Shown here: positions 1-64,000 of the stretch, piece after piece
Numbering within the stretch: position 1 is the first letter of the stretch
Layout of the letters: every line of letters starts with the position of its first letter
Assembly: GCA_035544015.1 (NCBI GenBank)
Contig: DATKIP010000076.1
Span: forward strand, 64,299 to 128,298
Direction of reading: 5' to 3'
Length of the DNA stretch: 64,000 bases
From: Candidatus Saccharimonadia bacterium
Lineage (GTDB): Bacteria > Patescibacteriota > Saccharimonadia > UBA4664
The notes under the pieces: generated by a model
What the model saw: only the letters and a program-made list of their open reading frames with translations
Databases searched by the model: none
What the model was told of the DNA's origin: nothing
Made by a program: the position numbers and the translations under genes

Positions 1-4
1 CCCG

Positions 5-649
5 ATGAGGCCGGCAACGAACCACAACCACGTGGAGAGGCTGAGCGCCATCATCGGCGCCGCTAAGGATGTGGCCGACATGCGCCGCAGGATGGGCGCG
101 GCGGCGCTCGACCTGGATGCGGCGTCGGACGGCTCCTGGTCGGCGCAATGGCGCACTACCGTCGCCTCGCGGCTGCCCAGTCATCACTGGCCGCAACAAT
201 CGGTGCAAATCACGGCAGTCGATGCCCGTACCGGTGAACCAGTCGTGTTCGACCGCCACAGTGGAGTCGACCTGGTCGACGCCATTGCCGCCAGTTGCGC
301 CAGTGGCCTTCCCTACAGGATAGGGGACAATCTATACATCGACGGCGGCTTCCGGTCCAACGCCGAGAATGCCGATCTGGCAGCCGGATACGCTCGGGTG
401 CTGGTGCTGTCACCATTCGGTGGCAAATCACTGCAACCGCTGGCGTGGGGCACCCATCTCGCAACCCAGATCGATGAACTCCGCGCCCGCGGCAGCCGAG
501 TCGAAACCATCTTCCCGGATAACAACTCCCGCCACATATTCGCCTTCGGCGGCAATGTGATGGATCCGTCGATGCGTCCCCCCGCCGCCCGGGCCGGTTA
601 CGACCAAGGCAAAGCTCTTGCCGCCCGTCTCGCCGAATTCTGGCACTGA
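5..649 (+). CDS. Patatin-like phospholipase family protein, 5'-truncated at the window edge
   Basis: The ORF runs from the window start. It carries a DGGF/DGG motif, and the 'VLVLSPFGG' lipase-like region is typical of patatin/ExoU-type acyl hydrolases. Confidence 0.45.
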   Translation: MRPATNHNHVERLSAIIGAAKDVADMRRRMGAAALDLDAASDGSWSAQWRTTVASRLPSHHWPQQSVQITAVDARTGEPVVFDRHSGVDLVDAIAASCASGLPYRIGDNLYIDGGFRSNAENADLAAGYARVLVLSPFGGKSLQPLAWGTHLATQIDELRARGSRVETIFPDNNSRHIFAFGGNVMDPSMRPPAARAGYDQGKALAARLAEFWH

Positions 650-673
650 ACCGCTCTTCGTGCATGCTGGATT

Positions 674-700
674 TGTTATTTAACACCCCGAAATAACAAT
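674..700. terminator. AT-rich perfect 9-bp inverted repeat (TTGTTATTT-N9-AAATAACAA) after the patatin-like gene; weak terminator or operator
   Basis: The palindrome is seen directly in the sequence. It is followed by an AT-rich tract and a TTGACA-N17-TAACAT promoter-like motif (711-739) ahead of the next gene. Confidence 0.3.
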
Positions 701-750
701 AAATATATATTGACAATCGATAAAGAATAAATTAACATATAAACATATTT

Positions 751-1212
751 ATGAAACGAAGCTCAACCATATTTCTTCAGATGGTAGTCGTGCTCATCGG
801 TGTCGGCACTCTTGCCCTGATGCTTTGGGAGCCCCAGATTGAGGGCAGGAATGCGCAGGCTACGCTCTTTGAGATATATTTCAGAGATCCATTCTTGGCG
901 TATGCGTATATCGCATCGATTGCTTTTTTCGTAGGGCTCTACAAAGCGTTCAAACTGCTGGGGTACGTAGGACGAAAAGAAGTGTTTTCACAGCGTTCCG
1001 TGAATGCGCTACGGACTATAAAATATTGCGGGGTAGCCCTTATCGCTTTTATCGCAGCGCCAGAAGCCTACTTATTTATAGCGCGGCCCGGCGATGACAT
1101 TGCGGGCGGTGTCGCGATAGGTCTCCTTCTGATTTTTGTCTCTGCCGTGATCGCCACCGCCGCGGCCGTGTTTGAAAGACGTTTACGAAGCGGCAAACGA
1201 GACGATCGATAA
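751..1212 (+). CDS. DUF2975-like small integral membrane protein
   Basis: Four predicted TM helices in a low-GC gene. The family assignment rests on recalled resemblance to DUF2975 membrane proteins only. Confidence 0.4.
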   Translation: MKRSSTIFLQMVVVLIGVGTLALMLWEPQIEGRNAQATLFEIYFRDPFLAYAYIASIAFFVGLYKAFKLLGYVGRKEVFSQRSVNALRTIKYCGVALIAFIAAPEAYLFIARPGDDIAGGVAIGLLLIFVSAVIATAAAVFERRLRSGKRDDR

Positions 1213-1291
1213 TTTCGGTCCTGGCGCCGAATCCCCGTAGCAACAACCGCCATTCTGGCTCTCCATAGTACTTATGTTAAAATAATCCCTA

Positions 1292-1582
1292 ATGAAAATC
1301 CTTCGGAACGTTAAGCTATTCGGATCCCTCACAATTTCGCTCTTAATTATCGGCTTACTGCCATTCCCGTGGGAGATTGGCCTGGCAATCGACCTTCTCA
1401 CCGCCGCCACAGTAATACTTACGCTAATCTCCGGAATCATCAACCTTGTTCCTGCGGTACGTGCACATAAGTACCAGAAGACGCACTATATCAGCATGGT
1501 ATGGCTCGTACTAGCTACCATCCTCATCGCGTCATTCATCGGCGGAATACTCTTGCTAGATGCCCTCTACAAGCCGATCTGA
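1292..1582 (+). CDS. Small hydrophobic membrane protein
   Basis: A 96-aa ORF with three hydrophobic segments, in the same low-GC patch as the preceding gene. Confidence 0.35.
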   Translation: MKILRNVKLFGSLTISLLIIGLLPFPWEIGLAIDLLTAATVILTLISGIINLVPAVRAHKYQKTHYISMVWLVLATILIASFIGGILLLDALYKPI

Positions 1583-1671
1583 GCTACCAAGGAGCCACCG
1601 GCACGCTCATCACTATCGAACGAAAAGAGTATATTTAAAAGACGAAGCCAACCCTAAGCGAGGACACCGCC

Positions 1672-2100
1672 ATGAGCAAAATGAACCCAGTTGTGCATTT
1701 CGAGATGGGCTATCAAGACAAAGACCGTATGATCAAATTCTACCAAACCGCCCTTAGCTGGCAGACCCAGCCGATGGGGCCCGACATGGGCGGTTACGTT
1801 GTCGCTCAAACCACCGAAACCGACGAGAATGGCATGGTCCAAACCAAAGGGGCGATTAATGGTGGGTTTTACCAAAAAACCGACGACCCCCAGGGCCAGG
1901 CCCCCTCGGTGGTAGTTTCGGTCGACGACGTTCACGAAACAATGAAGGCCGTAGAGGCCGCTGGTGGCAAGATCCTGGGCGGGCTGAACGCCCAAGGCGA
2001 ACACACCATGGAGCCGCAGATGATCCCGGGGGTTGGCCTATGGATATCGGCGATGGACACCGAGGGCAATCGATTTTCCCTCTTGCAAGCCAAGTCCTAA
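1672..2100 (+). CDS. VOC (glyoxalase/bleomycin-resistance/dioxygenase) family protein
   Basis: A ~140-aa protein with the 'VVHFEMGYQDKDRMIKFYQTAL' start and a paired beta-alpha-beta-beta-beta module pattern typical of VOC enzymes. Its stop codon overlaps the start of the downstream UvrA-like gene. Confidence 0.55.
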   Translation: MSKMNPVVHFEMGYQDKDRMIKFYQTALSWQTQPMGPDMGGYVVAQTTETDENGMVQTKGAINGGFYQKTDDPQGQAPSVVVSVDDVHETMKAVEAAGGKILGGLNAQGEHTMEPQMIPGVGLWISAMDTEGNRFSLLQAKS

Positions 2101-4331
2101 TGATGCAAGAATATATCCAAATCAAAGGCGCCCGCGAAAACAACCTCAAGAACGTCTCGCTGCGCATTCCCAAGCGCAAAATCACCGTCTTTACCGGCGT
2201 GTCCGGCTCGGGCAAATCATCGCTCGTGTTCGACACCGTGGCCGCCGAGGCCCAGCGCCTGCTCAACGAAAACTTCAGCATGTTCGTGCGCAATTTCTTG
2301 CCCCACCTCACTCAGCCGCACGCCGACGAAATCAAAAACCTCAGCATGGCCGTCATCGTCGACCAAAAACGCCTCGGCGGCGGCTCGCACTCCACCGTCG
2401 GCACCGTCACCGACATCGCCACCGCCCTGCGCCTCATGTTTAGCCGCGTTGGCAGGCCGTCTATCGGCTACGCCAACCTGTTTTCCTTCAACGACCCCGC
2501 CGGCATGTGCCCCGAGTGCAATGGCATGGGCCGCAGCATGGCCCTGGACCGCGAATTGGCCCTGGACACGTCCAAATCCATCGACGACGGCGCTATCAAG
2601 CTGCCGGGATATGACGGCGGCAATGTCTGGACCTACGGAGCCATGAAGGCCGCGGGCGTGGACACTACCAAAAAGCTAAAAGATTTCAGCGCGGCCGAGA
2701 TGGAAGAATTCCTCCATGGCGAGCCCCGCAAGGTCAAAGTAAACGGCATAAACCTCACGTACGAAGGCCTAGAAGGCGTCTTTACCAAGAAATATATCCT
2801 GCGCGACCTCAAAACCATGTCGGACCGCACCCAAAAGCAATTTGGTCCGTTCATCACCATGGGCGCCTGCCACCTCTGCCACGGCGCCCGCCTCAGCCAA
2901 CAAGCCTTGTCGGTAAAAGTAGAAGGCCACAACATCGCCGAGCTCTCGGCCATGCAGGTCGACGCGCTGCTCGAGGTCGTAAAGCAAATCAAAGCCCCCG
3001 AGGCGCGTGCCATCGTCGCCACCCTGCACGACCGCCTCAGCAATCTCGTCGATATCGGCCTCGGCTACCTCAGCCTCGACCGTGTCACCGACACTCTGTC
3101 CGGCGGCGAATCCCAGCGCGTCAAAATGGTGAAGCACCTCAACGGCAGCCTCGTCGACGTCATGTACATCTTCGACGAGCCCAGCGTCGGTCTGCACCCC
3201 CGCGACGTCCACCGCCTCAACGAGCTGCTCGCCAAACTCCGCGACGCCGGCAACACCGTCATCGTCGTCGAGCACGACCCCGACGTCATCCAGGCTGCCG
3301 ACCACATCATCGACGTCGGCCCCGGTGCCGGCAGCAACGGGGGAGAAGTCGTCTTCGAAGGCGCCTACCCCGAACTCCTCAAAACCGACACCCTCACCGG
3401 CCAGCACCTCAAAGACAAATCGCCCGTCAAATCCAGCTTCCGCCAACCTACCGGCCAGCTCCAAATCCGCGACGCCCACGCCAACAACCTTGCTCACATC
3501 GACGTCGACATCCCCACCGGCGTCTTCACCGTCATCACCGGCGTCGCCGGCTCGGGCAAGAGCTCACTCATCAACCAAGTCTTCCTGCGCCAACACCCCG
3601 AAGCCATCGTGGTCGACCAATCCGGCATCGGCGTCTCCACCCGCTCCAACCCCGCCACCTACACCGGCATCATGGACGTCATCCGCAAAGCCTTCGCCAC
3701 CGCCAGCAAAGCCGACATCGCACTCTTCAGTTTCAATTCCAAGGGCGCCTGCGACAATTGCAAAGGCGCCGGCTTCGTGACCACCGACCTCGCCTTCCTC
3801 GACGACGCCAAGCTCCCCTGCGACGTCTGCGAAGGCAGACGCTTCAAGCCCGAAGTGCTGGAGTACAAATACCAGGACAAAAACATTAATGAAGTCCTCA
3901 ATCTCACCGTCGCCCAGGCCATCGAATTCTTCGATCTGGGAGAAATCGCCCAAAAGCTCCAGGCCCTCAGCGACGTCGGCCTCGACTACCTCTCGCTCGG
4001 CCAGCCCCTAAGCTCACTCTCTGGCGGCGAATGCCAACGTCTCAAGCTCGCCTCGGAGCTCCACAAAAAGGGGAGCATCTACGTCCTCGACGAGCCCACC
4101 ACGGGCCTCCATATGTCCGACATCACCCGCCTCCACGCCATCATAAACCGGCTCGTAGACGCCAAAAACACCGTCATCACCATCGAGCACAACCAAGAAG
4201 TCATCCGCCAGGCCGACCACATCATCGACCTCGGCCCCGAAGGCGGCCACGCCGGCGGCCAGGTCATGTTCCAGGGCACCCCGGCCGAGCTCGTGAAGAG
4301 CGAGCAGGCGTTGATCGCGGAGTATTTGTAA
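2100..4331 (+). CDS. UvrA-like ABC ATPase paralog (excinuclease ABC subunit A family, class II/short form)
   Basis: Two ABC ATPase modules are present: Walker A GVSGSGKSSL and GVAGSGKSSL, LSGGE signatures, DEP Walker B, and Zn-finger C-x2-C pairs. At ~743 aa it is shorter than canonical UvrA (~940 aa). The ATG at 2100 overlaps the TAA of the upstream VOC gene. Confidence 0.8.
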   Translation: MMQEYIQIKGARENNLKNVSLRIPKRKITVFTGVSGSGKSSLVFDTVAAEAQRLLNENFSMFVRNFLPHLTQPHADEIKNLSMAVIVDQKRLGGGSHSTVGTVTDIATALRLMFSRVGRPSIGYANLFSFNDPAGMCPECNGMGRSMALDRELALDTSKSIDDGAIKLPGYDGGNVWTYGAMKAAGVDTTKKLKDFSAAEMEEFLHGEPRKVKVNGINLTYEGLEGVFTKKYILRDLKTMSDRTQKQFGPFITMGACHLCHGARLSQQALSVKVEGHNIAELSAMQVDALLEVVKQIKAPEARAIVATLHDRLSNLVDIGLGYLSLDRVTDTLSGGESQRVKMVKHLNGSLVDVMYIFDEPSVGLHPRDVHRLNELLAKLRDAGNTVIVVEHDPDVIQAADHIIDVGPGAGSNGGEVVFEGAYPELLKTDTLTGQHLKDKSPVKSSFRQPTGQLQIRDAHANNLAHIDVDIPTGVFTVITGVAGSGKSSLINQVFLRQHPEAIVVDQSGIGVSTRSNPATYTGIMDVIRKAFATASKADIALFSFNSKGACDNCKGAGFVTTDLAFLDDAKLPCDVCEGRRFKPEVLEYKYQDKNINEVLNLTVAQAIEFFDLGEIAQKLQALSDVGLDYLSLGQPLSSLSGGECQRLKLASELHKKGSIYVLDEPTTGLHMSDITRLHAIINRLVDAKNTVITIEHNQEVIRQADHIIDLGPEGGHAGGQVMFQGTPAELVKSEQALIAEYL

Positions 4332-4346
4332 GTTAGCTTAGATTAG

Positions 4347-5000
4347 TTAATCCAGTGTGTTAAACAGCTGTTCTAGTTTCTGGACTAAACCATCATCCTT
4401 ACGAAATTGAGGCGGCTCTTGAAAGAAGACTCCAAATACGCCTTCGAGATATTGAATAATGATGTCGTTAATCAAATAGCCGAAGAAATCATCTTGCTCC
4501 GCTAAATCAGACAGCACCTCAAAATACGATTTTGGCTCAACATGAACTACAATTTTATCGCGTAAGTTTAGCAAACTTTGTAATCTAGAATCAGTTCCCA
4601 AAATTTGCAGCGAAGGGATGTTAGTAACTCCGAGCTTCCCGCCCCACATAGGTAATTTGGTGCTCAGAGTAAACACTGACGCTGGTTCATTGGAGCCCGT
4701 AGGCTTATCGAACAAGTTACTTACATGAACGATAACGTCCAAATAGGCCCACCACGATATGGTCATCCGGAGGCTGTGGGCTTCCATAGCGATGGCAGTG
4801 GACAGGTCTGGGCGCAATACGTCAAAGACTCGAAACTTTTCTTCTGCTTGTCCGGCATAGAAAAATAAAAATGCGCAGAATCTTTTTAGTTTTATAGCCT
4901 CGGGTGAATTTTGATTTTGTATTTGCTTCTTAAAAACAAACAGTGATTCGAATTCCTCAAAAACTGTTTCAGGATCGAGCAGCGTGATAGGTTCTTCCAT
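4347..5000 (-). CDS. Hypothetical protein (low GC, no recognisable domain)
   Basis: A clean 217-aa ORF whose composition differs from its neighbours. It sits next to toxin-antitoxin genes. Confidence 0.4.
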   Translation of the reverse strand: MEEPITLLDPETVFEEFESLFVFKKQIQNQNSPEAIKLKRFCAFLFFYAGQAEEKFRVFDVLRPDLSTAIAMEAHSLRMTISWWAYLDVIVHVSNLFDKPTGSNEPASVFTLSTKLPMWGGKLGVTNIPSLQILGTDSRLQSLLNLRDKIVVHVEPKSYFEVLSDLAEQDDFFGYLINDIIIQYLEGVFGVFFQEPPQFRKDDGLVQKLEQLFNTLD

Positions 5001-5111
5001 AGCTATTAATTATATTCCACCCAAACAAACTAGCTAAAAATACGCATAATTAGTACTGAAAGAGTAACTAATAAATGCTATAATACTGCTTAGCAAAGGC
5101 AAAATACACCT

Positions 5112-5453
5112 GTGTCATATACCATTATCATGTATGAAACACCAAGCGGCCAGCCGTTGGTACAAAACTTCATAGACGGCGTCCAAAAGGGAACTCGGGC
5201 GAAGGTCTATCGTCAGATTGATCTGCTGGAGTTGTACGGCCCGCAGCTCGGGATGCCCCACTCGAAGCCAATGGGCGGTGGTCTGTACGAGCTGAGAGTA
5301 CGTGGTCAGCAAGAAGTCCGCGTGTTTTACATATTTGCTGTCGAGAATACGGTATATCTGCTTCATGGTTTCCAGAAGAAGAGCCAGTCCACCCCCAAGA
5401 AAGAATTAGACTTAGCTCGACGGCGCCAGGGAGAGATTGAAGCTCAGAACTAG
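5112..5453 (+). CDS. Type II toxin, RelE/ParE superfamily (HigB/Gp49-like)
   Basis: The 'LYELRVRGQQEVRVFYIFAVENTVYLLHGFQKKSQ' region matches the Gp49/HigB-like toxin pattern. It is immediately followed by an XRE-HTH protein. An extended -10 (TGcTATAAT) lies upstream at ~5076. Confidence 0.6.
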   Translation: MSYTIIMYETPSGQPLVQNFIDGVQKGTRAKVYRQIDLLELYGPQLGMPHSKPMGGGLYELRVRGQQEVRVFYIFAVENTVYLLHGFQKKSQSTPKKELDLARRRQGEIEAQN

Positions 5454-5525
5454 TATAGGATTGCACATTTAACACATATATGCAATAATACCGTTAATAG
5501 TCTAAAAGCATGAAGGCGCTGCATT

Positions 5526-5801
5526 ATGAAAGATTGGAAGTCCTACAAAGAGGAATCCCTCAAAAACGACCCAGAGCTCGCGCATCTTTATGATGAGCTT
5601 GAGCCGGAGTACCAACTTGCCCGAAGTTTCATCGAGGCTCGTATCGCCAAGGGTTTGACGCAAATCGAACTCGCGCAAAAGGCAGGTGTTGGCCAAACGG
5701 TCATCGCACGCCTTGAGAGCGGCACATCTAACCCAACAGTAGCAACCGTTAGCAAAGTTGCTAGGGTGCTGGGCCAAGAGTACAGACTAGTTAAGGCGTA
5801 A
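5526..5801 (+). CDS. XRE-family HTH antitoxin (HigA-like)
   Basis: Contains 'GLTQIELAQKAGVGQTVIARLESG', a classical XRE helix-turn-helix. The 91-aa gene lies directly downstream of the RelE-like toxin. Confidence 0.6.
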   Translation: MKDWKSYKEESLKNDPELAHLYDELEPEYQLARSFIEARIAKGLTQIELAQKAGVGQTVIARLESGTSNPTVATVSKVARVLGQEYRLVKA

Positions 5802-6207
5802 GGTCTACCTTCAAAAATTCAGCCGGAGCCATAATATTGATACCCTCGTAGCTTTTAAGTACGAGGAGATCTTTATCACCGCTCACGATGCAGCTACAAC
5901 CGCCAATGACCGCCGTTTCCAGCACCCGGTTGTCGTCTTCGTCCCGAGACACATGAACACTAACGCCTCCCAGCCTCACGAGCTCCGTTTCTTGCTCGAT
6001 AAGTAGCTCCATGAGAGCAAAATCGGGATCAAAATCCGAAAATTTCTGTGTGATTTTGCGCCGCATCTCGGTCAAAATTTCGGAGGAAATAACTACCTCG
6101 ATCATCCCGCGAGCCAGCAACTCAACCACTTGTCGCGGCTTTCCCCCGAATACGAGCGCAGACAGCCAGACATTAGTATCTATGACGACCCTTGGCCTAG
6201 CGTTCAT
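5791..6207 (-). CDS. PIN-domain toxin (VapC-like)
   Basis: Carries the 'VVIDTNVWLSAL' N-terminal PIN acidic motif and the 'IVSGDKDLL' C-terminal motif. The ATG at 6207 overlaps the upstream antitoxin by 11 nt. Confidence 0.6.
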   Translation of the reverse strand: MNARPRVVIDTNVWLSALVFGGKPRQVVELLARGMIEVVISSEILTEMRRKITQKFSDFDPDFALMELLIEQETELVRLGGVSVHVSRDEDDNRVLETAVIGGCSCIVSGDKDLLVLKSYEGINIMAPAEFLKVDLTP

Positions 6208-6436
6208 TGGGGCTGTCGAGAATTTGATACGCTTGCTCCTCGCTCGAAATACCCATCTGGCGACCCTTCGCATTAGCCGCATCCAGCAGGCTCCCCCAAC
6301 GTCGCCGGCGACTCAAATCAGCCAAGGCCAGCCGGCGAAAGTATTCACTTCTACTCCCCAAATCCTGCTTGACCGCTTCGTCTACATCTTTTAACAATGT
6401 TTCGTCCAGCGCAATATTGAGTGTTTTTGTGGCCAT
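6197..6436 (-). CDS. Ribbon-helix-helix antitoxin (CopG/VapB-like)
   Basis: The 'MATKTLNIALDETLLKDVDEAVKQ...SRSEYFRRLA' sequence is a typical RHH DNA-binding fold. The gene lies upstream of and overlaps the PIN gene. Confidence 0.55.
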   Translation of the reverse strand: MATKTLNIALDETLLKDVDEAVKQDLGSRSEYFRRLALADLSRRRRWGSLLDAANAKGRQMGISSEEQAYQILDSPNER

Positions 6437-6478
6437 ACGTAACGAGCTCCTATATGGACAGATTGTATAGGTTTTGTT

Positions 6479-6520
6479 GATATGTGTCAATTCCTAACAA
6501 AAATAGCGCCGACACATATC
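6479..6520. promoter_or_regulatory. Perfect 10-bp inverted repeat GATATGTGTC-N22-GACACATATC in the antitoxin promoter region; candidate autoregulatory operator
   Basis: The palindrome is seen directly. It sits immediately 5' of the RHH antitoxin start, in the divergent intergenic region. Confidence 0.4.
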
Positions 6521-6585
6521 TATACATTCATAAAAAGCCTACACTGCACACAGCGTTAGTATCAAATAAGCAGAAGGGTCCAATC

Positions 6586-7269
6586 ATGCCCTCGCATCGC
6601 AAAATCTCCCTAACCGCGGGCATCCTTTATCTCCTCACCTTCGTCTCCATCCCCACCCTGGCGCTCTACACCCAAGTCAAAAGCACCGGCTACATCACCG
6701 GCGCCGGGCCGGACACGGCCGCCATCATCGGCGGCATCCTGGAGATCATCGTGGCGCTGGCCGGCATCGCCACCGCCGTGGTGCTGTTCCCGATCCTCAA
6801 AAAGCAAAGTGAAACCCTCGCGCTCGGCCTGGTGGCTGCCCGCGTCCTCGAATCCAGTGCCATCTTCGTCGGCGTGGCGTTCGTGCTGTCCATTGTGGCC
6901 CTGCGGCAGGCCGGAGCCGGCGCCGACGTGCTGCCCATCGGCCACGCGCTTGCCACCCTGTACGACCGCATCTTTTTCCTCAGCCAAAGCTTCATGCCCG
7001 CCATCTGCGACCTGTTGCTGGGCACGTTGCTGTACCGGTCGCGCCTGGTGCCGCGCGGCCTGGCGCTCATCGGCATCGTCGGCGGTCCCATTCTCATCCT
7101 TGGCTACCTCGCTGTGTTCTTTGGCCTCTTGGGGCAGCATGCCCCCCTGGCCGGCCTAAGCGCCCTGCCGGTGGCGGCGTTTGAGATTTCGCTCGGCATC
7201 TGGCTAGTCGTCAAAGGCTTCAACCCTCGGGCCGCCGCCGCGCTCGAGTCCAAACGCTCCGCTACTTAG
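6586..7269 (+). CDS. DUF4386-like integral membrane protein
   Basis: Six hydrophobic helices; the 'LTAGILYLLTFVSIPTLALY' pattern resembles the DUF4386 family. The ATG at 6586 was chosen as the start. Confidence 0.4.
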   Translation: MPSHRKISLTAGILYLLTFVSIPTLALYTQVKSTGYITGAGPDTAAIIGGILEIIVALAGIATAVVLFPILKKQSETLALGLVAARVLESSAIFVGVAFVLSIVALRQAGAGADVLPIGHALATLYDRIFFLSQSFMPAICDLLLGTLLYRSRLVPRGLALIGIVGGPILILGYLAVFFGLLGQHAPLAGLSALPVAAFEISLGIWLVVKGFNPRAAAALESKRSAT

Positions 7270-7594
7270 CCGCCTGCCGCAGCCCCAAAACATTCCCGCT
7301 CGGGTCTTTAATCTGAGCAATCAGCAACCCGCCGCCCACGTCTTTGGGCTCTTGGACCGTACTGGCGCCGGCGTCCAGGTAGGTCTTTAGGCTCGCGGCG
7401 ATGTCGTCTACATCAATATACCCAATCACCGCCTGCCCGTTTGGGTCCAGGCCAACCTCCAAATCACCTACCTTATATCCCACGTAATACGCGCTCTCCG
7501 CGTAGGGTTCGACGCCCAAAAACGTCTTAAAAAATGCCTTGCTCTCGTCCAAGTCCTTAACCGGATACACGAGTAATGTAATGTTCTCCGCCAT
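7262..7594 (-). CDS. VOC family protein (glyoxalase-like)
   Basis: Contains 'ITLLVYPVKDLDESKAFFKTFLGVEP...GNVLGL'. An AAGGAG RBS lies 6 nt upstream of the ATG at 7594. Confidence 0.5.
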   Translation of the reverse strand: MAENITLLVYPVKDLDESKAFFKTFLGVEPYAESAYYVGYKVGDLEVGLDPNGQAVIGYIDVDDIAASLKTYLDAGASTVQEPKDVGGGLLIAQIKDPSGNVLGLRQAAK

Positions 7595-7650
7595 GAAGTC
7601 TCCTTTTTGCATTGTGAGCTAACTATACACATGCTTGATACAATGAAGCC

Positions 7651-8160
7651 ATGAAAAACCCTCGTGAAAAGCCCGGAGACAACCTTGAATTTCGAGCCGA
7701 ATTGCTCAAGGAGCGCATTTACGCCACCCTGGCCCTGCTGGCGATCCTGCTGACCATCGACCCCGCCCACACCTCGACGTTAAAAGCCGCGATTGTGGTG
7801 CTCGGCACGGCCCTCTCGCTGTGGGGCGCCAGCCTGATCGCCGCCGGCATGTCGTACCGGGTAGTGATGCAGCGGCCGGAGCCCGAAACCAGCTTTAAGC
7901 GCCGGGTAGTGCTGCACTCGCCATTACTCGCGGCCGCCGCTTTTCCACTGCTGACAATCGCGCTGTCGGCGCTGGGTTTTATCAGCCTGTCCGTCGCCGT
8001 GGACGTATCGATCGGCGCCTCGTTGCTCCTGCTTCTGGGGTGGTCGTTGCTGTCGGCTCGGGCCGTCGGGGCCGGCCGGCTCGCCACGCTCGTCGTGGCC
8101 GCTATCGAGCTAGCTATTGGCTTGGCGGTGGTCTGGTTAAAAATGACCGTGGGCCATTGA
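7651..8160 (+). CDS. Membrane protein, function unknown
   Basis: A 169-aa ORF with four TM segments. Confidence 0.35.
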   Translation: MKNPREKPGDNLEFRAELLKERIYATLALLAILLTIDPAHTSTLKAAIVVLGTALSLWGASLIAAGMSYRVVMQRPEPETSFKRRVVLHSPLLAAAAFPLLTIALSALGFISLSVAVDVSIGASLLLLLGWSLLSARAVGAGRLATLVVAAIELAIGLAVVWLKMTVGH

Positions 8161-8162
8161 GA

Positions 8163-8555
8163 GTGAAAAAAGCAGAAATTAACCTGCTTGAGCTTCGAGA
8201 AGCGCTAGAAGCATCCTGGGATTCGTCGACGTCCTACCTCGGTGCTTCGGAAGCCGGTAATCCGGCGCTTGGCCAATGCTACCCGACCTCGCGAGTGGTG
8301 CAGCATTTCTTCCCAGCCGCCGAGATTGCCGAAGGAGAGGTCTGGACGGGCAAAGCCATCGAGAAGCATTTCTGGAATGTTCTGCGGTCCGGTGGAGATG
8401 ATTATCATATCGACCTTACCTGGCAACAGTTCCCGCCCGGGTCATCGGTGCGATCTTTTAAAATCCGCGACAGGAAAACGCTTGGTGACGGACCCGCTAC
8501 GGTGAAACGGTGTGCGTTACTGCTGGATCGCGTAAGCAGCTATCTATCAAAATAG
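8163..8555 (+). CDS. Hypothetical cytoplasmic protein (YunG-like?)
   Basis: A GTG-start ORF with no strong motif. Gene density and a clean frame support calling it. Confidence 0.3.
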   Translation: MKKAEINLLELREALEASWDSSTSYLGASEAGNPALGQCYPTSRVVQHFFPAAEIAEGEVWTGKAIEKHFWNVLRSGGDDYHIDLTWQQFPPGSSVRSFKIRDRKTLGDGPATVKRCALLLDRVSSYLSK

Positions 8556-8668
8556 CTAGCCGCTCTGAAAACAATGATCGAAAACACTTTTCGGGCACGC
8601 GTCAACTAAGCGTATAATACTAATGGTTTTAAGCTTATTTTCATAATAGGGGGTCGAAAGGCAAATAT

Positions 8669-9058
8669 ATGTACGACTACAGCACGGATACCACTAACTC
8701 CTCATCTTCCATGTCCGGAGGCCAAGTAATTGGCTCCCTCATAGCCGCCGCCATCATTCTGGCGGGCATGTGGAAAATCTTTACGAAGGCCAAGCAGCCG
8801 GGATGGGCGGTGATCATTCCGATTTATAATACCTACATCCTGCTTAAGATCATCGGCCGGCCGTGGTGGTGGTTGCTGCTCTTGCTCATTCCCATCGTGA
8901 ACATTGTGCTCGGCATTATGATGTACCACGAGCTCGCGAAATCCTTCGGCAAGGGCGTCGGCTACACCCTGCTGCTGCTCTTGTTGCCATTTATTGGGTT
9001 CCCGGTGCTCGGGTTCGGCTCCGCCCAGTACCAGGGCCCGGCTGCTGGCCGCGCCTAA
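8669..9058 (+). CDS. DUF5684-like small membrane protein
   Basis: The 'WAVIIPIYNTYILLKIIGRPWWWLLL' motif is typical of DUF5684. A TATAAT -10 lies at ~8614. Confidence 0.45.
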   Translation: MYDYSTDTTNSSSSMSGGQVIGSLIAAAIILAGMWKIFTKAKQPGWAVIIPIYNTYILLKIIGRPWWWLLLLLIPIVNIVLGIMMYHELAKSFGKGVGYTLLLLLLPFIGFPVLGFGSAQYQGPAAGRA

Positions 9059-9186
9059 ACCGACCGGCGAACAATCTCGCTCGCCAGGTATGGTTGAGGT
9101 CGGATTCTGCCTTCCCCCAAGCCCCTTCTTTGCTATACTATGAGGCAGATAAGAGGTGATGTAATGAGTAGAGCCGGGGCCAGCTA

Positions 9187-10176
9187 ATGGGATCCGGAGA
9201 AGCTACGGCTTCAAGTGTCTTCAATAACCTCATGCTGGGGTACATAATCCTGCTTTTTAACAAGCTCGATCTGTTTCCGCATTTTTTTTCCGGCGCCACC
9301 TTCGATCAGCTGCAGGCAGCCGACGGCCTCGACCCCGTGCGCCTCAGGTCCGTCTTGGGCGCCGCCACCTCCAGCGGCTTGATCCGCGAAAAATATAGTG
9401 TTTACCACCTCACCAACCTCGGGCTCGAGCTGCACCGCAACCGCGGCTTTTTTACCTGGGCCATTGGCGGCTACTCGCCACTGCTCGAGTCTATGGATAC
9501 CTTTTTGCGGTCGCCGGACACCGCCTGGCAACCCTACGTTCGCGGCAATTACGTCGCGGTGGGCGCCGATGAGTGCAACCAGGGCCTCATGCAGGCGATC
9601 TTCGATCAAGTCATCGATACCATACCCGCCACGCGCATCGCCGACCTAGGCTGCGGCAACGCCGGACGGCTCGCCGACCTCCTGAGCCGCCGCCCCGAAC
9701 TCACCGGCGTCGGCGTCGACATCGACCCGGGCGCCATCGAGCTCGCCCGTCAAAACAGCGTCGCTCATGGTTTGGAGCAACGACTCCAATTGGTCCAGGA
9801 AAACGTCTTCGCCTCGCTCACCGGCCCGCGGCCCGAATTTGACGACGTCGAACTCGTAATGAGCTTCATGATGCTTCACGACCTCTTCAATCTCTCGGGC
9901 TTGCAGGGCCGGCTCTTCGACCTCATGAAAAAAGCTTTTCCAAAAGCAAAATACTACGTCCTGGCCGATACCTGCCTCCGTGAGCCACCGCCCGCCGCCA
10001 CAGCTCCGCCCATCTTCACCCTCGGTTTCGAGCTCATCCACGGCCTGCGCGGCATCCAACTATTTCCCCTCAGCTACTACGAGGAGCAATTTTCGCGGGC
10101 CGGGCTGCACCTCGTCGCGCGGCACGATTTTGGCGTGCCGGGTACCCACCTCTTCGTGCTTGAGGTGCCGGCGTGA
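9187..10176 (+). CDS. SAM-dependent O-methyltransferase-like protein (N-terminal dimerisation/wHTH-like domain + class I MTase)
   Basis: Carries the MTase motif I 'ADLGCGNAGRL' and post-I 'GVDID', with an N-terminal helical domain as in plant/bacterial OMTs. Confidence 0.55.
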   Translation: MGSGEATASSVFNNLMLGYIILLFNKLDLFPHFFSGATFDQLQAADGLDPVRLRSVLGAATSSGLIREKYSVYHLTNLGLELHRNRGFFTWAIGGYSPLLESMDTFLRSPDTAWQPYVRGNYVAVGADECNQGLMQAIFDQVIDTIPATRIADLGCGNAGRLADLLSRRPELTGVGVDIDPGAIELARQNSVAHGLEQRLQLVQENVFASLTGPRPEFDDVELVMSFMMLHDLFNLSGLQGRLFDLMKKAFPKAKYYVLADTCLREPPPAATAPPIFTLGFELIHGLRGIQLFPLSYYEEQFSRAGLHLVARHDFGVPGTHLFVLEVPA

Positions 10177-11255
10177 CCACCCTGGCCGAGGCCTATTTCG
10201 GCCACGTGCCAGCACCGGCCGCGCCGCCGCTGAGTACCGGCACTCCGCTGCATCTCAACGAGATGCCGGCCGACGTCCCACTCGCCTTGCGCCGCCGCAT
10301 CCTGGCCCAGCTGCGCCGCGTCCCACTCAATCGCTACCCCGAACCCTTTGCCGACTCGCTGGCCACCCAGCTGGCCGCCTGGTATGGCTGTCGGCCGGGG
10401 CAGCTGCTGGTGGGCCCCGGGTCGAGCTCGTTTATCCGTTTGCTCTTCACGTATTTTGGCCTGCACGCCCGGGGTCACATCGTGATTGCGCGGCCGTCCT
10501 TTGCCTACTACGAGCAATTTTGCCGCGCTTTCAACATTCCCTACCGCACCTGGGAGCTCGACGATAATTTTCAATACGACACCGCTAGCCTCGCTGATTT
10601 GCCCGACCACTCGGCGGTGTGGCTGGCCAGCCCCAACAATCCCACCGGCGATGTCATTCCCACCGACCGGCTGGCCGCGCTGCTCGGCGCCCACCCGCGC
10701 AGCCTGTTCGTCGTCGACGAGGCCTACGGTGAGTTCGCCGGCTCCAGCCTGCTGCCGTTGCTAGCGGAGCACCCCAACCTGTTGCTGCTGCGGACGCTGT
10801 CAAAGGTAGTATCGGCCGCCAGTTTGCGCTGTGGCGCGCTCATGGGCGACGAATCCCTCATTGCCGCCATTCGCGGACTCCAAACGCCCTGGCAAATGTC
10901 CGGTTTTACCATCGAGGCCGCCAAAGTCATCTTGAGTTACATCCAGGAAACCAGCTGGGCCACCGACCAAATCCGCGCCCTGACCGCCGAGCGCGACCAA
11001 CTTTCGCGGCGCTGGGCCGCGGCTGCCGGCCAGCAATTCACCGTGTACCCGTCCCGAGCCAACTTTATATTGTTGCGCGCCGCCAGCCCCAAAGCCTACC
11101 ACGCCCTGCTCGCTGCCTGCGCCCGGCACGGCCTGCTCGTGGCTGCGCTCGACGGCCAGCCGCGCCTATCCGGCTGTGTGCGCGTCACCATCGGCCGTCC
11201 CGCCGATAACGTCACTTTTACAAAGGCCTTTCAAGAAAGCCTATCTATACCTTAG
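10173..11255 (+). CDS. PLP-dependent aminotransferase, histidinol-phosphate aminotransferase (HisC)-like
   Basis: Has the N-terminal 'LHLNEMP' motif, 'LLVGPGSS', the lysine motif 'LSKVVSAASLRCG' and the fold-type I pattern. It overlaps the upstream gene by 4 nt (GTGA). Confidence 0.6.
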   Translation: MTTLAEAYFGHVPAPAAPPLSTGTPLHLNEMPADVPLALRRRILAQLRRVPLNRYPEPFADSLATQLAAWYGCRPGQLLVGPGSSSFIRLLFTYFGLHARGHIVIARPSFAYYEQFCRAFNIPYRTWELDDNFQYDTASLADLPDHSAVWLASPNNPTGDVIPTDRLAALLGAHPRSLFVVDEAYGEFAGSSLLPLLAEHPNLLLLRTLSKVVSAASLRCGALMGDESLIAAIRGLQTPWQMSGFTIEAAKVILSYIQETSWATDQIRALTAERDQLSRRWAAAAGQQFTVYPSRANFILLRAASPKAYHALLAACARHGLLVAALDGQPRLSGCVRVTIGRPADNVTFTKAFQESLSIP

Positions 11256-11283
11256 AATAGCGTCACAGAAAGGGGCTCCTGCC

Positions 11284-12006
11284 GTGCAGTATGATGAAAC
11301 ACTTTGGCGAAATTATGCCAAAGTCTACGATACCCTGCTTGAAATCATCCCATACCGCAACCTCCTGCTGGAGGTGGTCGATAGTGCCCAAATCAAGGGC
11401 GGCCAGGCCGTGCTCGACACCTGTTGCGGTACCGGTAATCTGCTATGGGCCTTGCAGCACCAAAATATTAACTGCCAGTTCACGGGTGTGGACGCCTCAT
11501 CGGCCATGCTCGCCAAAGCGCAGGCCAAAACCCCCGCCTTTAGCGGCACCGCCGAATTTTGCCGCATGGACTTACACCGGCCACTCGAAGCTTGGAAGAT
11601 TACGGGGTCGTTCGATCGATTCATTCTGAACAATTGTGTCTTCGCGCTCGACAATCCGGCCCTAGTGTTGCAAAACTTGGCCACCTTCGCCCGGCCTGGC
11701 GCTATCCTCGTTCTCTCCACGCCCCACCCCAGCCCCAGCCTCGATGCCGTCCTCGACGAGCATCTCCGCGATGCCGAAACCGCCGGTCGATACCAAGAGC
11801 GCGAAGATGCATTGCAGCAGCTAGTACCCCTGGTAGAGCCGATTATTCGATGCAATCAGCAAATATTTCGACACTATGGAGACGAGCTGCATTTTCCGAA
11901 TCGCTCCCAACTTGAGCAATGGTTCGAGCATTCAGGCTGGAAGATCACCGACATTCGCACGACCTATGCCGGTCAAAATTGGCTCGTAACAGCCGAGAAA
12001 GTTTAA
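11284..12006 (+). CDS. Class I SAM methyltransferase (UbiE/COQ5-like small MTase), paralog 1
   Basis: Contains 'VLDTCCGTGNLL' motif I and 'GVDAS..ML'. The GTG start at 11284 follows the aminotransferase stop. Confidence 0.55.
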   Translation: MQYDETLWRNYAKVYDTLLEIIPYRNLLLEVVDSAQIKGGQAVLDTCCGTGNLLWALQHQNINCQFTGVDASSAMLAKAQAKTPAFSGTAEFCRMDLHRPLEAWKITGSFDRFILNNCVFALDNPALVLQNLATFARPGAILVLSTPHPSPSLDAVLDEHLRDAETAGRYQEREDALQQLVPLVEPIIRCNQQIFRHYGDELHFPNRSQLEQWFEHSGWKITDIRTTYAGQNWLVTAEKV

Positions 12007-12104
12007 AAACCTCGTGGTTGCATGCTCCGGTCCACGCGTGTGATGATTATCGCGTCCCCAGCCCTTTGATATGGGCCCCAACTACTTCAACGGTGGGATA
12101 CACC

Positions 12105-12887
12105 ATGACAAGTAACACCGGCAATACCGATCTCACCACCCTCAGCCTCACCGCTCTCTTCGAGCTTTACGCCGAAGAGTACGCACGGCTGCGGGAGCTC
12201 TTCCCCTACCAAGACCACTGGCGTCAAATCGTCGCCGAGCTCGGTCTCGAGACCCATGATCGCATCCTCGACGCCTGCTGCGGCGACGGCGCCCTGACCT
12301 GGGCGCTCACGAAACTGGGCGTCCCCCCGCCCCTCGTCCTGGGGCTCGACAACTCGACGGCGATGCTCGAGCACGCAGCCGCCGAGCCTTACCCCTCGGG
12401 ACGCGCGATGTACCTGCTGTCCGATCTCAACGCGCCTCCCGACGAATGGGCGCCGGCGGAGTTTTCGGCAAAGGCACCGAGCCTGAACATCACGAAGATC
12501 GCGCTGATCAACGGCCTCTATGCCCTCCGTGATCCCCAGCAGGCGCTCGCAGGACTGGCCCAAGTAGTGCGGCCAAACACCTCACTGGTGCTCTCCACCG
12601 CCCTGCCCAACCCAGACATGCAGGCGGTGCTACGGGAGCACCTGGAGCAAGTAGCGGCCAAGGGCGGAGACCCCGCCGCCGAATACAACCGGCTCCTCGG
12701 TCCCGAAGGCGTCTTCAAGCTCATCGCCGCCATCAACCAGGAAATCATCCGTCGCGGTGCCACCTCGCTCCACTTCCTGGACGAACCCACGCTGCGGCAG
12801 ATGCTGGACGCGGCCGGCTGGCAGGTCATGCGGTCGCAGATCGTCTACGCCGGCCAAAACGTGCTCATCACGGCCAAGAAACGGTAG
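12105..12887 (+). CDS. Class I SAM methyltransferase, paralog 2 (tandem duplicate of the preceding gene)
   Basis: Contains 'ILDACCGDGALT' motif I. Its C-terminus 'YAGQNVLITAKKR' parallels 'YAGQNWLVTAEKV' of the upstream paralog. Confidence 0.55.
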   Translation: MTSNTGNTDLTTLSLTALFELYAEEYARLRELFPYQDHWRQIVAELGLETHDRILDACCGDGALTWALTKLGVPPPLVLGLDNSTAMLEHAAAEPYPSGRAMYLLSDLNAPPDEWAPAEFSAKAPSLNITKIALINGLYALRDPQQALAGLAQVVRPNTSLVLSTALPNPDMQAVLREHLEQVAAKGGDPAAEYNRLLGPEGVFKLIAAINQEIIRRGATSLHFLDEPTLRQMLDAAGWQVMRSQIVYAGQNVLITAKKR

Positions 12888-12893
12888 GACCCC

Positions 12894-13622
12894 ATGTCCC
12901 TCGTTGTGGTGCGGCGCGCCGACAGCCCCGCCGATATTCGCTGTGCCTTCGCGATCCGGGCAGCGGCTTTCAGCCAGCTGGGCGGCAACCGGCACACCCC
13001 GTTTGACACCCGCCCAGACACCCGGTCCTTCCTCGCCACCACCCCCCGCGGTGACGGTGTCGCCGCCGGGTGGGTCGTCTCGGGCCGGTCGGGCAGCTTG
13101 CCTTCCGCTGGAATCTTCGCCCAGATGGGCTGGCCGCTCAATCCCCCGGGTTTCGCGCACTGGGACGAATTCACACGGTTTGGCACCAGCCCTCAGTACC
13201 AGCGAACCCGAACCGGCCTCGCCGGCTTCCTGGGCATGGCCGGTGCCGCCGTCTGCCATGGGCTCAAACCAGAAGCGCCCCGGCTGCACTGGCTCATGAC
13301 CATGATGCCAGGTCTCGTCCAGTCACTGGACTGGGTTCCCTATGAGGGCCTGCATCGGGGACCATTCCAGTACCGCGGCGGACCCAACACGCTCGAGCCC
13401 ATCTGGGCCGCCACCGTGTATCTCCCCGAAGTGCCTCGGGCGCTACAACTCGTGCGCCCCAGACTCTACACCCTGATGTTCCCAGGCGGCGTCCCATCCG
13501 GCGAGTGGCCTGCAGGTCGCTCAGACGATGACCTCCGCGAGCTCATCGCGGCCAATCGCGCCATCCTGGCGACGCACATCAGCCAGGCAGGGGAGCGCTC
13601 GCTGCCGGTCTACACCGCCTAG
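12894..13622 (+). CDS. GNAT-fold acyltransferase-like protein (autoinducer-synthase/N-acyl amino acid synthase-like?)
   Basis: Contains 'VVVRRADSPADIRCAFAIRAAAFSQ' and matches the overall GNAT/LuxI-FeeM-like pattern. The assignment is weak. Confidence 0.3.
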   Translation: MSLVVVRRADSPADIRCAFAIRAAAFSQLGGNRHTPFDTRPDTRSFLATTPRGDGVAAGWVVSGRSGSLPSAGIFAQMGWPLNPPGFAHWDEFTRFGTSPQYQRTRTGLAGFLGMAGAAVCHGLKPEAPRLHWLMTMMPGLVQSLDWVPYEGLHRGPFQYRGGPNTLEPIWAATVYLPEVPRALQLVRPRLYTLMFPGGVPSGEWPAGRSDDDLRELIAANRAILATHISQAGERSLPVYTA

Positions 13623-13701
13623 CGGTCGAGGCCCGCCGGACACTTCGTCCGGCGGGCCTCTTCCCAATTTCCCGCGGCACGATATAGTAGGCATAGACAT
13701 C

Positions 13702-15870
13702 ATGCTTGTACTCTCGGTGATTCTCCTCAGCATCGTCCTAGCAGCAGATATTGCGCTGGGTTTGGTTGTGTGGCTGCAGGCTCCAGGACGCAGCGTTAAT
13801 CGTATTTTTGCTCTGCTAGCCTTCGCCTTCGCCGGATGGAGCGGCAGCGGTTTTTACGATCAAACCGTTGCCAATACGGCCAATCTCTCGCCATTCATGG
13901 CGGGCACTCCTTTTGTTGCCGCTATTTTGATCGCCGGCTTCATCATGCTTTTCACGCTCTATTTTCCCGCCAACCACCTCAACGCTCCGCGCCTGCGCCA
14001 TGGACTCATTTGGGCCCTAATTTTTACCGCCGCGCCGCTAATATTCATGGCTCTGTTCACCAGGCTCATCATAGCCGGCGTCACCATGTCTGCTGCTGTC
14101 GGCAACAACATTATTGTGGGACCGCTGTATGGATTGTTTCCGCTCTTCCTCCTTGCCTGGATCGGGCTGGCTTTGGTCAATTTGGCGCATAAATACCGCC
14201 ACGCCAAAAGCTCTCTCAGCCGGCAGCAACTCAGTTATGTATTCGCTGGATTCTTGCTCACCACCGCCACCGCCTTCATGACCAACGTCATTATTCCGAT
14301 GGCTACCCAAACCCCCACGGTAGCCCGTTTCGGCTTCCTCTCTACGCTGTTCCTCATCGGCTTCATCGGCTATGCCATCGTGGCCCACCGGCTATTCAAT
14401 ATTCGGCTGCTCATTGCCCGCTCGGTGGCCTACTTGCTGCTGCTTGGCACCCTTACCACGCTCTATGGCCTAGGGATTTTCGCCACCAGCCGCTATTTCT
14501 TCCCCGATACCGGCATCAGCATGGGCGAAATCGCCGCCTTCATCGCCATGGCTCTCATTTTGGCTGTCACGTACCAGTCGTTTCGGCGCTTTTTTGAGCA
14601 CGTTACCGACCGGGTTTTCTTTCGTGATCATTACAACGCGCAGACGCTGCTCGACACCATCGCGAGCACGTTGGCCTCGGAATTGCTCCTGGAGCCGCTC
14701 CTGAGAAAAAGTCTCAAAGAGCTTTGCAGCCCGATGCATCTGGCGGGGGCCCAGGTGATGGTGCTCGAGCGCGACCGACTCTACAAACAAGCCCGCTACG
14801 GCCTAGCGGCGCCCAATGCCGTGCCACCGGCTGAGGCTGTTCGGAGCCTTCAGCACCCCATCCTCATAGCCGACGAATTATCGCCAGGCGCACTCAAAGA
14901 TCTGCTTGATGTCCACGGCGTGCGGGTTTCGCTCATGCTGCGCACCCACGGAGAAGCGGTAGGATTCCTGTTTTTGGGCGACAAACGCTCGGGCGACGCC
15001 TACACCGACGAAGACCTGGCCGTGCTCGAGATTGTTCGCAAGGAGCTGGCCGTGGCCATCACCAACGCGCGCGCCTACGAAGAAATCGCTCACTTCAACA
15101 CCACACTGCAAGAGCGTATTCGCCAGGCCACCCGGCGGCTCAGCGCCGCCAATCGCAACCTCAAGGTGCTCGACCAGGCCAAAGACGACTTCATCTCAAT
15201 GGCCTCGCACCAGCTCGGCACGCCGCTGGCCACCATCACGGGCTACCTGTCGATGGCCGTCGATGAAGACAAGCACAACATGACCGCTAATCAGCGCCAA
15301 TACATTAGCCTAGCACTCGAAGCCTCCAGTCGAATGGTGGCGATGTCGAGCGATCTACTCAATGTGTCGCGCCTCAATTCCGGCCGCTTCGCCATTTTGC
15401 CGCGGCCCGTCGACCTCGGTCAGCTGGTGGAGCAAGAGATCGAGCAGCTCAGCCCAGCGGCCGAACGCAAGGGCCTCAGGCTCACCCACAAGCTGCCGCA
15501 GCCGCCCTTGCCGCGACTGATGCTCGACGAGAGCAAAACCCGCCAAGTGGTAATGAATTTCATCGACAATGCCATCTACTACACGCCGCACGGCGGCATT
15601 CACGTAGAGCTCAAGCATGAAGCCGGCGCCGTCATATTTACCGTCACCGACACCGGCATCGGCGTGCCGGCGGCGGAGCAAGCCAAGCTGTTTGCCAAAT
15701 TCTATCGTGCGGACAACGCTCGGCAGACTCGTCCCGATGGCACGGGATTAGGCCTCTACTTAGCCAAAAAAGTCATTGAAGGTCAGAACGGAACCATCAT
15801 TTTTGCTTCCCAAGAGGGCGCCGGGAGCACTTTTGGCTTCAGTTTGCCGTATACGCCCGCCAAGGGCTAA
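13702..15870 (+). CDS. Sensor histidine kinase with N-terminal 7TM domain (HisKA_7TM-like), GAF-like linker, HisKA and HATPase_c
   Basis: Seven N-terminal TM helices; H-box 'SMASHQLGTPL'; N-box 'NFIDNAIYYT'; G-boxes 'DTGIGV' and 'GTGLGL'. It is a paralog of the 34488 kinase. Confidence 0.8.
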   Translation: MLVLSVILLSIVLAADIALGLVVWLQAPGRSVNRIFALLAFAFAGWSGSGFYDQTVANTANLSPFMAGTPFVAAILIAGFIMLFTLYFPANHLNAPRLRHGLIWALIFTAAPLIFMALFTRLIIAGVTMSAAVGNNIIVGPLYGLFPLFLLAWIGLALVNLAHKYRHAKSSLSRQQLSYVFAGFLLTTATAFMTNVIIPMATQTPTVARFGFLSTLFLIGFIGYAIVAHRLFNIRLLIARSVAYLLLLGTLTTLYGLGIFATSRYFFPDTGISMGEIAAFIAMALILAVTYQSFRRFFEHVTDRVFFRDHYNAQTLLDTIASTLASELLLEPLLRKSLKELCSPMHLAGAQVMVLERDRLYKQARYGLAAPNAVPPAEAVRSLQHPILIADELSPGALKDLLDVHGVRVSLMLRTHGEAVGFLFLGDKRSGDAYTDEDLAVLEIVRKELAVAITNARAYEEIAHFNTTLQERIRQATRRLSAANRNLKVLDQAKDDFISMASHQLGTPLATITGYLSMAVDEDKHNMTANQRQYISLALEASSRMVAMSSDLLNVSRLNSGRFAILPRPVDLGQLVEQEIEQLSPAAERKGLRLTHKLPQPPLPRLMLDESKTRQVVMNFIDNAIYYTPHGGIHVELKHEAGAVIFTVTDTGIGVPAAEQAKLFAKFYRADNARQTRPDGTGLGLYLAKKVIEGQNGTIIFASQEGAGSTFGFSLPYTPAKG

Positions 15871-16004
15871 ACCATAGCTATTTTCACAAGAACCATTCAA
15901 TCCCCGGGCATTTTATATACCAACTTCACCAACGCTATCCGGCTGCCAGATAAGCTTTAATTACAAAGGTAAAGGGACGGCCCAAGAGCGGCCAATTAAT
16001 AGGT

Positions 16005-16406
16005 ATGCCTACGCCCACCATTCTCATTGTCGAAGATAATGCCGATCTCCAAAAAATCTATCAAACCGTGCTCACGGGTGACGGATACAACGTAGTAGTG
16101 GCCGGCGACGGCGAGGCCGCCTTGCAGCAGGTCGCCGAGTACCATCCAGATCTCATTTTGCTCGACATGCTCATGGTCAATCTCGGCGGACTGGAATTCC
16201 TGCGCGCGTATCGCAAGACCGCCGATGCTGACGCCAAAATTATCATCGTTAGCAACCTCGCTTCCCCCGAGCTCAGTCAAGAGGCCATCAAGCTGGGCGT
16301 CGACCGATATCTGGCCAAAACCCAACTCACCCCGCGAGAATTAGCGCGCGAAGTCAAAACCATCCTAGCGGCTCCCGAGACGCCCATCGCTTCTGCGCAT
16401 CAATAA
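16005..16406 (+). CDS. Stand-alone receiver-domain response regulator (CheY-like, no output domain)
   Basis: Contains 'ILIVEDNADL', 'DLILLDMLM' and 'K' after beta5. The 133-aa protein has a C-terminal 'DRYLAKTQLTPRELAREVK' tail. Confidence 0.75.
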   Translation: MPTPTILIVEDNADLQKIYQTVLTGDGYNVVVAGDGEAALQQVAEYHPDLILLDMLMVNLGGLEFLRAYRKTADADAKIIIVSNLASPELSQEAIKLGVDRYLAKTQLTPRELAREVKTILAAPETPIASAHQ

Positions 16407-16814
16407 TCTGCCGGAAAACCAACTGAGCCGCGGCCCGGAAGCGATCATCAGAACGCCCCCGGACCGACTCTCTCGACCAAACATCCCGCAACGCAGCCAA
16501 TCATCCATACTACGACCACTATGCGGTCCCGCATGCTCATAAATTTGAGCGCCGGCCTGGCGATAAGCACGGTGGTGCAAGGGCTTCTAGTGGGGCTCAG
16601 TCCACACTCGCCCGTCATCACGCGCTCCTGGTTCACACCGCCAGCGCTCGTGGCACTGCCGTGGTACCGGCAAGATCCAAACATAACTTCGCAGGTTCGG
16701 GGACAGGATCGGGGGGTCGTCTAATGGGCCAAAGAGCCGTAGGCGATTATATCCAAAACAGCCTAAGCTTCCAATGGGCCAAATATTAATCATGCTTATG
16801 CTAAAATCTAGATC

Positions 16815-18032
16815 ATGGAACAAATCCGTACCCCAGGCTCCAAAATCCTCATCGTTGGCGGCGGCTTCGGCGGCGTGCGAACGGCCGTACGGCTCAGTCG
16901 GCAGCGCGGTCTCGATGTTACGCTTATCTCCAATCTCGCCACGTTCGCGTACTATCCGCAGTTTTACCACTCGGCCACCGGCGGCTCGCGCTCCGAAGCC
17001 GCCTTGCCTCTCACCGATGTACTCGCCGGCACTGGTGTCAGACTCGTCCAGGACGTCATTGTCAAAATCGACCCCGAAGCGTGCACTATTACTTCGATCG
17101 ACGGTAAGACCAGCTACCCGTACGACGAGCTCATTATGGCTCTCGGCTGCGTCACCAACTATTTTGGCATCAAAGGCCTGAGTGAATTCTCCTACGGCAT
17201 CAAATCAATCGACGAGGCCGAGCGGTTCAAGGCCCATCTCCACGAGCAACTTTTGGCCGGCCCCGGGCCCGACCTCAACTACGTCGTGGTGGGCGCCGGC
17301 CCCACCGGCGTCGAGCTGGCTGCCTCACTCGGCGCCTATCTCGACCGCATTACGGCCCTGCACGGCCTCGAGCCCCGCGATTACCACATCGAGCTCGTGG
17401 AGGCCGCACCCCGCATTTTGCCCCGTTCCAGCGAGGCCGTCTCGCGGCGGGTGCACCGTCGGCTCGCCAAGCTCGGGGTGGAGGTCATCACCGGCGCCGC
17501 CGTCAAAGCCGAAACCGCGCAGGAGCTCCAGCTCGAGGGTAAATCCATCGCCACGCGCACCGTCGTGTGGACCGCCGGCACCTCCGTGAACCCCTTTTAC
17601 TACGCCAACGGCGCACACTTTCAGCTCGCCAAGGGCGGCCGCGTCATGGTGAGCGACCATCTGGAGGCCAAAAACCACGTCTACGTCATCGGCGACAACG
17701 CCGCCACCCAATACTCGGGCATGGCCCAAACCGCCATCCGCGACGCCGACTTCGTGGCCGCCGACATCGCCCGCGCCCATGCCGGTCGCCGCCGCCCGGC
17801 CTACAAACCGTTCTTGCCGGTGAGCGTCATTCCGGTGGGGGAGTACTGGGCCGTAGCCGAATGGGGCCGCCTGCGCCTCTACGGGCTACCGGGCTACATT
17901 CTGCGCCGCGCCGCCGATCTCATCGGGTATGCCGACATCGAGCGCTGGCCTCAGGCCATCCGCGTCTGGCTCCAAGACGGGCAGCACGATGATAATTGTC
18001 AGATCTGCGCCGCCAGGCAGCCCCAAAACTAA
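16815..18032 (+). CDS. Type II NADH dehydrogenase (NDH-2) / FAD-dependent pyridine nucleotide-disulfide oxidoreductase
   Basis: Has 'KILIVGGGFGGV' and a second GxGxxG, 'VVVGAGPTGVE'. An extended -10 (TGcTAAAAT) lies at ~16796. Confidence 0.7.
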   Translation: MEQIRTPGSKILIVGGGFGGVRTAVRLSRQRGLDVTLISNLATFAYYPQFYHSATGGSRSEAALPLTDVLAGTGVRLVQDVIVKIDPEACTITSIDGKTSYPYDELIMALGCVTNYFGIKGLSEFSYGIKSIDEAERFKAHLHEQLLAGPGPDLNYVVVGAGPTGVELAASLGAYLDRITALHGLEPRDYHIELVEAAPRILPRSSEAVSRRVHRRLAKLGVEVITGAAVKAETAQELQLEGKSIATRTVVWTAGTSVNPFYYANGAHFQLAKGGRVMVSDHLEAKNHVYVIGDNAATQYSGMAQTAIRDADFVAADIARAHAGRRRPAYKPFLPVSVIPVGEYWAVAEWGRLRLYGLPGYILRRAADLIGYADIERWPQAIRVWLQDGQHDDNCQICAARQPQN

Positions 18033-18060
18033 AGGGGCCGCCCGGCGCGCTTTGCCCGCG

Positions 18061-18732
18061 CTAGCTCAGCACGAGCGTCTCGAGAAATTTGAAGTGTGGC
18101 GGGACCACCTTCGGGTTATCGCCCCCGATCTCACTCGATCCCATCGACATCGCGTAGAGCCTCCCGCTCGACCACACGAGCCGGAGGTAGTGGGTGCTAT
18201 CCGGGTACTCGCGCTTCAGGTCCAGGCTTTCATGGCCGCGGTAATTACCCGGCACCGGCCTGCCCGACGCATTCGGATCGTGCTCATCGAACCAGCGCTC
18301 GAACGCCTGCGTCGCCGTCAGCCCCGGGTACGGGACAACAGCCAGCCGGTAATCCTCCGACTGGAAGGCCCGACACGACGGCGGCGGTGAGACGGCATCC
18401 CAAGTTGGGCAGATTTTATGCCCATCGCCGCTCACCAGCAGTCCCGCCACGTGCATCCCACCGACTCCCTTTTCCAGAAAGTCGATATCAGCCGGATCGC
18501 CGTCGGTCGGGAACGTAGCGCAGGCGTGATGGCCGTCGGTACACGCCTGCCTGTACACGGGCTTGGCGAGGAGCGGCTTCTCCGGCTGGGGCGCCGGGGC
18601 CGTGATCCGCGAGATTGACTGGCCGCCTGACGGCGTATGGCCGGTGCAGCCGGACGCCAGCACGCCAGCAGATATAAGCCCCGCAGCCAGCGCCAGCGCG
18701 CGCCGGCCACTCAGCCCTCGTGGATGGTGCAT
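18061..18732 (-). CDS. Lipoprotein, function unknown
   Basis: Signal peptide with lipobox 'VLASGC'. A cysteine-containing, proline-rich mature region follows. Confidence 0.45.
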   Translation of the reverse strand: MHHPRGLSGRRALALAAGLISAGVLASGCTGHTPSGGQSISRITAPAPQPEKPLLAKPVYRQACTDGHHACATFPTDGDPADIDFLEKGVGGMHVAGLLVSGDGHKICPTWDAVSPPPSCRAFQSEDYRLAVVPYPGLTATQAFERWFDEHDPNASGRPVPGNYRGHESLDLKREYPDSTHYLRLVWSSGRLYAMSMGSSEIGGDNPKVVPPHFKFLETLVLS

Positions 18733-18816
18733 TGGTAGTGCCTCCATTCGGTGGGGGTACATCAACAGTTGCCCATGGTACCACCACCTCTAACCTTTAG
18801 AAACTCCACAAAAGTG

Positions 18817-18845
18817 TTGACAATAATTCCAACCTGTGATAGGAT
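18817..18845 (+). promoter_or_regulatory. Sigma-70-like promoter (TTGACA-N17-TAGGAT)
   Basis: A consensus -35 element and a reasonable -10 with 17-bp spacing, in a ~550-bp low-GC non-coding stretch. Confidence 0.4.
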
Positions 18846-19306
18846 ACCTGATGGTCATGAGAAGCACTTACGCTTCGACCACCACCAGACCTTGAAAAAT
18901 CCCTTCGCCGAGCACTAAGTGCACTCGCCACCACGAGTTCACCTAGTGCCCCCCGAAACATCTTTCGAGAATTTCTCGGAGCACAGAAGCACCAGCTTCA
19001 AAAAAACCGGTCGACAAAGACTAAAGCTCACGCCTGGTTGAATTTCAACCAAGTAGCGAAGCTACAGTCCTCGTCATATAAGACCGAAACCAGCTTAGCT
19101 CAGCATCTGCTAACAACTCACGTCCAAAAGACGCGCAGCTACATAAGCACCAAAGAAGCTGCTGAAGATCCTCGGATCGTCAGTGTAACCCAACCCTATC
19201 CACCCTTTGTTGAACTAGAAATAGTTCAATGCAACACTGATTAGAAATAGTCAAAGCAACAAAGAAGAGTAAGGCGCGGGTATTCTGAATCATCCGTCCG
19301 CATCCC

Positions 19307-19340
19307 AAAACCCCGCCCTAAACCGGCGGGTTTTTGTTGT
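19307..19340 (+). terminator. Rho-independent terminator (CCCGCC-loop-GGCGGG followed by TTTTTGTTGTT)
   Basis: A GC stem, a 7-nt loop and a T-run are seen directly. It ends a ~490-nt unit that begins at the 18817 promoter. Confidence 0.55.
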
Positions 19341-19366
19341 TACTTCCGATCGATGTGCAGCACAGC

Positions 19367-19470
19367 ACTATTCCACTTTTCGGAATAGTTAAAAGATTCA
19401 TCCAAGATTATGGCTCTACAAAAGCCTAAAAAACTCCCCTTACACGTACTATTCCAGAAAATGGAATAGT
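19367..19470. repeat. Copy A of a ~103-bp intergenic repeat with hairpin termini (ACTATTCC-N7-GGAATAGT at each end)
   Basis: Terminal 23-nt palindromes at 19367-19389 and 19448-19470. The interior core is the reverse complement of the core in copy B (42461-42562). Confidence 0.6.
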
Positions 19471-19554
19471 ACCAATGCACGTGTGTCCGGAAAGGTCCCG
19501 CCACCGCACCCGGGTACACCCGTGGCCCCATAGCAAGTTATACTAACCATAACC

Positions 19555-21978
19555 ATGAAGAACGACACCACCGGCCTCACCTCCCGCGAAGCTGCCAAAC
19601 GCCTGGCCAAATACGGCCCCAACGCCCTCGCCCAGGGCAAATCCCGCCCGCCCGTGCTGGCGTTTCTGTCGCGCTTTAGCAACCCGCTGGTCATCATCCT
19701 GCTGTTTGCCGCCACGCTCTCGGCTTTTCTCGGCGATCGCATCAGCTTCATTATCATCATCGCCATTGTGCTCGTGAGCACCGTGCTCGATTTCTTCAAC
19801 AGTTACCGCTCCGAAAAAGCCGCCGAAGCGCTCAAAAATCGCGTGCGCGTGGAAGCCGAAGTGCTGCGCGACCACAAGTGGCTTAGCCTGCCGCTGGCCG
19901 AGCTCGTGCCGGGGGACGTGGTCAAGCTCACCGCCGGTCGCCTCATCCCGGCCGATGGCATTGTGCTCGAAGGCAAAGATTTGGCCGCCAACGAATCCAG
20001 CCTCACCGGCGAATCGTTCCCCGTGGGCAAGCCGCCGCAGGCCGAGCTGTACCTGGGCTCGAGCATCATCAGCGGCTCCGGCCTGATGCGCGTCGAGCAA
20101 ACCGGCGCCGGCACCAAATTTTCGCACATCGCCCGCGCGCTGTCGTCGCAAGACACCCCCACCGAATTTGACCGCGAAATTAAAGATTTTAGCTTACTGA
20201 TCATCAAAATCACTACCGTTCTGGTGGTCGTGATCTTCACGTTCAACACCATCTTCCGCCCCGGCCAGCTCCTCGAATCGTTGCTCTTTAGCGTTGCCCT
20301 GGCCGTGGGCCTCACGCCCGAGCTACTGCCGCTCATTATCACGCTCAACCTCACCAAAGGCTCGCTCGCCATGGCTAAGCACGGTGTGATCGTGAAACAC
20401 CTGAGCTCCATCCAAAACCTCGGCTCCATGGACGTGCTGTGCACCGACAAAACCGGCACACTCACCGAAGACCACATTGCCCTCGTCCGCCACGTCGACG
20501 GCTTCGGCGCCGAATCGCCGTCCGTGCTACTCTACGGTTACCTGGCCAGCCGCTTCACCACCGGCTTCGAAAATCCGCTCGACGCCGCCGTGCGCGCGTT
20601 CAAGACCGTCGACATCAAGGGCTACACCAAGCTCGACGAAATTCCCTACGACTTCGAGCGCAAACGTGAATCCGTGGTGATGGCGCACGGTCGCGGCCAA
20701 ATGCTCGTCACCAAAGGCGCGCCGGAAGAAATCATGCGCCTGTGCACTACCTACGCCGACGGCCGCCCGTTCGAGGCCGTCAAGGCCGAGGTGCAGGCCC
20801 AGTACGAGACCCTCAGCTCCCAGGGCTTCCGGGTGCTCGCCGTCGCCACCCGCCGTGTTCCCAAGCAGCCGCGCTACGAGCCCGACGCCGAGCATGATTT
20901 CACCTTCAACGGTTTCATGGCCTTCCTCGATCCCGCTAAGCAGTCGGTGAAAGCCACCCTCGAGCAGCTCAACGAATACGGCATTCACATCAAGATCGTC
21001 ACCGGCGACAATGCTCTCGTGACGCGCAAAATCGCCGACGACATCGGACTGCCCATCGCCGGTATCCTCACGGGCGCCGAAATCGACCGCCTCAGCCGTC
21101 CCCAGCTGCGCGATGCCGTCGAGACCACCACCATCTTTGCCCGCGTCAATCCCGAGCAAAAGTTGCGCATCATCGAGCAACTGCGCGCCGGCAAACATGT
21201 CGTTGGCTACCTCGGCGACGGCATCAATGACGCCCCCGCCCTCAAGGCCGCCGACATTGGCATCTCCGTCAACAATGCCGTCGATGTCGCCAAAGCCACG
21301 GCCGACCTCATCCTTCTGCGCAAATCCCTCGAAAGCCTCACCGCCGGCATCATTGAAGGGCGCCGCACCTACGCCAATACGCTCAAGTACCTCATGATGT
21401 CGCTGGGGTCAAACTTTGGCAATATGTTTTCAATGGCCGCCGGTTCGCTGTTTCTGCCGTTTCTGCCCATGCAAGCCACGCAAATTCTCCTCACCAACCT
21501 GCTCTATGACACCTCGCAATTCGCCCTGCCCCTCGATGGCGTCGACCCCGAGGGCCTCAAGCGCCCCCGCACCCTGAGCATCGCCGGTCTGCGCCGCGCC
21601 ATGTGGACCTTTGGCCCCCTGAGCTCTCTCTTTGACTTCGCCACGTTCGGCTTGCTGCTCTGGGTGTTTCACTTTGGCTCGGCGCAATTCCAGACCGGCT
21701 GGTTCCTCGAATCCGTCGCCACCCAAACCTTCGTGGTCTACATTATTCGCACGCGCAAGCTGCCGTTTATCCAGAGCCGACCCAGTCCGTATCTGGTGAT
21801 CAGCACCGTCGCTACTGTACTGGCGGGATACGGCATCGCGCTCAGTGCCGTCGGCCGGCTCTTCGGCTTTGAGCCGCTGCCCTTCCCGGCCCTGGCCGCC
21901 ATCGTGGCTGTCGTGGCGGCCTACCTGCTGGTAGCCGAAGCTGTGAAACGCCAGGTATTTGCCCGTCTCAACCTATAA
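19555..21978 (+). CDS. Cation-transporting P-type ATPase (MgtA-like / P2-P3 type)
   Basis: Phosphorylation site 'DKTGTLT', 'TGDN', hinge 'GDGINDAPAL', 'LTGES' actuator motif, and ten TM segments. Confidence 0.8.
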   Translation: MKNDTTGLTSREAAKRLAKYGPNALAQGKSRPPVLAFLSRFSNPLVIILLFAATLSAFLGDRISFIIIIAIVLVSTVLDFFNSYRSEKAAEALKNRVRVEAEVLRDHKWLSLPLAELVPGDVVKLTAGRLIPADGIVLEGKDLAANESSLTGESFPVGKPPQAELYLGSSIISGSGLMRVEQTGAGTKFSHIARALSSQDTPTEFDREIKDFSLLIIKITTVLVVVIFTFNTIFRPGQLLESLLFSVALAVGLTPELLPLIITLNLTKGSLAMAKHGVIVKHLSSIQNLGSMDVLCTDKTGTLTEDHIALVRHVDGFGAESPSVLLYGYLASRFTTGFENPLDAAVRAFKTVDIKGYTKLDEIPYDFERKRESVVMAHGRGQMLVTKGAPEEIMRLCTTYADGRPFEAVKAEVQAQYETLSSQGFRVLAVATRRVPKQPRYEPDAEHDFTFNGFMAFLDPAKQSVKATLEQLNEYGIHIKIVTGDNALVTRKIADDIGLPIAGILTGAEIDRLSRPQLRDAVETTTIFARVNPEQKLRIIEQLRAGKHVVGYLGDGINDAPALKAADIGISVNNAVDVAKATADLILLRKSLESLTAGIIEGRRTYANTLKYLMMSLGSNFGNMFSMAAGSLFLPFLPMQATQILLTNLLYDTSQFALPLDGVDPEGLKRPRTLSIAGLRRAMWTFGPLSSLFDFATFGLLLWVFHFGSAQFQTGWFLESVATQTFVVYIIRTRKLPFIQSRPSPYLVISTVATVLAGYGIALSAVGRLFGFEPLPFPALAAIVAVVAAYLLVAEAVKRQVFARLNL

Positions 21979-22054
21979 TTAGGAGAATCGCCAGTTGCCT
22001 TGGCCGACCGATTCCGGCATGCTAAAAAATACTCGTTAATGCTGGATTAGTACG

Positions 22055-23425
22055 TTGCTGCCACCAGAACTCCGCCAATACTCCAACCGAAAATTGTTTG
22101 TCGCCTTAGCCGCCATGATCGCGGCTACCTTCGTAACCACCGCGGCCACGATTTTCACGATCTCCACCCTGGTGGTCTACCGGCAGGGTGCACAGGCGCA
22201 CAACGACGCGCGCATCCAGATCGGCCAACTCCTTACCAGTCTCGCCGATGCCGAAACCGGCCAGCGCGGCTATCTGCTCACCGGCGATACCACCTATCTC
22301 GGACCCTATAGTATGGCCGCCAACCATATACCGGGACAACTCGCAGACATCATCACTCGCACCAAAGGCGACATTGCTCAAGTCCAAATAAATAAATTAA
22401 GCACTCTGGTAAAGCAAAAGCTAACTGAACTCGCAGGTACCATTACGCTGAGGCAATCCGGCGACACCGCTGCCGCCCAGCAAGTCGTGGCGTCCGGCAC
22501 GAGCAAGGTCTTGACGGACCAGATCCGCAGCGTCGCGCAAGAGGTACAAAGTGCCGAGGCCGCCCAGATCGACCGCGACCGCTCCAACATTACCACGTTG
22601 GCTGCTTTAGCCCGCGACATCAGCGTGGTGAGCGTGATAATCGTCATCGGCCTGTCGATCGTGGTGTACTGGACCTACCTCAAGGCCATCCAGAGCGAGC
22701 GGGTACTCGACCGCGCCAAAGACGAGTTTGTCTCGCTGGCTTCACATCAATTGCGCACGCCCGCCACCGGCATCAAATCCATTCTCTCCACCCTGGCCGC
22801 CGGCGATTTTGGCCCGCTCAACGACCGGCAACAGTATTTCTTGCGCCGTGCCCTCGAAAGCAGCGAGCGCGAGCTCGGCATCATCGAAGAGCTGCTCAAT
22901 GTTGCCAAAGCCGATGCTGGCCGTCTCATCTTGCACATCTCCACCTTCGAGCTAGGCGGCCTCATTGACACCATTGTAGGCGAACAGCGCGCTGCCATTA
23001 CCGAAAAACAGCAGGAACTGACCGTTAAACGCCCGTCGCGCCCCATCACCCTCGTGGCCGATGAAGAAAAGCTCTATATGGCCATTGGCAACCTGCTCGA
23101 CAACGCTCGCAAGTACACGCCTGAATTCGGAAAAATTGCTATAACCATATCAAATTCCCATGGCATAGCCAAAATAGAGGTAGCCGACAGCGGCATTGGC
23201 ATCGACTCAGAGGAAATTAACCACATCTTCGACCGATTCCACCGCGCCAGCGAGGCCGTACGCGACCAAGTCGAAGGCGCCGGCCTGGGCCTCTATCTGG
23301 CCAGCCGCATCGCTCAATTGCACGAAGGCAGCATCGAAGTTAGCTCAAGGCTCGGAAAAGGCACAAAATTTGTTATGATACTCCCACAGGGAGATCAAGA
23401 TGCTGCCGAAGGTGCTGCTAATTGA
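22055..23425 (+). CDS. Sensor histidine kinase with CHASE3 extracellular domain
   Basis: CHASE3-like 'ETGQRGYLLTGDTTYLGPY'; H-box 'SLASHQLRTPA'; 'DSGIGI' and 'GAGLGL' G-boxes. Confidence 0.7.
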   Translation: MLPPELRQYSNRKLFVALAAMIAATFVTTAATIFTISTLVVYRQGAQAHNDARIQIGQLLTSLADAETGQRGYLLTGDTTYLGPYSMAANHIPGQLADIITRTKGDIAQVQINKLSTLVKQKLTELAGTITLRQSGDTAAAQQVVASGTSKVLTDQIRSVAQEVQSAEAAQIDRDRSNITTLAALARDISVVSVIIVIGLSIVVYWTYLKAIQSERVLDRAKDEFVSLASHQLRTPATGIKSILSTLAAGDFGPLNDRQQYFLRRALESSERELGIIEELLNVAKADAGRLILHISTFELGGLIDTIVGEQRAAITEKQQELTVKRPSRPITLVADEEKLYMAIGNLLDNARKYTPEFGKIAITISNSHGIAKIEVADSGIGIDSEEINHIFDRFHRASEAVRDQVEGAGLGLYLASRIAQLHEGSIEVSSRLGKGTKFVMILPQGDQDAAEGAAN

Positions 23426-23771
23426 AGACGACGACGTCATCCGGGAAATTTATGCCATGAAGTTCGAGCTCGACGGCTTCCCGGTGGCTTCAGCCTCAAA
23501 TGGGCGGATCGGGCTGCAAATGGTCGAAGATTTTGAACCGCAAGTTATCTTGCTCGACATGATGATGCCGGTGATGGGTGGGCTGGAGTTTATGCAGGCA
23601 CTCAAAAAGCAAGGCCGAGCGCTGCCGGACGTGATCGTGTTCTCCAATATCTCTGCCCCCAAGCAGGTCGACGCCGTGATGCGGCTGGGCGCCAAGGCCT
23701 ACTGGACCAAATCCGACTACACCCCCGACCGCGTCTCCAACGAACTCGTAAAACTATGGAACGATAAGTGA
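23400..23771 (+). CDS. Stand-alone receiver-domain response regulator
   Basis: Contains 'VLLIEDDDVIREIY' and 'ILLDMMMP'. The 123-aa protein has a C-terminal 'AKAYWTKSDYTPDRVSNELVK' tail and overlaps the kinase stop. Confidence 0.7.
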   Translation: MLPKVLLIEDDDVIREIYAMKFELDGFPVASASNGRIGLQMVEDFEPQVILLDMMMPVMGGLEFMQALKKQGRALPDVIVFSNISAPKQVDAVMRLGAKAYWTKSDYTPDRVSNELVKLWNDK

Positions 23772-24556
23772 AACTCCTCACCGGCCGCGACATCGCGGAC
23801 TTTATCGCCGAGCGGCATGCGCGCGTTATTGCCGGGCTCCCGACGCCTCCCCGGCTGGCCATTATTCGCTCCAAAGATAACGAAGCCGGCGACAAATATC
23901 TGAAAATGAAGCGTAAATACGGCGAAGATATCGGCATTGCCGTCGATCTGTATGTCGAGACATCCGCCACCATCATAGACCGCATCGCCGCGCTGGGCGC
24001 CGACCCTGCCGTCACCGGCCTCATCATCCAGCTGCCCCTCACCGGCGCCGCCGCGATCACCGACCGGGCGCTGGCGGCCATCGACCCGGCCAAGGATGTG
24101 GACGGCCTCGCCCCCGGCACCGCCTTCGAGGCCGCCACGCCCAAGGCCGCATTGTGGCTGCTGGCTTCGCACGGCGTAGATTTGAAGGGCCGCATCGTGG
24201 TGGTGGGGCAGGGGAGGCTGGTGGGTAAGCCCCTGGCCGACCGTCTCGAAGCCTCCGGCCACGACGTGGTGCGCTGCGACATCAATACCAAAGACCTGCG
24301 GGCCGAAACCCTCCAGGCCGACATCCTATTTACCGGCACCGGCGTTGAGCACCTCATAAAGCCCGATATGGTCAAAACCGGCGCCGTGCTCGTAGACACC
24401 GGCTCCCCCAAGAGCGAATTCGACCCCGCCCTCTACGAGCGCGACGACCTCACCATCACCCCCAATCCCGGCGGCGTCGGCCCCATGACCGTCGTGAGCC
24501 TGTTTGACAACCTCATCATTGCCGCCCAAAAGCAAGCCTATGCCCATCGCGCCTGA
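23768..24556 (+). CDS. folD: Bifunctional 5,10-methylene-tetrahydrofolate dehydrogenase/cyclohydrolase
   Basis: Contains 'LIIQLPL', 'DVDGL', 'VVVVGQGRLVGKPLA' and 'PNPGGVGPMTVVSL'. The GTG start overlaps the TGA of the response regulator. Confidence 0.75.
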   Translation: MKLLTGRDIADFIAERHARVIAGLPTPPRLAIIRSKDNEAGDKYLKMKRKYGEDIGIAVDLYVETSATIIDRIAALGADPAVTGLIIQLPLTGAAAITDRALAAIDPAKDVDGLAPGTAFEAATPKAALWLLASHGVDLKGRIVVVGQGRLVGKPLADRLEASGHDVVRCDINTKDLRAETLQADILFTGTGVEHLIKPDMVKTGAVLVDTGSPKSEFDPALYERDDLTITPNPGGVGPMTVVSLFDNLIIAAQKQAYAHRA

Positions 24557-25337
24557 ATTCCTTACCGCCGCCAGTAAGCGCATCCGCGCGACGCTCATGG
24601 AGCTGCGCCCGCAACTGCTGCAAGCTCACGGCGCCATCGAGCACGAGCTCAAAGACGACGCCTCGGCCGTCACCGAGATGGACCTCTTGGTCGAAAAGCG
24701 CCTCCACGAAGCCCTCGGCGAGCTCGATCCCACCATCGGCCTGGCCGGTGAAGAAACCGGCGCCGACTTCGATCAAGAAACCTTCTGGCTCGTCGACCCC
24801 ATCGACGGCACCGAGCCGTTCATTCGCGGCCTGCCGTTTTCCACCAACATGATCGCGCTCATCCACCACGGCGAGCCCATTATGTCCGTCATCTACAACT
24901 TCTTTCTCGACGAGTATTACCACGCAGTAAAGGGGGAGGGTGCCACCATGAACGGCCACCCCATTCACGTTTCGGATCGCCCCATGGACCGGGCCTATGT
25001 AGTTTTCGGCTCCAAACTCAAGGACCCCAAGCTGTTCGGCCTCACCGACCGCCTCCGCCAGCGCGTTCTCGGCTTGCCGCAAATGGCTGGCGCAGGATAC
25101 ACCTACGCCTCCATCGCCGCCGGCCAGCTCGACGGCCTCGTGGCCTACAACGGCCGGGGCAAGCCCTGGGACCATGCTCCCGGCACACTCCTCGTACGCG
25201 AAGCCGGCGGCCGCGTCGAAAACCTTTTTAGCCCCAGCTACGACTACCGCAATCTCGAACTTGTAGCCGCCGCTCCCAGTATTTTCCCCGAACTCAAACA
25301 ATTTTTCGAAGACGAAATTTCGGCCGTCGGCAAATAA
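24540..25337 (+). CDS. Inositol monophosphatase family protein (IMPase/SuhB-like)
   Basis: Contains 'WLVDPIDGTEPFIRG' and 'GEETG' metal-binding motifs. It overlaps the end of folD. Confidence 0.65.
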   Translation: MPIAPEFLTAASKRIRATLMELRPQLLQAHGAIEHELKDDASAVTEMDLLVEKRLHEALGELDPTIGLAGEETGADFDQETFWLVDPIDGTEPFIRGLPFSTNMIALIHHGEPIMSVIYNFFLDEYYHAVKGEGATMNGHPIHVSDRPMDRAYVVFGSKLKDPKLFGLTDRLRQRVLGLPQMAGAGYTYASIAAGQLDGLVAYNGRGKPWDHAPGTLLVREAGGRVENLFSPSYDYRNLELVAAAPSIFPELKQFFEDEISAVGK

Positions 25338-25368
25338 AAAGATTCGGCCCATAAGCTATAATCCCTAT

Positions 25369-26040
25369 ATGACAGAACACGAACCTAGCCCCGACCAACC
25401 CGAAAACCTCAAATCGCCCGCGCCACCCGCATCGGCGGAGGTGGGCGAAACAGCCGGAGCCGAGTTCGAACAAGAGCTGGCAAAAATACATGAGCTAAAA
25501 CGGCGCATTCTCATTGCTCTGGTGGGCGAAGACCAGTACCACGCAGAAGAAGCGACGCTGGGAGACTCGGCCGAAGCTAAATTTAACGCCCTCGCGCAAG
25601 GGGACTTCACTGCCGTGATGGAAGGAGCCGATGAAGAGCCTGGGCAATTTGCGCTGGAAGATGCCGAACTCCTACAGCGCAAATTCGAGGCGCGGACGCT
25701 GGATCATTACAACTTGCCAGCCGGGTCGAACAACGTAGTGCATACCGCGGGCACCGAAGCCGGACTGGATGAAGCCGGCCGCCGCAACTACCGCTATACC
25801 GAATATCGCGTAGACGGCGGGCAACTCATGGGCCAAGACCGCGTCTCCGCCCACGGGCAGCCCACCGCGGCTGAGCCCCAGCCGGTGCCGGCTATGGATG
25901 CAGCGCTCATCACCGCCAAACTCGCAGCCTATCGCGAACAACTCGAGGCGCTGGCCGCCGCCACTCCCGATGAAATCCGCGCCCGGCTGCAACCCCCGCC
26001 CAGCCCCGAGGCCGCTAGTACCGATAATGCTCCGGCTTAA
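25369..26040 (+). CDS. Acidic hypothetical protein
   Basis: A clean ORF whose product is rich in E/A/P. No recognisable domain. Confidence 0.35.
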
Positions 26041-27313
26041 ACGGCCCGTCGCGGTGCGCTCCCAGGTACTCCGCTTGTTCCTCGGTGAGCCGGCTCAGCC
26101 GCCCGCCAAGCGCCTCGAGGTGAATCACCGCCACCTTTTCGTCGAGCTCCTTGGGCAGGCGCGTCACGCCTACTTTGTGCGGTTTTTGCCACAGCTCCAG
26201 CTGCGCCAGCACCTGGTTTGAAAACGATGTACTCATCACAAACGACGGGTGCCCCGTGGCGCACCCCAAATTCACGAGCCGCCCCTCGGCCAGCAAAATA
26301 ATCCGGTGGCCGTCCGCAAACGTGTACACATCCACCTGCGGCTTCAGCGCCTCTTTTTTCACGCCGGGCGCCGCATTCAGCTGCGCCACCTGAATCTCCA
26401 CGTCGAAGTGCCCGATGTTGCACACGATCGCCGTGTCTTTCATGACCTGCATGTGACCAAGCGTAATCACGTCGCGGCAGCCGGTGGTGGTCACAAACAC
26501 ATCGCCGAGCTTGGCCGCATGCTCCATCGTCACCACCTCGAAGCCCTCCATCATCGCCTGCAGCGCACAGATCGGGTCGATCTCGGTCACGAGCACGCGG
26601 CAGCCGTACGAATCCAGCGACTGCGCGCAACCCTTGCCCACGTCGCCGTACCCTGCCACCACCGCCACTTTGCCGGCCAGCATCACGTCAGTAGCGCGCT
26701 TAATGCCGTCCACCAGCGACTCGCGGCAACCGTATTTGTTGTCGAATTTGCTCTTGGTCACCGAGTCGTTCACGTTGATCGCCGGCAATTTGAGCTCGCC
26801 GCGCTCCAGCATGCGGTGCAAGTTGTGCACGCCGGTGGTCGTTTCTTCGCTCACGCCCTTAATCGCATCCAGCAGTTCCGGGTGCTTCTCGTGCACCAGT
26901 TTCGTGAGGTCCCCGCCGTCGTCGAGCAGCAAATTCGGCCCTTGGCCGTCGCCAAACCCTAGCGTTTGCTCCATGCACCACCAGTACTCGTCCTCGCTCT
27001 CACCCTTCCACGCAAACACCGCCACCCCCGCCGCCGCCACGGCTGCCGCCGCTTGGTCTTGGGTGCTAAAAATATTGCAGCTGGCCCAGCGCACCTCGGC
27101 GCCCAGCTCCACGAGCGTCTCGATGAGTACCGCCGTTTGAATCGTCATGTGCAAGCTTCCGGCAATGCGAGCACCCGCCAGAGGCTTAGTGGAGCCAAAT
27201 TCCCGCCGCAGGCTCATGAGCCCCGGCATTTCGCTCTCGGCCAGGCGAATCTCTTTGCGGCCCCATTCAGCCAGGTCCATATCGGCCACTTTGTAATCGG
27301 TATTCGTCGTCAT
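26015..27313 (-). CDS. ahcY: Adenosylhomocysteinase
   Basis: Starts '[22 protein letters not shown]'; contains the NAD-binding '[12 protein letters not shown]'; 432 aa. Confidence 0.9.
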
Positions 27314-27331
27314 AATCGTGTCATCCTTTTG

Positions 27332-28291
27332 CTAATCCTCCGGCAGCCCCGCGCCAAACGCCGTCTCGTAACGCGCCGCCACCTCCGCCAGGTCAAACGT
27401 GTGCCCCTGCGTGCCGTCAGTCTCTACCGCGTACGCCGCGCAGGTGGCGCCCAGCTGCGCGCACGCCTCCCATTCCCAACCACGCCGCCAGCCGTACACA
27501 AACCCGGCGCGATAAGCATCGCCGGCGCCGGTGGGGTCGGCTACGCGCACCGGCTTCACCGCCGGTACCTTCACCGGCGTGCCCACGCGCAGTCCCTCCA
27601 CCACCGAGCCGCGCCCACCCAGCGTGGTCACCACCGTCGGCACCTGGGCCTTAATGTCGGCCGGCTCCAACCCCGTTTTGGCCGCCAGCATGGCCATTTC
27701 GTACTCGTTCACCATCAGCAATTCGGCCGCGTCGAGCCCCGCCCGCAAATCTTCCGCCGGCAAGTTGCTCACCTGCTGCCCCACGTCGTACAGCAGCCGC
27801 AGTCCCCATCGCACACATTCCGCCACTTGCCGGCGCATGCCGTCCGGATCGTGCGACGACACTATGCAAATTGGGTTTTTAGCCTTCCAGGGGCCAAAAT
27901 TCAAATTTTCACTATCACCCATCGCTCCCGGGAAAAATCCTCCCACCTGATGCTGCTGGCCGTCGGTAATGACGTGGAACGTGGCCGTCGGCAGATGGCT
28001 GCGATGCACATGCTCGATATTGACGCCGTAATTGGCCAGCTGCTCCATGTATCCATCCGACTCGCGCCCAGCCGAGCCAAGCAGCACCGGCTCCTCGCCC
28101 AAAAGTGCCAGCGAGTAGCAAATATTCGCCCCGCCGCCGCCGTGCGTTTCGTACAGTTCATCCACCAAAATCGACACCGACAGCGCCTCAAGCTGCTCCG
28201 GCCGAAGGTAATCGCTGTAATGGCCTTTAAAACTCATAATTCGATCCACCGCGACCGACCCGGACACCACAAGAGGGGAGAGTTGTTTCAT
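27332..28291 (-). CDS. PfkB-family carbohydrate/nucleoside kinase (adenosine kinase-like)
   Basis: Carries the PfkB signature 'DPTGAGDAYRAGFVYG' and the N-terminal GG motif. It is adjacent to ahcY. Confidence 0.65.
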   Translation of the reverse strand: MKQLSPLVVSGSVAVDRIMSFKGHYSDYLRPEQLEALSVSILVDELYETHGGGGANICYSLALLGEEPVLLGSAGRESDGYMEQLANYGVNIEHVHRSHLPTATFHVITDGQQHQVGGFFPGAMGDSENLNFGPWKAKNPICIVSSHDPDGMRRQVAECVRWGLRLLYDVGQQVSNLPAEDLRAGLDAAELLMVNEYEMAMLAAKTGLEPADIKAQVPTVVTTLGGRGSVVEGLRVGTPVKVPAVKPVRVADPTGAGDAYRAGFVYGWRRGWEWEACAQLGATCAAYAVETDGTQGHTFDLAEVAARYETAFGAGLPED

Positions 28292-28430
28292 GAGACCAAT
28301 ATTACCAACAAAACCTCCTTGCCTACAACGTAATAATATTTACAAAAGTCAACAAATTTGCTACAATGCGGCGGTTCCGGGGCTTTAGTTCCCCATTCTT
28401 CGCAGTTCTTCGACAGAAAGGTTTCCCCCG

Positions 28431-30194
28431 ATGCGATTGCATCACCCCCGTCGCCCCGGCCGCCGGCCTGGGCCCGTCGCAACGGCCCTTGCGGCCACCG
28501 CGGCTCTCGTCGCGGCCACCGCCCTCGCGCTCGCCGCCGCTCCGGCCACTTCCGCCGGTGCGGCCGCCGCGCAGCCGGCGCTGGCATTCGTGGCTTACCC
28601 TCCGAGCAGCGACCATTCGGCCGCACCCCAGGCGTTTCTGCTGCCCTCGGGTAGCACCACGCCGGTGCAACTCACGAGCGACCCCAGTCAACGGGTCGAG
28701 GGCGTCAGCCTCGCCCGCGACGGCTCATTCGCGGTAGTCGATCTTGTCAGCCCCACGAGCAACCCCCTGGGCGACCTCTATCGCGTCGACGTCGCCACCA
28801 AGAGCCTCACGCGGCTTACCGACCGCCTCGGGCTCGAATCCAACCCCGAGATCGGCCCAGACCAGCGAACCGTCACGTTCCACGAGTCCCAGACCACCAC
28901 GCCGCCTGGTCCCGGCATCGACACGCTCGACCTCGTCACGAGATCCGTGACCCGCGTCAGTCCGCCGGACCTCGACGCCATCAGCGTCCCCGAGGGCGGC
29001 GCCAGTTGGTCCCACGACGGAACCCAGCTGGCCTACGCGGTCAATCTGCGCGCCGGACCCAATGCCGGCGGCTACGCGGCCATCGCGCTGAACCTGGCAA
29101 CCGGCATCTACACCCAGCATGCCGTCAGTACCAGAGCCCTGCAATCCTGCGCCTGGACGCCCGACGATGGGTACCTGTTCTGTGGCGGGATCGCGCCTGG
29201 GCTGCTCGTGATCAATACGCGCACCGAGGCGTTCGTTTCGCTCTCGCTCGACCAGTCGCTGACATACGCCGATCTTCGGTTCGCCAACGACTGGACGCTC
29301 TACGGCACCGTTTCTTCGCCGGGCGGCGAACCGCACATCCGCACCATGCAGGTCACGAACGCTGGAGCCGGGCAGATCACCCTGGGCTCGCCCGGCGGCG
29401 ACTTCTCGCCGAGTCTGGGTGACTCCGGCCCAGTGCAGCCGGCCCCCGCCGGCTTCGACGGGTCCACGCCGCCTACGAGCACACCACCCACAACAAAGCC
29501 TCCGGGCTACCGGTGCGGCACGGTGAAGTTCTTCGGCCTCCGGGGATCCGGGGAGAAGAATTTCGAAGGCGAGGGCATGGGCGCCACGGTCGACGACGTC
29601 AAGGTGCGCATGGCCCGGGCGATCCCCGGTCTGCGCTTCGAGGCGATCGGCTATCCGGCCGTTGCGATCGATCTGAACAACGTAGTTCTCACTACGGCCT
29701 ACGTAGAAAGCGAGTTCGACGGGAGGGAAGCGCTCCTAAAGGTGGTGCGCGATTTCATCGCGTTCTGCCCCACAACCTACGCCGTAATCGCCGGTTACAG
29801 TCAGGGGGCGCAGGCGGCTGGTGACGCATACGAGCTGCTATCCAATTCCGAGCGCAAGCACATCGCCGGCCTCATTCTGCTCGGCGATCCCGACTTCGAT
29901 CCGCGCGACTGGAGGATCGATCGCGGCGACTACAGCGACCGGCTGTCGGGCATCCTGGTGAAATTCGACCAGAATGCTCCGCGCACTATCCCTCGACGCT
30001 GGACGCCGAACGTTGAGAGCTATTGTACGGCCGGCGACCCGGTGTGCAACTACAGCAAGCGCAATGTCAGCATCTGCACGCCAATCACGGCTCGCCTGAC
30101 GTGTCCACACTTCCAGTACGTGAGGAGGAGTTGGACCGCCGATGCCGCTCGATGGGCAAGTAGCAATTGGAGGCACCTACCACCCCTGAGGTAA
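28431..30194 (+). CDS. Secreted fusion protein: N-terminal TolB-like beta-propeller repeats + C-terminal cutinase-like serine esterase
   Basis: Tat/Sec-like signal 'RRPGRRPG...ATSAGA'. The C-terminus carries the cutinase pentapeptide 'GYSQGA' and conserved Cys pairs. Confidence 0.55.
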   Translation: MRLHHPRRPGRRPGPVATALAATAALVAATALALAAAPATSAGAAAAQPALAFVAYPPSSDHSAAPQAFLLPSGSTTPVQLTSDPSQRVEGVSLARDGSFAVVDLVSPTSNPLGDLYRVDVATKSLTRLTDRLGLESNPEIGPDQRTVTFHESQTTTPPGPGIDTLDLVTRSVTRVSPPDLDAISVPEGGASWSHDGTQLAYAVNLRAGPNAGGYAAIALNLATGIYTQHAVSTRALQSCAWTPDDGYLFCGGIAPGLLVINTRTEAFVSLSLDQSLTYADLRFANDWTLYGTVSSPGGEPHIRTMQVTNAGAGQITLGSPGGDFSPSLGDSGPVQPAPAGFDGSTPPTSTPPTTKPPGYRCGTVKFFGLRGSGEKNFEGEGMGATVDDVKVRMARAIPGLRFEAIGYPAVAIDLNNVVLTTAYVESEFDGREALLKVVRDFIAFCPTTYAVIAGYSQGAQAAGDAYELLSNSERKHIAGLILLGDPDFDPRDWRIDRGDYSDRLSGILVKFDQNAPRTIPRRWTPNVESYCTAGDPVCNYSKRNVSICTPITARLTCPHFQYVRRSWTADAARWASSNWRHLPPLR

Positions 30195-30206
30195 CGGTCT
30201 CCCGCG

Positions 30207-30251
30207 TGCGGGGGGACGAGGCAGCCCGCCCCGTCCCCCCGCACTTTTTAC
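30207..30251 (+). terminator. Rho-independent terminator (GCGGGGGGACG-loop-CGTCCCCCCGC then ACTTTTTAC)
   Basis: An 11-bp GC stem and a T-run immediately after the cutinase-fusion stop. Confidence 0.6.
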
Positions 30252-30266
30252 TTCAATAAAAATGAT

Positions 30267-30530
30267 ATGCTAAAACACATGCACTACTTACCCTATAGCA
30301 GGCCGCTATCACTAATCGTCGGCTTCATTGGCGCCATAACCTTCATCTTCGGACTCTACTATAACGCCTCGAATTTTTTAAACTTTGATGCCTCCCCCTC
30401 TCTTGCAAGCCTTCTGTTGGCCGGTTATGCGCTGCTCGCCATCGCACCCCTATTCGTTAGGGCATACAAAATTACCATTACCTTGCTCACCCTCGCCGCC
30501 ATCACCGGAGTATGGTTGGCAATAGGATAA
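30267..30530 (+). CDS. Small membrane protein
   Basis: An 87-aa protein with three TM segments. An unannotated ~45-aa paralogous ORF follows at ~30583-30720. Confidence 0.3.
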   Translation: MLKHMHYLPYSRPLSLIVGFIGAITFIFGLYYNASNFLNFDASPSLASLLLAGYALLAIAPLFVRAYKITITLLTLAAITGVWLAIG

Positions 30531-30732
30531 TAGGCGATTAGTGAAAACCCTAGGCTTTACGCCTGTCCCCCACAAACTTCGATGGCCGGCCGCATCGTCA
30601 TGTTGGCGGGATATGGGCTACTACTCACCATTTCCGCCATCTTTACGAAATGGAAGATCAGCCTAATACTGCTCGCATTGAGTGTTATAGGATTTGGATT
30701 TATTCTCTTAATGCCGTAAGTTCGGTAGCGTC

Positions 30733-31146
30733 CTAAGCCCCAGCCGGCCCCGCTGCACTCACCCCGCCCTTGGCCAGCAGCGTCTTCACGCGCTCGGCGA
30801 CCTGCTTGGGGGTCATTTCGGCCTTCACGATGTAGTCGTCGGCCGCCATTTTGTATACTCGCGTGGCCGTCTCGGTGTCGCCCATGTTGGTAAGCACCAC
30901 CACTTTGGCGTTGCGGCCGTTGGGTTGGCTGCGCAGCTTGGAGAGCATGTCGAGGCCGTTCATGTTTGGCATCATCAGGTCCAGCAGCACGATATCAGGC
31001 TCAAATGAATCGATCAGCTCCAGCCCGCTCGCGCCGTCCGGCGCCGTGGCTACATCGTAGCCTTCAGTCTCAAATTTGGTCCGATACATCTGCACAATCG
31101 CCATGTCATCTTCGATGATGGCGACTTTGACTTTTGTAGTACTCAT
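30733..31146 (-). CDS. Orphan stand-alone receiver-domain response regulator
   Basis: Contains 'VAIIEDDMAIVQMY' and 'IVLLDLMMP'. The C-terminal 'DDYIVKAEMTPKQVAERVK' tail is shared with the three other REC proteins. Confidence 0.7.
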   Translation of the reverse strand: MSTTKVKVAIIEDDMAIVQMYRTKFETEGYDVATAPDGASGLELIDSFEPDIVLLDLMMPNMNGLDMLSKLRSQPNGRNAKVVVLTNMGDTETATRVYKMAADDYIVKAEMTPKQVAERVKTLLAKGGVSAAGPAGA

Positions 31147-31198
31147 GGCCTTAGTGTACCGCGTGGGTTATCCGGAACGCAATCCCCGCACAATCCCT

Positions 31199-31591
31199 CT
31201 AGGAAGCCAAAAGCAATTCCGCGAAGTCCTTGGCAGGCTCGTGGACGCAGGTGCAGGCCAAAATCTGATCGCGCGTCAGCCACTGCGCATCATAGCGCTC
31301 CTCTAGCTCGTATTTCGACAGCGCGTCCTCGTCGGCCTCCAAAATCAGCGCCGTCACGCCGGCACCGGTCTCATCGTAGTCGGCCACGTAGCGCGCTTCG
31401 AGCCCTGTATCGCGTAGCACGTACTGAGCGATCACCTCATGCGGCACGTCGTCGTCACTCAGCGGTCCGTTGCTAGGCTGCCATAGCCCCGGCTTCTCGC
31501 GGTAGCACAACAACAGTTTGGTGCGATCCTCATTTACTACGTAACCGGTCACGAGTTTGGTTTGCTTCCTTCGTTGTCCAAATATTCTCAC
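31199..31591 (-). CDS. Hypothetical protein
   Basis: A 130-aa ORF with no clear motif. Confidence 0.3.
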   Translation of the reverse strand: MRIFGQRRKQTKLVTGYVVNEDRTKLLLCYREKPGLWQPSNGPLSDDDVPHEVIAQYVLRDTGLEARYVADYDETGAGVTALILEADEDALSKYELEERYDAQWLTRDQILACTCVHEPAKDFAELLLAS

Positions 31592-31731
31592 GTCGCATCA
31601 TCGAACATCCCAGTGGTTGGCTACGATGTATACATCCATTAATACCGTAACTATGCTCAAATGACGAACATTTCTACTGCATCATAGGGGATGGTGCTGC
31701 AGGGCGCAACACAAAAAATAAGAATGGCTTG

Positions 31732-32988
31732 CTAGAGCAAATTCGGGGCTTCGAGTTGCGTAATAGCCAGCAAATATTCCTTGTCGGGAGTTTGACTCAA
31801 GTGCAGTGGGTAGAAATTATTGCGCAACAATTGCCCCGACGCTTCCACCAGCGTCTGCTGCCAAAAGTACCATACCAAAATCGAGTCACCCTTCTCGAAC
31901 CGCACCGTCCGCACGCCGCCATCGAGCCTAAACTCCACCCGCAGCGAGAGCTTGAGGTGTACGCGCGTATAGCGCGCATGTTTTTCGGCGTTAAAGCCCA
32001 CCTCCACGCTGTAGAACGAGTCGTCGATATTGAGCAGGTCAAACACAAACCGGTGAATCGGCGCCAGGGTGGCGTTGCTCGGCGAAGTACTAAAGTCGAA
32101 ATGATGCCGGGTGTGGGTGGAATCGAGCTTGCAGGTGAGCATCAGAATATCGCGCTTGCCCATGCTGTTGGCAATCACGGCCAGCGCGTCATCGGGCGAT
32201 CGCAGATTGCCTAACGTTCCGCCCAGAAACAGCACCAGGTTGACCGTTGAATCTGGCTCAGGGCGGAGGTACTCATCGGCCAGCAACCGGCCAAAGCGTT
32301 CGTGGGTAATATCGAGCTTGTGTCCCTCGAAGGGCACCCGGCCGCCAAACCAGTTGCGGATATTCGCCCCGGCAATCTCCAGCATCTCCGGGCTAATATC
32401 GAGGCCAATGTAGCGCCCCAGCGTGCCGCGGTCGAGCAGATGCTGCAAAAGCTCGCGGACGGGAAGAGCATTCCCTAGGCCAATATCCACCACATTGACG
32501 CGCCGGTAGCCAGCCAGCAGCGTTTCGAGATACTCAAAATTTGTCCTCAGCAGCAGCTGGGTGCGGTTTACAATGTTGGGCGAATCGTTCTCCGATAAGT
32601 GGCTCGAGTACTCGTCCCAGTAGTGTGCCCCGTCGCCAAAATAATTGTAGGCGCGGGGAATCTCTCGGCGCACATCGAGGCCCGAAATAATGTCCTGAAT
32701 TTCGTCTGGACGGAACACTTCGTAAAATTGCGGACTGGGGCTCACGGTGCGGGTAGTACGGGCATTCCGATATTTTTTGCGCTCAGCCGCCAGTTTATTG
32801 AGGGCGCTGATATTGCGCGCCGAGTTTGCGATGTAGGCGCGGCCATTGGCGGTTACCAACTCCAGGTCCAACTTATCGCTCTGAGCAGCCTTAATCCAGT
32901 TGAGCACGGTATTGAGTGCCACATGATACGTGGTCGTCAGCTCAGAGTTTTTGAAATATAACAAAACATTCTCTCCGTCAAGAGACAA
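31732..32988 (-). CDS. EgtD-like (Methyltransf_33 family) amino-acid N-methyltransferase with ~110-aa N-terminal extension
   Basis: Contains 'VVDIGLGNA' (cf. EgtD 'LVELGSGTS'), 'LVLFLGGTLGNL' (cf. 'LVVFLGSTIGNL') and 'YNYFGDGAHYWDEY' (cf. 'KWFYDAVGSDLFDQI'). Confidence 0.5.
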   Translation of the reverse strand: MSLDGENVLLYFKNSELTTTYHVALNTVLNWIKAAQSDKLDLELVTANGRAYIANSARNISALNKLAAERKKYRNARTTRTVSPSPQFYEVFRPDEIQDIISGLDVRREIPRAYNYFGDGAHYWDEYSSHLSENDSPNIVNRTQLLLRTNFEYLETLLAGYRRVNVVDIGLGNALPVRELLQHLLDRGTLGRYIGLDISPEMLEIAGANIRNWFGGRVPFEGHKLDITHERFGRLLADEYLRPEPDSTVNLVLFLGGTLGNLRSPDDALAVIANSMGKRDILMLTCKLDSTHTRHHFDFSTSPSNATLAPIHRFVFDLLNIDDSFYSVEVGFNAEKHARYTRVHLKLSLRVEFRLDGGVRTVRFEKGDSILVWYFWQQTLVEASGQLLRNNFYPLHLSQTPDKEYLLAITQLEAPNLL

Positions 32989-33020
32989 TATTACAAAATG
33001 ATGAATTTTTCAACCGCAAC

Positions 33021-33671
33021 CTATGCCACGGGCTGCTGGTAGATGCGATCCATAATTTCCTGCGCCGTCATCGCGCTGCCGTCAAACGGCTTGCCGACGC
33101 CGAGCTGGAACGTTCGCCACGGGCGGCCGCGCGTCCATTCGATGTGCACCGGAATGATCATCACGTTAGGCTCGTGTGCCAGGGCTTCCACGCCGTGGCG
33201 CGTAGGAGTCTCCCCGCGCCGCGTCCGTCGGCCTTCGGGAAAAATCAGCACCGATTTCCCGCGCCGCAGCAGATTCCGCGCGTAGTCCAGCCCATAGGGA
33301 TGCTTGACATGCGCCTTGGCCGGAAACGATCCCAGCCGCAGCATGGCCCCGCCGTAGAAAGGAATATCAATATAGACGTTGGCCGCGAAATAGTTCAAGG
33401 TACCCAGGTGGCGCCAAATGCGATAGGGTAATTGCGTACAAATAAAAAACGGATCCACCCGGCTCTGATGATTGCACGCCAGCACGTAGCGCGAACCATG
33501 CACCACATCCAGCTCTTGGAGTTCGCTGACGAATGATCGCCGCCACACAAACGAGAACATATGAAACAAAAACAAAATCACGCGCTGATTGAGGTAGATA
33601 ACTCTTTGCGCGTGGGCATGTTCGAGCCAGCTCTTCCGCTTTACAACCGTAACTGTCTGAAACGCATGCAT
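33021..33671 (-). CDS. Lysophospholipid/1-acyl-glycerol-3-phosphate acyltransferase family (PlsC-like)
   Basis: Carries the 'NHQSRVD' HX4D block I and 'FPEGRRTR' block III. Confidence 0.6.
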   Translation of the reverse strand: MHAFQTVTVVKRKSWLEHAHAQRVIYLNQRVILFLFHMFSFVWRRSFVSELQELDVVHGSRYVLACNHQSRVDPFFICTQLPYRIWRHLGTLNYFAANVYIDIPFYGGAMLRLGSFPAKAHVKHPYGLDYARNLLRRGKSVLIFPEGRRTRRGETPTRHGVEALAHEPNVMIIPVHIEWTRGRPWRTFQLGVGKPFDGSAMTAQEIMDRIYQQPVA

Positions 33672-33713
33672 AATGGCTTTACGACCCGATTATGGTAACA
33701 TTAACGCATTATT

Positions 33714-34451
33714 ATGTCAAGATCAAGAGCAACAATTCCAGTCAGTGAGATTCCCATGCCCGGTCATCTCGGCCAGCAGACCGAGGTCATCTATTTTGAG
33801 CATGACGGGATGCGGTTCACCGAGCTCACGTCGCCGCAGCAATTGCATGCGGCCTACGAGCTTCGCTACAGAATCTGCGTCGAGAAGCTGCATTGGGTGG
33901 AAGGGGACCCGGCTACCCGCACCGAATCGGACGAATTCGATGCTCATTCGTATCATTTCGGCTGCTATTCGGGCCAGGAGCTCGTAGGATACCTGCGCCT
34001 TACCAAGGAAACCGCCCCACCCGGCACGATGACGCGCACTTATTTTCCCGAGTTGTGGCATCGTGATCCTCACTATCCCAAAGCCCGTACCGCCGACATC
34101 ACGCGATTACTTCTCGACCGACCGCGTTTGCCAAACCCCAAGTCGATGCTTCCGGCGCTCCGGGGCCTGTATCGCCTGGCGTACGGTAGATCACAGTTGT
34201 GCCGCCCCACCATCCAATATTGGTACTTCATCACCACGCCCAAGCTGCTCGGCGGACTGCGCTGGCGCCTCGGTTTGCCGGTAAAAAAAATCGGCCAAGG
34301 TATAACCTCCGACGGAAAAATGACCTACGTCGCGGGCCTAAGCCTCCGGCGGGGCGGGCTGCAGCTACTGCTACTAGCCCCGTGGCGGCTCAACTACTTT
34401 CGCTCGGTAGCCCGGCATACCCACCCTCTGCCTGGGCCGAGCCGGCACTGA
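33714..34451 (+). CDS. GNAT-fold N-acyltransferase, autoinducer-synthase-like (LuxI/FeeM N-acyl amino acid synthase-like)
   Basis: The 'YELRYRICVEKLHWVEGD...DEFDAHSYHFGCYSGQELVGYLRLT' pattern resembles the exosortase-associated/FeeM-type acyl synthases. Confidence 0.45.
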   Translation: MSRSRATIPVSEIPMPGHLGQQTEVIYFEHDGMRFTELTSPQQLHAAYELRYRICVEKLHWVEGDPATRTESDEFDAHSYHFGCYSGQELVGYLRLTKETAPPGTMTRTYFPELWHRDPHYPKARTADITRLLLDRPRLPNPKSMLPALRGLYRLAYGRSQLCRPTIQYWYFITTPKLLGGLRWRLGLPVKKIGQGITSDGKMTYVAGLSLRRGGLQLLLLAPWRLNYFRSVARHTHPLPGPSRH

Positions 34452-34487
34452 TTGGTAATGTAAACGTAAGAATTATAAACTGAGGCT

Positions 34488-36650
34488 ATGATCGATCTGC
34501 CGAGCCTCCTGTTGTTTGTCGCCTCAATCATCAATATCCTGATTGGGCTGAGTATTTTTTTCCGCAATCCCCGGAGCAAATTATTTATTTACTACCTGGG
34601 TCTGGCCGTGGCGCTGGCTATCTGGACATCTACCAACGGTCTGTTTCGGATACTGCCGGCCGAGTCGCTCCTCCCCATCGCGCTCATGAGCTATTTTGGC
34701 GCCATCCTGGTCGGCATGTTTTTTGCGCTCTTCAATGCCGAATTCACCGGCATTCGGCTGCTGCCAAACTGGGCAGTGCTAGCCGCCGGATGCCTCGTGG
34801 CGGTGGGCTCTCTCATACCCGGCGTGTACGCCACGGGCGTAACCGCCAGCCGGTCAATCGTGACCACCGACGGTATCCTCGTGTTTGCCGCCGTCCTGGC
34901 CGTATTGCTCCTGGGTGGGTTGACCGAACTCCTCCGCTATATCTGGCGCGCCCGCGGGCTGGCCCGCCGCCAGGCGCAAATCATGGCCCTGGGCATGGGT
35001 ATCGCCATGGCGATGGGGCTCACCTTCAATTTGGTGCTCCCCCTTTTCCACATCTACGGCTACGTCTACCTGGGGCCCGAATTTACCATGGTGTATCTGG
35101 GAGCGCTCGGTTACGCCATTATTCGCACCCGCCTGTTTGATCTGCGGCTGGTGTTTGCTCGGTCGGCTACGTACTTTTTATTGCTCCTAAGTCTCGGTGC
35201 AGTGTACAGCACGCTCGTTTTCGGCGCGTCAAAAATTGTATTTGTAGATTCCGCTTCCAGCGCCAACGCGAGCTGGCTCTACACGCTGTTTGCCCTTTTG
35301 ACATCCTTTAGCTTTCAGCCGCTCCGCCGCTTTTTCGAAAGAGCCACCAATAATGTGTTTTATCGATACCATTACGACTCCCAAGAGGTCATCAACGACT
35401 TCTCCAAGATCCTAGTGTCGGAGCTCGATCTCGACCGCATCCTCAAGCGTTCGCTCACCGAGCTGTGCGAGAGCCTGCACATTCAATTTGGCCAGCTCAT
35501 TATCTACAACGACGAGCGCGTCTACCGCGTGGAACACTACGGCCAGCTGCCCCGGCGCCTCATGGTGGCGCCGGAGCTGGCGCGGCTAGACAAACCCATG
35601 CTGGTGGCCGACGAGCTGTCCGGCGGCGAGCGCAAGCAGCTCATGGAAAATCACGGCATTCGCCTGTCGATGACGCTGCGCACCCGCGAGCAATTTGTGG
35701 GCCACCTGCTGCTGGGCGACAAGCTGTCCGGCGACATCTATTCCACGCAAGACATCGACCTGCTCGAAATCGTGGGCAAAGAGCTGGCCGTAGCCATTCT
35801 CAACGCCAAGGCCTACGCCCAAATCCAAGAATTCAACCTCACGCTCCAGGCCCGTGTGGAGCACGCCACCAACCGGCTGCGTGTAGCCAACCGCCACCTC
35901 AAGGAGCTCGACCGCGCCAAAGACGAATTCATTTCCATGGCCTCGCACCAGCTGCGCACCCCGCTCACCACCATCAAGGGCTACCTCTCGATGATGCAAG
36001 AAGGCGACGCCGGCAAACTCACCAAGGCCCAGCAAGAATTCGTCGGCTACGCGTTTAGCTCGTCGGAGCGCATGGTCAATCTGATCTCCGACCTCCTCAA
36101 CGTGTCGCGGCTGTCGGCCGGGCGGTTCCTCATTCAAACCAAGCCTACGGACATGGTGCAAATGATCCGCGATGAGGTGCGGCAATTGAACAATCACGCC
36201 ACCACCAAAGGCATCAAGCTTATCTTCGAACCTCCGCCCGAGCCACTGCCCCCGGCCGAGATCGACGACAACAAAACCCGCCAGGTGGTCATGAATTTCA
36301 TCGATAACGCCATCTATTACACCAGCCAGGGCGAGGTCCGCGTGATGCTCGAGCAATCCGGCGACCGGGTGCGGCTGGAGGTGCGCGACACCGGCATCGG
36401 CGTGCCCGAGGCTGCCAAGAAAAAACTGTTCAGCAAATTCTTCCGCGCCGACAACGCCCAAATCGTTCGTCCCGACGGCACTGGCCTGGGTTTGTATTTG
36501 GCAAAACGCGTAGTCGAAGATCAGGGTGGTACAATAATATTCAATAGCGTCGAGGGCAGAGGCTCGACCTTCGGATTCGAGCTCCCCTTTAAACCCGTAA
36601 CACCCATTCGAGAGGTTGCCCACCATGGCCGACACCACCACCCCAAATAA
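34488..36650 (+). CDS. Sensor histidine kinase with N-terminal 7TM domain (paralog of 13702..15870)
   Basis: Same architecture as the first kinase: 7TM, GAF-like linker, 'SMASHQLRTPL', 'NFIDNAIYYT', 'DTGIGV', 'GTGLGL'. Confidence 0.8.
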   Translation: MIDLPSLLLFVASIINILIGLSIFFRNPRSKLFIYYLGLAVALAIWTSTNGLFRILPAESLLPIALMSYFGAILVGMFFALFNAEFTGIRLLPNWAVLAAGCLVAVGSLIPGVYATGVTASRSIVTTDGILVFAAVLAVLLLGGLTELLRYIWRARGLARRQAQIMALGMGIAMAMGLTFNLVLPLFHIYGYVYLGPEFTMVYLGALGYAIIRTRLFDLRLVFARSATYFLLLLSLGAVYSTLVFGASKIVFVDSASSANASWLYTLFALLTSFSFQPLRRFFERATNNVFYRYHYDSQEVINDFSKILVSELDLDRILKRSLTELCESLHIQFGQLIIYNDERVYRVEHYGQLPRRLMVAPELARLDKPMLVADELSGGERKQLMENHGIRLSMTLRTREQFVGHLLLGDKLSGDIYSTQDIDLLEIVGKELAVAILNAKAYAQIQEFNLTLQARVEHATNRLRVANRHLKELDRAKDEFISMASHQLRTPLTTIKGYLSMMQEGDAGKLTKAQQEFVGYAFSSSERMVNLISDLLNVSRLSAGRFLIQTKPTDMVQMIRDEVRQLNNHATTKGIKLIFEPPPEPLPPAEIDDNKTRQVVMNFIDNAIYYTSQGEVRVMLEQSGDRVRLEVRDTGIGVPEAAKKKLFSKFFRADNAQIVRPDGTGLGLYLAKRVVEDQGGTIIFNSVEGRGSTFGFELPFKPVTPIREVAHHGRHHHPK

Positions 36651-37050
36651 TGCCGCCGATCAAAAAACTATCCTCATCGCCGAGGACGATCCGTTTATTT
36701 CGCGCATGTACCAGATCAAACTCGAGGGCGCCGGCTACCGCGTAGTCGTCAAAAACAACGGCCGCGACGCCTTCGAGGCCGTCAAAACCGAGCATCCCAA
36801 CCTGGCTGTGCTCGACATTAACATGCCAGAGCTCTCGGGCCTCGAAGTGCTCTCGGCGCTCCAAAATGACAACTTCGATTTTGCCGCCATGCCCGTGATT
36901 GTGCTTACCAACTCGTCCGAGATCACCGACCGCAACACGGCCCACGCCTACGGCGCCGAATATCTGGTGAAGGCCGAGCTCACGCCGCGCGAAGTGCTCG
37001 ACATCATTGGCGCCAAGCTCGGCACCGCTCCGGCCAAAGCCGCCGACTAG
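36616..37050 (+). CDS. Stand-alone receiver-domain response regulator
   Basis: Contains 'ILIAEDDPFISRMY' and 'LAVLDINMP'. Its C-terminal 'AEYLVKAELTPREVLDIIGAK' tail matches the others. It overlaps the kinase 3' end. Confidence 0.7.
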   Translation: MPTMADTTTPNNAADQKTILIAEDDPFISRMYQIKLEGAGYRVVVKNNGRDAFEAVKTEHPNLAVLDINMPELSGLEVLSALQNDNFDFAAMPVIVLTNSSEITDRNTAHAYGAEYLVKAELTPREVLDIIGAKLGTAPAKAAD

Positions 37051-37067
37051 GACACGCCGCTCGCTCG

Positions 37068-38105
37068 CTAAGGCAGCACGAGCGCGTCACGCTCGCGGCG
37101 CAGCGTAAAATTGGAGCCCGGCGGCTGCATTAAGCCGGCTTGGGTCGTGACCGCCGTGAGGTACCCGGCCGCCCGCGCTATCTGGATGCTCGTGTCGTTA
37201 TAGGTGCCGTAGGGATAGGCGAAATGCTTCACCGCGTGGCCGAGCTGGGCCTCGAGCTGCTGCTTGCCATCCGCGATCTCGAGCTGCTGCTCGGCCGCCG
37301 GTAACGCTGCCAGGTTGCGGTGGTTGACGGTGTGGCCGCCGATGGTGATGAGGCCGCCCCGGTCGAGCTCGCGAATCTGATCCCACGTCAAATACGCGTC
37401 GCCACAGCCACCCCGCGGCTGGAGCGCGTCGCCGTAGCGCCGGCCGGCACCAATGCACCACTTGCTCTGCGCTCCGCCGGTGATGATGTAGAACGTTGCC
37501 TTCATGTGGTGGCGTTTCAGGGTATCAACCGCCGCGGTTTGGGCCGCAAAGCCGTCGTCGAAGGTAATCACCACCGGCTTGGGCGGCAGGGCTTCGCCGC
37601 GTAGCCCGGCCAACGCCTGGTCCAGGTCGATCACGGTGTAGCCGTACTGTTCCAGGTGCTCCAGCTGCTGCTCAAAATTGGCCGGGGGATAGTGATACAA
37701 CAAAATCGGCAACCCCACACCGGCCGCCGGCATCGCTCCGCCGGCCGTCGCCGTCCCACTGCCCTTGCCGCTGAGCTCAAAATTCCAGTTGGCCAGCGAT
37801 TGCTGCAGGCCGCGAATATCCGTCGCGGCCATCGCGAAGTGCCCGCTCTCGGCGTCGAGCTGGATCACCGACAGCTGACGGCTAAGCTCGTCTTCGGATA
37901 CCACCTGGGAATGAAGGTCGCGCTGCAGCCCCTCGAATTGGTGTACCGACTGTACCACCCGGCCATAAGCCATGCGCAGATCGGCCGGGTAGCTGGTGCT
38001 GCTAGCCAGGCTCACCGAGGCGTGCGGCCAGGTGGCCACCACTACCACCGCGCTGGCGAGCAATGCTCCTGCCACCCCTGCAAACCGTAACCAACGCAAT
38101 ATCAT
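37068..38105 (-). CDS. Polysaccharide deacetylase (NodB-homology domain) with N-terminal signal/TM anchor
   Basis: Contains 'VVITFDDGFAAQ' and 'GGHTVNHRNL' NodB motifs. Confidence 0.65.
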   Translation of the reverse strand: MILRWLRFAGVAGALLASAVVVVATWPHASVSLASSTSYPADLRMAYGRVVQSVHQFEGLQRDLHSQVVSEDELSRQLSVIQLDAESGHFAMAATDIRGLQQSLANWNFELSGKGSGTATAGGAMPAAGVGLPILLYHYPPANFEQQLEHLEQYGYTVIDLDQALAGLRGEALPPKPVVITFDDGFAAQTAAVDTLKRHHMKATFYIITGGAQSKWCIGAGRRYGDALQPRGGCGDAYLTWDQIRELDRGGLITIGGHTVNHRNLAALPAAEQQLEIADGKQQLEAQLGHAVKHFAYPYGTYNDTSIQIARAAGYLTAVTTQAGLMQPPGSNFTLRRERDALVLP

Positions 38106-38128
38106 CCATTTCAGTATATGATTCCCGT

Positions 38129-39409
38129 ATGAATCCGCAAAACATTCTCATCATCGGCAGCGGCGGCCGCGAACACGCCCTCGCCTGGAAGATTGCCCAG
38201 TCGCCCCGGCTCGGTAGGCTCTACGTCGCCCCCGGCAACCCCGGCACCGCCGCTATTGCCACCAATGTTGATCTCAAAGCGACCGACAAAGACGGCCTTG
38301 TGGCCTTCGCCCGCGCTCACGACATCGGCCTCACCATCGTCGGCCCCGACGACATCCTGGCGCTCGGCCTGGTCGACGCCTTTGCCGCCGCTGGTTTACG
38401 CGCCTTTGGCCCCACGCAGGCCGCCGCCCGCATCGAGTCTTCCAAAGCCTTCAGTAAACAATTAATGACCACCAGCCACATTCCCACCGCCGCTTTTGCC
38501 ATCTTCAACGACCTGGCCGCCGCCAAGGCCCATCTGGCTCAGCAAACCTTTCCGCTCGTGATCAAGGCCAGCGGTCTTGCCCTGGGCAAAGGCGTGTACA
38601 TCACCCAGAATCTGGCCGAGGCCGAGCAGGCGTTGGGCGAAATTATGGGCGACAAAATCTTTGGCGAGGCCGGTTCGAGCGTCGTGATCGAAAGCTTTTT
38701 AACCGGCCAAGAGGTGTCGATTCATGCCTTTAGCGACGGCCACAGCGCCGCGCTATTTCCGCCGGCCCAAGATCACAAAACTATTTTCGACGGCGATAAA
38801 GGCCCCAATACCGGCGGCATGGGCGCGTTTGCACCGGTGCCATGGGTGGAGCCGGCGCTCATGGAGCGCGTCAAAGCCACCGTCGTTGAGCCGGCTCTGG
38901 CCGGCCTGGCCGCCGCCGGTTCACCCTTCGTGGGGCTGCTCTATCCCGGCCTCATGGTCGATGGCGACGACATCCAAGTGCTCGAGTACAATGCCCGTTT
39001 CGGCGATCCCGAGACCCAAGTGTACCTGCGCCTGCTCGAAACCGACCTCATGGACGTTCTCGATGCCTGTGTCGACGGCCGCCTGGCCGAGCTGGAGATC
39101 GAGTGGAGCCCGCAGACGGCCGTAGTGGTGGTGCTGGCCTCGCCCGGTTATCCCGGCAAGCCCACCACCGGCCAGGCCATCACCGGCCTCGAGGCCGCCG
39201 CGGCCCTTCCCGGCGTCGAGATTTTTCACGCCGGCACCAAGGCCGCAGACGGCCAGCTGCTCACGGCCGGCGGCCGCGTGCTCGGCGTGAGTGCCGTTGG
39301 CGCCGATGTAGCCGACGCCCGCGCCAGAGCCTACGCCGCCGTCAAACTCATCCACTTCGACGGCCTGCAATACCGCACCGACATCGGCGCCAAGGCGCTG
39401 CCGCGGTGA
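38129..39409 (+). CDS. purD: Phosphoribosylamine--glycine ligase
   Basis: Starts 'MNPQNILIIGSGGREHALAWKIAQSP'; ATP-grasp motifs; 426 aa. Confidence 0.9.
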   Translation: MNPQNILIIGSGGREHALAWKIAQSPRLGRLYVAPGNPGTAAIATNVDLKATDKDGLVAFARAHDIGLTIVGPDDILALGLVDAFAAAGLRAFGPTQAAARIESSKAFSKQLMTTSHIPTAAFAIFNDLAAAKAHLAQQTFPLVIKASGLALGKGVYITQNLAEAEQALGEIMGDKIFGEAGSSVVIESFLTGQEVSIHAFSDGHSAALFPPAQDHKTIFDGDKGPNTGGMGAFAPVPWVEPALMERVKATVVEPALAGLAAAGSPFVGLLYPGLMVDGDDIQVLEYNARFGDPETQVYLRLLETDLMDVLDACVDGRLAELEIEWSPQTAVVVVLASPGYPGKPTTGQAITGLEAAAALPGVEIFHAGTKAADGQLLTAGGRVLGVSAVGADVADARARAYAAVKLIHFDGLQYRTDIGAKALPR

Positions 39410-39807
39410 AACCCCTCGCCGGCTGCGTCGTCACCAACCCTGCCGGCGATCTGCTGCTGATCCACCGCACCACCCCCGAGCTCACCCAATGGGAGCTGCC
39501 CGGCGGCAAAATCGAGCCCGGGGAGTCGGCTGCCGCCGCGGCCGTGCGCGAAGCCCGCGAGGAACTCGGCGTTGAAACGGCCATCGTGCGCGAACTCGGC
39601 GCCGCCACCTTTGACCACGCCGCTCGCAGCTGGCACTACACGTGGTTCCTCGCCCGCATCACGGCCGGCGAGCCCCGCCCGGTCGAAGCCAAATTCGACG
39701 CCGTCGGCTATATTCCTTGGGCAGACCTCGCCGCCCGCACCGATATTTCCATTAACATCCGCAATCTCATCGCCCAATTCCCCGATCCACCCCACAAAGT
39801 TACCTGA
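39406..39807 (+). CDS. NUDIX hydrolase
   Basis: Carries the Nudix box 'GGKIEPGESAAAAAVREAREELGV'. The GTG start overlaps the TGA of purD. Confidence 0.65.
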   Translation: MKPLAGCVVTNPAGDLLLIHRTTPELTQWELPGGKIEPGESAAAAAVREAREELGVETAIVRELGAATFDHAARSWHYTWFLARITAGEPRPVEAKFDAVGYIPWADLAARTDISINIRNLIAQFPDPPHKVT

Positions 39808-39859
39808 CATTTGTCATGCCCGTGAAATGTCAGTAAAATCAGTGCACCAACGGGCCTAC

Positions 39860-40510
39860 CTAAGCCGCCGCCTGCTGAGCTTCCAAAAACTTCTTGCCCT
39901 TGCCGATCTTCGTATTCACCGGCACGCCCCTGGCGCACAGCTCGCATTCCTCGGCCGGCCACGAAACCACGTTAGTCTCGATTAGCGACACAAAATTGGG
40001 CGGGTTGCCGACGTCCGCGACGCTCACGCCCCCGCGATTGAGCATGGCCACCACTCCCACAACCTCACCGCCCGTTTCTCGCACTAGTTCCACGACCTTG
40101 CGCACCGATCCGCCAGTGGTGAAGTTATCTTCCACCACCACCACGCGCTTGCCCGCAACGAGCTTGTCGTAGCCGCGCGTAAAAGCAAACTTCTTCTCTG
40201 GTCCTTCCACTTTTTCCGCGTACACCGCCAGTGCCTCACGCCCGAGTAATGTGCTCAAATGATACCCGGTCCATTGTGTCAGCACGATGCCGCCGAGCGC
40301 CGGACTCGCCACCACCTCCACGTTCCAGTCGCGCATGGCTTCGGCCATCGCCTCGCCCAAACGCGACGAATATTCAGTATGCGGGTACAGCGCATCTTTG
40401 TTGATGTAGCTATCGGTGTGCCGCCCGTTGGTGAGAACAAAATGATCGTTTTCAAGCCAGGCATTGCTATCGATAAGCATCTGCTTTAGTTCATCTGCCG
40501 TCATACTCAC
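39860..40510 (-). CDS. pyrE: Orotate phosphoribosyltransferase
   Basis: Contains the PRPP-binding 'VVVVEDNFTTGGS'; 216 aa. Confidence 0.75.
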   Translation of the reverse strand: MSMTADELKQMLIDSNAWLENDHFVLTNGRHTDSYINKDALYPHTEYSSRLGEAMAEAMRDWNVEVVASPALGGIVLTQWTGYHLSTLLGREALAVYAEKVEGPEKKFAFTRGYDKLVAGKRVVVVEDNFTTGGSVRKVVELVRETGGEVVGVVAMLNRGGVSVADVGNPPNFVSLIETNVVSWPAEECELCARGVPVNTKIGKGKKFLEAQQAAA

Positions 40511-41310
40511 GCGCGGGTCTCCTTCCGGTACCGGTTAATCTCATCACGCAAGTCCACTGCCGCGGCCCGCGGGTCATCAGCAAAGATCACCACGCGCGAC
40601 GTGCTGATCGTCATGGCCGCCTGCCCGTCCTGGCCCAGTCCGGCCCGCACCGCGTCTGCCACGCTGCCGCCCTGCGCGCCCACGCCCGGCACCAAAATCG
40701 GCAATTCCGCCCCCACGATCGCCCGCACCGCCTGCAATTCCTCCGGGTACGTCGCCCCCACCACCAGCGCACAGTTGCCGCGCGTATTCCAGGCGTCGGC
40801 TACCTGCTGCGCCACGTGCTGATACAGCGGCCGGCCCTCCACTACCAAATCCTGAAATTCACCCGCCCCCGGATTCGACGTCCGGCATAGCACAATGATG
40901 CCCTTATCATCCCATTCCAAGAATTTCCCGAGCGACTCCGCGCCCATATACGGCGCCACGGTCACCGCATCTGCGCCCAAATACTCAAACACATACTCCG
41001 TGTAGCCGGCGTTGGTGTTGCCGATGTCCCCGCGCTTAGCGTCAAAAATAATCGGAATCTCGGGGTGCTCGGCGCGCAGGTAGTCGCACGTTTGCTTGAG
41101 TGCCTCAATTCCCTCGGCCCCGTGCGCTTCATAAAACGCCGCGTTGGGCTTGTAGGCACACACCAGATCGTGCGTCGCCTCGATGATTGCCTTATTAAAC
41201 GCAAACTGGCCCACACCGCGCGGCAGCTTCGCGTACCCCGGATCAAGCCCCACACACAAGAGCGAATCTGATCGCTCCACGGCCCGCTTCAGCTTTTCGG
41301 AAAATTTCAT
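40507..41310 (-). CDS. pyrF: Orotidine-5'-phosphate decarboxylase (long/type 2 form)
   Basis: Contains 'LCVGLDP' and 'IFDAKRGDIGNT'. Its stop overlaps the pyrE start, and its ATG lies at 41310. Confidence 0.75.
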   Translation of the reverse strand: MKFSEKLKRAVERSDSLLCVGLDPGYAKLPRGVGQFAFNKAIIEATHDLVCAYKPNAAFYEAHGAEGIEALKQTCDYLRAEHPEIPIIFDAKRGDIGNTNAGYTEYVFEYLGADAVTVAPYMGAESLGKFLEWDDKGIIVLCRTSNPGAGEFQDLVVEGRPLYQHVAQQVADAWNTRGNCALVVGATYPEELQAVRAIVGAELPILVPGVGAQGGSVADAVRAGLGQDGQAAMTISTSRVVIFADDPRAAAVDLRDEINRYRKETRA

Positions 41311-41328
41311 GCTACCATTTAAGCTAAC

Positions 41329-42423
41329 ATGCAACCCGTGAACCAACAACCTATCTACGATCCCGCCAAGACCTACGCCTACAATTTTAAGAAAGGTCCG
41401 TTTGGCGAATTTGCCATGCCCACGCGCTATCACAACAAAGGCGCCATGCCGTTTACCTTTCTCGGACGCCCGATCTTCTCGCCGTTTGGCATTCCTGCCG
41501 GCCCGCTGCTCAACGCCAAATATGTTGCGGCCGCCCTCGCCAAGGGCTTCGACGTGGTCGTCTACAAAACCCAGCGCTCCGCCAAATTTGAGCCCAACAA
41601 ATTCCCCAACGTCCTCTACGTCGACGTCGACGGCGACCTCACGCTCGAAAAAGCCGCCCATCCGCTGGTCGGCCACACCACCACCCATCGGCCGCCCACG
41701 GAGCTCACCATCACCAACTCCTTTGGCATGCCTTCCGGCGGCCCCGATTTTTGGCTGACCGATTTTCGCCATGCGCTGGCGGCACAGGGCCGCGGCCAGC
41801 TCGTGATTTTGAGTGTGGTTGGCACCATCCGGCCCGGCTTTAGCCAAGACGATTACTACAACGACTTCGCCGCCACCGCCAAGCTCGGCGCCGACGCCGG
41901 CGCATCCGTCATCGAGGTCAATCTCTCGTGCCCCAACGTCGCCAACGAGGGCGTCATTTGCTACACCCCGCCGGCCGTCGCCGAAATCTGCCGCCGCGTC
42001 AAAGCCGCCGTCGGTTCCGTGCCCCTCATCACCAAAATCGGCTACTACACACCGCAGCAGCAAGCCCTGCTCGAAACCGTTGTGAAGGAGATGGCGCCGT
42101 ACGTGGATGCCATCTCCGCCATCAACACCATCGCTGCGCCCATCGTCGACGAGCACGGCGAGCAAGCGCTGCCCGGCCCCAACCGCCTCCGCAGCGGCAT
42201 GTGCGGCGCCGGCATCAAGTGGGCCGGCCTCGACATGGTTCGCCGCCTCGCCGCCCTGCGCACCAAACTCGGCCTCAGCTACGAAATCGTCGGCGTCGGC
42301 GGCGTGATGACCCCGGCCGACTACCGCCAGTACCGCGACGCCGGCGCCGATCTCGTGCAATCCGCCACCGGCGCCATGTGGAACCCCGATCTCGCCATCG
42401 ACATCAAAGCCGCCGGTTTATAA
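41329..42423 (+). CDS. pyrD: Dihydroorotate dehydrogenase
   Basis: Contains 'SPFGIPAGP' and 'IEVNLSCPNV', with an FMN-binding TIM-barrel pattern. It is divergent from pyrF with only an 18-bp gap. Confidence 0.75.
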   Translation: MQPVNQQPIYDPAKTYAYNFKKGPFGEFAMPTRYHNKGAMPFTFLGRPIFSPFGIPAGPLLNAKYVAAALAKGFDVVVYKTQRSAKFEPNKFPNVLYVDVDGDLTLEKAAHPLVGHTTTHRPPTELTITNSFGMPSGGPDFWLTDFRHALAAQGRGQLVILSVVGTIRPGFSQDDYYNDFAATAKLGADAGASVIEVNLSCPNVANEGVICYTPPAVAEICRRVKAAVGSVPLITKIGYYTPQQQALLETVVKEMAPYVDAISAINTIAAPIVDEHGEQALPGPNRLRSGMCGAGIKWAGLDMVRRLAALRTKLGLSYEIVGVGGVMTPADYRQYRDAGADLVQSATGAMWNPDLAIDIKAAGL

Positions 42424-42460
42424 ACCGTAACCACGCGACGCTCGCTCCCCACTAAGCCCC

Positions 42461-42562
42461 ACTATTCCACTTCTCGGAATAGTCGCACAATATCATAAAA
42501 TTTAGGCTTAGCGAAGCCATAATTCGACATAAATCCTCAACTATTCCAGAAAATGGAATAGC
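42461..42562. repeat. Copy B of the ~103-bp hairpin-ended intergenic repeat (core inverted relative to copy A)
   Basis: Terminal palindromes ACTATTCC-ACTTCTC-GGAATAGT and ACTATTCC-AGAAAAT-GGAATAGC. It lies between the convergent pyrD and pyrC 3' ends. Confidence 0.6.
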
Positions 42563-42585
42563 TGTCATACGCGTATCCCGAAGCC

Positions 42586-43647
42586 CTATACCAGCCGTCC
42601 GCTCCCTGGCGCCGCCAGCACCACGCCGTCCTCGTACACCACGGCGCCTCGTAGCGTCACGCGCTTCACCCGCCCGAAGCCGGTTCGGCCCGCAAACGGC
42701 GTCCAGGCCGCCCGCGACTGCATGCCCTCGGCACTCATTTCAAAACCCACCGGCTCCACCTCCACGAAGGTATCGGCCTCCTCGGCCAGCCCCAGCACTC
42801 GGCGCGGACCGTCCGCCAGCTTGGCCACCAGCTGCGCCCGCGTCAGGCGCCCGTCGCGCTCGGCGGCCAGCATCAGCGGCAGGGTAGTTTCGAGCCCAGG
42901 AAAGCCAAAAGTCCCGGCCTCTTTCTCGGCCTTGGTGTGCGGTGCGTGGTCCGATTCCACCACATCGATCTCGTCGAAATGCTCCCACAAGTAATCCACA
43001 TCCGCCTGCGGTTTCAGAGCCGGCCGCACCTCGCCGTAGTTCCCCAAGCGCCGCGCGTCGGCCTCGTTCAAAAACAAATGATGCGGCGTCACCCCGCACG
43101 TCACATCCACGCCCTCAGCCTTGGCGCGCAAAATCGGTTCCAATTCGGCCCGGTTCGATACATGACACACATGCACCCGCTGATCGAGAGCTTTCGCTAC
43201 CCCCAGTGCCGTCACGATCACGTCCGCCTCGGCATGCAGCAAAATCGGCTTGGCGTGGCCCCAAGCCTTGAAAATCCGTTCCAAATAATCCGCATCAATC
43301 CTGTACCCACCGGTCGTCACGTTCAAGTACAGCTTCAGGCCGCTGACGCGATCCATGATGGCGGGGAATTCATCCAAATTATCCCCCAGGGAACCAAAAT
43401 AAAACCCCGTGTCACACACAATTTTGCCTCGAGCACTAGCCATCTTTTCGTCCAGCACCGCCGCGGTGGTCACGGGCGTAGCGTTGTTGGGCATATCAAA
43501 CACCCGCGTAAATCCACCGGCCAGAGCCGCCGCCGTACCGGAGCCAAAGTCTTCTTTGTGGGTCTGGCCGGGATCGCGCAGGTGGACATGAATATCAATC
43601 AAACCGGGCAAACGAATAAGTGGAGAAGAAGTTGTCATGCCGCCCAT
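42586..43647 (-). CDS. pyrC: Dihydroorotase
   Basis: Contains 'IDIHVHLRDPG', 'DHAPH' and metal-binding His/Asp motifs; 353 aa. Confidence 0.8.
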   Translation of the reverse strand: MGGMTTSSPLIRLPGLIDIHVHLRDPGQTHKEDFGSGTAAALAGGFTRVFDMPNNATPVTTAAVLDEKMASARGKIVCDTGFYFGSLGDNLDEFPAIMDRVSGLKLYLNVTTGGYRIDADYLERIFKAWGHAKPILLHAEADVIVTALGVAKALDQRVHVCHVSNRAELEPILRAKAEGVDVTCGVTPHHLFLNEADARRLGNYGEVRPALKPQADVDYLWEHFDEIDVVESDHAPHTKAEKEAGTFGFPGLETTLPLMLAAERDGRLTRAQLVAKLADGPRRVLGLAEEADTFVEVEPVGFEMSAEGMQSRAAWTPFAGRTGFGRVKRVTLRGAVVYEDGVVLAAPGSGRLV

Positions 43648-43710
43648 TATAGCGCAATGGTCTGCCCCGCCGCCCGCCCCATGATCGGGACGGGCGGCGG
43701 AACGCTCCGG

Positions 43711-44451
43711 CTAGCTGCAGCCGGACCAGGCGGTCGTGAACGTATCGGCACGCGCCGCCGTCACATGCGAGATCACGTTCCCGGCGCGTCCCAGCGTGGA
43801 CACCAACACCGAGCCCGTGTTGTAGGCCGGTACCCAGCGGCCCGAGCGCACTGCTTGGGCCCTCGTGAAGGTGATCGGCCGGTACTGCGCCAGCGGCGCC
43901 CCCGCCTTCGGGTAGTTCGGCCGTTCCACGACGTAGTCGGCCGTTTTGGCGTTGTAGTAGCGGGCCGCGTTCGTGATTCGGCGTGTTACCACCTTTCCGG
44001 TCGTCAGGTTGGCCCAGTAGAACGTGAGGACCGTCCCGTGACTCGCGAATTCGAAGCCGAAGCGCAGCTTGTTGCCCGGGCGGGTCGCCAGCGCAATGCC
44101 GGCCACCGGCCCATTGCCGTTGCGGTCAAACACCTCCCACCACACGCCGACCCCCTGCGGGGTCACGGTGAAGCCGTTCTGGGCGAACGGCAGGCTGCCC
44201 CAGCCGCCGAGGCCCACGTACACCGCCACCGCCGAGCCGGTCCCGCACGCCGTAGTGACGCTGGGTACGACGACGTCGGCCGTGATCTTGGTGTAGCCGC
44301 CGCCCCCGTCCACGAGGCCGGCCCAGTGGCCGCTGTAGCTCTGCGAGGTCGCATCGGCCGCCGGCGCTCCGAGCCCGGCAATCGCCAGGATCGTAGCCAC
44401 AGCCACGATGGCTGCCCCCAACCGACGCCAGTGGTATTGGAACTTGCGCAT
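43711..44451 (-). CDS. Secreted peptidase G1 (eqolisin/scytalidoglutamic peptidase)-like protein
   Basis: Signal peptide, then the 'SYSGHWAGLV...AVAVYVGLGGW...FAQNGF...VWWEVF' pattern resembling the beta-sandwich of A4/G1 peptidases. Confidence 0.4.
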   Translation of the reverse strand: MRKFQYHWRRLGAAIVAVATILAIAGLGAPAADATSQSYSGHWAGLVDGGGGYTKITADVVVPSVTTACGTGSAVAVYVGLGGWGSLPFAQNGFTVTPQGVGVWWEVFDRNGNGPVAGIALATRPGNKLRFGFEFASHGTVLTFYWANLTTGKVVTRRITNAARYYNAKTADYVVERPNYPKAGAPLAQYRPITFTRAQAVRSGRWVPAYNTGSVLVSTLGRAGNVISHVTAARADTFTTAWSGCS

Positions 44452-44691
44452 TGACGTTCCCCCGTCCGGTCGTGCATCTCGGCCTAGTGCCGAAATGCCG
44501 TCACGCGCTTGCACCCACTTTGCAGTTCGCCAAAATCTGCGCCGAGAGGCCCAAAATTCACGGTGAACTCCCAAATGGGAGACAAACCATAACTCAAAAG
44601 GGGGCTTCCGTCAAGATTCAGCCGGAAAGCAACGAACGAGATTGCGGGAGAGGTCGTCAGATGGCGGGGCCTCAAGTTATAATATGGTCAC

Positions 44692-45132
44692 ATGACCTAC
44701 AAAGTTCACACCATCGATCATATTGGAATAGTTGTTCACGACTTTGATGGAGCGAAAGCGTTTTTCGAAGATTTCGGTTTCATTACCCGGGGCGAGCAAT
44801 TCGAGGAAAGCGAGCTGCTAGACAAGGTAGTGGGGGTCAAAGGCGCTAAATCCCACATCGCCTTTATGGAGGCGCCCCACGCCCAGATAAACATCGAGCT
44901 TACCGAGTTTATTCATCCCATGACTCCATCCGTCGTAGAAGCTAATCACATCTATACGCAGGGTATACAACATATCTGCCTGGCGGTCGAAGACGTTGAT
45001 GGAATCATTGAATCTGTAAAACAAAAAGGCAGAGAACTCATAACGGACGTCATAAACTACCAAGATATCTATAAATTGTGCTATTTCCGTGGCCCTGATG
45101 GCATAATCATTGAGCTAGCAGAGAAGCTATAA
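44692..45132 (+). CDS. VOC family protein (glyoxalase/dioxygenase-like)
   Basis: Contains 'VHTIDHIGIVVHDFDGAKAFFEDFGF'. A TATAAT sits at ~44672 in a low-GC region. Confidence 0.55.
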   Translation: MTYKVHTIDHIGIVVHDFDGAKAFFEDFGFITRGEQFEESELLDKVVGVKGAKSHIAFMEAPHAQINIELTEFIHPMTPSVVEANHIYTQGIQHICLAVEDVDGIIESVKQKGRELITDVINYQDIYKLCYFRGPDGIIIELAEKL

Positions 45133-45155
45133 AAAAACAGGCTCAGGAGTCAAAC

Positions 45156-45470
45156 ATGCCTATTTATTATGAAGTCAAAATCAGCGCCGAAAATCAGGGT
45201 CAAGCCGATAAAATTGTGGATTCACTTCTCGAAAAGAAGTTAGTAACCGGCGGTCAATTCATCGTCGCGCCGGCACGGTTTCTCTGGAAGGGCAAAGTCG
45301 AGAACATGGACTACATCACTATTACTTCTTATACGACCGACAGGCACAAAGACGGGGTAATGGATGACGTTCGCAGAACCACGGCTGAAGATGTTCCTAT
45401 GATTACATTCGTTGCGCCCGACGACCTTAATCAAGAGCTTCGGGACTGGATAGATAAAACGCTCGCATAG
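45156..45470 (+). CDS. CutA-like divalent-cation tolerance protein
   Basis: Contains 'AENQGQADKIVDSLLEKKLVTGGQF...FLWKGKVE'. The 104-aa protein follows the CutA1 pattern. Confidence 0.5.
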   Translation: MPIYYEVKISAENQGQADKIVDSLLEKKLVTGGQFIVAPARFLWKGKVENMDYITITSYTTDRHKDGVMDDVRRTTAEDVPMITFVAPDDLNQELRDWIDKTLA

Positions 45471-45731
45471 CCGTAATTGTTTGGTATTTGTACGGTAAAT
45501 CAGATATAATAGTGATGGTGCAATTGTCTCGGAGTTCCAGCACCTGGCCACCAGCAGAATATCAAGATATCACAACTGGTTAACCTAATTATAGGATCTG
45601 CGCTATTTTCAAACAAGCAATAAGTGCAATGGTAGGCCAGACGTCCCAAATGTGGAACACTTTGTGGCCAAGTTTGATCAAGATGAGCGAGCGGCTTGAA
45701 GAGCTAGGCATCGGCGAGGAGGAGGGGAGCC

Positions 45732-46214
45732 ATGTTTAATCTCTTCCGCCGCCGCACCAATCCGGCCGCCATCCTCACTTCCAAACTGTACGACGAAAGC
45801 CGTTTCTACGCCGCCCTCACTAACGACTTAAAGCGCGTCAAACGCGAAGTCGTCATCGAGAGCCCCTACCTCACCTGCAAACGCACCAGCGAGCTTCTGC
45901 CGCTCCTATCGAAGCTCGTCCGCCAAGGCGTGAGGGTGCGCATTAATACCCGCAACCCCAACCACCACGAAGAGTACATGCGCATCCAAGCCTGGATGGC
46001 CCTCAAGCAGCTCCGCGCCGCCGGCGTCAAGGTCAGAACCTGCGACGACTACCGCCACCGCAAACTCGCCATCATCGACGGCGCCATCCTCTGGGAGGGC
46101 AGCCTCAACATCCTCTCCCAAAACAACAGCCGCGAAATTATGCGCCGCACCCAGTCCGAAGAACTCTGCCGGCAGATGATCCAGTTCACCGGCCTCAACA
46201 AATGGGCGTGGTGA
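45732..46214 (+). CDS. Single-HKD phospholipase-D-superfamily nuclease (Nuc-like)
   Basis: Carries a canonical HxKx4Dx6GSxN motif, 'HRKLAIIDGAILWEGSLN', in a 160-aa protein. The gene is high-GC inside a low-GC patch. Confidence 0.6.
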   Translation: MFNLFRRRTNPAAILTSKLYDESRFYAALTNDLKRVKREVVIESPYLTCKRTSELLPLLSKLVRQGVRVRINTRNPNHHEEYMRIQAWMALKQLRAAGVKVRTCDDYRHRKLAIIDGAILWEGSLNILSQNNSREIMRRTQSEELCRQMIQFTGLNKWAW

Positions 46215-46221
46215 TATACTC

Positions 46222-46440
46222 ATGACTAATATGCACGACTACAAAATCACCGAAAAAGACATCGACGCCATGGTCAACTACCTGCGCATCTTCCACCCCG
46301 AAAACGCCAACCGGGAATACGCTGTCGAGCTCTTCAAATACCTCAAAGCCACTGCACGCCGTATGGCATTTACCGACCCCGAGGCGCTCAACAAAATTTA
46401 TGATGATTACGAAAGTTCTAAGAAAGGAAGCAGGCCATGA
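46222..46440 (+). CDS. Small hypothetical protein (72 aa)
   Basis: An ORF 8 nt downstream of the Nuc-like gene, with no recognisable motif. Confidence 0.3.
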   Translation: MTNMHDYKITEKDIDAMVNYLRIFHPENANREYAVELFKYLKATARRMAFTDPEALNKIYDDYESSKKGSRP

Positions 46441-46564
46441 CTCAAGCGAAAAATCAGCCCGGCGCCCAATAGACTCATGCGCGACAGCCATACGGCAGGA
46501 TAAAGCCATGGATAAGTCCAAGCCCAGGCGGTAAAATCTGAGACACACTATCTGGAAGGATTGG

Positions 46565-47407
46565 TTGATGAAGCTGTTTTTCTCTTGGCAATCCGACTCG
46601 CCCGGCAACCGCAATCTGCTTGAGCAGGCCCTCAAAGACGTGGGCAAGGACATACCGGACTTTGAGATTGATACTGCCACTCGTCTGGCGGTAGGTTCGC
46701 GCGACATTGGGGCTATGATCCTTGAGAAGATTGACGGTGCTGACTTTATGCTGGCCGACGTCACCATCCTCGACCCCGATGCCGTCCGCCCAACACCAAA
46801 CCCCAATGTCATCTACGAGGCGGGATACGCTATGAAGGCTCTCGGTGAAGGTAGAGTAATTTTTGTCGCTGACCGTCGCTCGACCACTACCGCCAACCTC
46901 CCTTTCGACATTCGTAACCGCCTGATGATCTTGGCTGACTTTTCAAAGCCCGAAGCAGCGCGTAAAGAAGTGGCGGCGGTCATTAAGACCGTCACCGCCA
47001 ACTACACCCCAGCCGACCCAAACGCCGGCGCACCAAAGATTACCCTGGTTAAAGATACTGAAGCTAGATGGGCCTCAAATTATTCGGATTATGGAGCTGC
47101 GTTTGAGGTGAAGTTTATTATTGATAATGACGGTGGCGGACTGACCTATGTCACTAACGCCCAACTCGTTGGCACCAACGGGGACGGCTCCCCGTTCGTC
47201 ACCGATAGCTTCCGTTTTGCTGACGACGAAATTGACCATCCATACGGAGTAATGGAGGGTGCTATGGAGCAAGTGACGCTTTTTCTTGGGGCGGATCGCA
47301 GCCACCATCGCCAAATGCCCGATCTGGATCGCGATACAGTAGAGCTAGTGGTAACATTCCGGGGCGGCAGAATCGTCCGGGTTCCAGTTCGCATTGTCCA
47401 AAGCTAG
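46565..47407 (+). CDS. TIR-like (DUF1863/MTH538-type) N-terminal domain protein with unknown beta-rich C-terminal domain
   Basis: Starts 'KLFFSWQSDSPGN', followed by 'ADVTILD' and 'VIYEAGYAMKALGEGRVIFV', resembling bacterial TIR-like nucleotide-binding folds. Confidence 0.4.
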   Translation: MMKLFFSWQSDSPGNRNLLEQALKDVGKDIPDFEIDTATRLAVGSRDIGAMILEKIDGADFMLADVTILDPDAVRPTPNPNVIYEAGYAMKALGEGRVIFVADRRSTTTANLPFDIRNRLMILADFSKPEAARKEVAAVIKTVTANYTPADPNAGAPKITLVKDTEARWASNYSDYGAAFEVKFIIDNDGGGLTYVTNAQLVGTNGDGSPFVTDSFRFADDEIDHPYGVMEGAMEQVTLFLGADRSHHRQMPDLDRDTVELVVTFRGGRIVRVPVRIVQS

Positions 47408-47419
47408 TTAGGAGCGAAT

Positions 47420-47905
47420 ATGCCCACAGATCAGATCAAGATTCATGATTTCTCATACACGCTCTACCGATGGGCCTACGACTATCACAATTCCGTAAAC
47501 GACCTCCTCGATAAGCACCCCGGCCTGGCAATGTTTGCAGTAAAGTACAACAACGCCTGCCTCGCCTTTGAGTTAATCATTAAGAGCCATATTGCACACA
47601 AGAACCACGCATCAACACCGGAGGCGCTCGATAAAGTTATGAGAGGCTATGGCCATAGCCTTGTCAGGCTTGCTCGATATGCCGTGGAAGAGATTGGGCT
47701 GTATCTGCCCGATGAGGACTGGAAAAAACTAGAACTAGTTGATAAATACTATGCAACCCACCAATTTCGCTATCCCCCGTATGAACCACGCAAATCAGAT
47801 CTCAACCATATAGAGCTATTGGCTGCAATCAATGAACTTAGGTTTATCACGGCAACGATGCTGGTAGTAGCCCACGAACAAACTGATGGATACGCCATAT
47901 CTTAG
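47420..47905 (+). CDS. Hypothetical protein (possible HEPN-like helical protein)
   Basis: A 161-aa low-GC ORF lying 12 nt after the previous gene. The HEPN suggestion is weak, since no clear Rx4-6H motif is present. Confidence 0.3.
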   Translation: MPTDQIKIHDFSYTLYRWAYDYHNSVNDLLDKHPGLAMFAVKYNNACLAFELIIKSHIAHKNHASTPEALDKVMRGYGHSLVRLARYAVEEIGLYLPDEDWKKLELVDKYYATHQFRYPPYEPRKSDLNHIELLAAINELRFITATMLVVAHEQTDGYAIS

Positions 47906-47940
47906 AAGCCACGGAAGTAAAAAGGACTTAGAATAGGGTC

Positions 47941-48597
47941 ATGCAGACCAATACTCTCGACGCCTTCCTCGATAGGTATATCAGTGGCTACCTACTGGAC
48001 GATATCGAGTCTATACAGTCCAAGATCCCCGTTAGTGACGAGGGGAATGGAGCTTACTTAGTGACTGGCGCAATATGCTCAGGTATTGAGCTACTTGGTA
48101 CTCTCCTACAGGAGCATAAAGAATCGGGCGCGTTCCCCTTCGACCATTATTGTGCTCACTATCTATCCGAGGTTGATGAACGATATAAAGCCTTAGGTGT
48201 TTTTGGGCGTCAGCTCATTCGTAATGGCATTGCTCATACATTCTCGACAAAGGGCCTAATCGCCGTCACGCGCCAGGGAAGCCGAGAAAATACTCACCTT
48301 GTACGGTACTCCAAGTCTGAACTTTTGGTCATTAACGCCAACTACCTGCATGAAGACTTCCAAGCCGCGTACACTGAACATGCCCTGCCGAAGCTGGTAA
48401 TGGGAGGGGAGCTGCGTGACCGTGCGGAAGAGAACTACGAGCGCCTGAAGAACAAATACGCTGGCGAAATCGAGGAAGCCAGAAACCAGGCCAAAAATAA
48501 GCTCAAGTCCTGGCCCTGGCGTCATGCCGAACTTGAGCCTTGGGATGGGATGACTGAGATGATCGAATATAATGGCGAAGGATTCGGCGTTAGCTAA
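47941..48597 (+). CDS. HEPN-like protein (Rx4H motif 'RNGIAH')
   Basis: 'GRQLIRNGIAHTFS' fits the HEPN catalytic motif as seen in Abi/Swt1-type RNases. Confidence 0.4.
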   Translation: MQTNTLDAFLDRYISGYLLDDIESIQSKIPVSDEGNGAYLVTGAICSGIELLGTLLQEHKESGAFPFDHYCAHYLSEVDERYKALGVFGRQLIRNGIAHTFSTKGLIAVTRQGSRENTHLVRYSKSELLVINANYLHEDFQAAYTEHALPKLVMGGELRDRAEENYERLKNKYAGEIEEARNQAKNKLKSWPWRHAELEPWDGMTEMIEYNGEGFGVS

Positions 48598-48636
48598 TTC
48601 GCCTCTGACTCAATTCAAATAGCAAAGGTCTGGCCT

Positions 48637-49872
48637 ATGGAATCACTATTCGGCAAGAAAATGGAAGACTTAGAATTTCAGGATGTCGTGGATTTTTGCG
48701 ACAAGCAGTATAAGGAGGGGATATTTCTTGATTACAAGCAAGACCTAAGCGGTAAAAAGTCGCTTGTTAAGACGATATGCTCATTCGCAAATACCGTAGG
48801 CGGGTGGCTAATCATCGGAGTGGAGGACGAGAGCGACAAGCCTAAGCCTCCATATAATGGTATTGAATATAATCCTCAGATTGCCTCTGCCATTCCCAAT
48901 ATGATTGTTGATAGTGTTTGGCCTTACATACGACCGATAGTCCAAGTTTGCGGCCCCAATGCCGACAATAAAGCTTTCATTGCGGTTTATGTTCCAGAGA
49001 GTGACGAGGCTCCCCACTGGACAGCCGATAAGTCCCATCTATACGTTAGGAGGAGCGACCGAAGCGACTCGACTGATTGGGAGCGCTATGCCACTGCTCA
49101 CGAGTGGGAGTGGCTGAGGAATAAGCGATTAAAGGCCGAGGATCAGAGAGAGCGGAGCGGCAGCACTCTGCAGGCTATTTATGCTCGTCTGCACAACAGG
49201 GAATATCCAATAGTGGCCGGCGGCGGAACTACGGCCAACGACGGGCGAATGCGAGTGTTTGTCTCACCATTTTTCCCTAGCACTCAGCTTTTCTCAGGCG
49301 CAGAAGCGTATAACGCCCTATACGATCAACGCGTAAATACAGCAAGTGATGGCGCATTCCCTACTTATCTTCCAAGCAGGATGATATTTGATGAAGGTGC
49401 ATATACGCATGGCGTAGAACGGCTAACCTCAACAACTCATGAGTCGTTTCTCGGCCTAGAGAACTTTGGTGGCATCTTGGCGAATAAGGATATTTTACGG
49501 AGCGGCGGGCACGGCGAAAGACACATCATCTTTCATGAGTTCATGAACCGGCTTGAAGACACCCTAGAATTCGCTGCAAATGTATATAAGAGCAAGAATT
49601 ATCTCGGACTTGCCTGCCTTGAAGTGGGGATTAGTGTTCCGGTAGATTCGCGAATAGTGTTCAGAGGGGCAATTGGCTCAGGTTTAAATAGCACTGAGAA
49701 AGTTAATGTACGAGGGTCATTTGAAGCGTCGCTGAGACTGGATAACGAAGAGCTTTCCAGTAAGCCCAAACGATATGAGTTGATGAAAGAGATCGCCACA
49801 TCGTTACTGCATTCCTATGGCTACGCCGAGATACCTGGCGGTACGATCGAAGAAGCGTTCCAGAGACAGTAG
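48637..49872 (+). CDS. Schlafen/AlbA_2 (divergent AAA-associated DNA-binding) domain protein
   Basis: 'LEFQDVVDF...LVKTICSFANTVGGWLIIGVED' is the AlbA_2 signature. The ~250-aa C-terminal region is unassigned. Confidence 0.55.
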   Translation: MESLFGKKMEDLEFQDVVDFCDKQYKEGIFLDYKQDLSGKKSLVKTICSFANTVGGWLIIGVEDESDKPKPPYNGIEYNPQIASAIPNMIVDSVWPYIRPIVQVCGPNADNKAFIAVYVPESDEAPHWTADKSHLYVRRSDRSDSTDWERYATAHEWEWLRNKRLKAEDQRERSGSTLQAIYARLHNREYPIVAGGGTTANDGRMRVFVSPFFPSTQLFSGAEAYNALYDQRVNTASDGAFPTYLPSRMIFDEGAYTHGVERLTSTTHESFLGLENFGGILANKDILRSGGHGERHIIFHEFMNRLEDTLEFAANVYKSKNYLGLACLEVGISVPVDSRIVFRGAIGSGLNSTEKVNVRGSFEASLRLDNEELSSKPKRYELMKEIATSLLHSYGYAEIPGGTIEEAFQRQ

Positions 49873-49930
49873 CTCGCGAGCGCTCAGAGTGCACTATTGG
49901 CTCCGTTCATAACACGACAGGTAAAATGTA

Positions 49931-50581
49931 ATGCCAACAATCTACGACATATTGCCCTCTCTTGAAGATAGAATCCTGAGCCTGCTCCATGACTTCATGG
50001 CGGAGGATGGAGGGGCATTTCATACTTGGGAAGTAGCGGTGCTATTGCCCGGATCAAACGGGTTCGTACATTTCATGGCTGGCGTTAATTTATCACTCAA
50101 GAATGGCAATTATGTTTCCTCGATGGCAAATCTACGTGGCATGATCGAAGTACTAGGCGCTGTTGTTTATGACGGAACTGCCAGTCTGCCCAAGGAGGGG
50201 TACGACCGATTCCTTAAAACTGGGCGCTTGCCCAAATGGGATGAGGAAGCACAAAAGTGGATTGATTTGGGGCCACGCGAATCGGTGAAGTATGCACAAA
50301 TGGTTGTCGATGCAAAGACTAATCTCAAGAAAATTTACGATGACTGCTGTGACTTGCTGCACTTCTCATCGATCCATATGAGCTTTATGGGCGGCTTTGA
50401 GCAGCAGGGAAGCTTAGTGGAGAGGCTTGCCAAAATAAAAATCGGCTCTAAAGATCAGATTCCTATCAAGCTGCAACGCGACATGATCGATTTATGCGCT
50501 GAACTCGCAACTGGGCTAGGGAAGTGCATTACGCTAGGCATTGAGGAAAAGAAGAAGCGGAATACGCCTAAGCCCTCATGA
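49931..50581 (+). CDS. Hypothetical protein
   Basis: A 216-aa low-GC ORF with no motif recognised. Confidence 0.3.
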   Translation: MPTIYDILPSLEDRILSLLHDFMAEDGGAFHTWEVAVLLPGSNGFVHFMAGVNLSLKNGNYVSSMANLRGMIEVLGAVVYDGTASLPKEGYDRFLKTGRLPKWDEEAQKWIDLGPRESVKYAQMVVDAKTNLKKIYDDCCDLLHFSSIHMSFMGGFEQQGSLVERLAKIKIGSKDQIPIKLQRDMIDLCAELATGLGKCITLGIEEKKKRNTPKPS

Positions 50582-50666
50582 TACGCTTTTTGGACGGCCC
50601 GTTAGTCCAATAACGGCAGAAGCAACTACATCTTTAATATCAATATTCAGCGAAGATTGAGGCAAT

Positions 50667-51665
50667 GTGGAAAACCGCCTTGGAATTAAATCTTTCATAA
50701 CATGGCACCCTCCCAAGGTAGGGGTGACAGTTGGTAATATCAAAGTGTCTGAGGGGAATGGGGTTGTAATAACTACCAAATCAACCAACTCAAGTGGTCA
50801 GTCGTTTCGGTCTACGGTAAGTCTTGAATACGAACATTTAGCCCAAGGAGAGTTATCTTTATGGGTGCTCTTTCATGGCTTTGTTATGGGTGATCCTTGG
50901 ACGTTGTCATCGTATATGGGCACTGTACACGGTGTTGTTGAGCCAATGGACAAGCCTTTCGAAGATGAAAAGGATTATGGCGATTTTCTGAATACTGCTT
51001 ATCGAACAGAGGGTATTACGCAGAAGAGGAGCTACCAAGAGCTGTATGAAAGGTTCAAGGGACTAAGTGAGCGGCAGAGTGGCATGGTAAAAAACCTAAT
51101 GCTAGATTTGAAACCTGGGTCTCAATGGTCGCACCTTGAGATGGCGGATTATTCATATTGGAGAATGGTGATTGATTTCTCGATAATCGAAGCCATAATG
51201 GGGCGGCAGCCTTTTTGTGAAGAAACGCATGAATGTTCAAAATGTTCTAAGAAGAGCATTATGCACAATCCAATTGAGGCGAAAAAATGGGCGCGAGATA
51301 GGCTACTAGAAATTGTTGGCGATGCCGAGAAGGCCGACCAGTACATGAAAGTCATTTGGACTGTTAGGCAGAGTATACGACATAAAACCGCACACGAAAG
51401 TGATTATCCGCATCAAAGACCTTCAAGCCAGCTTCACCACGGCGATAACGAGTTTGATATTGATACGGTCGTCAACAGCTTCAAGAGTGATGCCCATGCG
51501 CTGACCGCCCTAGAAAGAAATATGCATGAGGTAACGCGGATATTGTTGCTAGATAATATTCTGCAAACGAAAGTTTTCCCTGACATACGTCCCTATATGG
51601 TTCGCTCAGGCGGGATGAGCTGGGACGAGTTCATGAAGATAGTGGAAGGAAAAGGCCAGATCTAA
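50667..51665 (+). CDS. HEPN/Abi_2 (AbiD/AbiF)-like abortive-infection-type protein
   Basis: The 'VIWTVRQSIRHKTAHESDY' Rx4H motif appears in a 332-aa protein with the size and composition of Abi_2 family members. Confidence 0.35.
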   Translation: MENRLGIKSFITWHPPKVGVTVGNIKVSEGNGVVITTKSTNSSGQSFRSTVSLEYEHLAQGELSLWVLFHGFVMGDPWTLSSYMGTVHGVVEPMDKPFEDEKDYGDFLNTAYRTEGITQKRSYQELYERFKGLSERQSGMVKNLMLDLKPGSQWSHLEMADYSYWRMVIDFSIIEAIMGRQPFCEETHECSKCSKKSIMHNPIEAKKWARDRLLEIVGDAEKADQYMKVIWTVRQSIRHKTAHESDYPHQRPSSQLHHGDNEFDIDTVVNSFKSDAHALTALERNMHEVTRILLLDNILQTKVFPDIRPYMVRSGGMSWDEFMKIVEGKGQI

Positions 51666-51760
51666 CTGGTATTCATGCCAATTCCGGCAGGACATTCTGC
51701 CCAGTAATTGCATGACAGCTGTTCAGACCCCCATCCACGCGCTCCTGCCAATCAAGAGGG

Positions 51761-53176
51761 TTACATAAACTCAATTCCAGCCCCATCACGATCTGAGCTT
51801 AATGGCCTGAACAAAGCCCTCATAATAACCCGCTTCTCATCCGGCGTGCTCCGTACATAGAGCCGCACAATGGGGTTCACAGAATCACACGCAGGCACCG
51901 CCACCGACTCACCTCCACCTTGACTCCCTTGCACCTCACCCAGCCGCTCCTGCACGCTCGTCATCCGCTCCGTCAGCTCAGCATGCTTCATTGCATATTT
52001 CTCAACCGACACCTCACCCGCCAGCTTGTCCTCATATAGCATCTCATCCATTCGCTTGAGCCGCGTTAGTTGCCGCTGCAATGTATCAATAACGCCCACC
52101 CAATCAAGCGACTTCGGTCGCCCCGCCTCTAGTGCTTTTTCGAGCCATGCAAGAATCTTGCCATCGGAATCGTCCAGCCCCTCCAGCATCCCAATCACCC
52201 TGCGCTCCAGCCGATCCTCTCGCAAGAACCGATTGCCCCGACACACACCCTTACGCTGCTGACACAGCCCATAGTACCGACCCTTTTGCAGTTGCCACGT
52301 AACCATCCCACCACAACCCGTGCATCGAATCATGCCCTTAAATACCGGATTATGCTTACGAGTCCTAGGCTTATGCTGGCCTAGCTTAAGCTGCACCGCC
52401 TCAAATACTTCCTTGGTGATAATCGGCTCCTGCGCACCCGGATAATCCGCACCATTAAACCGATTAATCCCGATGTAAAAAGGATTCCTCAAAGTCTTTA
52501 GAACAAAGCTTTTTGAAAACGGCCGCCCCTTACCCGTTACTAACCCCATTGCTGTCATCTCCCGCATGGCCGCCGCTCCCGAATAGTCAAAATCCTTCAC
52601 CAAGATGAATACCCGCTGCATCAGCGATGTCGTATCCAAATTCGGCACATGAATGCGTTTACCGTTCTCGGTTATCGTCTTATAGCCCGGCGGGGGAGGC
52701 GAGGGGAGCCAACCCTGTGCCAATTTCTCAGCCCAACCCTTCATGGCCTCCTCACGCAAACTATCGGTATATTTCTTTGCTAGCGCCAGATTGATATTCC
52801 ACATAAATTTAGCGTCAGACCGCGAGGCCTTATGCAAAACCTGGTTCTCTTTAACGACATGCAGCATCCGCAAGCCGTCGTCCTCCAGCCAGTCATTGAT
52901 GTACGCAGCATCTTTCAAATTGCGCGTAAAGCGGTCGGTTTTCTCGACCACAAAATGGTAAATCTTGTGCTTCGCCACATAAACCAACAACTCATGGAAC
53001 ACCGTCCGACGTTCCTGCTTCGACGCCGTCTCCGTCAGCTTAAACTCCTTAACAACCGTCAAGTCCTTGCCCGCGCAATACTCCCGCAAAAACTTGATCT
53101 GTGCGTCCAGTGAATAACCCTCGTCCTCCTGCGCCTTGCTCGAAACTCGCGCCAAAATAATCGTTCTTGCCTGCAT
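51761..53176 (-). mobile_element. Large serine recombinase (resolvase/invertase catalytic domain + recombinase domain + zinc ribbon)
   Basis: N-terminal 'IILARVSSKAQEDEGYSLDAQ' catalytic serine motif. The 471-aa protein has a C-terminal 'CTGCGGMVTW...GLCQQRKGVC' zinc ribbon. Confidence 0.75.
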
Positions 53177-53332
53177 GTAATCTCTCCGTAGTTAGTGATG
53201 AGCACTATATATGAGAGTGGCAATAAGATTGCTTTCTGAAAGCTTATTCCATACCATGAGCTGTACACTCACAAAAAATGTGTTGTGGTTATGCTTTAAT
53301 GCCCAGCTAAACTTACCTACTGGAATAAACAC

Positions 53333-55903
53333 TTGGCCGCCCTCCTGTCACGCCTATTCGGCGACACCCCATACGACATTGCCATTAATAGCCTTCTTCT
53401 CCTCACCATGGGTTATTTCGCCTGGCGCTGGCTATTTGAGCCCGCGCTAGATGTCCTGGCGGGTCTATGGGCATACCAGAGATCACAAAGCCGGCCAGCT
53501 TCGTATCTGGAAATTACGCCACCCACACACAATGAAAAATCATCGCTGGCCACGCAACAACTTATCACCGTACTGCGGCAATACCTAGGCAAAAACGAGA
53601 GTGTCTCGTTGGAACTAGTCTCATCGCGCAAAGAGGGCATCCGCTATCTTATCCGAACCAGCCCAGACAACGTACCAATCTTGCAGCGCCATGTGGCGTC
53701 ATATCTACCAGAATCACGGTTCCGTATCCTAAATGACGCCCCGCCGCTATCTGATTCAAATGATACCACCTACCACTACGTGCATGAGATAAAACAAGCC
53801 CGCCATTACGCCTATCCGCTCCAGCCCCAAACTGATCTCAACCAAAGCGACCCCGTCGCTTTTATCGCGGGCTCTATGACAAACCTCCAACCAGGCGAAT
53901 CAATCGCCCTACAACTGATAATCACGCCCTACGATTCATACTGGATGCGCCGGCTCTACAACAAAATCCTGAATAAAGGCTATACCATTATCGATCACAA
54001 GCTCCGCCACTTCATCATGAAGCACTGGTGGGTTTGGTGCATCGCCCTCCTTATCGCTTATTACACGCATGACCTAGAGCTGGCGGGGTCGTGGGCCCTC
54101 GTGCTGCTTGTTGTCTCAATGTTCTTTATCAAACGCGAAGAGCCAGCCCTCACGGTGGGAGAACAACAACTATTCGATGGTATTCGAGAAAAACTTGGGC
54201 AGCCACTATTTAGGGTAAATCTCCGAATCTCGCTAACCGCCAATTCGGTCGCCAGGTTAAGTGAACTATCCGGAGGCATGGAAAGTTCACTTGCACCACT
54301 AAACGCCCCTTTCCAGCACCTCAGATCATCACAAGACTATTTCGGACGATTAGGACAAAGATTTGAGGGACACAAATTTCAACACCGACTCCCAGGACTA
54401 CTGGTGGTAAATACCAATATATTTGCCGCATCCGAGCTAGCCGATGTTTATCACTTCCCATACGGCACCATCACCACCGAAAACCTAGTCCGGTCACATA
54501 GCCGCACCCTACCCGCTCCGCTATCGCTGAAAAGTGATGCTAAATATGACATCGTCATCGGCCACAATCATCATCATGGCAGCACTACCGAGATTGGTCT
54601 CACCGCTGCCGATCGCCAGCGCCACGTCTACATCATCGGTGGTACCGGCAATGGTAAAACTACCCTGCTCACGCGCGCCATGATCGCCGATCTCCAAAAC
54701 GGCCAGAGCTTTGCCTTCATCGACCCGCACGGCGACGCCGCCGAAATGCTCCTACGGCACGTTCCAGAAGAGCGCCTAAGCGACGTCATTTATTTCAACC
54801 CCGACGACCTCGCGCGGCCCATCGGCCTTAATCTCCTCGAACTCCCCGAAGGCCTCGTCGGCGACGACCTCCTGCGCGAAAAAGACCTTGTCACCGAAGC
54901 CACCATCTCTGTCTTCCGCAAGATTTTCTCCGAAGAAGACGAGGGCGGTCACCGCATCGAATATGTACTCCGTAACGCCATTCAAACCGCCCTCACCCAG
55001 CCCGGCGCCACTCTCTTCACCGTCTTCGATCTCCTCAATGACCCGGCCTATCGCAAGCAGGTCGTGTCCAAGCTCCAAGACAAGGACCTCATCAATTTCT
55101 GGAAGCATGAGCTCGGCAAAGCCGGCGACTTCCAGCGCGTCAAAATGGCCGCCGGCATTACCGCCAAGATCGGCCGTTTCCTATTCTCGGCCTCGGCCAA
55201 GCGCATCATCGAGCAACCCAAATCAACCATAAATTTCGACGACGTTCTAAGCTCCGGCAAAATCCTCATCTGCAACTTTTCTAAAGGCCTGCTCGGCGAA
55301 GACACCTCGGAGCTCTTTGGCATCATGATCCTGGCCAAAATTCAGCTAGCCGCCCTCCGCCGCGCCCGGCTGCCCATCGATCAACGCTCGCCGTACCACC
55401 TCTATGTCGATGAGTTCCAAAACTTCGCCACCGCCTCATTCGTTCAAATGCTGTCGGAGGCCCGTAAATATCAGCTCTTTATGACCCTCGCCGAGCAGTC
55501 CACCTCCCAGCAAAAAGACCAGCGTATGGTCCAGATAATTCTCGCCAACGTCGGCACCGTCATCTGTTTCCGTACCGGTAACCCCGCCGACGAAAAGCTT
55601 TTGCTCCCATTCTTTAGTCCGTACATCGAGCCGGGCGAAATCACCAATCTACCAGCCTACAACTTCTACATGCGCATCGCCGGGGCCACCACCCAAGAGC
55701 CCTTCTCTGGCCAAACCATCCCGCCAACCGAAGAGGGGAGTGATGATATCGCCCGCCGCCTCATCGAGCATTCCCGTCAAACCTATGGCAAGACGCACGC
55801 TCCGGCCCAAGCCCCCAAAACCAGCAGCGAGACTAACAACCCTCAAATCAAAAGCGCCACCCCGCTTCGCCGGCCAGTCAAGAAACACAAGATCACCCAA
55901 TGA
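53333..55903 (+). CDS. Type IV coupling protein-like ATPase (VirD4/TraD/TraG family)
   Basis: N-terminal TM helices; Walker A 'GGTGNGKTT'; Walker B 'LYVDEFQNF'. At 856 aa it is next to a relaxation-type protein. Confidence 0.55.
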   Translation: MAALLSRLFGDTPYDIAINSLLLLTMGYFAWRWLFEPALDVLAGLWAYQRSQSRPASYLEITPPTHNEKSSLATQQLITVLRQYLGKNESVSLELVSSRKEGIRYLIRTSPDNVPILQRHVASYLPESRFRILNDAPPLSDSNDTTYHYVHEIKQARHYAYPLQPQTDLNQSDPVAFIAGSMTNLQPGESIALQLIITPYDSYWMRRLYNKILNKGYTIIDHKLRHFIMKHWWVWCIALLIAYYTHDLELAGSWALVLLVVSMFFIKREEPALTVGEQQLFDGIREKLGQPLFRVNLRISLTANSVARLSELSGGMESSLAPLNAPFQHLRSSQDYFGRLGQRFEGHKFQHRLPGLLVVNTNIFAASELADVYHFPYGTITTENLVRSHSRTLPAPLSLKSDAKYDIVIGHNHHHGSTTEIGLTAADRQRHVYIIGGTGNGKTTLLTRAMIADLQNGQSFAFIDPHGDAAEMLLRHVPEERLSDVIYFNPDDLARPIGLNLLELPEGLVGDDLLREKDLVTEATISVFRKIFSEEDEGGHRIEYVLRNAIQTALTQPGATLFTVFDLLNDPAYRKQVVSKLQDKDLINFWKHELGKAGDFQRVKMAAGITAKIGRFLFSASAKRIIEQPKSTINFDDVLSSGKILICNFSKGLLGEDTSELFGIMILAKIQLAALRRARLPIDQRSPYHLYVDEFQNFATASFVQMLSEARKYQLFMTLAEQSTSQQKDQRMVQIILANVGTVICFRTGNPADEKLLLPFFSPYIEPGEITNLPAYNFYMRIAGATTQEPFSGQTIPPTEEGSDDIARRLIEHSRQTYGKTHAPAQAPKTSSETNNPQIKSATPLRRPVKKHKITQ

Positions 55904-55956
55904 ATAAATCGTATTATTCATCCAAAGTTACATTTCCAGATACAAGCAGGTAAATT

Positions 55957-56829
55957 TTGTCTCTCCCCTATATACATATGTATATGGAGACGCCCATCAT
56001 GATTAAAACTCCAACTACCAAACAACAACTCGCTATCCTCACCCTCATCTACCGCTTTCGATTTGTCAGCACAAAGCACATCCAGCAAGCCTTAGGGATT
56101 AAGTATCTTAGCAGTGTCCAGCCAAGACTCAATAGGCTCGTAGAACTTGGCCTTATCGGCCGAAACTATAATGGTTCCCTAAGGCTTGCTGGGCTTCCAG
56201 CTTCGTACTATCTACAACCAAAAGGCATGCATGCGCTCAAGGCTATCGACTCCGACGTCAGCAAAGCCGCACTCCACAATGCATACAAAGACAAGACCGC
56301 TTCGGAGCAATTCATCCAGCACTGCTTGGCTATCGCCGATGTCAGTCACGAGCTCACTGAATGCTTTGGCGTCAGAGTTGAATTCTTCACCAAAAGTGAA
56401 TCCAAAGAGTACGATTACTTCCCGCAGCCGTTACCTGACGGCTACCTCACTATCGCCGGCGCATCAACCAAAGACGACGACTCCAATCAATATTTTTTAG
56501 AAGTCTGCGACAAACCAACGCCAATGTTTGCGCATAAGAAGCGTATCCAAGAACTGATCGACTATGCCGAAGGGGGAGAATGGGAGGCCGCCACCGGCAC
56601 TGAGATGCCAACAATATTGTTTGTATGTGAGTCGCCGGATATCCAGCGCAAACTAATGAAGCTCATAGAAATAGCGCTTGAGGATTCATACGAAGATGAG
56701 CTCAAGGTAGAAGCGATTCTGAAGAGCCAAATCTGCGCCATCCTCGACCCAAAGAAGAGCCCGGAAGCCACCAAAGCAGCTCCCGGGCCCCCTCTAGCTA
56801 ATCCTCGTCAGCCAATCTCACCGACATAA
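55957..56829 (+). CDS. Replication-relaxation family protein (Replic_Relax, plasmid/ICE-associated)
   Basis: N-terminal wHTH 'QLAILTLIYRFRFVSTKHIQQALGI...LNRLVELGLIG', typical of Replic_Relax proteins. Confidence 0.5.
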   Translation: MSLPYIHMYMETPIMIKTPTTKQQLAILTLIYRFRFVSTKHIQQALGIKYLSSVQPRLNRLVELGLIGRNYNGSLRLAGLPASYYLQPKGMHALKAIDSDVSKAALHNAYKDKTASEQFIQHCLAIADVSHELTECFGVRVEFFTKSESKEYDYFPQPLPDGYLTIAGASTKDDDSNQYFLEVCDKPTPMFAHKKRIQELIDYAEGGEWEAATGTEMPTILFVCESPDIQRKLMKLIEIALEDSYEDELKVEAILKSQICAILDPKKSPEATKAAPGPPLANPRQPISPT

Positions 56830-57142
56830 CTCGTACGCAATCCGGCGATAAGGGATCTTCCCAATCACGCAGCCTCCAGTCGTAGTAGTCGATACTCCAG
56901 CGAACCTTATGAAACACCATATTACTTAGCCACATGACATGACCGAAATCATGCCGGTGAAACGGATCAAGACCTGCGATCCAGTTTTCGTACTCACGTA
57001 TCTCTTGAATCAACCCTGGCAGGTTGTATAGATGCCAGACATTCCGCGTACACATTATCAACCCCTTCTTGGACCTGCGAAACTCATCATTCGCCGCCGC
57101 GATCCTCTCGGACAATGCTTTTTCCACTAATAACTCTTCCAT
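56798..57142 (-). CDS. Hypothetical protein
   Basis: A 114-aa ORF rich in Trp/His. No motif recognised. Confidence 0.3.
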   Translation of the reverse strand: MEELLVEKALSERIAAANDEFRRSKKGLIMCTRNVWHLYNLPGLIQEIREYENWIAGLDPFHRHDFGHVMWLSNMVFHKVRWSIDYYDWRLRDWEDPLSPDCVRVMSVRLADED

Positions 57143-57403
57143 CTCAAACCTCCTCGTAAAGTTATCTTTGAACCTTCGAGCGTATCGACCTCCCGCTCTG
57201 TCGACCGGGCAAGGTCAGAACTGGACGCGTCAAGGTGGAGCACCCCACGCGCTGAACGACCTTGGGGCGGCCAGTTATGGCCTTATGATGGCAAGACAGA
57301 GGGAGGGCTAACCTCTTACAGCCCTAAGGTCATAAAGTTTAATTCATTGTTGCCGCAGAGCTTGTATTATGAAGCCATAAGCAACTTAAACGAGCCCCTC
57401 GCT

Positions 57404-58381
57404 ATGAATCTAAAAATCGGTACCTTCAACCTCAACAACCTCTTTTCTCGCTTCAATTTTGAATTCCGCACAGAAGTGCCCGATCTCAAAGAAGGCAGCG
57501 TGGAGTTCAAGAAAGTGCAGAAGCTCGTCAGCGGCATGAATGAGGCCTCGGTGGAGTACGAAGGCGTCGCTCTCAAGCGCAAAGACCCGGCTGCGCGTCA
57601 GGCCGTGGTCCGCCGTATTGAAGAAATGGACCTCGATATCCTAGCCGTTCAGGAAGTAGAGGACATCGAAACCCTGCGCTTCTTCGTCAACCATGAGCTA
57701 GACACCAAGGGCATGTACCCCCACCTTATTCTGGTTGAAGGTAACGACCCCCGCCTCATCGACCTCGCCGTCTTGTCCAAGTACCCCATCGGCGCCGTTA
57801 CCACCTGGCAGCACGCCACCCACCCCGACAGTCCCGGCGAGCGCGTCTTTAGTCGTGATTTGCTCCAGGTCGAAGTCTTGAGTAAAAATCGCGATAAACG
57901 ACTCTGCACCATATTTAACAATCACCTCAAGAGTCACTTTGTCCGCTTCCCGGAAGACCAGACGGAAGGCGCGAAGAAAGCCAACCGCCGGCGCCAACAA
58001 CAAGCTGAAGTGATGGCCAAAATCATTGCCAAAGAAATGGACTCAGATGACCGCTTCGTCGTAGTGGGGGACATGAACGATCCGGTTGACTCGGAATTTC
58101 TAAAGCCTTTCACTCACAGCCCCCGAGTCAAGCTTATTAATGGGCTTGAGCACCCGACCGAAACCCGCCCCACACCCGAAAGTTCCTCGCCGCCGCCCGG
58201 CCCCGCCTGGACCCACCGCTTCAAGGAATCCGGCAAGCCTGCGCACTATGAGCTATTCGACCAGATTTGGCTGAGCGCCGCACTGGCCAAAGACCAAACC
58301 GGCGCCTTCATTGACCGCCGCACCAAGCTTGGTGGCGACGGCTCCGACCACGACCCGGCGTGGGTAGAGATAGCAATATAG
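57404..58381 (+). CDS. Endonuclease/exonuclease/phosphatase (EEP, DNase I-like) family protein
   Basis: Contains 'LKIGTFNLNNLF', 'ILAVQEVED' and the C-terminal 'GSDHDPAWVEI' catalytic His/Asp. Confidence 0.6.
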   Translation: MNLKIGTFNLNNLFSRFNFEFRTEVPDLKEGSVEFKKVQKLVSGMNEASVEYEGVALKRKDPAARQAVVRRIEEMDLDILAVQEVEDIETLRFFVNHELDTKGMYPHLILVEGNDPRLIDLAVLSKYPIGAVTTWQHATHPDSPGERVFSRDLLQVEVLSKNRDKRLCTIFNNHLKSHFVRFPEDQTEGAKKANRRRQQQAEVMAKIIAKEMDSDDRFVVVGDMNDPVDSEFLKPFTHSPRVKLINGLEHPTETRPTPESSSPPPGPAWTHRFKESGKPAHYELFDQIWLSAALAKDQTGAFIDRRTKLGGDGSDHDPAWVEIAI

Positions 58382-58554
58382 CCTAGTTGCGGACCGCCTT
58401 GAGCCCTAATCAGTAACTCCCATTTGTACTCAATAGGTTTTGAGTGCAGCAGATTGGGCGCTTGCCGTAGCTAAGCATCAAGCCTTGTAAACTAACCAGT
58501 TTTATGTTATTATAGTGGCGCTCAAATCGAGCATTTGACAACCCGGGAGATATC

Positions 58555-59181
58555 GTGACGCAAGGACTACGCAAGTGGCTCGGCCGCTGGTTCGCCCAGT
58601 ACGTCATGGGCGACTCGCCGCCGGCACCCCACAAGTCGTGGAGCTCCCTCAAGGCGGAGCTCGACAAGAAGTATGGTGGGTGGGACCGGCAGCATCCGTC
58701 CGCAAAACGCGCTCACTACCACCGAATGGAACGGGACTTCAACGACGAGACCAAGCAGATCGAGTGGTGCTTCAACAAGATGGGCGCTCTCCTGACCGCC
58801 ATCGGCATAGTCCTCACGGTCGCCAGCGTGATCGTCGCCGTCGCCCCAAGCCGACTGCATCGGATCAACCTGTGGACAGTGCTCGCCGGAGCTCTGCTCG
58901 TGGCGGCCTTCCTGCTGGATGGCTGGGGACTGTCGGCCCGCGGCAAGATCTATCGCAAACTCAAGGACCCTGGCCTAGCCGCAATGGTCGTCATGGCCGG
59001 CGATGTTGTCGCTGGCGAAGAGACAGTCCTCACTGACCCCATCGACGCCGACACCTACCACCTCTACAAATGGGTGTGGCACCGGAGCCGCATGCACAAC
59101 GCTATCGAGAAGCTGTTCACGGGTTCGTGGATCACTCTCGCTGGCGCAGTCGTACTGGCCCTGATAGGTGCCCTCGCCTAG
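58555..59181 (+). CDS. Membrane protein, function unknown (GTG start)
   Basis: Two or three TM segments; a GGGAGA RBS precedes the start. Confidence 0.35.
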   Translation: MTQGLRKWLGRWFAQYVMGDSPPAPHKSWSSLKAELDKKYGGWDRQHPSAKRAHYHRMERDFNDETKQIEWCFNKMGALLTAIGIVLTVASVIVAVAPSRLHRINLWTVLAGALLVAAFLLDGWGLSARGKIYRKLKDPGLAAMVVMAGDVVAGEETVLTDPIDADTYHLYKWVWHRSRMHNAIEKLFTGSWITLAGAVVLALIGALA

Positions 59182-59217
59182 GCGATCCCTCCCGGGTTCA
59201 CCGCACATAGTGCGGCA

Positions 59218-59308
59218 GCCCGTCCCCGCCGGCCTCCGAGCCGGACGGGGACGGGCACCCCAGCAATTATCCAATATAAAAAGACCCGGGCGATCCGGGT
59301 CTTTTTAA
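59218..59308. terminator. Tandem GC hairpin plus classic bidirectional rho-independent terminator (AAAAAGACCCGG-gcgat-CCGGGTCTTTTT)
   Basis: The structure is seen directly, between the convergent genes 58555..59181 (+) and 59326..60747 (-). Confidence 0.65.
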
Positions 59309-59325
59309 TGACCAGAGCAGATCGG

Positions 59326-60747
59326 CTATGGATTCCTAGAAGCACGCGACCCCGCGCCTTTCTGGTAGATACCGCTACTCTCCATCCTAAAATCAAAGTT
59401 CCGCACAAACTCGGGCACCGAATCATCATTCTCCCGAAACGGAATAGTGAGTCGTAGGTTGGGATGGAGTGTTCCCCTTAGCGTAAGTTTTTGGTCGGGG
59501 CGCTTGGAGCCGTTCTCAATCGGCACAGAGTCAATGTAGAGTTTTTCGTTCTCGGAATATATCTTTATCGCTTCGACCTTATTGAGCCTTGCTGGGTCAT
59601 ATGCGTGAGCTGGCGTCGGTTCCGGCGGCCTTAAGGTGCCCTTTTTAACTCGTTGCTCAACCAATTTCTTGAGCGCATCTTCTCCTTCATAAGCCCGCAA
59701 TCTGCCGGTCAAGTAGCCGAGCCGGTAGTAAACGCCGTCGTTCGTCAGCCGCCAGTTGCTCTCTTCTAACGTTTTAGTGATGAGTTTTCGCAAACTATTC
59801 TTGCTATCGTACTCTTGACGATCCGGCTTGGCATCAAGGCAGTTAAAGTCGACTACCACCTCCTTCCCGAGCTGGGGATCACCAAGTTTGAATTCGGTAT
59901 ATTGAGCCTTTTCAAGCACGGGTCGCAATGCTTCTATGAGCTGTGCGATCTTGAGCTGCTTTATGTCTTTGACTGCATCATATATATCCGCATGCTCGGT
60001 GCGTTCGGTAGCGTCTGCATAAAGCTTGCCTAAGCGCATCATGTGCTCAATCTTATCTTCAAGTTTGCGCATGGTGTCTTCATCGATGCAGAAGCGCTTG
60101 TAGTCCAGTTCATACAATGGGTCGGCGACCTCTTTCTCGGTTGATCTTTCCCTAAGATCAAGCGTTTCTTGATAGGTATGGTTGCATTCAATACAGGCAT
60201 ACGTTGAAATCAGCACGTTATTGGACTCTTTGTGAGTAATGGTCATTTCAGCTCGGCACTTCTCGCAATAAATCTTCACGCCTTCCCACTCAGCACCGTC
60301 TTCCCAATAGGTTTGCCGTTTGCTGCACGGCTCACAGGCTAAAATAAAAATCACGTCCTCACTATGGCGGTCTTTGCCCTCGCGGTGCATGTAGTATTTA
60401 TCCATGACTTCCATATTTCGGCCACAGCTACGGCAGAACGGCATTTTAGGTAGGTGAGCGTCGGCTAGATGGCGATCCTTCTGTCCGTCTCGTTCCATCC
60501 ATTCGGCAATAATTTTGTCGCGGCGATGATAGCGACTGGCCGCCGTGAATTCGACGAATTGCAGATAGTATTTGCTGTATTCTAGATACCAGGCAACCGG
60601 GCGCTCCTTGAACTCCGCAGCAGGGACTGTTTCCTCCAGTTTACGGAAGGTATCATTAAGGATACCTTCACCAGAACGGCACTGTTCGACAGTAGCGTGG
60701 TCGTAGAGGTCTTCGTAATGCTGACGATCTTCGAGGTAGGTGAGCAT
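59326..60747 (-). CDS. Zinc-ribbon-containing hypothetical protein (four CxxC pairs)
   Basis: Contains 'CRSCGRN', 'CEPCSK', 'CEKCRAE' and 'CIECNH'. 473 aa; no family recognised. Confidence 0.35.
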   Translation of the reverse strand: MLTYLEDRQHYEDLYDHATVEQCRSGEGILNDTFRKLEETVPAAEFKERPVAWYLEYSKYYLQFVEFTAASRYHRRDKIIAEWMERDGQKDRHLADAHLPKMPFCRSCGRNMEVMDKYYMHREGKDRHSEDVIFILACEPCSKRQTYWEDGAEWEGVKIYCEKCRAEMTITHKESNNVLISTYACIECNHTYQETLDLRERSTEKEVADPLYELDYKRFCIDEDTMRKLEDKIEHMMRLGKLYADATERTEHADIYDAVKDIKQLKIAQLIEALRPVLEKAQYTEFKLGDPQLGKEVVVDFNCLDAKPDRQEYDSKNSLRKLITKTLEESNWRLTNDGVYYRLGYLTGRLRAYEGEDALKKLVEQRVKKGTLRPPEPTPAHAYDPARLNKVEAIKIYSENEKLYIDSVPIENGSKRPDQKLTLRGTLHPNLRLTIPFRENDDSVPEFVRNFDFRMESSGIYQKGAGSRASRNP

Positions 60748-60922
60748 GATTATATTTTACAAATAATTTGCTTAGTTTTAGAGGCCACCTAGCTGGCTGG
60801 TCGGGGTCGTCAGGCAGTCCGTTTTTCGTATCGGAACCCACAGCTTTGGCCCCCTTCTTGTTATTTTTCTCACCCTCGCCACCCCTAGTGCTGACTGGTT
60901 TTACCTCAGACTCGGGCGCAAC

Positions 60923-61201
60923 GTGCTCCTTGGCATAATTTACTATCAGATGGCAGAATTTGACGAACGCGAGAACCAGAACCCTACCAGATATAAAAAA
61001 CTAGGCTACCAAATGAAACTTAAGGCTACCGAACTGGTAGTAAGAGAATTTGCTAAAAATGCTGATGTCATCAAGGCACTCGAAATACTGTCTGCTAGCG
61101 ACGCCTGCGTAAAATGCAGACCGATCAGCCGCGCTGAGATCAGCATTCATGAAGCTAAGGGAAAACGACCCGTACCCGTCGAAGATTGCCTCAATCCGTG
61201 A
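60923..61201 (+). CDS. Hypothetical small protein
   Basis: A 92-aa ORF. A GGGTGC-AGAT-GCACCC hairpin follows its stop codon. Confidence 0.25.
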   Translation: MLLGIIYYQMAEFDERENQNPTRYKKLGYQMKLKATELVVREFAKNADVIKALEILSASDACVKCRPISRAEISIHEAKGKRPVPVEDCLNP

Positions 61202-61459
61202 GGGTGCAGATGCACCCACACTCCAGTTGTAGCCTGAAATCGAGCCTAAGTGTCTGTGGAAAAACAAAAGGTAGGCGTTAAATAAAGGGTTAAGGATCAC
61301 ATTTAATTAGTCATTTATCCAAAAGCGGAAACTAGCACCTACCAGGTACCCTATCAAGAGCTTCAAATTAGAAAATTGCCTTATTGTGTGCAAAACGACA
61401 AACATCTTAAACTTATATTAAGTGGCCAATTTTGGCTCTAATAAGGAGGGTGTGGTATA

Positions 61460-64000
61460 TGGCTCGATTTCAGAAGCCCAAGGGAGGATATGTCGCCAGA
61501 TTTAAGGCGGCTCTTTTTATGCACAAGAAAGGGTGGCGGGTACTCAGGCGTACACCCAATACTCCTGCGCTATGGCATAAATCCCTCCACGTAACGGCTA
61601 TTATGGCGCTTTCACTGAATATTATCGCAACTGGGTTACCGTACCTCCTGACTCAATACAACGACGCCCAAGCTCGCATTCCGCACCCACTCGCTGCAAG
61701 CGAAAAAATCGACAACCCCCCTGCGGCTGACGCTGGGCTTGGGGCCAACAAGGCCGAGAGCCTTTCCGACGGCGTGAAGACACAATTGGCCGACCAGCTC
61801 AAAAAAGAACGGGACGGCAAACCCCGCGACACTCGCCATATCCAGGCATTAGATGAAGGGCGCAATGAGCACGATCGATTCTACCTGAACGCCGATGGAA
61901 CCAAATCGCTCGTGCGCAGCCTTCAGCCAACAAGCTTCAAAGACAAGGACGGGAACTGGCAAGACGTCGACACCTCTCTTGAGCAAGACAAATCATCAGG
62001 TAATTGGCACACCAAAGCTAACACCTGGCACGTCAATTTCGGGGATATTTCGGAAGAAGGTATCCAGATTGAAAAAGACGGACATACCTTTGCGTTTAAG
62101 CCAGTTAACGGCAAAAGCGTAAAGCCATCCATTTCGGGCGAGGCGCCCAACCAGGAAGTGACGTACCGGAATGTCTGGCAGGGCATCGACCTCAAATACG
62201 AAGTGTCGGGTGCGCAGCTTAAGGAAAGCATAATTGTTAAGAGTAGGCTTACCCAAACTGCTTTTGATTTCGACGCCATAGGAGCCAACTTAAGGCCCAA
62301 TCCGGATAAGGCTGGCTCGTACCTGCTCGACGGCGCATTTGCTGATTTCTCTATCGCATCGGCAACAATTGAAACTGCGAATGACTCAGCAATTGATGAC
62401 GCCAACATTTCTCAGTCCGCTAATAGCAATAATGTACACGTCGCGCTGGACTCTACCTGGCTGAAATCTCAATCTGTCGGTGCCTTCCCGATCATAATTG
62501 ACCCCACCCTCACATATGGCCCGGCCGCGCCCGCAGATTACTACAATTTCAGCTCCATTCCGTCCTCCTGTCATGGCTCAGTGGCCTGTGGCGGCCAAGC
62601 GATGGGCAACCAAGGCGGCAGCACCAATTGGCGCTTCGCCTTCAAGTCTGACCTAACGACAATCCCCACCAGCCCACAACAATTCCCGCTAGCGGCCAAC
62701 CTCCATCTCGAACTCAAGAGTGGGACTACAGCTTCTCAGCCAATTTCAGTTGATCATTCCACCTGCCAGACGGGCATGAGTTGCTACGATACATCATGGG
62801 ATACATCCACGGGTTCAATTGGCTCAGTGGGAGACATAGACGTAACGAACGTCTTTATAGGCGCCATGTGGCAGGGCGTTAACCAGCCTTGGTTCATGGT
62901 CCACGGCAACGAGGCCAGTGGCTCAAGCAGCTATAAGTTATTCGATGACACCAAAACCACCATCACAATTATTTATGAAGCTCTTCCGACCCAAAGTATT
63001 CTTGATACCACCAAAAATAATCCAGCCGATGGCGGCATAGCGGTGACCACGCAACCGACCTTCTTCTCCACGACCGCAACCGACTCGGATGGACCTGCGC
63101 CACTGCTGTATCGCTTTATCATCGGGACCAATAAAAACGTACCTGCGTACAACCCATATAATCTTTTCCAAAGCGTGGGCGGAATAGTGAGAGACTCCGG
63201 CCCAGCCGCATCTACCCAGTGGACAGTATCCGATAATGTTCTTCAAGATGGGACGACATATTACTGGCAAGTAAGCGTAAGGGATAGCCTGGCCAACACT
63301 CCGGAAAGGTACAGTCCTGCCTACTCGTTCAAGGTTGACCTCCGTAACGGCAAAGATGTCACGCAGGCCTCAGACTCTGTGGGGCCGGCAAGCATCGACC
63401 TCGCAAACGGTAATCTTGAAATGGGCGCTCAGAGCCATAACATTACGGCACTTGGCGGCAACCTCGGGATCAACCTCAGCTACAACTCCCCTCAGGTATC
63501 CCGTCAAGGTCTTATCGGGCAATATTGGAACGACAATGGATCGCATGCGTTCCCGTCTACAGCGCCGCTTTATCAGCGCGTTGATCCAAACGTCGACTTT
63601 AATTGGGGCACGGGTGGACCATACACCGGGGTCATTAACCAGGACAACTTCCTGGGCCGCTGGACGGGCTACTTTGTGGCGCCGCAGAATGGAACATATC
63701 AATTCGGCACCACTTCAGACGATGGCAGCCGGATTCGTTTAACCGCCGACTGCACCGGTAGTCCATACCTCGATCAATGGGGTAGTCTGCCCAATGATCT
63801 CTTTGGCGGCAGCGTAGTCCTCACCGCCGGCCAAATACAGCCGATTTGCTACGAGTACTATGAAGCCGCGGGTGCCGCCAACGCCCAATTGCGAGTCAAA
63901 ACTATTGATGCCCCGATCATCACCAGCAGACCAATCGACACCGCCTGGCTCCAAACCGGCGTCCGGCCCGTTGCGACACCGCACGGGCTTGTAGGTCGGT
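61460..64000 (+). CDS. Large PA14-domain-containing secreted surface/toxin-like protein, 3'-truncated by the window end
   Basis: The open frame runs from the ATG at 61460 (GGAGGG RBS) to the window edge, with all other frames closed. The PA14 motif 'FLGRWTGYFVAPQNGTYQFGTTSDDGSRIRL' is present. Absent from the ORF track only because no stop is reached. Confidence 0.6.

Follow-up and report, generated by a model that had tools for sequence, protein, structure and literature searches.

In the LuxM/LuxN, AinS/AinR, CqsA/CqsS, LqsA/LqsS/LqsR, agrBDCA, and comQXPA systems, the synthase gene adjoins that of a polytopic kinase whose membrane domain is the binding site for the synthase product. LqsR is a receiver without a DNA-binding output domain. 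The window analyzed here, a 64,000-nucleotide stretch of a contig from a tiny-celled Candidatus Saccharimonadia (CPR) bacterium, carries two paralogous operons, each running from a LuxI/FeeM-like synthase gene to a kinase gene and then a receiver gene.

Two paralogous three-gene modules

The six open reading frames of the two modules were all recovered at the positions first given, and separate gene calling on the source contig concurs. Copy 1 and its cassette comprise the following features:

9187–10176, + strand: MTa, a SAM-dependent methyltransferase of the copy-1 cassette (Pfam Methyltransf_31/25)
10173–11255, + strand: class I/II aminotransferase of the copy-1 cassette (PF00155, E = 8.5e-43)
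11284–12006, + strand: MTb, a methyltransferase of the copy-1 cassette (Methyltransf_23/31/12/25; gene call of 240 aa)
12105–12887, + strand: MTc, a methyltransferase of the copy-1 cassette directly upstream of the synthase-like gene (Methyltransf_23)
12894–13622, + strand: ORPH1, a predicted, highly divergent LuxI/FeeM-like GNAT-fold acyltransferase (AF2 structure match, family profile)
13628–13660, + strand: perfect 14-bp GC-rich hairpin separating ORPH1 from kinase 1 (RNA fold −38.9 kcal/mol, z −4.05)
13702–15870, + strand: kinase 1 (HK1), with a polytopic membrane sensor, GAF-like region, HisKA, and HATPase_c
16005–16406, + strand: receiver-only response regulator 1 (PF00072, E = 1.3e-22; 133 aa, without output domain)

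Copy 2 lies in a variable segment with conserved flanks:

30733–31146, − strand: REC3, a conserved receiver-only protein at the left flank (75–90% identity in 11 HK2-type loci)
31199–31591, − strand: 130-aa ORF in the variable segment (sole relative found in L001, 42% identity, cassette type alike)
31732–32988, − strand: EgtD-like methyltransferase (Methyltransf_33) of the copy-2 cassette (PF10017, E = 5e-13; TIGR03438 weak)
33021–33671, − strand: PlsC-type acyltransferase of the copy-2 cassette, divergent from GNAT2 (PF01553, E = 1.6e-16)
33714–34451, + strand: GNAT2, a predicted LuxI-like GNAT N-acyltransferase (PF13444 above cutoff; AF2 match to AHL synthases)
34488–35327, + strand: hypervariable membrane sensor region of kinase 2 (HK2), ~residues 1–280 (HisKA_7TM at residues 8–219)
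35328–36650, + strand: conserved cytoplasmic part of kinase 2, with GAF-like region, HisKA, and HATPase_c (72–89% identity in all 11 orthologues)
36616–37050, + strand: REC2, receiver-only response regulator 2 (PF00072, E = 1.3e-20; start overlaps the kinase end)
37068–38105, − strand: polysaccharide deacetylase, the conserved right flank (PF01522; present in most HK2-type loci)

Each module occupies a single strand. The synthase and kinase genes are separated by 79 nt in copy 1 and by 36 nt in copy 2, where the kinase and receiver genes overlap, an arrangement that recurs in L001 and L002. HK1 (13702–15870) and HK2 (34488–36650) align end to end at 42% identity (E = 3e-172), with H boxes reading SHQLGTP and SHQLRTP and nearly identical N boxes (RQVVMNFIDNAIYYT) and G boxes (DTGIGVP and GTGLGLYLAK). 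Both contain HisKA and HATPase_c together with a weak Pfam GAF match, and 6–8 hydrophobic segments lie within the first 250–290 residues of each; HK2 scores above the Pfam HisKA_7TM cutoff (38.9 bits versus 28.6). The two receivers (16005–16406 and 36616–37050) are 39% identical, match PF00072 alone, and retain the acidic pocket, the phospho-acceptor Asp, and the Lys. The initial annotation had described a duplicated module with near-identical kinase H, N, and G boxes and a stand-alone REC output; the duplication is real, the alignment bears out the boxes, and the reading of the output is correct.

In two other genomes, both paralogous loci lie 20–24 kb from each other on one contig, which argues that the duplication is old. 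The synthase–kinase–receiver order is found in other Saccharimonadia at 50–57% protein identity, and the HK1 orthologues of L023, L033, L039, and L086 sit behind the copy-1 synthase family. The link between the upstream genes and the kinase family, on whose presence elsewhere the initial annotation had staked its reading, is therefore conserved.

The upstream enzymes and their cassettes

ORPH1 matches no Pfam or NCBIfam model, and neither BLASTP nor single-sequence hhalign detects similarity between it and GNAT2. Its codon-position GC (0.68/0.56/0.79) resembles that of its neighbors, which indicates a real coding sequence, and its family is small (16 representatives in a search of 1.84 billion proteins). 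The AlphaFold (AF2) model of ORPH1 (pLDDT 87.6) finds its best PDB match in FeeM (2G0B; E = 8.6e-7, TM 0.75), followed by the AHL synthases BjaI, TofI, and LasI. For the GNAT2 model, the best matches are the AHL synthases BjaI, LasI, TofI, MesI, RpaI, and EsaI (E = 2e-9 to 4e-7); FeeM follows at E = 2e-6. The profile of the GNAT2 family lines up with TofI and BjaI over RYR..W..ExDxxD..RL..LSR. Among sequence models, GNAT2 exceeds the cutoff of PF13444 (24.8 bits versus 22.4), the Pfam family that includes OlsB, and falls below those of PF21926 FeeM (26.4 bits versus 27) and TIGR03694. Its true start may be 33756, since the deposited protein has 231 aa. Some relatives match PF00765, and one is annotated by IMG as an AHL synthetase.

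ORPH1 and GNAT2 are linked by a pairwise phmmer chain (4e-20, 1.6e-9, 1.7e-11, 8.6e-5) whose intermediates come from upstream of orthologous kinases. Moreover, hhalign places the ORPH1 family in register with the copy-2 family (E = 3e-4), and the ORPH1 family consensus retains RHxIF, HDxxD, ARLI, and EPSR. Predicted structure supports both proteins as LuxI/FeeM-like GNAT acyltransferases, in keeping with their earlier description as GNAT/autoinducer-synthase-like. Taken with the lack of a pairwise match, the structural models and the chain indicate that all three genes are duplicated and that the synthase pair has diverged past pairwise recognition.

ORPH1 departs from its family at two near-invariant positions: W60 replaces an R, and T94 an S, that at least 90% of the members share. 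It may therefore be inactive or altered. The same replacements, together with a family member that stands beside methyltransferases and a PLP enzyme without a kinase (L088/L089), would suit a view in which the genes are neighbors only because CPR genomes are compact, with no functional link, and ORPH1 is a decayed relic. This is very improbable: the gene order is kept in several genomes for both copies at 30–55% protein identity, the codon-position GC of ORPH1 is of the coding type, its fold prediction is confident, and cassette–sensor co-variation, described below, is significant. The hairpin downstream of ORPH1 was matched in stability by 0/200 shuffles and is followed by no T tract. A weak promoter-like site lies between it and kinase 1 (13661–13688), in scans for promoters and terminators whose results were no better than chance.

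The copy-1 cassette recurs in part among relatives. In L039, L086, and L087, MTa keeps its synteny with copy-1-family synthases; the position of the aminotransferase is kept in L039 and L086; and in L023 and L033, homologues of MTb precede HK1-type kinases. A methyltransferase precedes the copy-1 synthase family in L023, L086, L087, and L088, and methyltransferase–GNAT fusions occur in L019 and L033, that of L033 joining a methyltransferase and a copy-1-family synthase in a single 498-aa frame. As for copy 2, the EgtD-like methyltransferase also occurs in L001, whose cassette also includes another GNAT plus a MacB/ABC exporter pair. The translated PlsC-type protein contains NHQSRVD (HX4D) and FPEGRRT; its gene adjoins GNAT-type cassettes in seven loci (L001, L002, L008, L010, L011, L017, and L019) and is missing from the ThiF-type loci L007, L009, and L013.

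The pairing of an N-acyltransferase with a PlsC-like O-acyltransferase defines the synthesis of ornithine, glycine, and related aminolipids. The cassettes could likewise form an aminolipid pathway with a homeostatic sensor, in which the GNAT, like OlsB/GlsB, would N-acylate an amino acid, the PlsC-type enzyme, like OlsA/GlsA, would add a second acyl chain, and methyltransferases would alter the head group. The product would then be a structural membrane lipid and the 7TM kinase would monitor membrane or envelope state rather than cell density, which fits the neighboring polysaccharide deacetylase. Room for such a lipid in place of a diffusible signal comes from the larger cassettes and from the conserved PlsC-type gene, which lies 42–84 nt from GNAT2 on the opposite strand, encodes intact HX4D and FPEG motifs, and accompanies GNAT-type rather than ThiF-type cassettes. 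The PF13444 score and the methyltransferase–GNAT fusions point the same way, and cassette–sensor co-variation would equally fit a sensor of membrane lipid. We nevertheless consider an aminolipid pathway unlikely. GNAT2 reaches 13.8 bits against the OlsB equivalog cutoff of 350, and AHL-synthase structures and TIGR03694 match it better; copy 1 has no PlsC partner; and L001 has added an exporter. Furthermore, the same kinase backbone takes ThiF/nitroreductase, hydrolase, and decarboxylase cassettes that are incapable of making aminolipids, and a structural lipid pathway is not expected to swap between close relatives.

Co-variation of cassette and membrane sensor

In relatives, the slot upstream of the kinase holds GNAT-like genes with or without methyltransferases, a methyltransferase only, ThiF plus nitroreductase sets, an alpha/beta hydrolase, or a pyruvoyl histidine decarboxylase; a GNAT is not universal there, a point that the initial annotation missed. 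Sensor and cassette were compared across 11 orthologous copy-2 (HK2-type) loci from species-level MAG representatives rather than strains of a single species. Whatever the cassette, the transmitter is 72–89% identical across these loci, and across orthologous loci REC2 is 68–84%, REC3 75–90%, and the deacetylase 49–65% identical. By contrast, the first ~200–280 residues of the kinase are 48–62% identical only among the three loci with a GNAT2 cassette and 17–35% identical between loci with differing cassettes, where alignments near ~25% verge on noise. L009 is the closest in transmitter (83%), REC2 (83%), and deacetylase (65%), yet no sensor similarity is detectable and its locus contains neither GNAT2 nor PlsC. 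By permutation test, same-cassette identity was 0.43 versus 0.25 for the sensor (p = 0.00035) and 0.779 versus 0.770 for the transmitter (p = 0.21). Kinases behind the copy-1 synthase family have sensors that are 46–54% identical and transmitters that are only 59–67% identical. ThiF-cassette loci have a mutual sensor identity of just 31–42%, and membrane domains are generally fast-evolving. The variable block is contiguous and ends within the kinase gene.

Across related genomes, enzyme set and membrane sensor are exchanged together, as in the agr and comQXP pherotype loci, which supports a cognate synthase–sensor pair. The initial annotation had proposed that the kinase senses its neighbor's product, and that part of the proposal is strengthened because cassette and sensor co-vary while transmitter and flanks do not; the acylated signal it named we still infer.

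We favor, at a probability slightly above even, the reading that each copy is a self-contained signal/sensor unit whose acylated product is read by the adjacent kinase. The LuxI/FeeM-like acyltransferase and its partners (in copy 1, methyltransferases plus an aminotransferase; in copy 2, the PlsC-type acyltransferase and EgtD-like methyltransferase) would make a small acylated, lipophilic, amino-acid-derived molecule, and the kinase encoded immediately downstream would recognize this product or a close derivative inside the membrane, through its polytopic N-terminal domain. The kinase would autophosphorylate at the H-box histidine and pass the phosphate to the co-transcribed single-domain receiver and, in copy 2, perhaps also to the conserved divergent receiver, with receiver output through protein–protein contact or further relay. 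Because the sensor domains look unrelated and the synthases are very different, the two copies would constitute two orthogonal channels. Counting against this reading are the fast evolution of membrane domains, the low sensor identity among ThiF-cassette loci, the replaced residues of ORPH1, the family member without a kinase neighbor (L088/L089), and the strong hairpin that parts synthase from kinase in copy 1.

Conversely, the cassette could be the output, with a conserved kinase and receiver controlling whichever biosynthetic or antagonism cassette lies upstream, the sensor reading an external, for example host-derived, cue, and the membrane domain varying because cassette and sensor both fit different hosts or niches. 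The great diversity of the upstream slot suits this arrangement, and host-specific sensing is plausible because Saccharimonadia are episymbionts. We judge it improbable, as it leaves unexplained why sensor type closely tracks the cassette when the flanking genes, a measure of genome relatedness, do not; moreover, a contiguous variable block that ends inside the kinase gene is the pattern of cognate signal–receptor loci.

Comparison with described systems

Like LuxM/LuxN, AinS/AinR, CqsA/CqsS, and LqsA/LqsS/LqsR, the window places a synthase gene beside a polytopic sensor kinase, and its putative lipophilic, self-made signal would likewise be read in the membrane domain. Its receivers resemble LqsR in consisting of a receiver domain without a DNA-binding output. 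However, the synthases have a predicted LuxI/FeeM GNAT fold and are neither LuxM/AinS-type enzymes nor CqsA-type PLP enzymes; the sensor matches HisKA_7TM, and Pfam and NCBIfam searches returned no model of a LuxN or CqsS sensor; and the kinases are not hybrid.

The predicted fold is common to the LuxI-type AHL synthases (BjaI, LasI, TofI, and EsaI) and FeeM-type N-acyl amino acid synthases, and the copy-2 family keeps the LuxI-type hallmark positions R, W, ExDxxD, R, and xSR. Unlike those enzymes, the window proteins fall below the PF00765, PF21926, and TIGR03694 cutoffs, ORPH1 differs from its own family at two near-invariant positions, and the locus contains no LuxR-type receptor. Copy 2 resembles OlsB/OlsA and GlsB/GlsA in setting a GNAT-type N-acyltransferase beside a PlsC-type acyltransferase, but the OlsB equivalog match is far below cutoff, copy 1 is without a PlsC partner, and a kinase accompanies the unit, which is swappable.

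In staphylococcal agrBDCA and Bacillus comQXPA, a hypervariable block spans the genes for signal production together with the kinase's N-terminal membrane sensor, and the adjoining transmitter and response regulator are conserved; the copy-2 loci show this layout with putative synthases. They differ in that the signal would be a small acylated molecule, or in other loci possibly a modified peptide, instead of an AgrD/ComX peptide; the genomes compared represent species rather than strains; and in place of AgrA/ComA the output is a receiver-only protein.

An in silico catalogue of quorum-sensing genes in CPR and DPANN (Bernard et al. 2020, PMC7567580) includes 36 LuxI-HMM homologues in CPR, half of which (18/36) adjoin a putative sensory kinase, two Saccharibacteria included; the general idea of a LuxI homologue beside a sensor kinase in CPR is thus already published in silico. 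In the searched passages and supplementary tables of that catalogue, we found neither the same-genome duplication and divergent copy-1 family nor the cassette partners (PlsC, methyltransferases, and aminotransferase) and cassette–sensor co-variation. This co-variation, seen across 11 orthologous copy-2 loci, is the main new result.

Organization of the two module copies

All six open reading frames named in the initial annotation were found within the window, which comes from a Candidatus Saccharimonadia MAG, from a contig of 320 kb. The features on which the analysis turns are as follows:

12894-13622: copy-1 synthase-like gene
13628-13660: perfect 14-bp hairpin between the copy-1 synthase-like gene and HK1 (-38.9 kcal/mol, z -4)
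13702-15870: kinase HK1
16005-16406: receiver REC1
30733-31146, minus strand: divergent receiver REC3
33021-33671, opposite strand to GNAT2: PlsC-type acyltransferase (PF01553, E 1.6e-16), with HX4D (NHQSRVD) and FPEG (FPEGRRT) motifs intact
33714-34451, start possibly at 33756: GNAT2, the copy-2 synthase, with a PF13444 match and an AHL-synthase-like model
34488-36650: kinase HK2
36616-37050: receiver REC2

The paralogous kinases HK1 and HK2 align from end to end (42% identity, E 3e-172), and their H, N and G boxes are nearly identical, as had been reported in the initial annotation. Each has a HisKA domain, a HATPase_c domain and a weak GAF-like region, with six to eight hydrophobic segments within the first 250-290 residues. 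HK2 scores above the cutoff of the Pfam model HisKA_7TM (PF16927; 38.9 bits vs 28.6, residues 8-219); HK1 has merely a weak precomputed match to this model, yet aligns with HK2 over its whole length. HisKA_7TM is a described sensor domain, for which the literature search found no ligand. Downstream of each kinase, a stand-alone REC protein was confirmed: REC1 and REC2 are receiver-only, 39% identical, and retain the phospho-acceptor residues.

The two copies lie in different neighborhoods. At copy 1, a single strand carries, in order, a methyltransferase, a class I/II aminotransferase, two further methyltransferases, the synthase-like gene, the kinase, and the receiver. At copy 2, the opposite strand before GNAT2 encodes the PlsC-type acyltransferase, an EgtD-like methyltransferase, a 130-aa ORF, and a receiver-only protein, and a convergent polysaccharide deacetylase gene follows the module. 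An adjacent PlsC-family gene is found at copy 2 only. At neither locus did scans for promoters and terminators do better than chance.

Several other features of the window were recorded. At 22055-23768, the gene of a CHASE3 sensor kinase precedes that of another receiver-only protein, forming a third two-component pair; the motif Y-x-x-K-x-x-x-T-P occurs C-terminally in each of the window's four receivers. A 587-aa protein with a cutinase domain at its C-terminus is encoded at 28431-30194, immediately to the left of the copy-2 locus. Upstream of the copy-1 cluster, the region 5130-6440 (L005:2237-3543) holds two pairs that resemble toxin-antitoxin systems, one of Gp49 and HTH and the other of PIN and a small ORF. 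GC content is about 0.60-0.65 and falls to about 0.46-0.54 past roughly 45 kb; coupling-protein domains of the TraG/TrwB/VirD4 type in an 856-aa protein encoded in this lower-GC part (53333-55903) may point to an element for conjugation or type IV secretion. Nearly all 1-kb bins have a negative GC skew, regardless of gene strand.

Two families of LuxI/FeeM-like proteins

GNAT2 exceeds the gathering cutoff of PF13444 (Acetyltransf_5), which we take to be the Pfam family that includes OlsB, through its N-terminal half only (24.8 bits, cutoff 22.4). It falls just under the cutoff of the FeeM model PF21926 (26.4 bits vs 27) and well under that of TIGR03694 (44.5 bits vs 111.95). The LuxI AHL synthase model PF00765 gave no match at E <= 0.01 for either synthase protein of the window; precomputed matches to it are present in two proteins of relatives (P0004 and P0005). 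In Foldseek searches, the AlphaFold model of GNAT2 (pLDDT 74.5) best matched BjaI, LasI, TofI, MesI, RpaI, and EsaI (E 2e-9 to 4e-7), with FeeM (2G0B) at E 2e-6. Moreover, an alignment of the GNAT2 family profile to TofI and BjaI runs across RYR..W..ExDxxD..RL..LSR, the hallmark positions of LuxI; R, W, ExDxxD, and RL are retained, and the E-x-S-R block reads D-x-(S/T)-R. GNAT2 looks most like the CoA- or ACP-dependent AHL synthases.

An aminolipid of the OlsB/OlsA kind, rather than a signal, would also fit as the product. As in OlsB/OlsA, GNAT2 adjoins a PlsC-family O-acyltransferase with HX4D and FPEG motifs, a partner conserved beside GNAT cassettes (the genes in the slot upstream of the kinase) in seven loci, and methyltransferases accompany it. 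However, GNAT2 fails the OlsB equivalog model NF052554, scoring 13.8 bits against a cutoff of 350, and the lack of PlsC at copy 1 likewise argues against this product. If the product were a membrane aminolipid, the locus would show lipid-scavenging CPR cells both tailoring and monitoring their membranes.

The copy-1 protein matched nothing in Pfam or NCBIfam, including PF13444 and PF21926, and had no similarity to GNAT2 by BLASTP; when hhalign compared the copy-2 family with copy 1 as a lone sequence, the probability was 1%. A word-indexed homology search returned just the protein itself, and its family was revealed by an exhaustive HMMER search of 1.84 billion proteins, in which it comprises only 16 representatives. 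Two members carry organism names, both Saccharimonadia or Saccharibacteria; one member of the family is labelled AHL synthetase by IMG, and three of the 16 weakly match PF21926. The family consensus keeps RHxIF, HDxxD, ARLI, and EPSR. At two positions occupied by R and S in at least 90% of the family, the copy-1 protein of the window carries W60 and T94, whereas P0007, its nearest relative in the family, has Arg and Ser there. Built with the family alignment, the copy-1 AlphaFold model (pLDDT 87.6) has FeeM as its best PDB match (2G0B_A; E 8.6e-7, TM 0.75, rmsd 3.3), followed by BjaI, TofI, and LasI at about 1e-5. That copy 1 might be a spurious ORF in GC-rich DNA was rejected: its GC by codon position is of the real-gene type, and the family and the confident fold are likewise contrary to this idea.

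The two families can also be joined. Aligned family to family, hhalign gave E 3e-4, in register, and a chain of pairwise phmmer matches leads from copy 1 to copy 2 (4e-20, 1.6e-9, 1.7e-11, 8.6e-5) through intermediates encoded upstream of orthologous kinases. The copy-1 gene, formerly an orphan, is thus a member of a second LuxI/FeeM-like family. Because family, fold, hhalign, and phmmer links tie it to copy 2, the three-gene module is truly duplicated, with synthase genes that have diverged beyond pairwise recognition. This bears out both the duplication proposed in the initial annotation and its description of the upstream genes as GNAT/autoinducer-synthase-like.

Synteny and co-variation of cassette and sensor in relatives

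The initial annotation would have been undermined had the GNAT-like genes lacked synteny with the kinases elsewhere; the contrary was found. Other Saccharimonadia, with GNATs 50-57% identical, share the copy-2 order: receiver (-), methyltransferase in some cases, PlsC (-), GNAT, kinase, receiver, deacetylase (-). The copy-1 order recurs in four loci (L023, L039, L086, and L087). In two other genomes, as in the window, a single contig carries both an HK1-type and an HK2-type locus, with 20-24 kb between them, and the duplication is therefore old. One copy-1 family member has methyltransferases and a PLP enzyme nearby and no kinase.

Individual loci depart from these orders. At one copy-2-type locus (L001:4993-7828), the PlsC-like gene is separated from the main GNAT by an exporter pair of the MacB/ABC type, made up of a MacB-like permease and an ABC ATPase, and by a divergent paralogue of the GNAT, making two GNATs in tandem. 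A methyltransferase and a LuxI/FeeM-like domain share a single reading frame at L033:4369-5862 and are fused in the opposite order at L019:2191-3669, a Rosetta-stone hint, drawn from gene structure, that methylation and acylation may act on the same product. On a complete MAG chromosome (CP064960.1; L039:4794-7727), a copy-1-type synthase-like gene and an HK1-type kinase are split over several frames, which could reflect pseudogenes or long-read indel errors. Outside bacteria, a 412-aa protein 49% identical to the copy-2 LuxI-like protein is encoded on a 208-kb contig of the chytrid Synchytrium microbalum (QEAO01000042.1; L090:6001-8543). It has a C-terminal AMPK carbohydrate-binding module, and its gene is flanked by large genes of eukaryotic size and spans a 2.5-kb range, which implies introns; this suggests transfer into the fungus rather than contamination.

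About 35 CPR loci that encode kinase relatives differ in what the upstream slot contains. The types are GNAT-like genes with or without a methyltransferase; in five loci, a ~510-aa unknown protein with a ThiF-family and a nitroreductase-like protein; in two loci each, an alpha/beta hydrolase or a methyltransferase alone; and in one locus, a pyruvoyl histidine decarboxylase. The divergent neighbor varies with the cassette, being PlsC with GNAT cassettes and an aminotransferase-like gene with ThiF cassettes. The ThiF sets, all upstream of HK2-type kinases (L007:3236-5946, L009:1851-5647, L013:2322-5961, L020, and L034), resemble azole-forming peptide-modification genes; their ~510-aa protein has no Pfam match.

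Co-variation was measured in 11 orthologous HK2-type loci from MAG species-level representatives. Whatever the cassette, the backbone is conserved: the transmitter (kinase residues 300-700) is 72-89% identical in every pair, REC3 75-90% identical, and REC2 and the deacetylase 68-84% (to the window) and 49-65% identical, respectively. The first ~200 kinase residues, which belong to the membrane sensor, are 48-62% identical only among the GNAT2-cassette loci (window, L001, and L002) and 17-35% identical in other pairs, where ~25% in membrane regions is near alignment noise. The jump in identity falls at about residue 280. Permutation of cassette labels gave a same-cassette sensor identity of 0.43 vs 0.25 overall (p = 0.00035) and, for the transmitter, 0.779 vs 0.770 (p = 0.21). 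The ThiF-cassette locus L009, without GNAT2 or PlsC, has the transmitter (83%), REC2 (83%), and deacetylase (65%) most similar to those of the window, and its sensor has no BLASTP-detectable similarity to that of HK2. Kinases behind the copy-1 synthase family have sensors 46-54% identical at only 59-67% transmitter identity, and ThiF-type loci reach merely 31-42% sensor identity to one another. That the GNAT2-cassette genomes are simply the nearest kin of the window genome was considered and rejected, as L007 and L009 show identities just as high or higher in transmitter, REC2, REC3, and deacetylase.

The variable block of the window extends from about 31147 to about 35330, with REC3 on one side and the transmitter and REC2 on the other as conserved flanks. 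It takes in the 130-aa ORF and the methyltransferase, then PlsC, GNAT2, and the sensor of HK2. Such an architecture is what a cognate signal-receptor pair would predict, and for this reason it supports, at the level of sequence, a kinase that would read the product of its neighbor, with two separate channels. Were the cassette instead an output and the sensor a reader of a host cue, which is an option, the co-variation would be less well explained.

A pherotype-like reading and known systems

We infer all of the functional steps. Under the reading of a kinase matched to its neighbor's product, cassettes and their matching sensor domain would move together onto one conserved backbone of kinase transmitter and receiver. 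The cassettes would be of several kinds, including LuxI/FeeM-like acyltransferases with methyltransferases or PlsC, ThiF and nitroreductase peptide-modifying sets, and others. The locus would then be a pherotype-like one in Saccharimonadia, combining chemically different cassettes and matching sensors and giving two orthogonal channels here, a tentative proposal to which we give somewhat less than even credence. Of the self-made acylated signal sensed by the kinase, as first proposed, the self-made and sensed parts are favored by synthase folds, conserved linkage, and cassette-sensor co-variation; the chemistry is not fixed by these data.

A LuxI homologue beside a kinase in CPR is not a new idea, because Bernard et al. 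2020 (PMC7567580) already catalogued 36 LuxI-HMM homologues in CPR, 18 of which adjoin a putative sensory kinase, two Saccharibacteria among them, and its authors proposed complete quorum-sensing systems. In a literature search for a pherotype-like or kinase-linked LuxI system in Patescibacteria, this catalogue was the only result. The old duplication, the second LuxI/FeeM-like family, the cassette partners, and the co-variation were found neither in the searched passages and tables of that paper nor in the other literature searched.

That two synthase-kinase-receiver units are kept in a tiny genome suggests that self-made small molecules are important to these cells. CPR bacteria, Saccharimonadia among them, combine tiny genomes with a life attached to host bacteria, and to our knowledge little is understood of how they sense one another or their hosts. 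The joint swap of cassette and sensor yields a concrete prediction of the molecule read by each kinase, and the co-varying loci form a natural set of matched and mismatched enzyme-sensor pairs. The system would extend LuxI-like enzymes to histidine-kinase signaling, beyond LuxR-type receptors.

In the agr and comQXP pherotype loci, a contiguous variable block with conserved sequence on either side covers the signal genes and stops within the kinase gene. We know of no system of this style in which histidine kinases read LuxI-like signals that are not peptides; if the pherotype-like reading is true, CPR bacteria would have one. The comparison here is between species-level representative genomes, unlike that for agr and comQXP, which concerns strains of one species. 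The copy-2 locus resembles them in its contiguous hypervariable block over the cassette and the N-terminal sensor of the kinase, and the module resembles LuxM/N, CqsA/S, and LqsA/S/R in that its putative synthase gene adjoins a polytopic sensor kinase.

Follow-up and report, generated by a model that had tools for sequence, protein, structure and literature searches.

Genes and features of the island

The window, i.e., the whole 64,000-nucleotide stretch that was analysed, holds the greater part of a low-GC island that extends from ~44.69 kb to ~73.99 kb (29.3 kb), its final 10 kb lying outside the window (Table 1). GC falls from 0.593 +/- 0.044 in the host DNA of positions 1-44 kb to 0.522 +/- 0.039 in the island (Mann-Whitney p = 6e-8; host GC is 0.59-0.62 overall) and steps again at 74.0 kb, at the right edge of the island. 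On the left, the pyrimidine genes pyrC/D/F/E are separated from the island by a single gene, Peptidase_A4, whose GC of 0.675 is the last high value ahead of it. Within the island the GC of individual genes is mosaic: 0.45-0.54 for the cargo (0.45-0.47 for the VOC/glyoxalase-fold and CutA1 genes), 0.542 for the T4CP-like ATPase and 0.596 for the PLD gene, whose GC3 is 0.83. A sequence-only reading of this DNA had described the GC drop at ~44.6 kb, this mosaic and the neighbouring pyrimidine genes, all of which were borne out, and had set the left edge at ~44.58 kb, correct within about 100 bp. Its right end at 61450 was wrong, as was the resulting size of 16.9 kb: since the island ends outside the window, the second recombinase, RadC, the HTH regulator, the RHS toxin and the tRNA target were missed, and the RHS/PA14 gene that starts at 61459 was absent from the ORF lists because it leaves the window.

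Table 1. Features of the island and its flanks. Families were assigned by Pfam, with further scans against NCBIfam, PADLOC and PHROG. Coordinates beyond 64000 (marked e) are extrapolated by contig extension (L087 coordinate + 60390).
Feature	Position	Strand	Basis or remark
pyrC (host)	42586-43647	-	left of Peptidase_A4 gene
Peptidase_A4, secreted (host)	43711-44451	-	Pfam; called gene on source contig
Approximate left junction (attL)	44600-44692		GC falls here; fine GC profile and sequence
VOC/glyoxalase-fold protein	44692-45132	+	left-arm cargo; Pfam
CutA1	45156-45470	+	left-arm cargo; Pfam
PLD/Nuc-like HKD protein, 160 aa	45732-46214	+	Pfam PLDc_2
Weak TIR-like domain protein	46568-47407	+	Pfam CAP12-PCTIR_TIR, 24.7 bits (equal to cutoff)
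Two proteins, 161 aa and 218 aa	47420-48597	+	left-arm cargo
Schlafen/AlbA_2-domain protein, 411 aa	48637-49872	+	Pfam SLFN_AlbA_2, E = 2.9e-15
Two proteins, 216 aa and 332 aa	49931-51665	+	left-arm cargo
Large serine recombinase, clade A, 471 aa	51761-53176	-	Pfam Resolvase, Recombinase, Zn_ribbon
T4CP-like ATPase, 831 aa	53408-55903 (longer start 53333)	+	Pfam, AF2 model, motifs
Replic_Relax (PF13814) protein	55978-56829 (longer start 55957)	+	Pfam, 48.3 bits (cutoff 25.3)
DUF3768 protein	56798-57142	-	Pfam; synteny
EEP-family (Exo_endo_phos) nuclease or phosphatase	57404-58381 (longer start 57347)	+	Pfam
Membrane protein u208, 208 aa	58555-59181	+	GC 0.627; no family match
473-aa protein	59326-60747	-	several CxxC zinc-ribbon motifs
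RHS/YD-repeat protein with PA14 domains, 2355 aa	61459-68526 (end e)	+	leaves window at 64000
89-aa protein	68821-69090 (e)	+	3 TM; follows RHS gene
199-aa gene	69092-69691 (e)	+	
RadC/JAB	69842-70279 (e)	-	Pfam RadC, E = 1.7e-35
XRE HTH regulator	70391-70618 (e)	+	Pfam HTH_3
HEAT-repeat protein	70819-71724 (e)	+	Pfam HEAT_2
Conserved 69-aa gene	71841-72050 (e)	+	
57-aa gene	72139-72312 (e)	+	
Large serine recombinase, clade B, 569 aa	72324-74033 (e)	+	Pfam Resolvase, Recombinase
tRNA-Glu(UUC) (host), right junction (attR)	73993-74067 (e)	-	ARAGORN; Rfam tRNA, 63 bits
Flippase, GT2, GT4 (host)	from 74123 (e)		after tRNA-Glu(UUC)

Insertion at the 3' end of a tRNA-Glu gene

The contig is chromosomal DNA of a Candidatus Saccharimonadia bacterium with high GC, and 'Candidatus Saccharimonadia' is also the NCBI name on two proteins of the island. 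The host gene that serves as insertion site is tRNA-Glu(UUC), at its 3' end. The last 41 nt of the 569-aa recombinase gene lie antisense within this tRNA gene, and the same overlap recurs in 12 of 13 related elements, which occupy eleven tRNA genes with differing anticodons. The empty site that the sequence-only reading had proposed to seek in related genomes is found in the closest GTDB relative, the Saccharimonadales MAG L007, which also supplies the best match of pyrC (76%): its order runs from pyrC through tRNA-Glu(UUC) to flippase-GT2-GT4, with L007 10001-19304 corresponding to window 43641-35046 on the left and L007 6244-3029 to 74132-77500 on the right. A second relative, L168, holds at the same tRNA-Glu a related element of smaller size, with the same backbone and different cargo, in the order T4CP (68%), Replic_Relax, cargo, 68-aa gene, 47-aa gene, RES571 (74%), tRNA-Glu, flippase and GT2.

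The junctions share a TATGGT motif, located at 44683-44688 on the left. No tRNA remnant, tRNA mimic, att-like repeat or direct repeat was found at the left junction, and its likeness to the L007 flank, reached by 74 of 500 shuffles, is not significant. The short direct repeats that the sequence-only reading had suggested seeking at the element ends were likewise absent, as expected for serine recombinases. Neither an excised form, nor attP, nor transfer was seen: the four contigs with exact copies of the island's proteins keep identical neighbours (4/4).

Backbone and cargo

All five genes that the sequence-only reading had named (recombinase, T4CP, Replic_Relax, EEP and Nuc) score above Pfam gathering thresholds. 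Both recombinases match the PHROG 95 integrase family: the clade A protein (E = 2e-67) has the catalytic motif ARVSSKAQ and is 50-53% identical to those of elements L006, L003 and L169 (identity matrix), and the clade B protein (E = 1e-37) has the motif IRVSTEKQ. Clade A recombinases never adjoin a tRNA.

The ATPase exceeds the Pfam cutoffs of TraG-D_C (25.4 bits, cutoff 22), TrwB_AAD_bind (24.4, cutoff 20.5) and T4SS-DNA_transf (21.0, cutoff 20.1). It combines an N-terminal DUF8128 membrane module (TM segment at residues 222-243) with a Walker A motif (GGTGNGKT at 411), a Walker B motif (LYVDE at 665) and an all-alpha insert (485-615). TrwB is the nearest fold to its AF2 model (pLDDT 78) by TM-score (0.63-0.66), and the model also matches the Cag-beta and DotL folds; the best Foldseek E-values belong to TrwK/VirB4 (E = 2e-15), not VirD4. 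Curated NCBIfam equivalog models give the T4CP call weak backing, with scores of at most 43 bits (cutoffs 250-800). Homologues number 1718, with Saccharimonadales names. At 33% identity or more, 12 of 25 loci have no Replic_Relax gene and 10 of 25 no recombinase within 10 kb, and thus the ATPase is not always part of such an element. In Ca. Southlakia epibionticum, the t4cp homologue is dispensable for epibiotic growth (PMC12102498), a result that neither argues for a role in conjugation nor rules one out.

The Replic_Relax protein is a candidate MOBC-class relaxase by its Pfam membership. PF13814 has been equated with the MobC class (PMC5357655) and placed in the PD-(D/E)XK superfamily (PMC3424549). 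An N-terminal winged HTH precedes a C-terminal restriction-endonuclease-like domain, and the family alignment shows a conserved PLPDAY...YFLE motif; the canonical PD-(D/E)XK Lys is not evident in this alignment, and the wHTH and restriction-enzyme matches of the AF2 model (pLDDT 88) are all weaker than E = 1e-3. DUF3768 is conserved next to Replic_Relax; other elements have DUF2958 in its place. An oriT was looked for in the element and none was identified.

The cargo probably serves conflict functions, i.e., defence against phages or plasmids, and competition among cells. The defence cargo proposed from sequence holds loosely, in that PADLOC gives weak single-domain matches (PLD, TIR-like, Schlafen/AlbA_2) and no complete known system. 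Specifically, the PLD/Nuc-like protein weakly matches MkoC/DrmC, and its gene is a recurring accessory, with 40-47% identical copies near T4CP genes at 8 other loci (tblastn, HMM); the TIR-like protein matches a PADLOC TIR effector at E = 1e-5. The EEP protein has a sub-threshold NCBIfam ExeM/NucH domain match and a homologue in the cargo of element L169. The RHS protein, whose C-terminus past the DPxG motif holds a glycine-rich TM segment, is a polymorphic toxin accompanied by a candidate immunity gene. No family match was obtained for the 161-aa and 218-aa proteins (Pfam, PADLOC, PHROG) or the 216-aa and 332-aa proteins (Pfam, PADLOC, NCBIfam, PHROG), nor a significant one for the 473-aa CxxC protein (Pfam, NCBIfam, PHROG), of which exact copies occur on 4 contigs.

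A probable mobilisable element and its family

On balance, the ~29.3-kb low-GC block is probably a single mobile element integrated at a tRNA 3' end, an integrative mobilisable element (IME) mobilised via a channel encoded elsewhere. In this scheme the tRNA-proximal serine recombinase would integrate and excise the element by 2-bp staggered exchange at the tRNA CCA end, which would leave no direct repeat. The Replic_Relax protein would nick a putative oriT, and the coupling ATPase would pass the relaxase with its bound DNA on to a type IV secretion channel encoded outside the element, likely the chromosomal MPF-FATA-like T4SS. Most Saccharimonadia carry such a T4SS. An own relaxase and coupling ATPase with a borrowed channel make an IME, and this mobilisation module resembles the CloDF13 MobB/MobC pair. 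The best reading is therefore an IME rather than an ICE, with transfer as the step that we infer.

The sequence-only reading had left the choice between conjugative and mobilisable open and had suggested HMM searches for MOB relaxase and T4SS proteins. The mobilisation backbone stands (recombinase, T4CP-like ATPase, Replic_Relax), whereas mating-pore proteins do not: no scanned ORF of the 29.3 kb, listed or called, matched VirB4, VirB6, VirB8, PrgI or TrsD-type proteins, so that the island is at most mobilisable. A self-transmissible ICE encoding its own mating pore is accordingly very improbable. Its T4CP-like ATPase, relaxase-family protein and integrases would fit, as would several cargo membrane proteins without assigned function (u208, the 89-aa protein), but compact relatives of ~6 kb are too small for a pore, and a single ATPase does not make a channel even if it resembles VirB4 in fold. 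It is just as improbable that the island is a prophage, a phage satellite or an integrated phage-plasmid. In favour of this reading, PHROG 95 is hit by both recombinases and PHROG 5156 by the ATPase, and IMG/VR contigs hold distant relatives of the ATPase domain. These relatives, however, are at most 42% identical and match that domain only, and the ORFs scanned across the 29.3 kb yielded no gene for capsid, portal, terminase, tail or lysis proteins.

A larger, still minor share of probability goes to a composite of at least two elements or remnants, arranged in tandem or nested at the tRNA: a compact recombinase-T4CP-RR (Replic_Relax)-DUF3768 element from 51.7 kb, and an older one that supplied both the cargo at 44.7-51.7 kb and the end with RadC-HTH-...-RES569. 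This would account for two recombinases of different clades, the clade A gene lying mid-island and adjoining the T4CP like the integrase of compact elements, the GC mosaic and the displacement of RadC/HTH relative to the L006-type order, and tandem arrays are known in L003/L005 and L169. However, elements that have both clades, and cargo beyond the clade A gene, recur (L003/L004, L006, L169, L188), the L004 element boundary lies 2.1 kb past that gene, L168, the closest relative, has T4CP, RR and RES571 within one 10.5-kb unit at the same tRNA, and searches inside the island gave neither a tRNA remnant nor an att-like repeat. It is also rather unlikely, if not negligibly so, that the island moves by site-specific recombination alone or is immobile DNA accumulated at a tRNA hot spot, with the ATPase and Replic_Relax forming a non-conjugative translocase/nuclease pair for defence, replication or excised-circle maintenance, and natural transformation, for which Saccharibacteria are competent, providing cell-to-cell spread. 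The ATPase is also HerA-like, falls below all curated T4CP equivalog thresholds and has a 1e-54 match to PHROG 5156, a family without known function; PF13814 was first annotated 'replication-relaxation', and there is a weak match to PHROG 2190 ('replication initiation'); and about half of the T4CP loci examined lack RR or recombinase nearby, often with a PLD gene instead. Patescibacterial T4SS clusters mostly lack relaxases (PMC12102498). Against this pair, T4CP-specific domains (TrwB_AAD_bind, TraG-D_C) score above thresholds, with TrwB the closest fold, and many independent compact elements place the T4CP-RR-DUF3768/DUF2958 trio beside an integrase that targets a tRNA. A T4CP and relaxase-type gene beside such an integrase is standard IME anatomy.

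The island belongs to a family of Saccharibacteria elements that is apparently so far undescribed and whose backbone has one or two large serine recombinases, a DUF8128-bearing VirD4/TrwB-like ATPase, Replic_Relax and DUF3768 or DUF2958, often with RadC and an XRE regulator; compact members (~6 kb) consist of tRNA-recombinase-T4CP-RR-DUF2958. The genes between these are freely exchanged across the family, relatives carrying Shedu, Hachiman, Kiwa, ABC-3C, a reverse transcriptase and restriction-modification of types I, IIL/MmeI-like and candidate type III. The assembly in several steps proposed from sequence is likewise supported: the island has variable cargo and a mosaic, stepwise history. 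Additionally, L003/L005 and L004 have identical T4CPs on 1.2-Mb contigs and are set apart by a tandem element, cleanly joined at L003 3863|3864, which is counted as recent mobility. Conjugation is regarded as nearly absent from Saccharibacteria (candidate phyla radiation). Orphan T4CP genes have been reported in Patescibacteria, and this element family may account for them.

Extent of the island and its insertion site

The sequence-only reading had placed an integrated mobile element with a conjugation-type backbone and defence cargo at 44580-61450. The mobile element is real, and the five genes named for it (recombinase, coupling-protein-like ATPase, Replic_Relax, EEP nuclease and PLD/HKD nuclease) are each confirmed by Pfam, but its extent needed correcting. 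The right end at 61450 was misplaced because ORFs had been read in a truncated window: a 2355-aa RHS/PA14 gene starts at 61459 and crosses the window end. A look-up of the exact 473-aa protein (59326-60747) assigned the window to a 320,396-bp ENA metagenome contig (assembly ERZ27251635, with sister samples ERZ27252312 and ERZ27252325; record coordinate = window + 64298), which was extended to window-equivalent 80,618 via an exact match of the XRE regulator among its homologues; the reading covers 80 kb of the 320-kb contig. The drop in GC content was borne out, with 0.593 +/- 0.044 in the host part (1-44 kb) and 0.522 +/- 0.039 in the island (one-kb windows; Mann-Whitney p = 6e-8), 0.62 in the host stretch immediately left of the island, and a rise back to 0.59-0.63 at 74.0 kb that marks the right end of the low-GC island. 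Its mosaic character holds as well: most cargo lies at 0.45-0.54, the ATPase at 0.542 and the PLD gene at 0.596 (GC3 0.83), and a membrane protein gene (58555-59181) reaches 0.627. Further to the right, GC falls again to 0.47 over glycosyltransferase and sugar-epimerase genes at extrapolated 78069-80618 (L087 17680-20228), so that low GC alone is unsafe as a marker of mobile DNA in this genome. Another low-GC patch (0.48; 4001-6000) adjoins a UvrA-like ABC ATPase paralogue (2040-4331) and holds a 217-aa ORF without Pfam match, 4347-5000(-); it could be another small insertion.

Features of the element and its surroundings (window coordinates; those above 64000 are extrapolated as L087 coordinate + 60390, L087 being the extension of the island's own contig; other L-numbers are related loci)
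Feature	Coordinates	Strand	Assignment or remark
PLDc_2 (HKD) protein	45732-46214	+	Pfam
Large serine recombinase, 471 aa	51761-53176	-	Pfam Resolvase, Recombinase, Zn_ribbon_recom (last just below cutoff)
T4CP-like ATPase	53408-55903 (mechanical ORF start 53333)	+	TraG-D_C, TrwB_AAD_bind, T4SS-DNA_transf
Replic_Relax protein	55957-56829	+	Pfam
Exo_endo_phos protein	57347-58381	+	Pfam
RHS/YD-repeat PA14 protein, 2355 aa	61459 to extrapolated 68526 (L087 1069-8136)	+	Pfam
89-aa three-TM protein, then 199-aa protein	3' of RHS gene
RadC/JAB, intact	after 199-aa gene		Pfam E = 1.7e-35; skipped by gene caller
XRE regulator, then HEAT-repeat protein, then two small conserved genes	right part of element
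Second large serine recombinase, 569 aa	72324-74033		right end
tRNA-Glu	73993-74067	-	insertion target
Polysaccharide flippase, GT2, GT4	right of 74.0 kb		host genes
tRNA genes overlapped by recombinase ORFs	L087 13603-13677; L006 18632-18707; L102 3006-3081; L098 4145-4219; L103 2642-2717; L101 51-123; L111 7741-7817; L106 2066-2142; L129 12271-12346 and 19656-19728; L168 10716-10790; L188 5590-5673		overlapped antisense

Left of the island, where pyrimidine genes had been called from the sequence, lie Peptidase_A4, pyrC, pyrD, pyrF, pyrE, a NUDIX gene and purD. In a pyrC scan of the genome collection the nearest matches were Saccharimonadales/Saccharibacteria MAGs (best 76%, L007), and two island proteins carry the NCBI name 'Candidatus Saccharimonadia bacterium'; the contig is therefore a high-GC Saccharimonadia chromosome. 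Entry of a Saccharibacteria-type element across phyla into a high-GC non-CPR host is ruled out, the flanking pyrC and the synteny both being those of Saccharimonadales. The stretch encoding pyrC, pyrD, pyrF, pyrE and purD (35000-43650) has ~62% GC; neither so high a GC content nor de novo nucleotide synthesis is typical of CPR bacteria. The next-best pyrC matches after the Saccharimonadales MAGs, at 65-66%, are in Actinomycetota MAGs of 70% GC (L010, L011, L017), Actinomycetota being the phylum that hosts Saccharibacteria. The host part also encodes two paralogous HisKA_7TM sensor kinases, 13528-15870 (780 aa) and 34488-36650 (720 aa), the latter of which is, together with its response regulator, syntenic with L007.

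Comparison with related genomes, proposed in the sequence-only reading, identified L007 as the empty site. Positions 10001-19304 of L007 are collinear with window 43641-35046, and 6244-3029 with 74132-77500; the interval between these blocks measures 3.8 kb in L007 vs 30.5 kb here, and in both genomes it contains tRNA-Glu(UUC) in the same orientation. Nothing island-like was found beside this tRNA in L007, where the order pyrC...tRNA-Glu(UUC)...flippase is the empty site. In an exact-protein look-up for further empty sites, all four contigs retrieved carry the island.

At the occupied site the 569-aa recombinase ORF, with its stop at 74033, runs into the tRNA gene, and its last 41 nt are antisense to the 3' part of tRNA-Glu. 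L168, a smaller element at the same locus whose ATPase is the nearest relative of the one here (68% identity), shows the same 41-nt overlap with tRNA-Glu(UUC) in the order T4CP, Replic_Relax, four cargo genes, a 68-aa gene, a 47-aa gene, the recombinase RES571, tRNA, flippase and GT2. This arrangement recurs in 12 of the 13 related elements whose sequence could be read: the tRNA-proximal recombinase gene reads antisense into a tRNA gene and has its stop codon there, the overlap being 41-84 nt. Between them, the elements use eleven tRNA genes with distinct anticodons (Glu-UUC, twice, Glu-CUC, Phe, Arg, Gly-CCC, Gly-GCC, Lys, Asp, Ile, Met and Leu), and in the exceptional element a tRNA-Gln lies 77 nt from the recombinase. 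The 3' ends of tRNA genes are the usual targets of tyrosine integrases; serine integrases at such ends, with an ORF that extends across the junction, are unusual for that enzyme family.

Several observations place the exchange at or beside the CCA end and not inside the tRNA. In this genome and in L168, bases on the 5' and 3' strands of the acceptor stem co-vary, comparison of two strains gives an exact junction (L003 3863|3864, the common side beginning ATGGTGACCC...), and no tRNA remnant was found in the island by exact k-mers, Smith-Waterman with shuffles or Infernal (E <= 10). The same three methods detected neither direct repeats nor tRNA remnants above chance at the left end; the short direct repeats sought at the ends are missing, as is usual for serine recombinases, which leave none. 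An inverted-repeat partner of the right-end P arm was likewise at chance level, and Rfam scans matched the tRNA only. The left junction is bracketed to 44,452-44,692 and most likely lies near the TATGGT at 44,683-44,688, which is common to the right junction, a placement whose statistics are weak. A 26-nt match between the left flank and the tRNA 3' flank of L007, at a consistent distance (87 vs 90 nt), is no more than a hint, with 74 of 500 shuffles scoring equally. In the predicted attP, ...AAAGACTCTATGGT would be followed by the sequence to the right of ~44,688; in the predicted empty attB, host DNA to the left of ~44,688 would adjoin the 3' end of tRNA-Glu.

Backbone proteins and cargo

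Both recombinases match Resolvase and Recombinase, in the 569-aa protein above the Pfam cutoffs. The zinc ribbon is weak in the 569-aa protein and scores 24.4 bits in the 471-aa protein, just below the cutoff of 25.3. Catalytic serine motifs can be read from both (ARVSSKAQ in the 471-aa and IRVSTEKQ in the 569-aa protein), and both match PHROG 95. By these features the two proteins are large serine recombinases, which would be the element's own integration and excision enzymes. The position of the 471-aa recombinase, which belongs to clade A (below), in the middle of the element may mean that the island is a composite of two elements.

The ATPase exceeds the gathering scores of TraG-D_C, TrwB_AAD_bind and T4SS-DNA_transf only barely, and the precomputed annotation of the source contig adds DUF8128. 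It has a Walker A motif GGTGNGKT at 411 and a Walker B motif LYVDE at 665; in an AlphaFold2 model built from 32 homologues (mean pLDDT 78), residues 485-615 between them are helical, forming an all-alpha insert. A hydrophobic/TM segment at 222-243, to which the model adds hydrophobic helices at 1-28 and 198-220, places the N-terminal membrane anchor, unusually, within the 350-residue DUF8128 module. Of 1.84 billion cluster representatives, 327 matched that module alone at E <= 1e-3. In the model, the ATPase half matches TrwB with TM 0.63-0.66, as well as Cag-beta and DotL; the lowest fold E-values belong to TrwK/VirB4 (2e-15), because there the whole two-domain length aligns, and HerA matches too. 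Against the curated TraD/VirD4 models of NCBIfam the best score was 43 bits vs a cutoff of 366, with only the P-loop region aligned. From sequence and model, the protein would be described as T4CP-like, a term that stops short of membership of VirD4 proper. It also matches PHROG 5156, a group of unassigned function, over near full length (E = 1e-54); thus the same ATPase architecture also occurs in sequences classed as phage.

The Replic_Relax protein scores 48.3 bits against a Pfam cutoff of 25.3, and 36 of 36 homologues are PF13814, a family listed in the MobC class of CONJscan (Table 1, PMC5357655) and placed within the PD-(D/E)XK superfamily (PMC3424549). Its AlphaFold2 model (pLDDT 88) gave weak Foldseek matches, all at E >= 2e-3, to MarR/PadR-type wHTH and to restriction-enzyme or Shedu-nuclease folds, and a PDB profile search returned wHTH regulators only, at E >= 0.01. 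The alignment conserves a PLPDAY...YFLE motif, and a clear Lys is not seen there. Intergenic regions of the element contain only short, unconvincing oriT-like repeats.

The defence cargo of the sequence-only reading stands only in part. PADLOC detected no complete defence system; its weak single-protein matches were PLD to MkoC/DrmC, a TIR effector and PDC-S50. Single domains in the cargo include PLD/Nuc, TIR-like, Schlafen/AlbA_2 and EEP nuclease/phosphatase, beside VOC and CutA proteins. The 2355-aa protein carries RHS_repeat, TEN_YD-shell and PA14 domains, then DPIDGG...PPDPVNNFDLSG and, after a DPxG motif, a glycine-rich TM tail; its C-terminal toxin domain matches no family, and the three-TM 89-aa gene downstream is a candidate immunity gene. 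Together the two look like a polymorphic toxin with its immunity gene, and 'conflict cargo' fits this set better than 'defence cargo'. Seven cargo proteins are without assignment, including a 473-aa multi-zinc-ribbon protein, 59326-60747(-). This protein has at least four CxxC pairs and no significant family, is identical on four contigs, and has as its sole match DpnI, sub-threshold, over 60 residues.

A family of tRNA-proximal elements

Contexts of ATPase homologues, including 80 metagenome loci, were analysed by tblastn, blastp and family HMMs. Their recurring backbone genes are the DUF8128 ATPase, Replic_Relax, DUF3768 or DUF2958, and a large serine recombinase beside the tRNA, which belongs to clade B (544-596 aa) or clade C (518-542 aa) and has a small gene directly upstream. 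Many elements also have RadC, an XRE regulator, a 146-aa protein and a recombinase of clade A (471-481 aa). Identity between the three recombinase clades is only 20-25%. Compact relatives of ~6 kb consist of tRNA, recombinase, T4CP, Replic_Relax and DUF2958, and larger ones have cargo at set positions among the backbone genes: Shedu (SduA_C) together with a type I restriction-modification system in L003; Mrr, a candidate type III-like RM and Hachiman in L006; ABC-3C (DUF2326 + MC6) with a long metabolic/toxin set in L169; Kiwa and an MmeI-type RM in L188; and a reverse transcriptase in L003/L004. In L004 the element boundary lies 2.1 kb past the clade A gene, and L169 is similar, so that cargo can lie outside the clade A recombinase; the 44.7-51.7 kb block was accordingly taken as inside the element.

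Two Saccharibacteria contigs of 1.2 Mb encode identical ATPases, but one has an entire tandem element that the other lacks, with the junction at 3863|3864 (L003/L005 vs L004); this difference is indirect evidence of recent mobility. The common side at this junction starts ATGGTGACCCTACGGG, which resembles the 3' end of a tRNA, although ARAGORN detects no tRNA at this position. An element's left end may mimic the tRNA target, thereby allowing tandem stacking. No excised form was seen among the four exact-protein contigs or in IMG/VR, where a search for circular or episomal copies found only distant ATPase-domain relatives.

Copies of the PLD gene lie near the ATPase at eight further loci, also at loci whose 10-kb surroundings showed neither Replic_Relax nor recombinase, which hints at a functional link between the PLD/Nuc-like gene and the DUF8128 ATPase. 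PLD/Nuc-like genes of 150-190 aa lie 0.2-3 kb downstream of the T4CP gene in L092, L096, L097, L098, L104, L109, L113 and L114. About half of the T4CP loci with at least 33% identity are without Replic_Relax or recombinase within 10 kb, often with the PLD gene instead; either the ATPase is not exclusively element-borne or the readable flanks are too short. Distant ATPase relatives (28-32%) often occur as two adjacent paralogues with no Replic_Relax or recombinase nearby (L130, L135, L139, L148, L155, L157, L131, L145, L161), and these pairs may represent a different system built on the same ATPase.

Classification and significance for Patescibacteria

The element is inserted at the 3' end of tRNA-Glu, joins a conserved backbone to replaceable cargo, and encodes no mating pore. 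Integration, a coupling ATPase and a Replic_Relax protein had suggested an integrative conjugative or mobilisable element. Against an ICE with its own mating pore, none of the ORFs scanned across the 29.3 kb (44.7 to 74.0 kb) matched a VirB4-family ATPase or pore component, and the compact relatives are only ~6 kb long. Against a prophage or phage satellite, Pfam and PHROGs found no capsid, terminase or tail genes in the ORFs scanned. As judged from gene content, the element is best classed as an integrative mobilisable element (IME) of an apparently undescribed Saccharimonadia/Patescibacteria family, no description of which was found in the searched literature. In such an element, the tRNA-proximal recombinase would integrate and excise the DNA, the PF13814 protein would nick a putative oriT, and the element's own coupling ATPase would dock the nucleoprotein on a T4SS supplied in trans.

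CloDF13 MobB (T4CP-like)/MobC (MOBC relaxase) and pAD1 TraX are mobilisation modules on plasmids of Proteobacteria and Enterococcus. They pair a MOBC-class relaxase of restriction-endonuclease fold with an element-encoded coupling ATPase, an arrangement that needs only a foreign pore and that the candidate relaxase and T4CP-like ATPase here would match; in contrast to them, the present element is integrative, and the sequence similarity is at family level only. Streptococcal IMEs with their own coupling protein (Coluzzi et al., 2017, PMC5357655) have an integrase at the end, an ATPase and a relaxase but no pore, a set of parts that the present element, with its candidate relaxase, would share; some use serine integrases, and their cargo is modular and their integration modules replaceable, as here. 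They differ in that their coupling proteins are TcpA/FtsK-like, whereas the ATPase here is VirD4/TrwB-like with a DUF8128 module, and in that PF13814, the relaxase candidate here, accounts for only 2 of their 154 relaxases. A Patescibacterium host, two serine recombinases and a tRNA 3'-end target further set the present element apart. These IMEs and CloDF13 MobB/MobC are the closest functional analogues.

The recombinases share the Resolvase-Recombinase-zinc ribbon organisation, the serine motif and the lack of flanking repeats with those of SCCmec (CcrA/CcrB), Tn4451/Tn5397 and the fdxN element (XisF), and their best NCBIfam similarities, below threshold, are to CcrB and XisF. Unlike in those systems, tRNA 3' ends are targeted and the ORF crosses the junction. 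SCCmec also has two recombinases per element, but here the two genes are non-adjacent and their clades only 21-23% identical. With regard to ICE/IME defence islands, the relatives hold Shedu, Hachiman, Kiwa, several RM types, ABC-3C and a reverse transcriptase in fixed slots, whereas this copy has an RHS toxin and no complete known system.

Patescibacteria (CPR) account for a large part of the diversity of bacteria, have genomes of ~1 Mb and live attached to other bacteria. Most of them, including most Saccharimonadia, carry a chromosomal MPF-FATA-like T4SS (PMC12102498), which is conserved, essential for the host-attached lifestyle and at present thought to be non-conjugative, on the grounds that relaxases are almost absent and thousands of T4CP lie unexplained far from virB4 (PMC12102498). 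Specifically, 5,713 T4CP homologues were counted in 2,918 genomes, only 148 of them near virB4; MOBscan found only 109 relaxases, with MOBC the commonest (58), and 39 relaxases had t4cp nearby (Quinonero-Coronel et al., 2025, PMC12102498). These T4CP probably belong to the same protein family as the DUF8128 ATPase. Integrases go unmentioned and element structure is not covered in that study, whereas here the T4CP is a backbone gene of tRNA-integrated elements with a PF13814 neighbour. The anatomy of the element, as read from its genes, fits this gap, a fit that is not proof of transfer.

A broader reading would take the tRNA-integrated elements as the missing conjugative substrates of the Patescibacteria T4SS, with Saccharibacteria conjugating, PF13814 proteins as the sought relaxases, and this traffic as the main route of defence and toxin exchange. 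We regard this reading as rather unlikely. If it were true, the MPF-FATA-like pore would move a large family of serine-recombinase/T4CP/MOBC elements between epibiont cells, possibly also into or out of actinobacterial hosts, and the 'very different relaxases' still sought by Quinonero-Coronel et al. (2025) would be PF13814 proteins, which are divergent. Orphan T4CP genes gain a genetic context, as backbone genes of elements that have a MOBC-class relaxase candidate and tRNA-targeting serine integrases and that would shuttle defence systems and toxins. If correct, this would make CPR conjugation directly testable in cultivable strains, explain the turnover of CPR defence repertoires, and offer natural integrases with their att sites (tRNA 3' ends) for the genetic manipulation of bacteria in which this is very difficult.

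Follow-up and report, generated by a model that had tools for sequence, protein, structure and literature searches.

Three adjacent genes, encoding one TIR-like and two HEPN-fold proteins, lie in the genome of a Candidatus Saccharimonadia (CPR) bacterium, within the 64,000-nucleotide stretch of DNA analysed here (henceforth the window). All three are on the + strand, namely gene A (TIR280; 46568..47407, in an ORF open from 46565; 279 aa), gene B (B161; 47420..47905; 161 aa) and gene C (C218; 47941..48597; 218 aa), with gaps of 12 nt between A and B and 35 nt between B and C, as in the initial annotation of this DNA. An AGGA/AGGAG-like ribosome-binding site precedes each of them. Judged by their sequences, they are real genes, since diverged homologues exist for each, and the alignments show conserved columns. 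The true start of gene A is probably the ATG at 46568, at which the database copy (279 aa) begins; an exact database look-up of the product from the TTG start returned no match, the stored copy using the next ATG. The low GC content noted previously is borne out, the values being 0.54, 0.47 and 0.50 for A, B and C, respectively, against 0.594 for positions 1-44600 of the window and 0.675 for the adjacent peptidase gene. The three genes are probably co-transcribed: A and B are 12 nt apart, and a terminator scan placed no + strand terminators between the genes, both of which are compatible with co-expression. The promoter and terminator scans as a whole gave counts no higher than the shuffled expectation.

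The cargo row and the mobile-element backbone

The tight, co-oriented spacing is not peculiar to these three genes: neighbours are 7-127 nt apart throughout a row of eight (45732-51665). Upstream (45732..46440, + strand) are a gene for a single-HKD PLD-family nuclease-like protein (160 aa) and, 7 nt behind it, a 72-aa gene; the former matches PLDc_2 (E=5.8e-14) and the PADLOC model of the MkoC C-terminus (E=3e-13), as well as those of DrmC and DpdK. Downstream (48637..51665, + strand) are genes for a Schlafen/AlbA_2 protein (411 aa; PF04326, E=2.9e-15) and two unannotated proteins of 216 aa and 332 aa, which have no domain or defence-model matches, the 332-aa protein containing the stretch RHKTAH.

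Directly downstream of this row, Pfam matches delineate an element backbone on mixed strands (51761..57142), comprising a large serine recombinase (51761-53176, - strand), a TraG/TrwB-like coupling protein with DUF8128 (53333-55903, + strand), a Replic_Relax protein (55957-56829, + strand) and a DUF3768 protein (56798-57142, - strand). This confirms the earlier placement of the genes among the cargo of a mobile element. Homologous backbones with 27-61% identity flank gene A or gene C homologues at other loci, and the same backbone recurs with different cargo. As for att-like direct repeats on either side of the island, just one 11-mer was recovered, which is at chance level, and a megablast of the island against plasmids returned no match.

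The TIR-like protein

Gene A encodes two domains: an N-terminal TIR-like domain (approximately residues 1-150) with an invariant Glu84 (codon 46817-46819) in the motif NVxYExGYA, and a family-specific C-terminal domain of about 130 aa (approximately residues 150-279) with an invariant HRxMPDLDRDT motif. The TIR-like call made from the sequence alone holds, with a marginal match to PF10137 (24.7 bits, E=2.4e-5) that falls exactly at the cut-off of 24.7; the accompanying ‘DUF1863-type’ label does not, the Pfam class being instead PF10137 (CAP12/PycTIR). This profile is matched by all 11 members of the gene A family (E<=0.1, best 1.8e-6) and by 15 of 17 more distant N-terminal relatives (best 1.9e-8), whereas PF05014 is matched by 7 of the 11; PADLOC TIR effector models also match gene A (E=1e-5). 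These matches point to a TIR-like protein of the CAP12/PycTIR class. Glu84 lies inside the matched profile stretch, is invariant among the 11 homologues, shows conservation of at least 90% among the 17 distant relatives, and is the putative counterpart of the catalytic Glu of TIR NADases.

The second domain had been described as unknown, and indeed neither Pfam nor the PDB sequences yield a match to it. A profile search with gene A against PDB sequences, tblastn of the C-terminal domain against plasmids and phages, and a scan of viral contigs for the gene A family all came back empty. Signal-binding domains of the SAVED, CARF, STING, SLOG and cNMP types were detected by Pfam and PADLOC in none of A, B and C.

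Two HEPN-fold proteins

The third protein had been singled out for an RNGIAH motif of the HEPN type. This motif (R94-N-G-x-A-H99; 48220-48237, + strand) is present and closes the third core helix (residues 82-100), and its R94, N95 and H99 show no variation among 81 family members, nor does E50 in helix 38-56; given the invariance of R94 and H99, RNGIAH is no chance match. HEPN domains display an Rx4-6H motif ending helix 3, a polar residue after the R, and an acidic residue in helix 2 (PMC3710099). All of these are found in gene C, whose predicted structure also shows the four-helix up-down HEPN fold, elaborated by an inserted beta-hairpin and a long helix at the C-terminus. Fold and motif thus both uphold the HEPN assignment, and gene C belongs to an undescribed HEPN family that comprises at least 342 sequence clusters and is covered by no curated library. 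The members of its relatives' clusters are metagenome singletons. We considered whether gene C is an ORFan, as a word-seeded search returned the query alone, and rejected this when a full HMMER search found homologues. Its profile found no match among PDB sequences, a Foldseek search of its model against the PDB gave nothing significant, and tblastn against plasmids and phages gave no match.

The predicted structure of gene B likewise shows the four-helix up-down fold, and the model indicates that this second protein is also a HEPN, more clearly so than the third. Its family has an invariant Ex3K (E51 and K55) in helix 2 and an invariant H79, in an insert between helices 2 and 3, not preceded by a conserved Arg at a distance of 4-6 residues; an invariant R117 occupies the loop before the last helix, and an equally invariant R124-x5-H130 pair lies in or just after this loop (between helices 3 and 4), in a stretch of low confidence. 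The catalytic residues are thus ambiguous. Against PDB sequences, the gene B profile gave a weak match to the HEPN protein TT1696 (E=0.17), ranked below two designed helical-repeat proteins. Neither protein B nor protein C reaches the PF05168 or DUF86 thresholds, and a viral-contig scan for the gene B family found none. The possibility that B and C are paralogues was discarded, hhalign of the two families showing no similarity at a detectable level.

Distribution and genomic neighbours of the three families

The initial annotation had cast the three genes as a candidate defence module, on the logic of TIR sensor/NADase domains partnered with HEPN RNases, and had set their co-occurrence in other genomes as the check on it. 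They are not found together in other genomes: of 106 related loci searched by tblastn and profile HMMs, many of them on short contigs where some neighbours may be out of view, none has two of the A, B and C families in one locus, except for those on the same contig. These loci comprise full-length homologues of gene A from about five independent lineages, of gene B from about six and of gene C from about nine (the latter search using a 14-sequence alignment), along with about 75 distant TIR-like relatives. Each lineage has different genes immediately beside the homologues, and the A-B-C arrangement is on record solely on this contig. Because of this lack of co-occurrence, a dedicated TIR-sensor/HEPN-effector module is not supported.

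A single defence system, in which the TIR protein as sensor or NADase signals to or cooperates with one or both HEPN RNases, would accord with the tight spacing, co-orientation and probable co-transcription of the genes and with the HEPN fold of both proteins 2 and 3. A further point in its favour comes from one gene A homologue (L021), which is overlapped by a gene for a 286-aa protein with the Rx4H motif RGKVIH, though Pfam, hhalign and the PDB lend no support to this neighbour being a HEPN; it may reflect a loose tendency of TIR proteins to associate with non-homologous HEPNs. Nevertheless, the confinement of the arrangement to this contig, the occurrence of each family alone on related mobile elements, the extension of the tight spacing over eight unrelated genes and the lack of signal-binding domains in all three proteins make the single system improbable. 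The adjacency and the ‘TIR + HEPN’ logic are a tempting over-reading that failed the co-occurrence test.

One gene A homologue stands alone between a coupling-protein gene and a Fic/SocA pair (L003), and others adjoin unrelated genes (L002, L021, L022 and L104). One gene C homologue stands alone after the DUF3768 gene of a related element (L010), and others adjoin restriction-modification (R-M) genes, a Ppl-like ATPase, a serine recombinase or an IS200-like gene. Across related serine-recombinase mobilisable elements, gene A or C homologues occur singly and in different slots, and those at L003, L010 and L021, being on related element backbones, show the variable-cargo behaviour expected of single-gene effectors.

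The gene B homologues adjoin a TM protein, a PD-(D/E)xK-like protein, a PF05168-like HEPN, a reverse transcriptase or an aldehyde dehydrogenase. Gene B might be a portable HEPN partner, a toxin or a regulator, that pairs with any adjacent effector, with A and B forming a two-gene module here. Its neighbour is nearly always on the same strand, overlapping or within 50 nt in most lineages and at 126 nt in one (L004), and the candidate partners include the TM protein with an 8-nt overlap (L005), the PD-(D/E)xK-like protein (L008/L009) and the PF05168-like HEPN (L004). However, these neighbours have nothing in common, one being a housekeeping aldehyde dehydrogenase (L101-103); the short gaps are weak evidence because CPR genomes are compact; profile HMMs never place a gene B homologue beside a gene A homologue; and no MNT-type antitoxin gene lies beside gene B or its scanned neighbours. 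Hence, we give this proposal little credence.

A different line of reasoning would have the genes serve the mobile element itself, through addiction (post-segregational killing), competition with rival elements or anti-defence in a new host. At least nine related serine-recombinase elements have, within their backbone, TIR-like genes with the FSWQSD-type N-terminus, in 280-aa and 474-aa architectures, and 51 of the 61 records with a match in a plasmid collection are conjugative, one example being situated between mobH and traA. Providencia MOBH plasmids are among the conjugative carriers of gene A homologues. On the other hand, the slot after DUF3768 behaves as a cargo site, its occupant being a homologue of gene C, an Exo_endo_phos gene or a TIR-like gene of 474 aa whose partners vary; gene C homologues also occur beside R-M systems away from such elements; and no antitoxin-like partner was found. 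We consider service to the element unlikely. A narrower version, to which we assign only a slim chance, holds that the FSWQSD-type TIR-like proteins have a transfer-linked function in mobile elements rather than being ordinary anti-phage cargo. Its basis is their presence in at least nine diverged CPR mobilisable elements and the mobH/traA neighbours on proteobacterial conjugative plasmids. If true, these TIR-like proteins could work in the recipient cell or be directed at rival elements; degradation of nucleotides, or of immune signals derived from NAD+, is one conceivable means. A portable gene B HEPN arming different neighbouring effectors would be a lesser variant of this notion.

Probable independent effectors in a defence-gene row

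On balance, we favour the interpretation of A, B and C as independent single-gene effectors of the abortive-infection type, in a cargo row of a serine-recombinase integrative mobilisable element. They are probably neighbours in a row of defence genes rather than one three-gene system, each a stand-alone, suicide-type anti-phage enzyme. Gene structures, folds or domain classes, the invariance of the motifs, the mobile-element setting and the lack of co-occurrence are direct results of the analysis; the enzymatic activities, triggers and defence role that we infer would be as follows. The row of eight cargo genes would include an NAD+ or nucleotide glycosidase (A) and two RNases (B and C). Gene A would be a self-contained sensor-effector, whose TIR-like domain would cleave the N-glycosidic bond of NAD+ or a nucleotide via Glu84, and whose C-terminal domain would bind the trigger or drive oligomerisation, as does the non-TIR domain of SpbK of ICEBs1. 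Genes B and C would encode two unrelated, metal-independent RNases of the HEPN fold, inactive until infection, upon which they would cut tRNA, rRNA or mRNA and arrest the cell in the manner of the single-gene HEPN protein HepS. The three would be co-transcribed yet have no need for one another.

The tiny genomes of CPR/Patescibacteria are thought to contain few known immune systems. The locus reveals a family of mobilisable elements by which TIR-like and HEPN genes are carried between these bacteria. Its genes are new representatives of already known kinds of effectors; within these, the gene C family offers clear predicted catalytic residues (R94, H99 and E50), and the C-terminal domain of gene A, which is private to its family, may be a new trigger-recognition module.

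Comparison with known systems

Consistent with the earlier statement that no named system is recognisable here, A, B and C match none in PADLOC, Pfam or NCBIfam. Gene A resembles CBASS Cap12 (TIR-STING) and Pycsar PycTIR in matching the same PF10137, including the region of the conserved Glu, but differs in the N-terminal position of its TIR-like domain and its unrelated C-terminal domain, in place of STING, SAVED or cNMP-binding domains; none of the ten scanned window genes (44692-51665) matches a CD-NTase, PycC, STING, SAVED or cNMP-binding domain. Like the ThsB of Thoeris, it is a stand-alone TIR-type protein of defence islands, but its Pfam class is PF10137 rather than ThsB/DUF1863, and the island genes include no ThsA-like gene (SIR2/SLOG or Macro/TM).

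Genes B and C were also compared with the HEPN-T/DUF86 toxins of HEPN-MNT pairs (PDB 7ae2, 8xdj, 5yep, 4nqf and 1ufb). In contrast to these toxins, gene C has the beta-hairpin insert and the C-terminal extension, and no MNT nucleotidyltransferase gene is beside B or C in the window or among the scanned neighbours of their homologues. The gene B family appears to use an alternative histidine like the AF0298/AbiV HEPN proteins (PMC3710099), with residue equivalence deduced from secondary-structure positions; it differs from them in having no significant sequence match to PF18728.

The closest parallels to the preferred reading are single-gene systems. SpbK, a TIR NADase abortive-infection protein on the integrative conjugative element ICEBs1 of Bacillus subtilis (PMC11984713), is of similar length to gene A (267 versus 279 aa), combines a TIR with a non-TIR domain and has a conserved Glu, which is catalytic in SpbK; both are non-essential cargo of an integrative element. 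The TIR domain is C-terminal in SpbK and N-terminal in gene A, whose TIR-like class is PF10137 (CAP12/PycTIR type), and the likeness lies in size, two-domain make-up, the conserved Glu and the setting. For genes B and C, the corresponding precedent is HepS from the Gifsy-1 prophage, an anticodon nuclease of the HEPN type that is encoded by a single gene and switched on by a phage tail-tip protein (PMC13043305; PDB 9oik).

Three adjacent genes in the cargo row of a mobile element

Genes A (46565/46568-47407; 280/279 aa), B (47420-47905; 161 aa) and C (47941-48597; 218 aa) are consecutive ORFs on the + strand. Gaps of 12 and 35 nt separate them, and an AGGA/AGGAG-type ribosome-binding site stands in front of each. 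The later start of gene A, ATG 46568, is that of an identical 279-aa hypothetical protein in the database (Candidatus Saccharimonadia MAG, 320-kb contig). The tight spacing noted in the initial annotation is borne out, as is its low GC: 0.54, 0.47 and 0.50 for genes A, B and C, below the surroundings on the left (0.594 over the window's leftmost 44.6 kb and 0.675 for the adjacent peptidase A4 gene). Close co-oriented packing is, in fact, common to all eight genes of a row spanning 45732-51665, with gaps of 7-127 nt, and is not peculiar to these three. The row is headed by a 160-aa, single-HKD PLD-family nuclease-like protein, with similarity to the C-terminal end of Mokosh MkoC as well as to DrmC and DpdK, and, 7 nt behind it, a 72-aa gene with a weak PDC-M10A match in PADLOC (45732-46440, +); together they possibly form a small nuclease module. 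A 205-aa antisense ORF (46195-46812, - strand) overlapping the 72-aa gene as well as the beginning of gene A is most likely spurious. Directly behind gene C lies a 411-aa Schlafen/AlbA_2 protein (48637-49872, +; N-terminal domain E=2.9e-15; weak PADLOC PDC-S50 match) with an unannotated C-terminal 260 aa. Two unannotated proteins complete the row, the last of which (332 aa; 50667-51665, +) is without a match in Pfam, PADLOC, NCBIfam and PHROGs; its RHKTAH motif, an Rx4H with His after Arg, suggests that it could be a third HEPN-type gene.

Directly downstream of the row are genes for a large serine recombinase, a TraG/TrwB-like coupling protein (DUF8128), a Replic_Relax protein and DUF3768, and hence the segment with genes A, B and C is the cargo of an integrative mobilisable element, in line with the setting first proposed. 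A sharp fall in GC at 44575-44700, from 0.675 in the peptidase A4 gene to 0.45 in the glyoxalase and CutA1 genes, probably marks its left edge; GC then stays low through to the window end, and no direct (att-like) repeats were found flanking the segment.

The backbone proteins have homologues at 27-61% identity in several of the loci that we compared. Among these, L003 and L021 carry gene A homologues and L010/L012 a gene C homologue, while L060-L065 encode a 474-476-aa protein with the same FSWQSD-type ('IFYSWQSD') TIR-like N-terminus as gene A and an unannotated C-terminal region of ~330 aa. This longer gene (~4980-6410 in L062-L065; 1412-2836 in L061) is situated inside the serine-recombinase element backbone, between DUF3768/Replic_Relax and the coupling-protein (TraG-like) gene, with varying upstream partners; by eye, the upstream neighbour in L065 is similar to DUF4238. 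The slot behind DUF3768 is thus filled by a gene C homologue or the long TIR-like gene, and in the window by an Exo_endo_phos gene; one slot with alternative occupants across related elements is what exchangeable defence or competition cargo usually looks like. Roles that serve the element itself, such as addiction, inter-element competition or anti-defence, are a rival reading that we regard as unlikely.

A TIR-like protein and two unrelated HEPN-type proteins

Residues 52-110 of gene A score 24.7 bits against PF10137, a value equal to the curated cut-off; this Pfam family is the TIR domain of CAP12 and Pycsar effectors. A second, weaker Pfam match is to nucleoside 2-deoxyribosyltransferase (PF05014), and TIR effector models of PADLOC are matched at 1e-5. 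Since PF10137 is matched by all 11 full-length homologues (best 1.8e-6; identity 45-62%) and by 15 of 17 distant relatives, which have only the N-terminal ~150 residues in common, the TIR-like call is firm at the family level, with the sequence pointing to the CAP12/PycTIR class instead of the DUF1863 type named in the initial annotation. Glu84, within NVxYExGYA, is invariant in the family alignment. Residues ~150-279 have family-conserved WAxNYS and HRxMPDLDRDT motifs and no match in Pfam, PDB sequences or plasmids. The N-terminal TIR-like domain of this type is present on 61 plasmids of a plasmid collection, 51 of them conjugative, and on one Providencia plasmid its gene sits between mobH and traA.

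For gene C, a word-seeded homologue search returned the query alone; when 1.84 billion representatives were scanned in full with HMMER, 342 relatives came up at E<=1e-3 (94 at E<=1e-10). D21, E50, G53, R94 and H99 are invariant in an 81-sequence alignment, and RNGIAH, already read as a HEPN-type motif, is accordingly a signature of the family. It lies at the end of helix 82-100, with an invariant Glu in the second helix, and this layout, including a polar residue after the Arg, is the one reported for HEPN active sites (PMC3710099). None of the 81 members matches the Pfam HEPN models and Foldseek against the PDB gave nothing significant; the HEPN assignment is well supported, if not beyond doubt. 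In the HEPN-fold gene B family (11 homologues; identity 55-69%), the invariant residues are an Ex3K (E51, K55) in helix 2, H79 in the insert separating helix 2 from helix 3, R117, and R124-x5-H130 ahead of the last helix. By its position, H79 is reminiscent of the alternative histidine in AbiV and AF0298-like HEPNs (PMC3710099). Genes B and C have no detectable relationship to each other, and none of the three families is represented in Pfam, NCBIfam, PADLOC or the annotated PHROGs.

The three families occur apart

The three genes had been proposed as a candidate defence module. The test of co-occurrence covered 106 loci around homologues of the three families: 13 came from exact look-ups of homologues, 6 from genomes, 80 from metagenomes and the remainder from additional look-ups and two plasmids. 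Apart from the same contig, two families never shared one of these loci, whether the search was by tblastn with all eight island proteins or by profile HMMs of the three families against every ORF. In L003, on a related element, a gene A homologue stands by itself, with the coupling-protein gene on one side and a convergent Fic/SocA pair on the other. In a closely related lineage (L002/L104-106) a 155-aa membrane protein lies upstream, in L022 the neighbours are unrelated, and the L021 homologue overlaps at its end with an unrelated 286-aa gene. Gene C homologues occur alone just behind the DUF3768 gene of a related element in L010-12 and, in Saccharimonadia and Moraniibacteriota genomes and that of a Limisphaerales bacterium, adjoin a Dcm/REase/Vsr set, a type I restriction subunit, a Ppl-like ATPase, serine recombinases or an IS200-like gene. 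This lack of co-occurrence in the loci compared is an outcome that the initial annotation had itself named as refuting its proposal; the single module is not supported, and a genuine trio system is improbable.

Gene B homologues neighbour a membrane protein (L005-7), a PD-(D/E)xK-like protein (L008/9) or an aldehyde dehydrogenase (L101-103). In L100 (2538-5259), a reverse transcriptase (RVT_1) and a membrane-anchored protein of 181 aa are encoded upstream of the homologue, possibly as a defence-associated RT region or a group II intron. In L004 (9383-10504), another follows by 126 nt a 163-aa protein near the threshold of the PF05168 HEPN model (20.4 vs 22 bits), placing two different small HEPN genes in tandem; a type I R-M system and a ParB-methylase are nearby. 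A rival reading, that gene B is a portable partner paired here with the TIR-like protein, is as improbable as the trio.

L021 also encodes a 521-aa AbiV-type HEPN protein (PF18728, 9.6e-14; 549-2114, with the overlapping 286-aa gene at 5840-6700) and, by eye, a Dam-like methylase and a ParB-like protein. The KRGKVIHG motif of the 286-aa product, with its RGKVIH core, may hint at a loose TIR-with-HEPN tendency.

Predicted functions and precedents

The domain calls are upheld and extended, and we interpret the genes as probable stand-alone effectors, TIR-like and HEPN, carried by mobile elements in a lineage of bacteria about whose immunity little is known. Motifs, domain class or fold, the mobile-element setting and the independence of the three are shown by the analysis; their defence role as separate single-gene effectors is inferred, as are activities and triggers. 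Gene A is predicted to be an N-glycosidase of the TIR-like kind acting via Glu84, most likely on NAD+, though nucleotides are also possible given the PF05014 similarity. TIR NADases need oligomerisation, and the private C-terminal domain of gene A might either drive it or sense the trigger. Genes B and C are predicted to be metal-independent HEPN RNases, inactive until infection. The proposal for gene A, a TIR NADase domain with a second domain for trigger or oligomerisation, follows the logic of SpbK of ICEBs1, a 267-aa two-domain TIR NADase that a phage portal protein switches on (PMC11984713). For genes B and C as single-gene HEPN RNases, HepS offers the precedent: in this single HEPN protein of 218 aa, a phage tail-tip protein activates cutting of the tRNA anticodon loop (PMC13043305).
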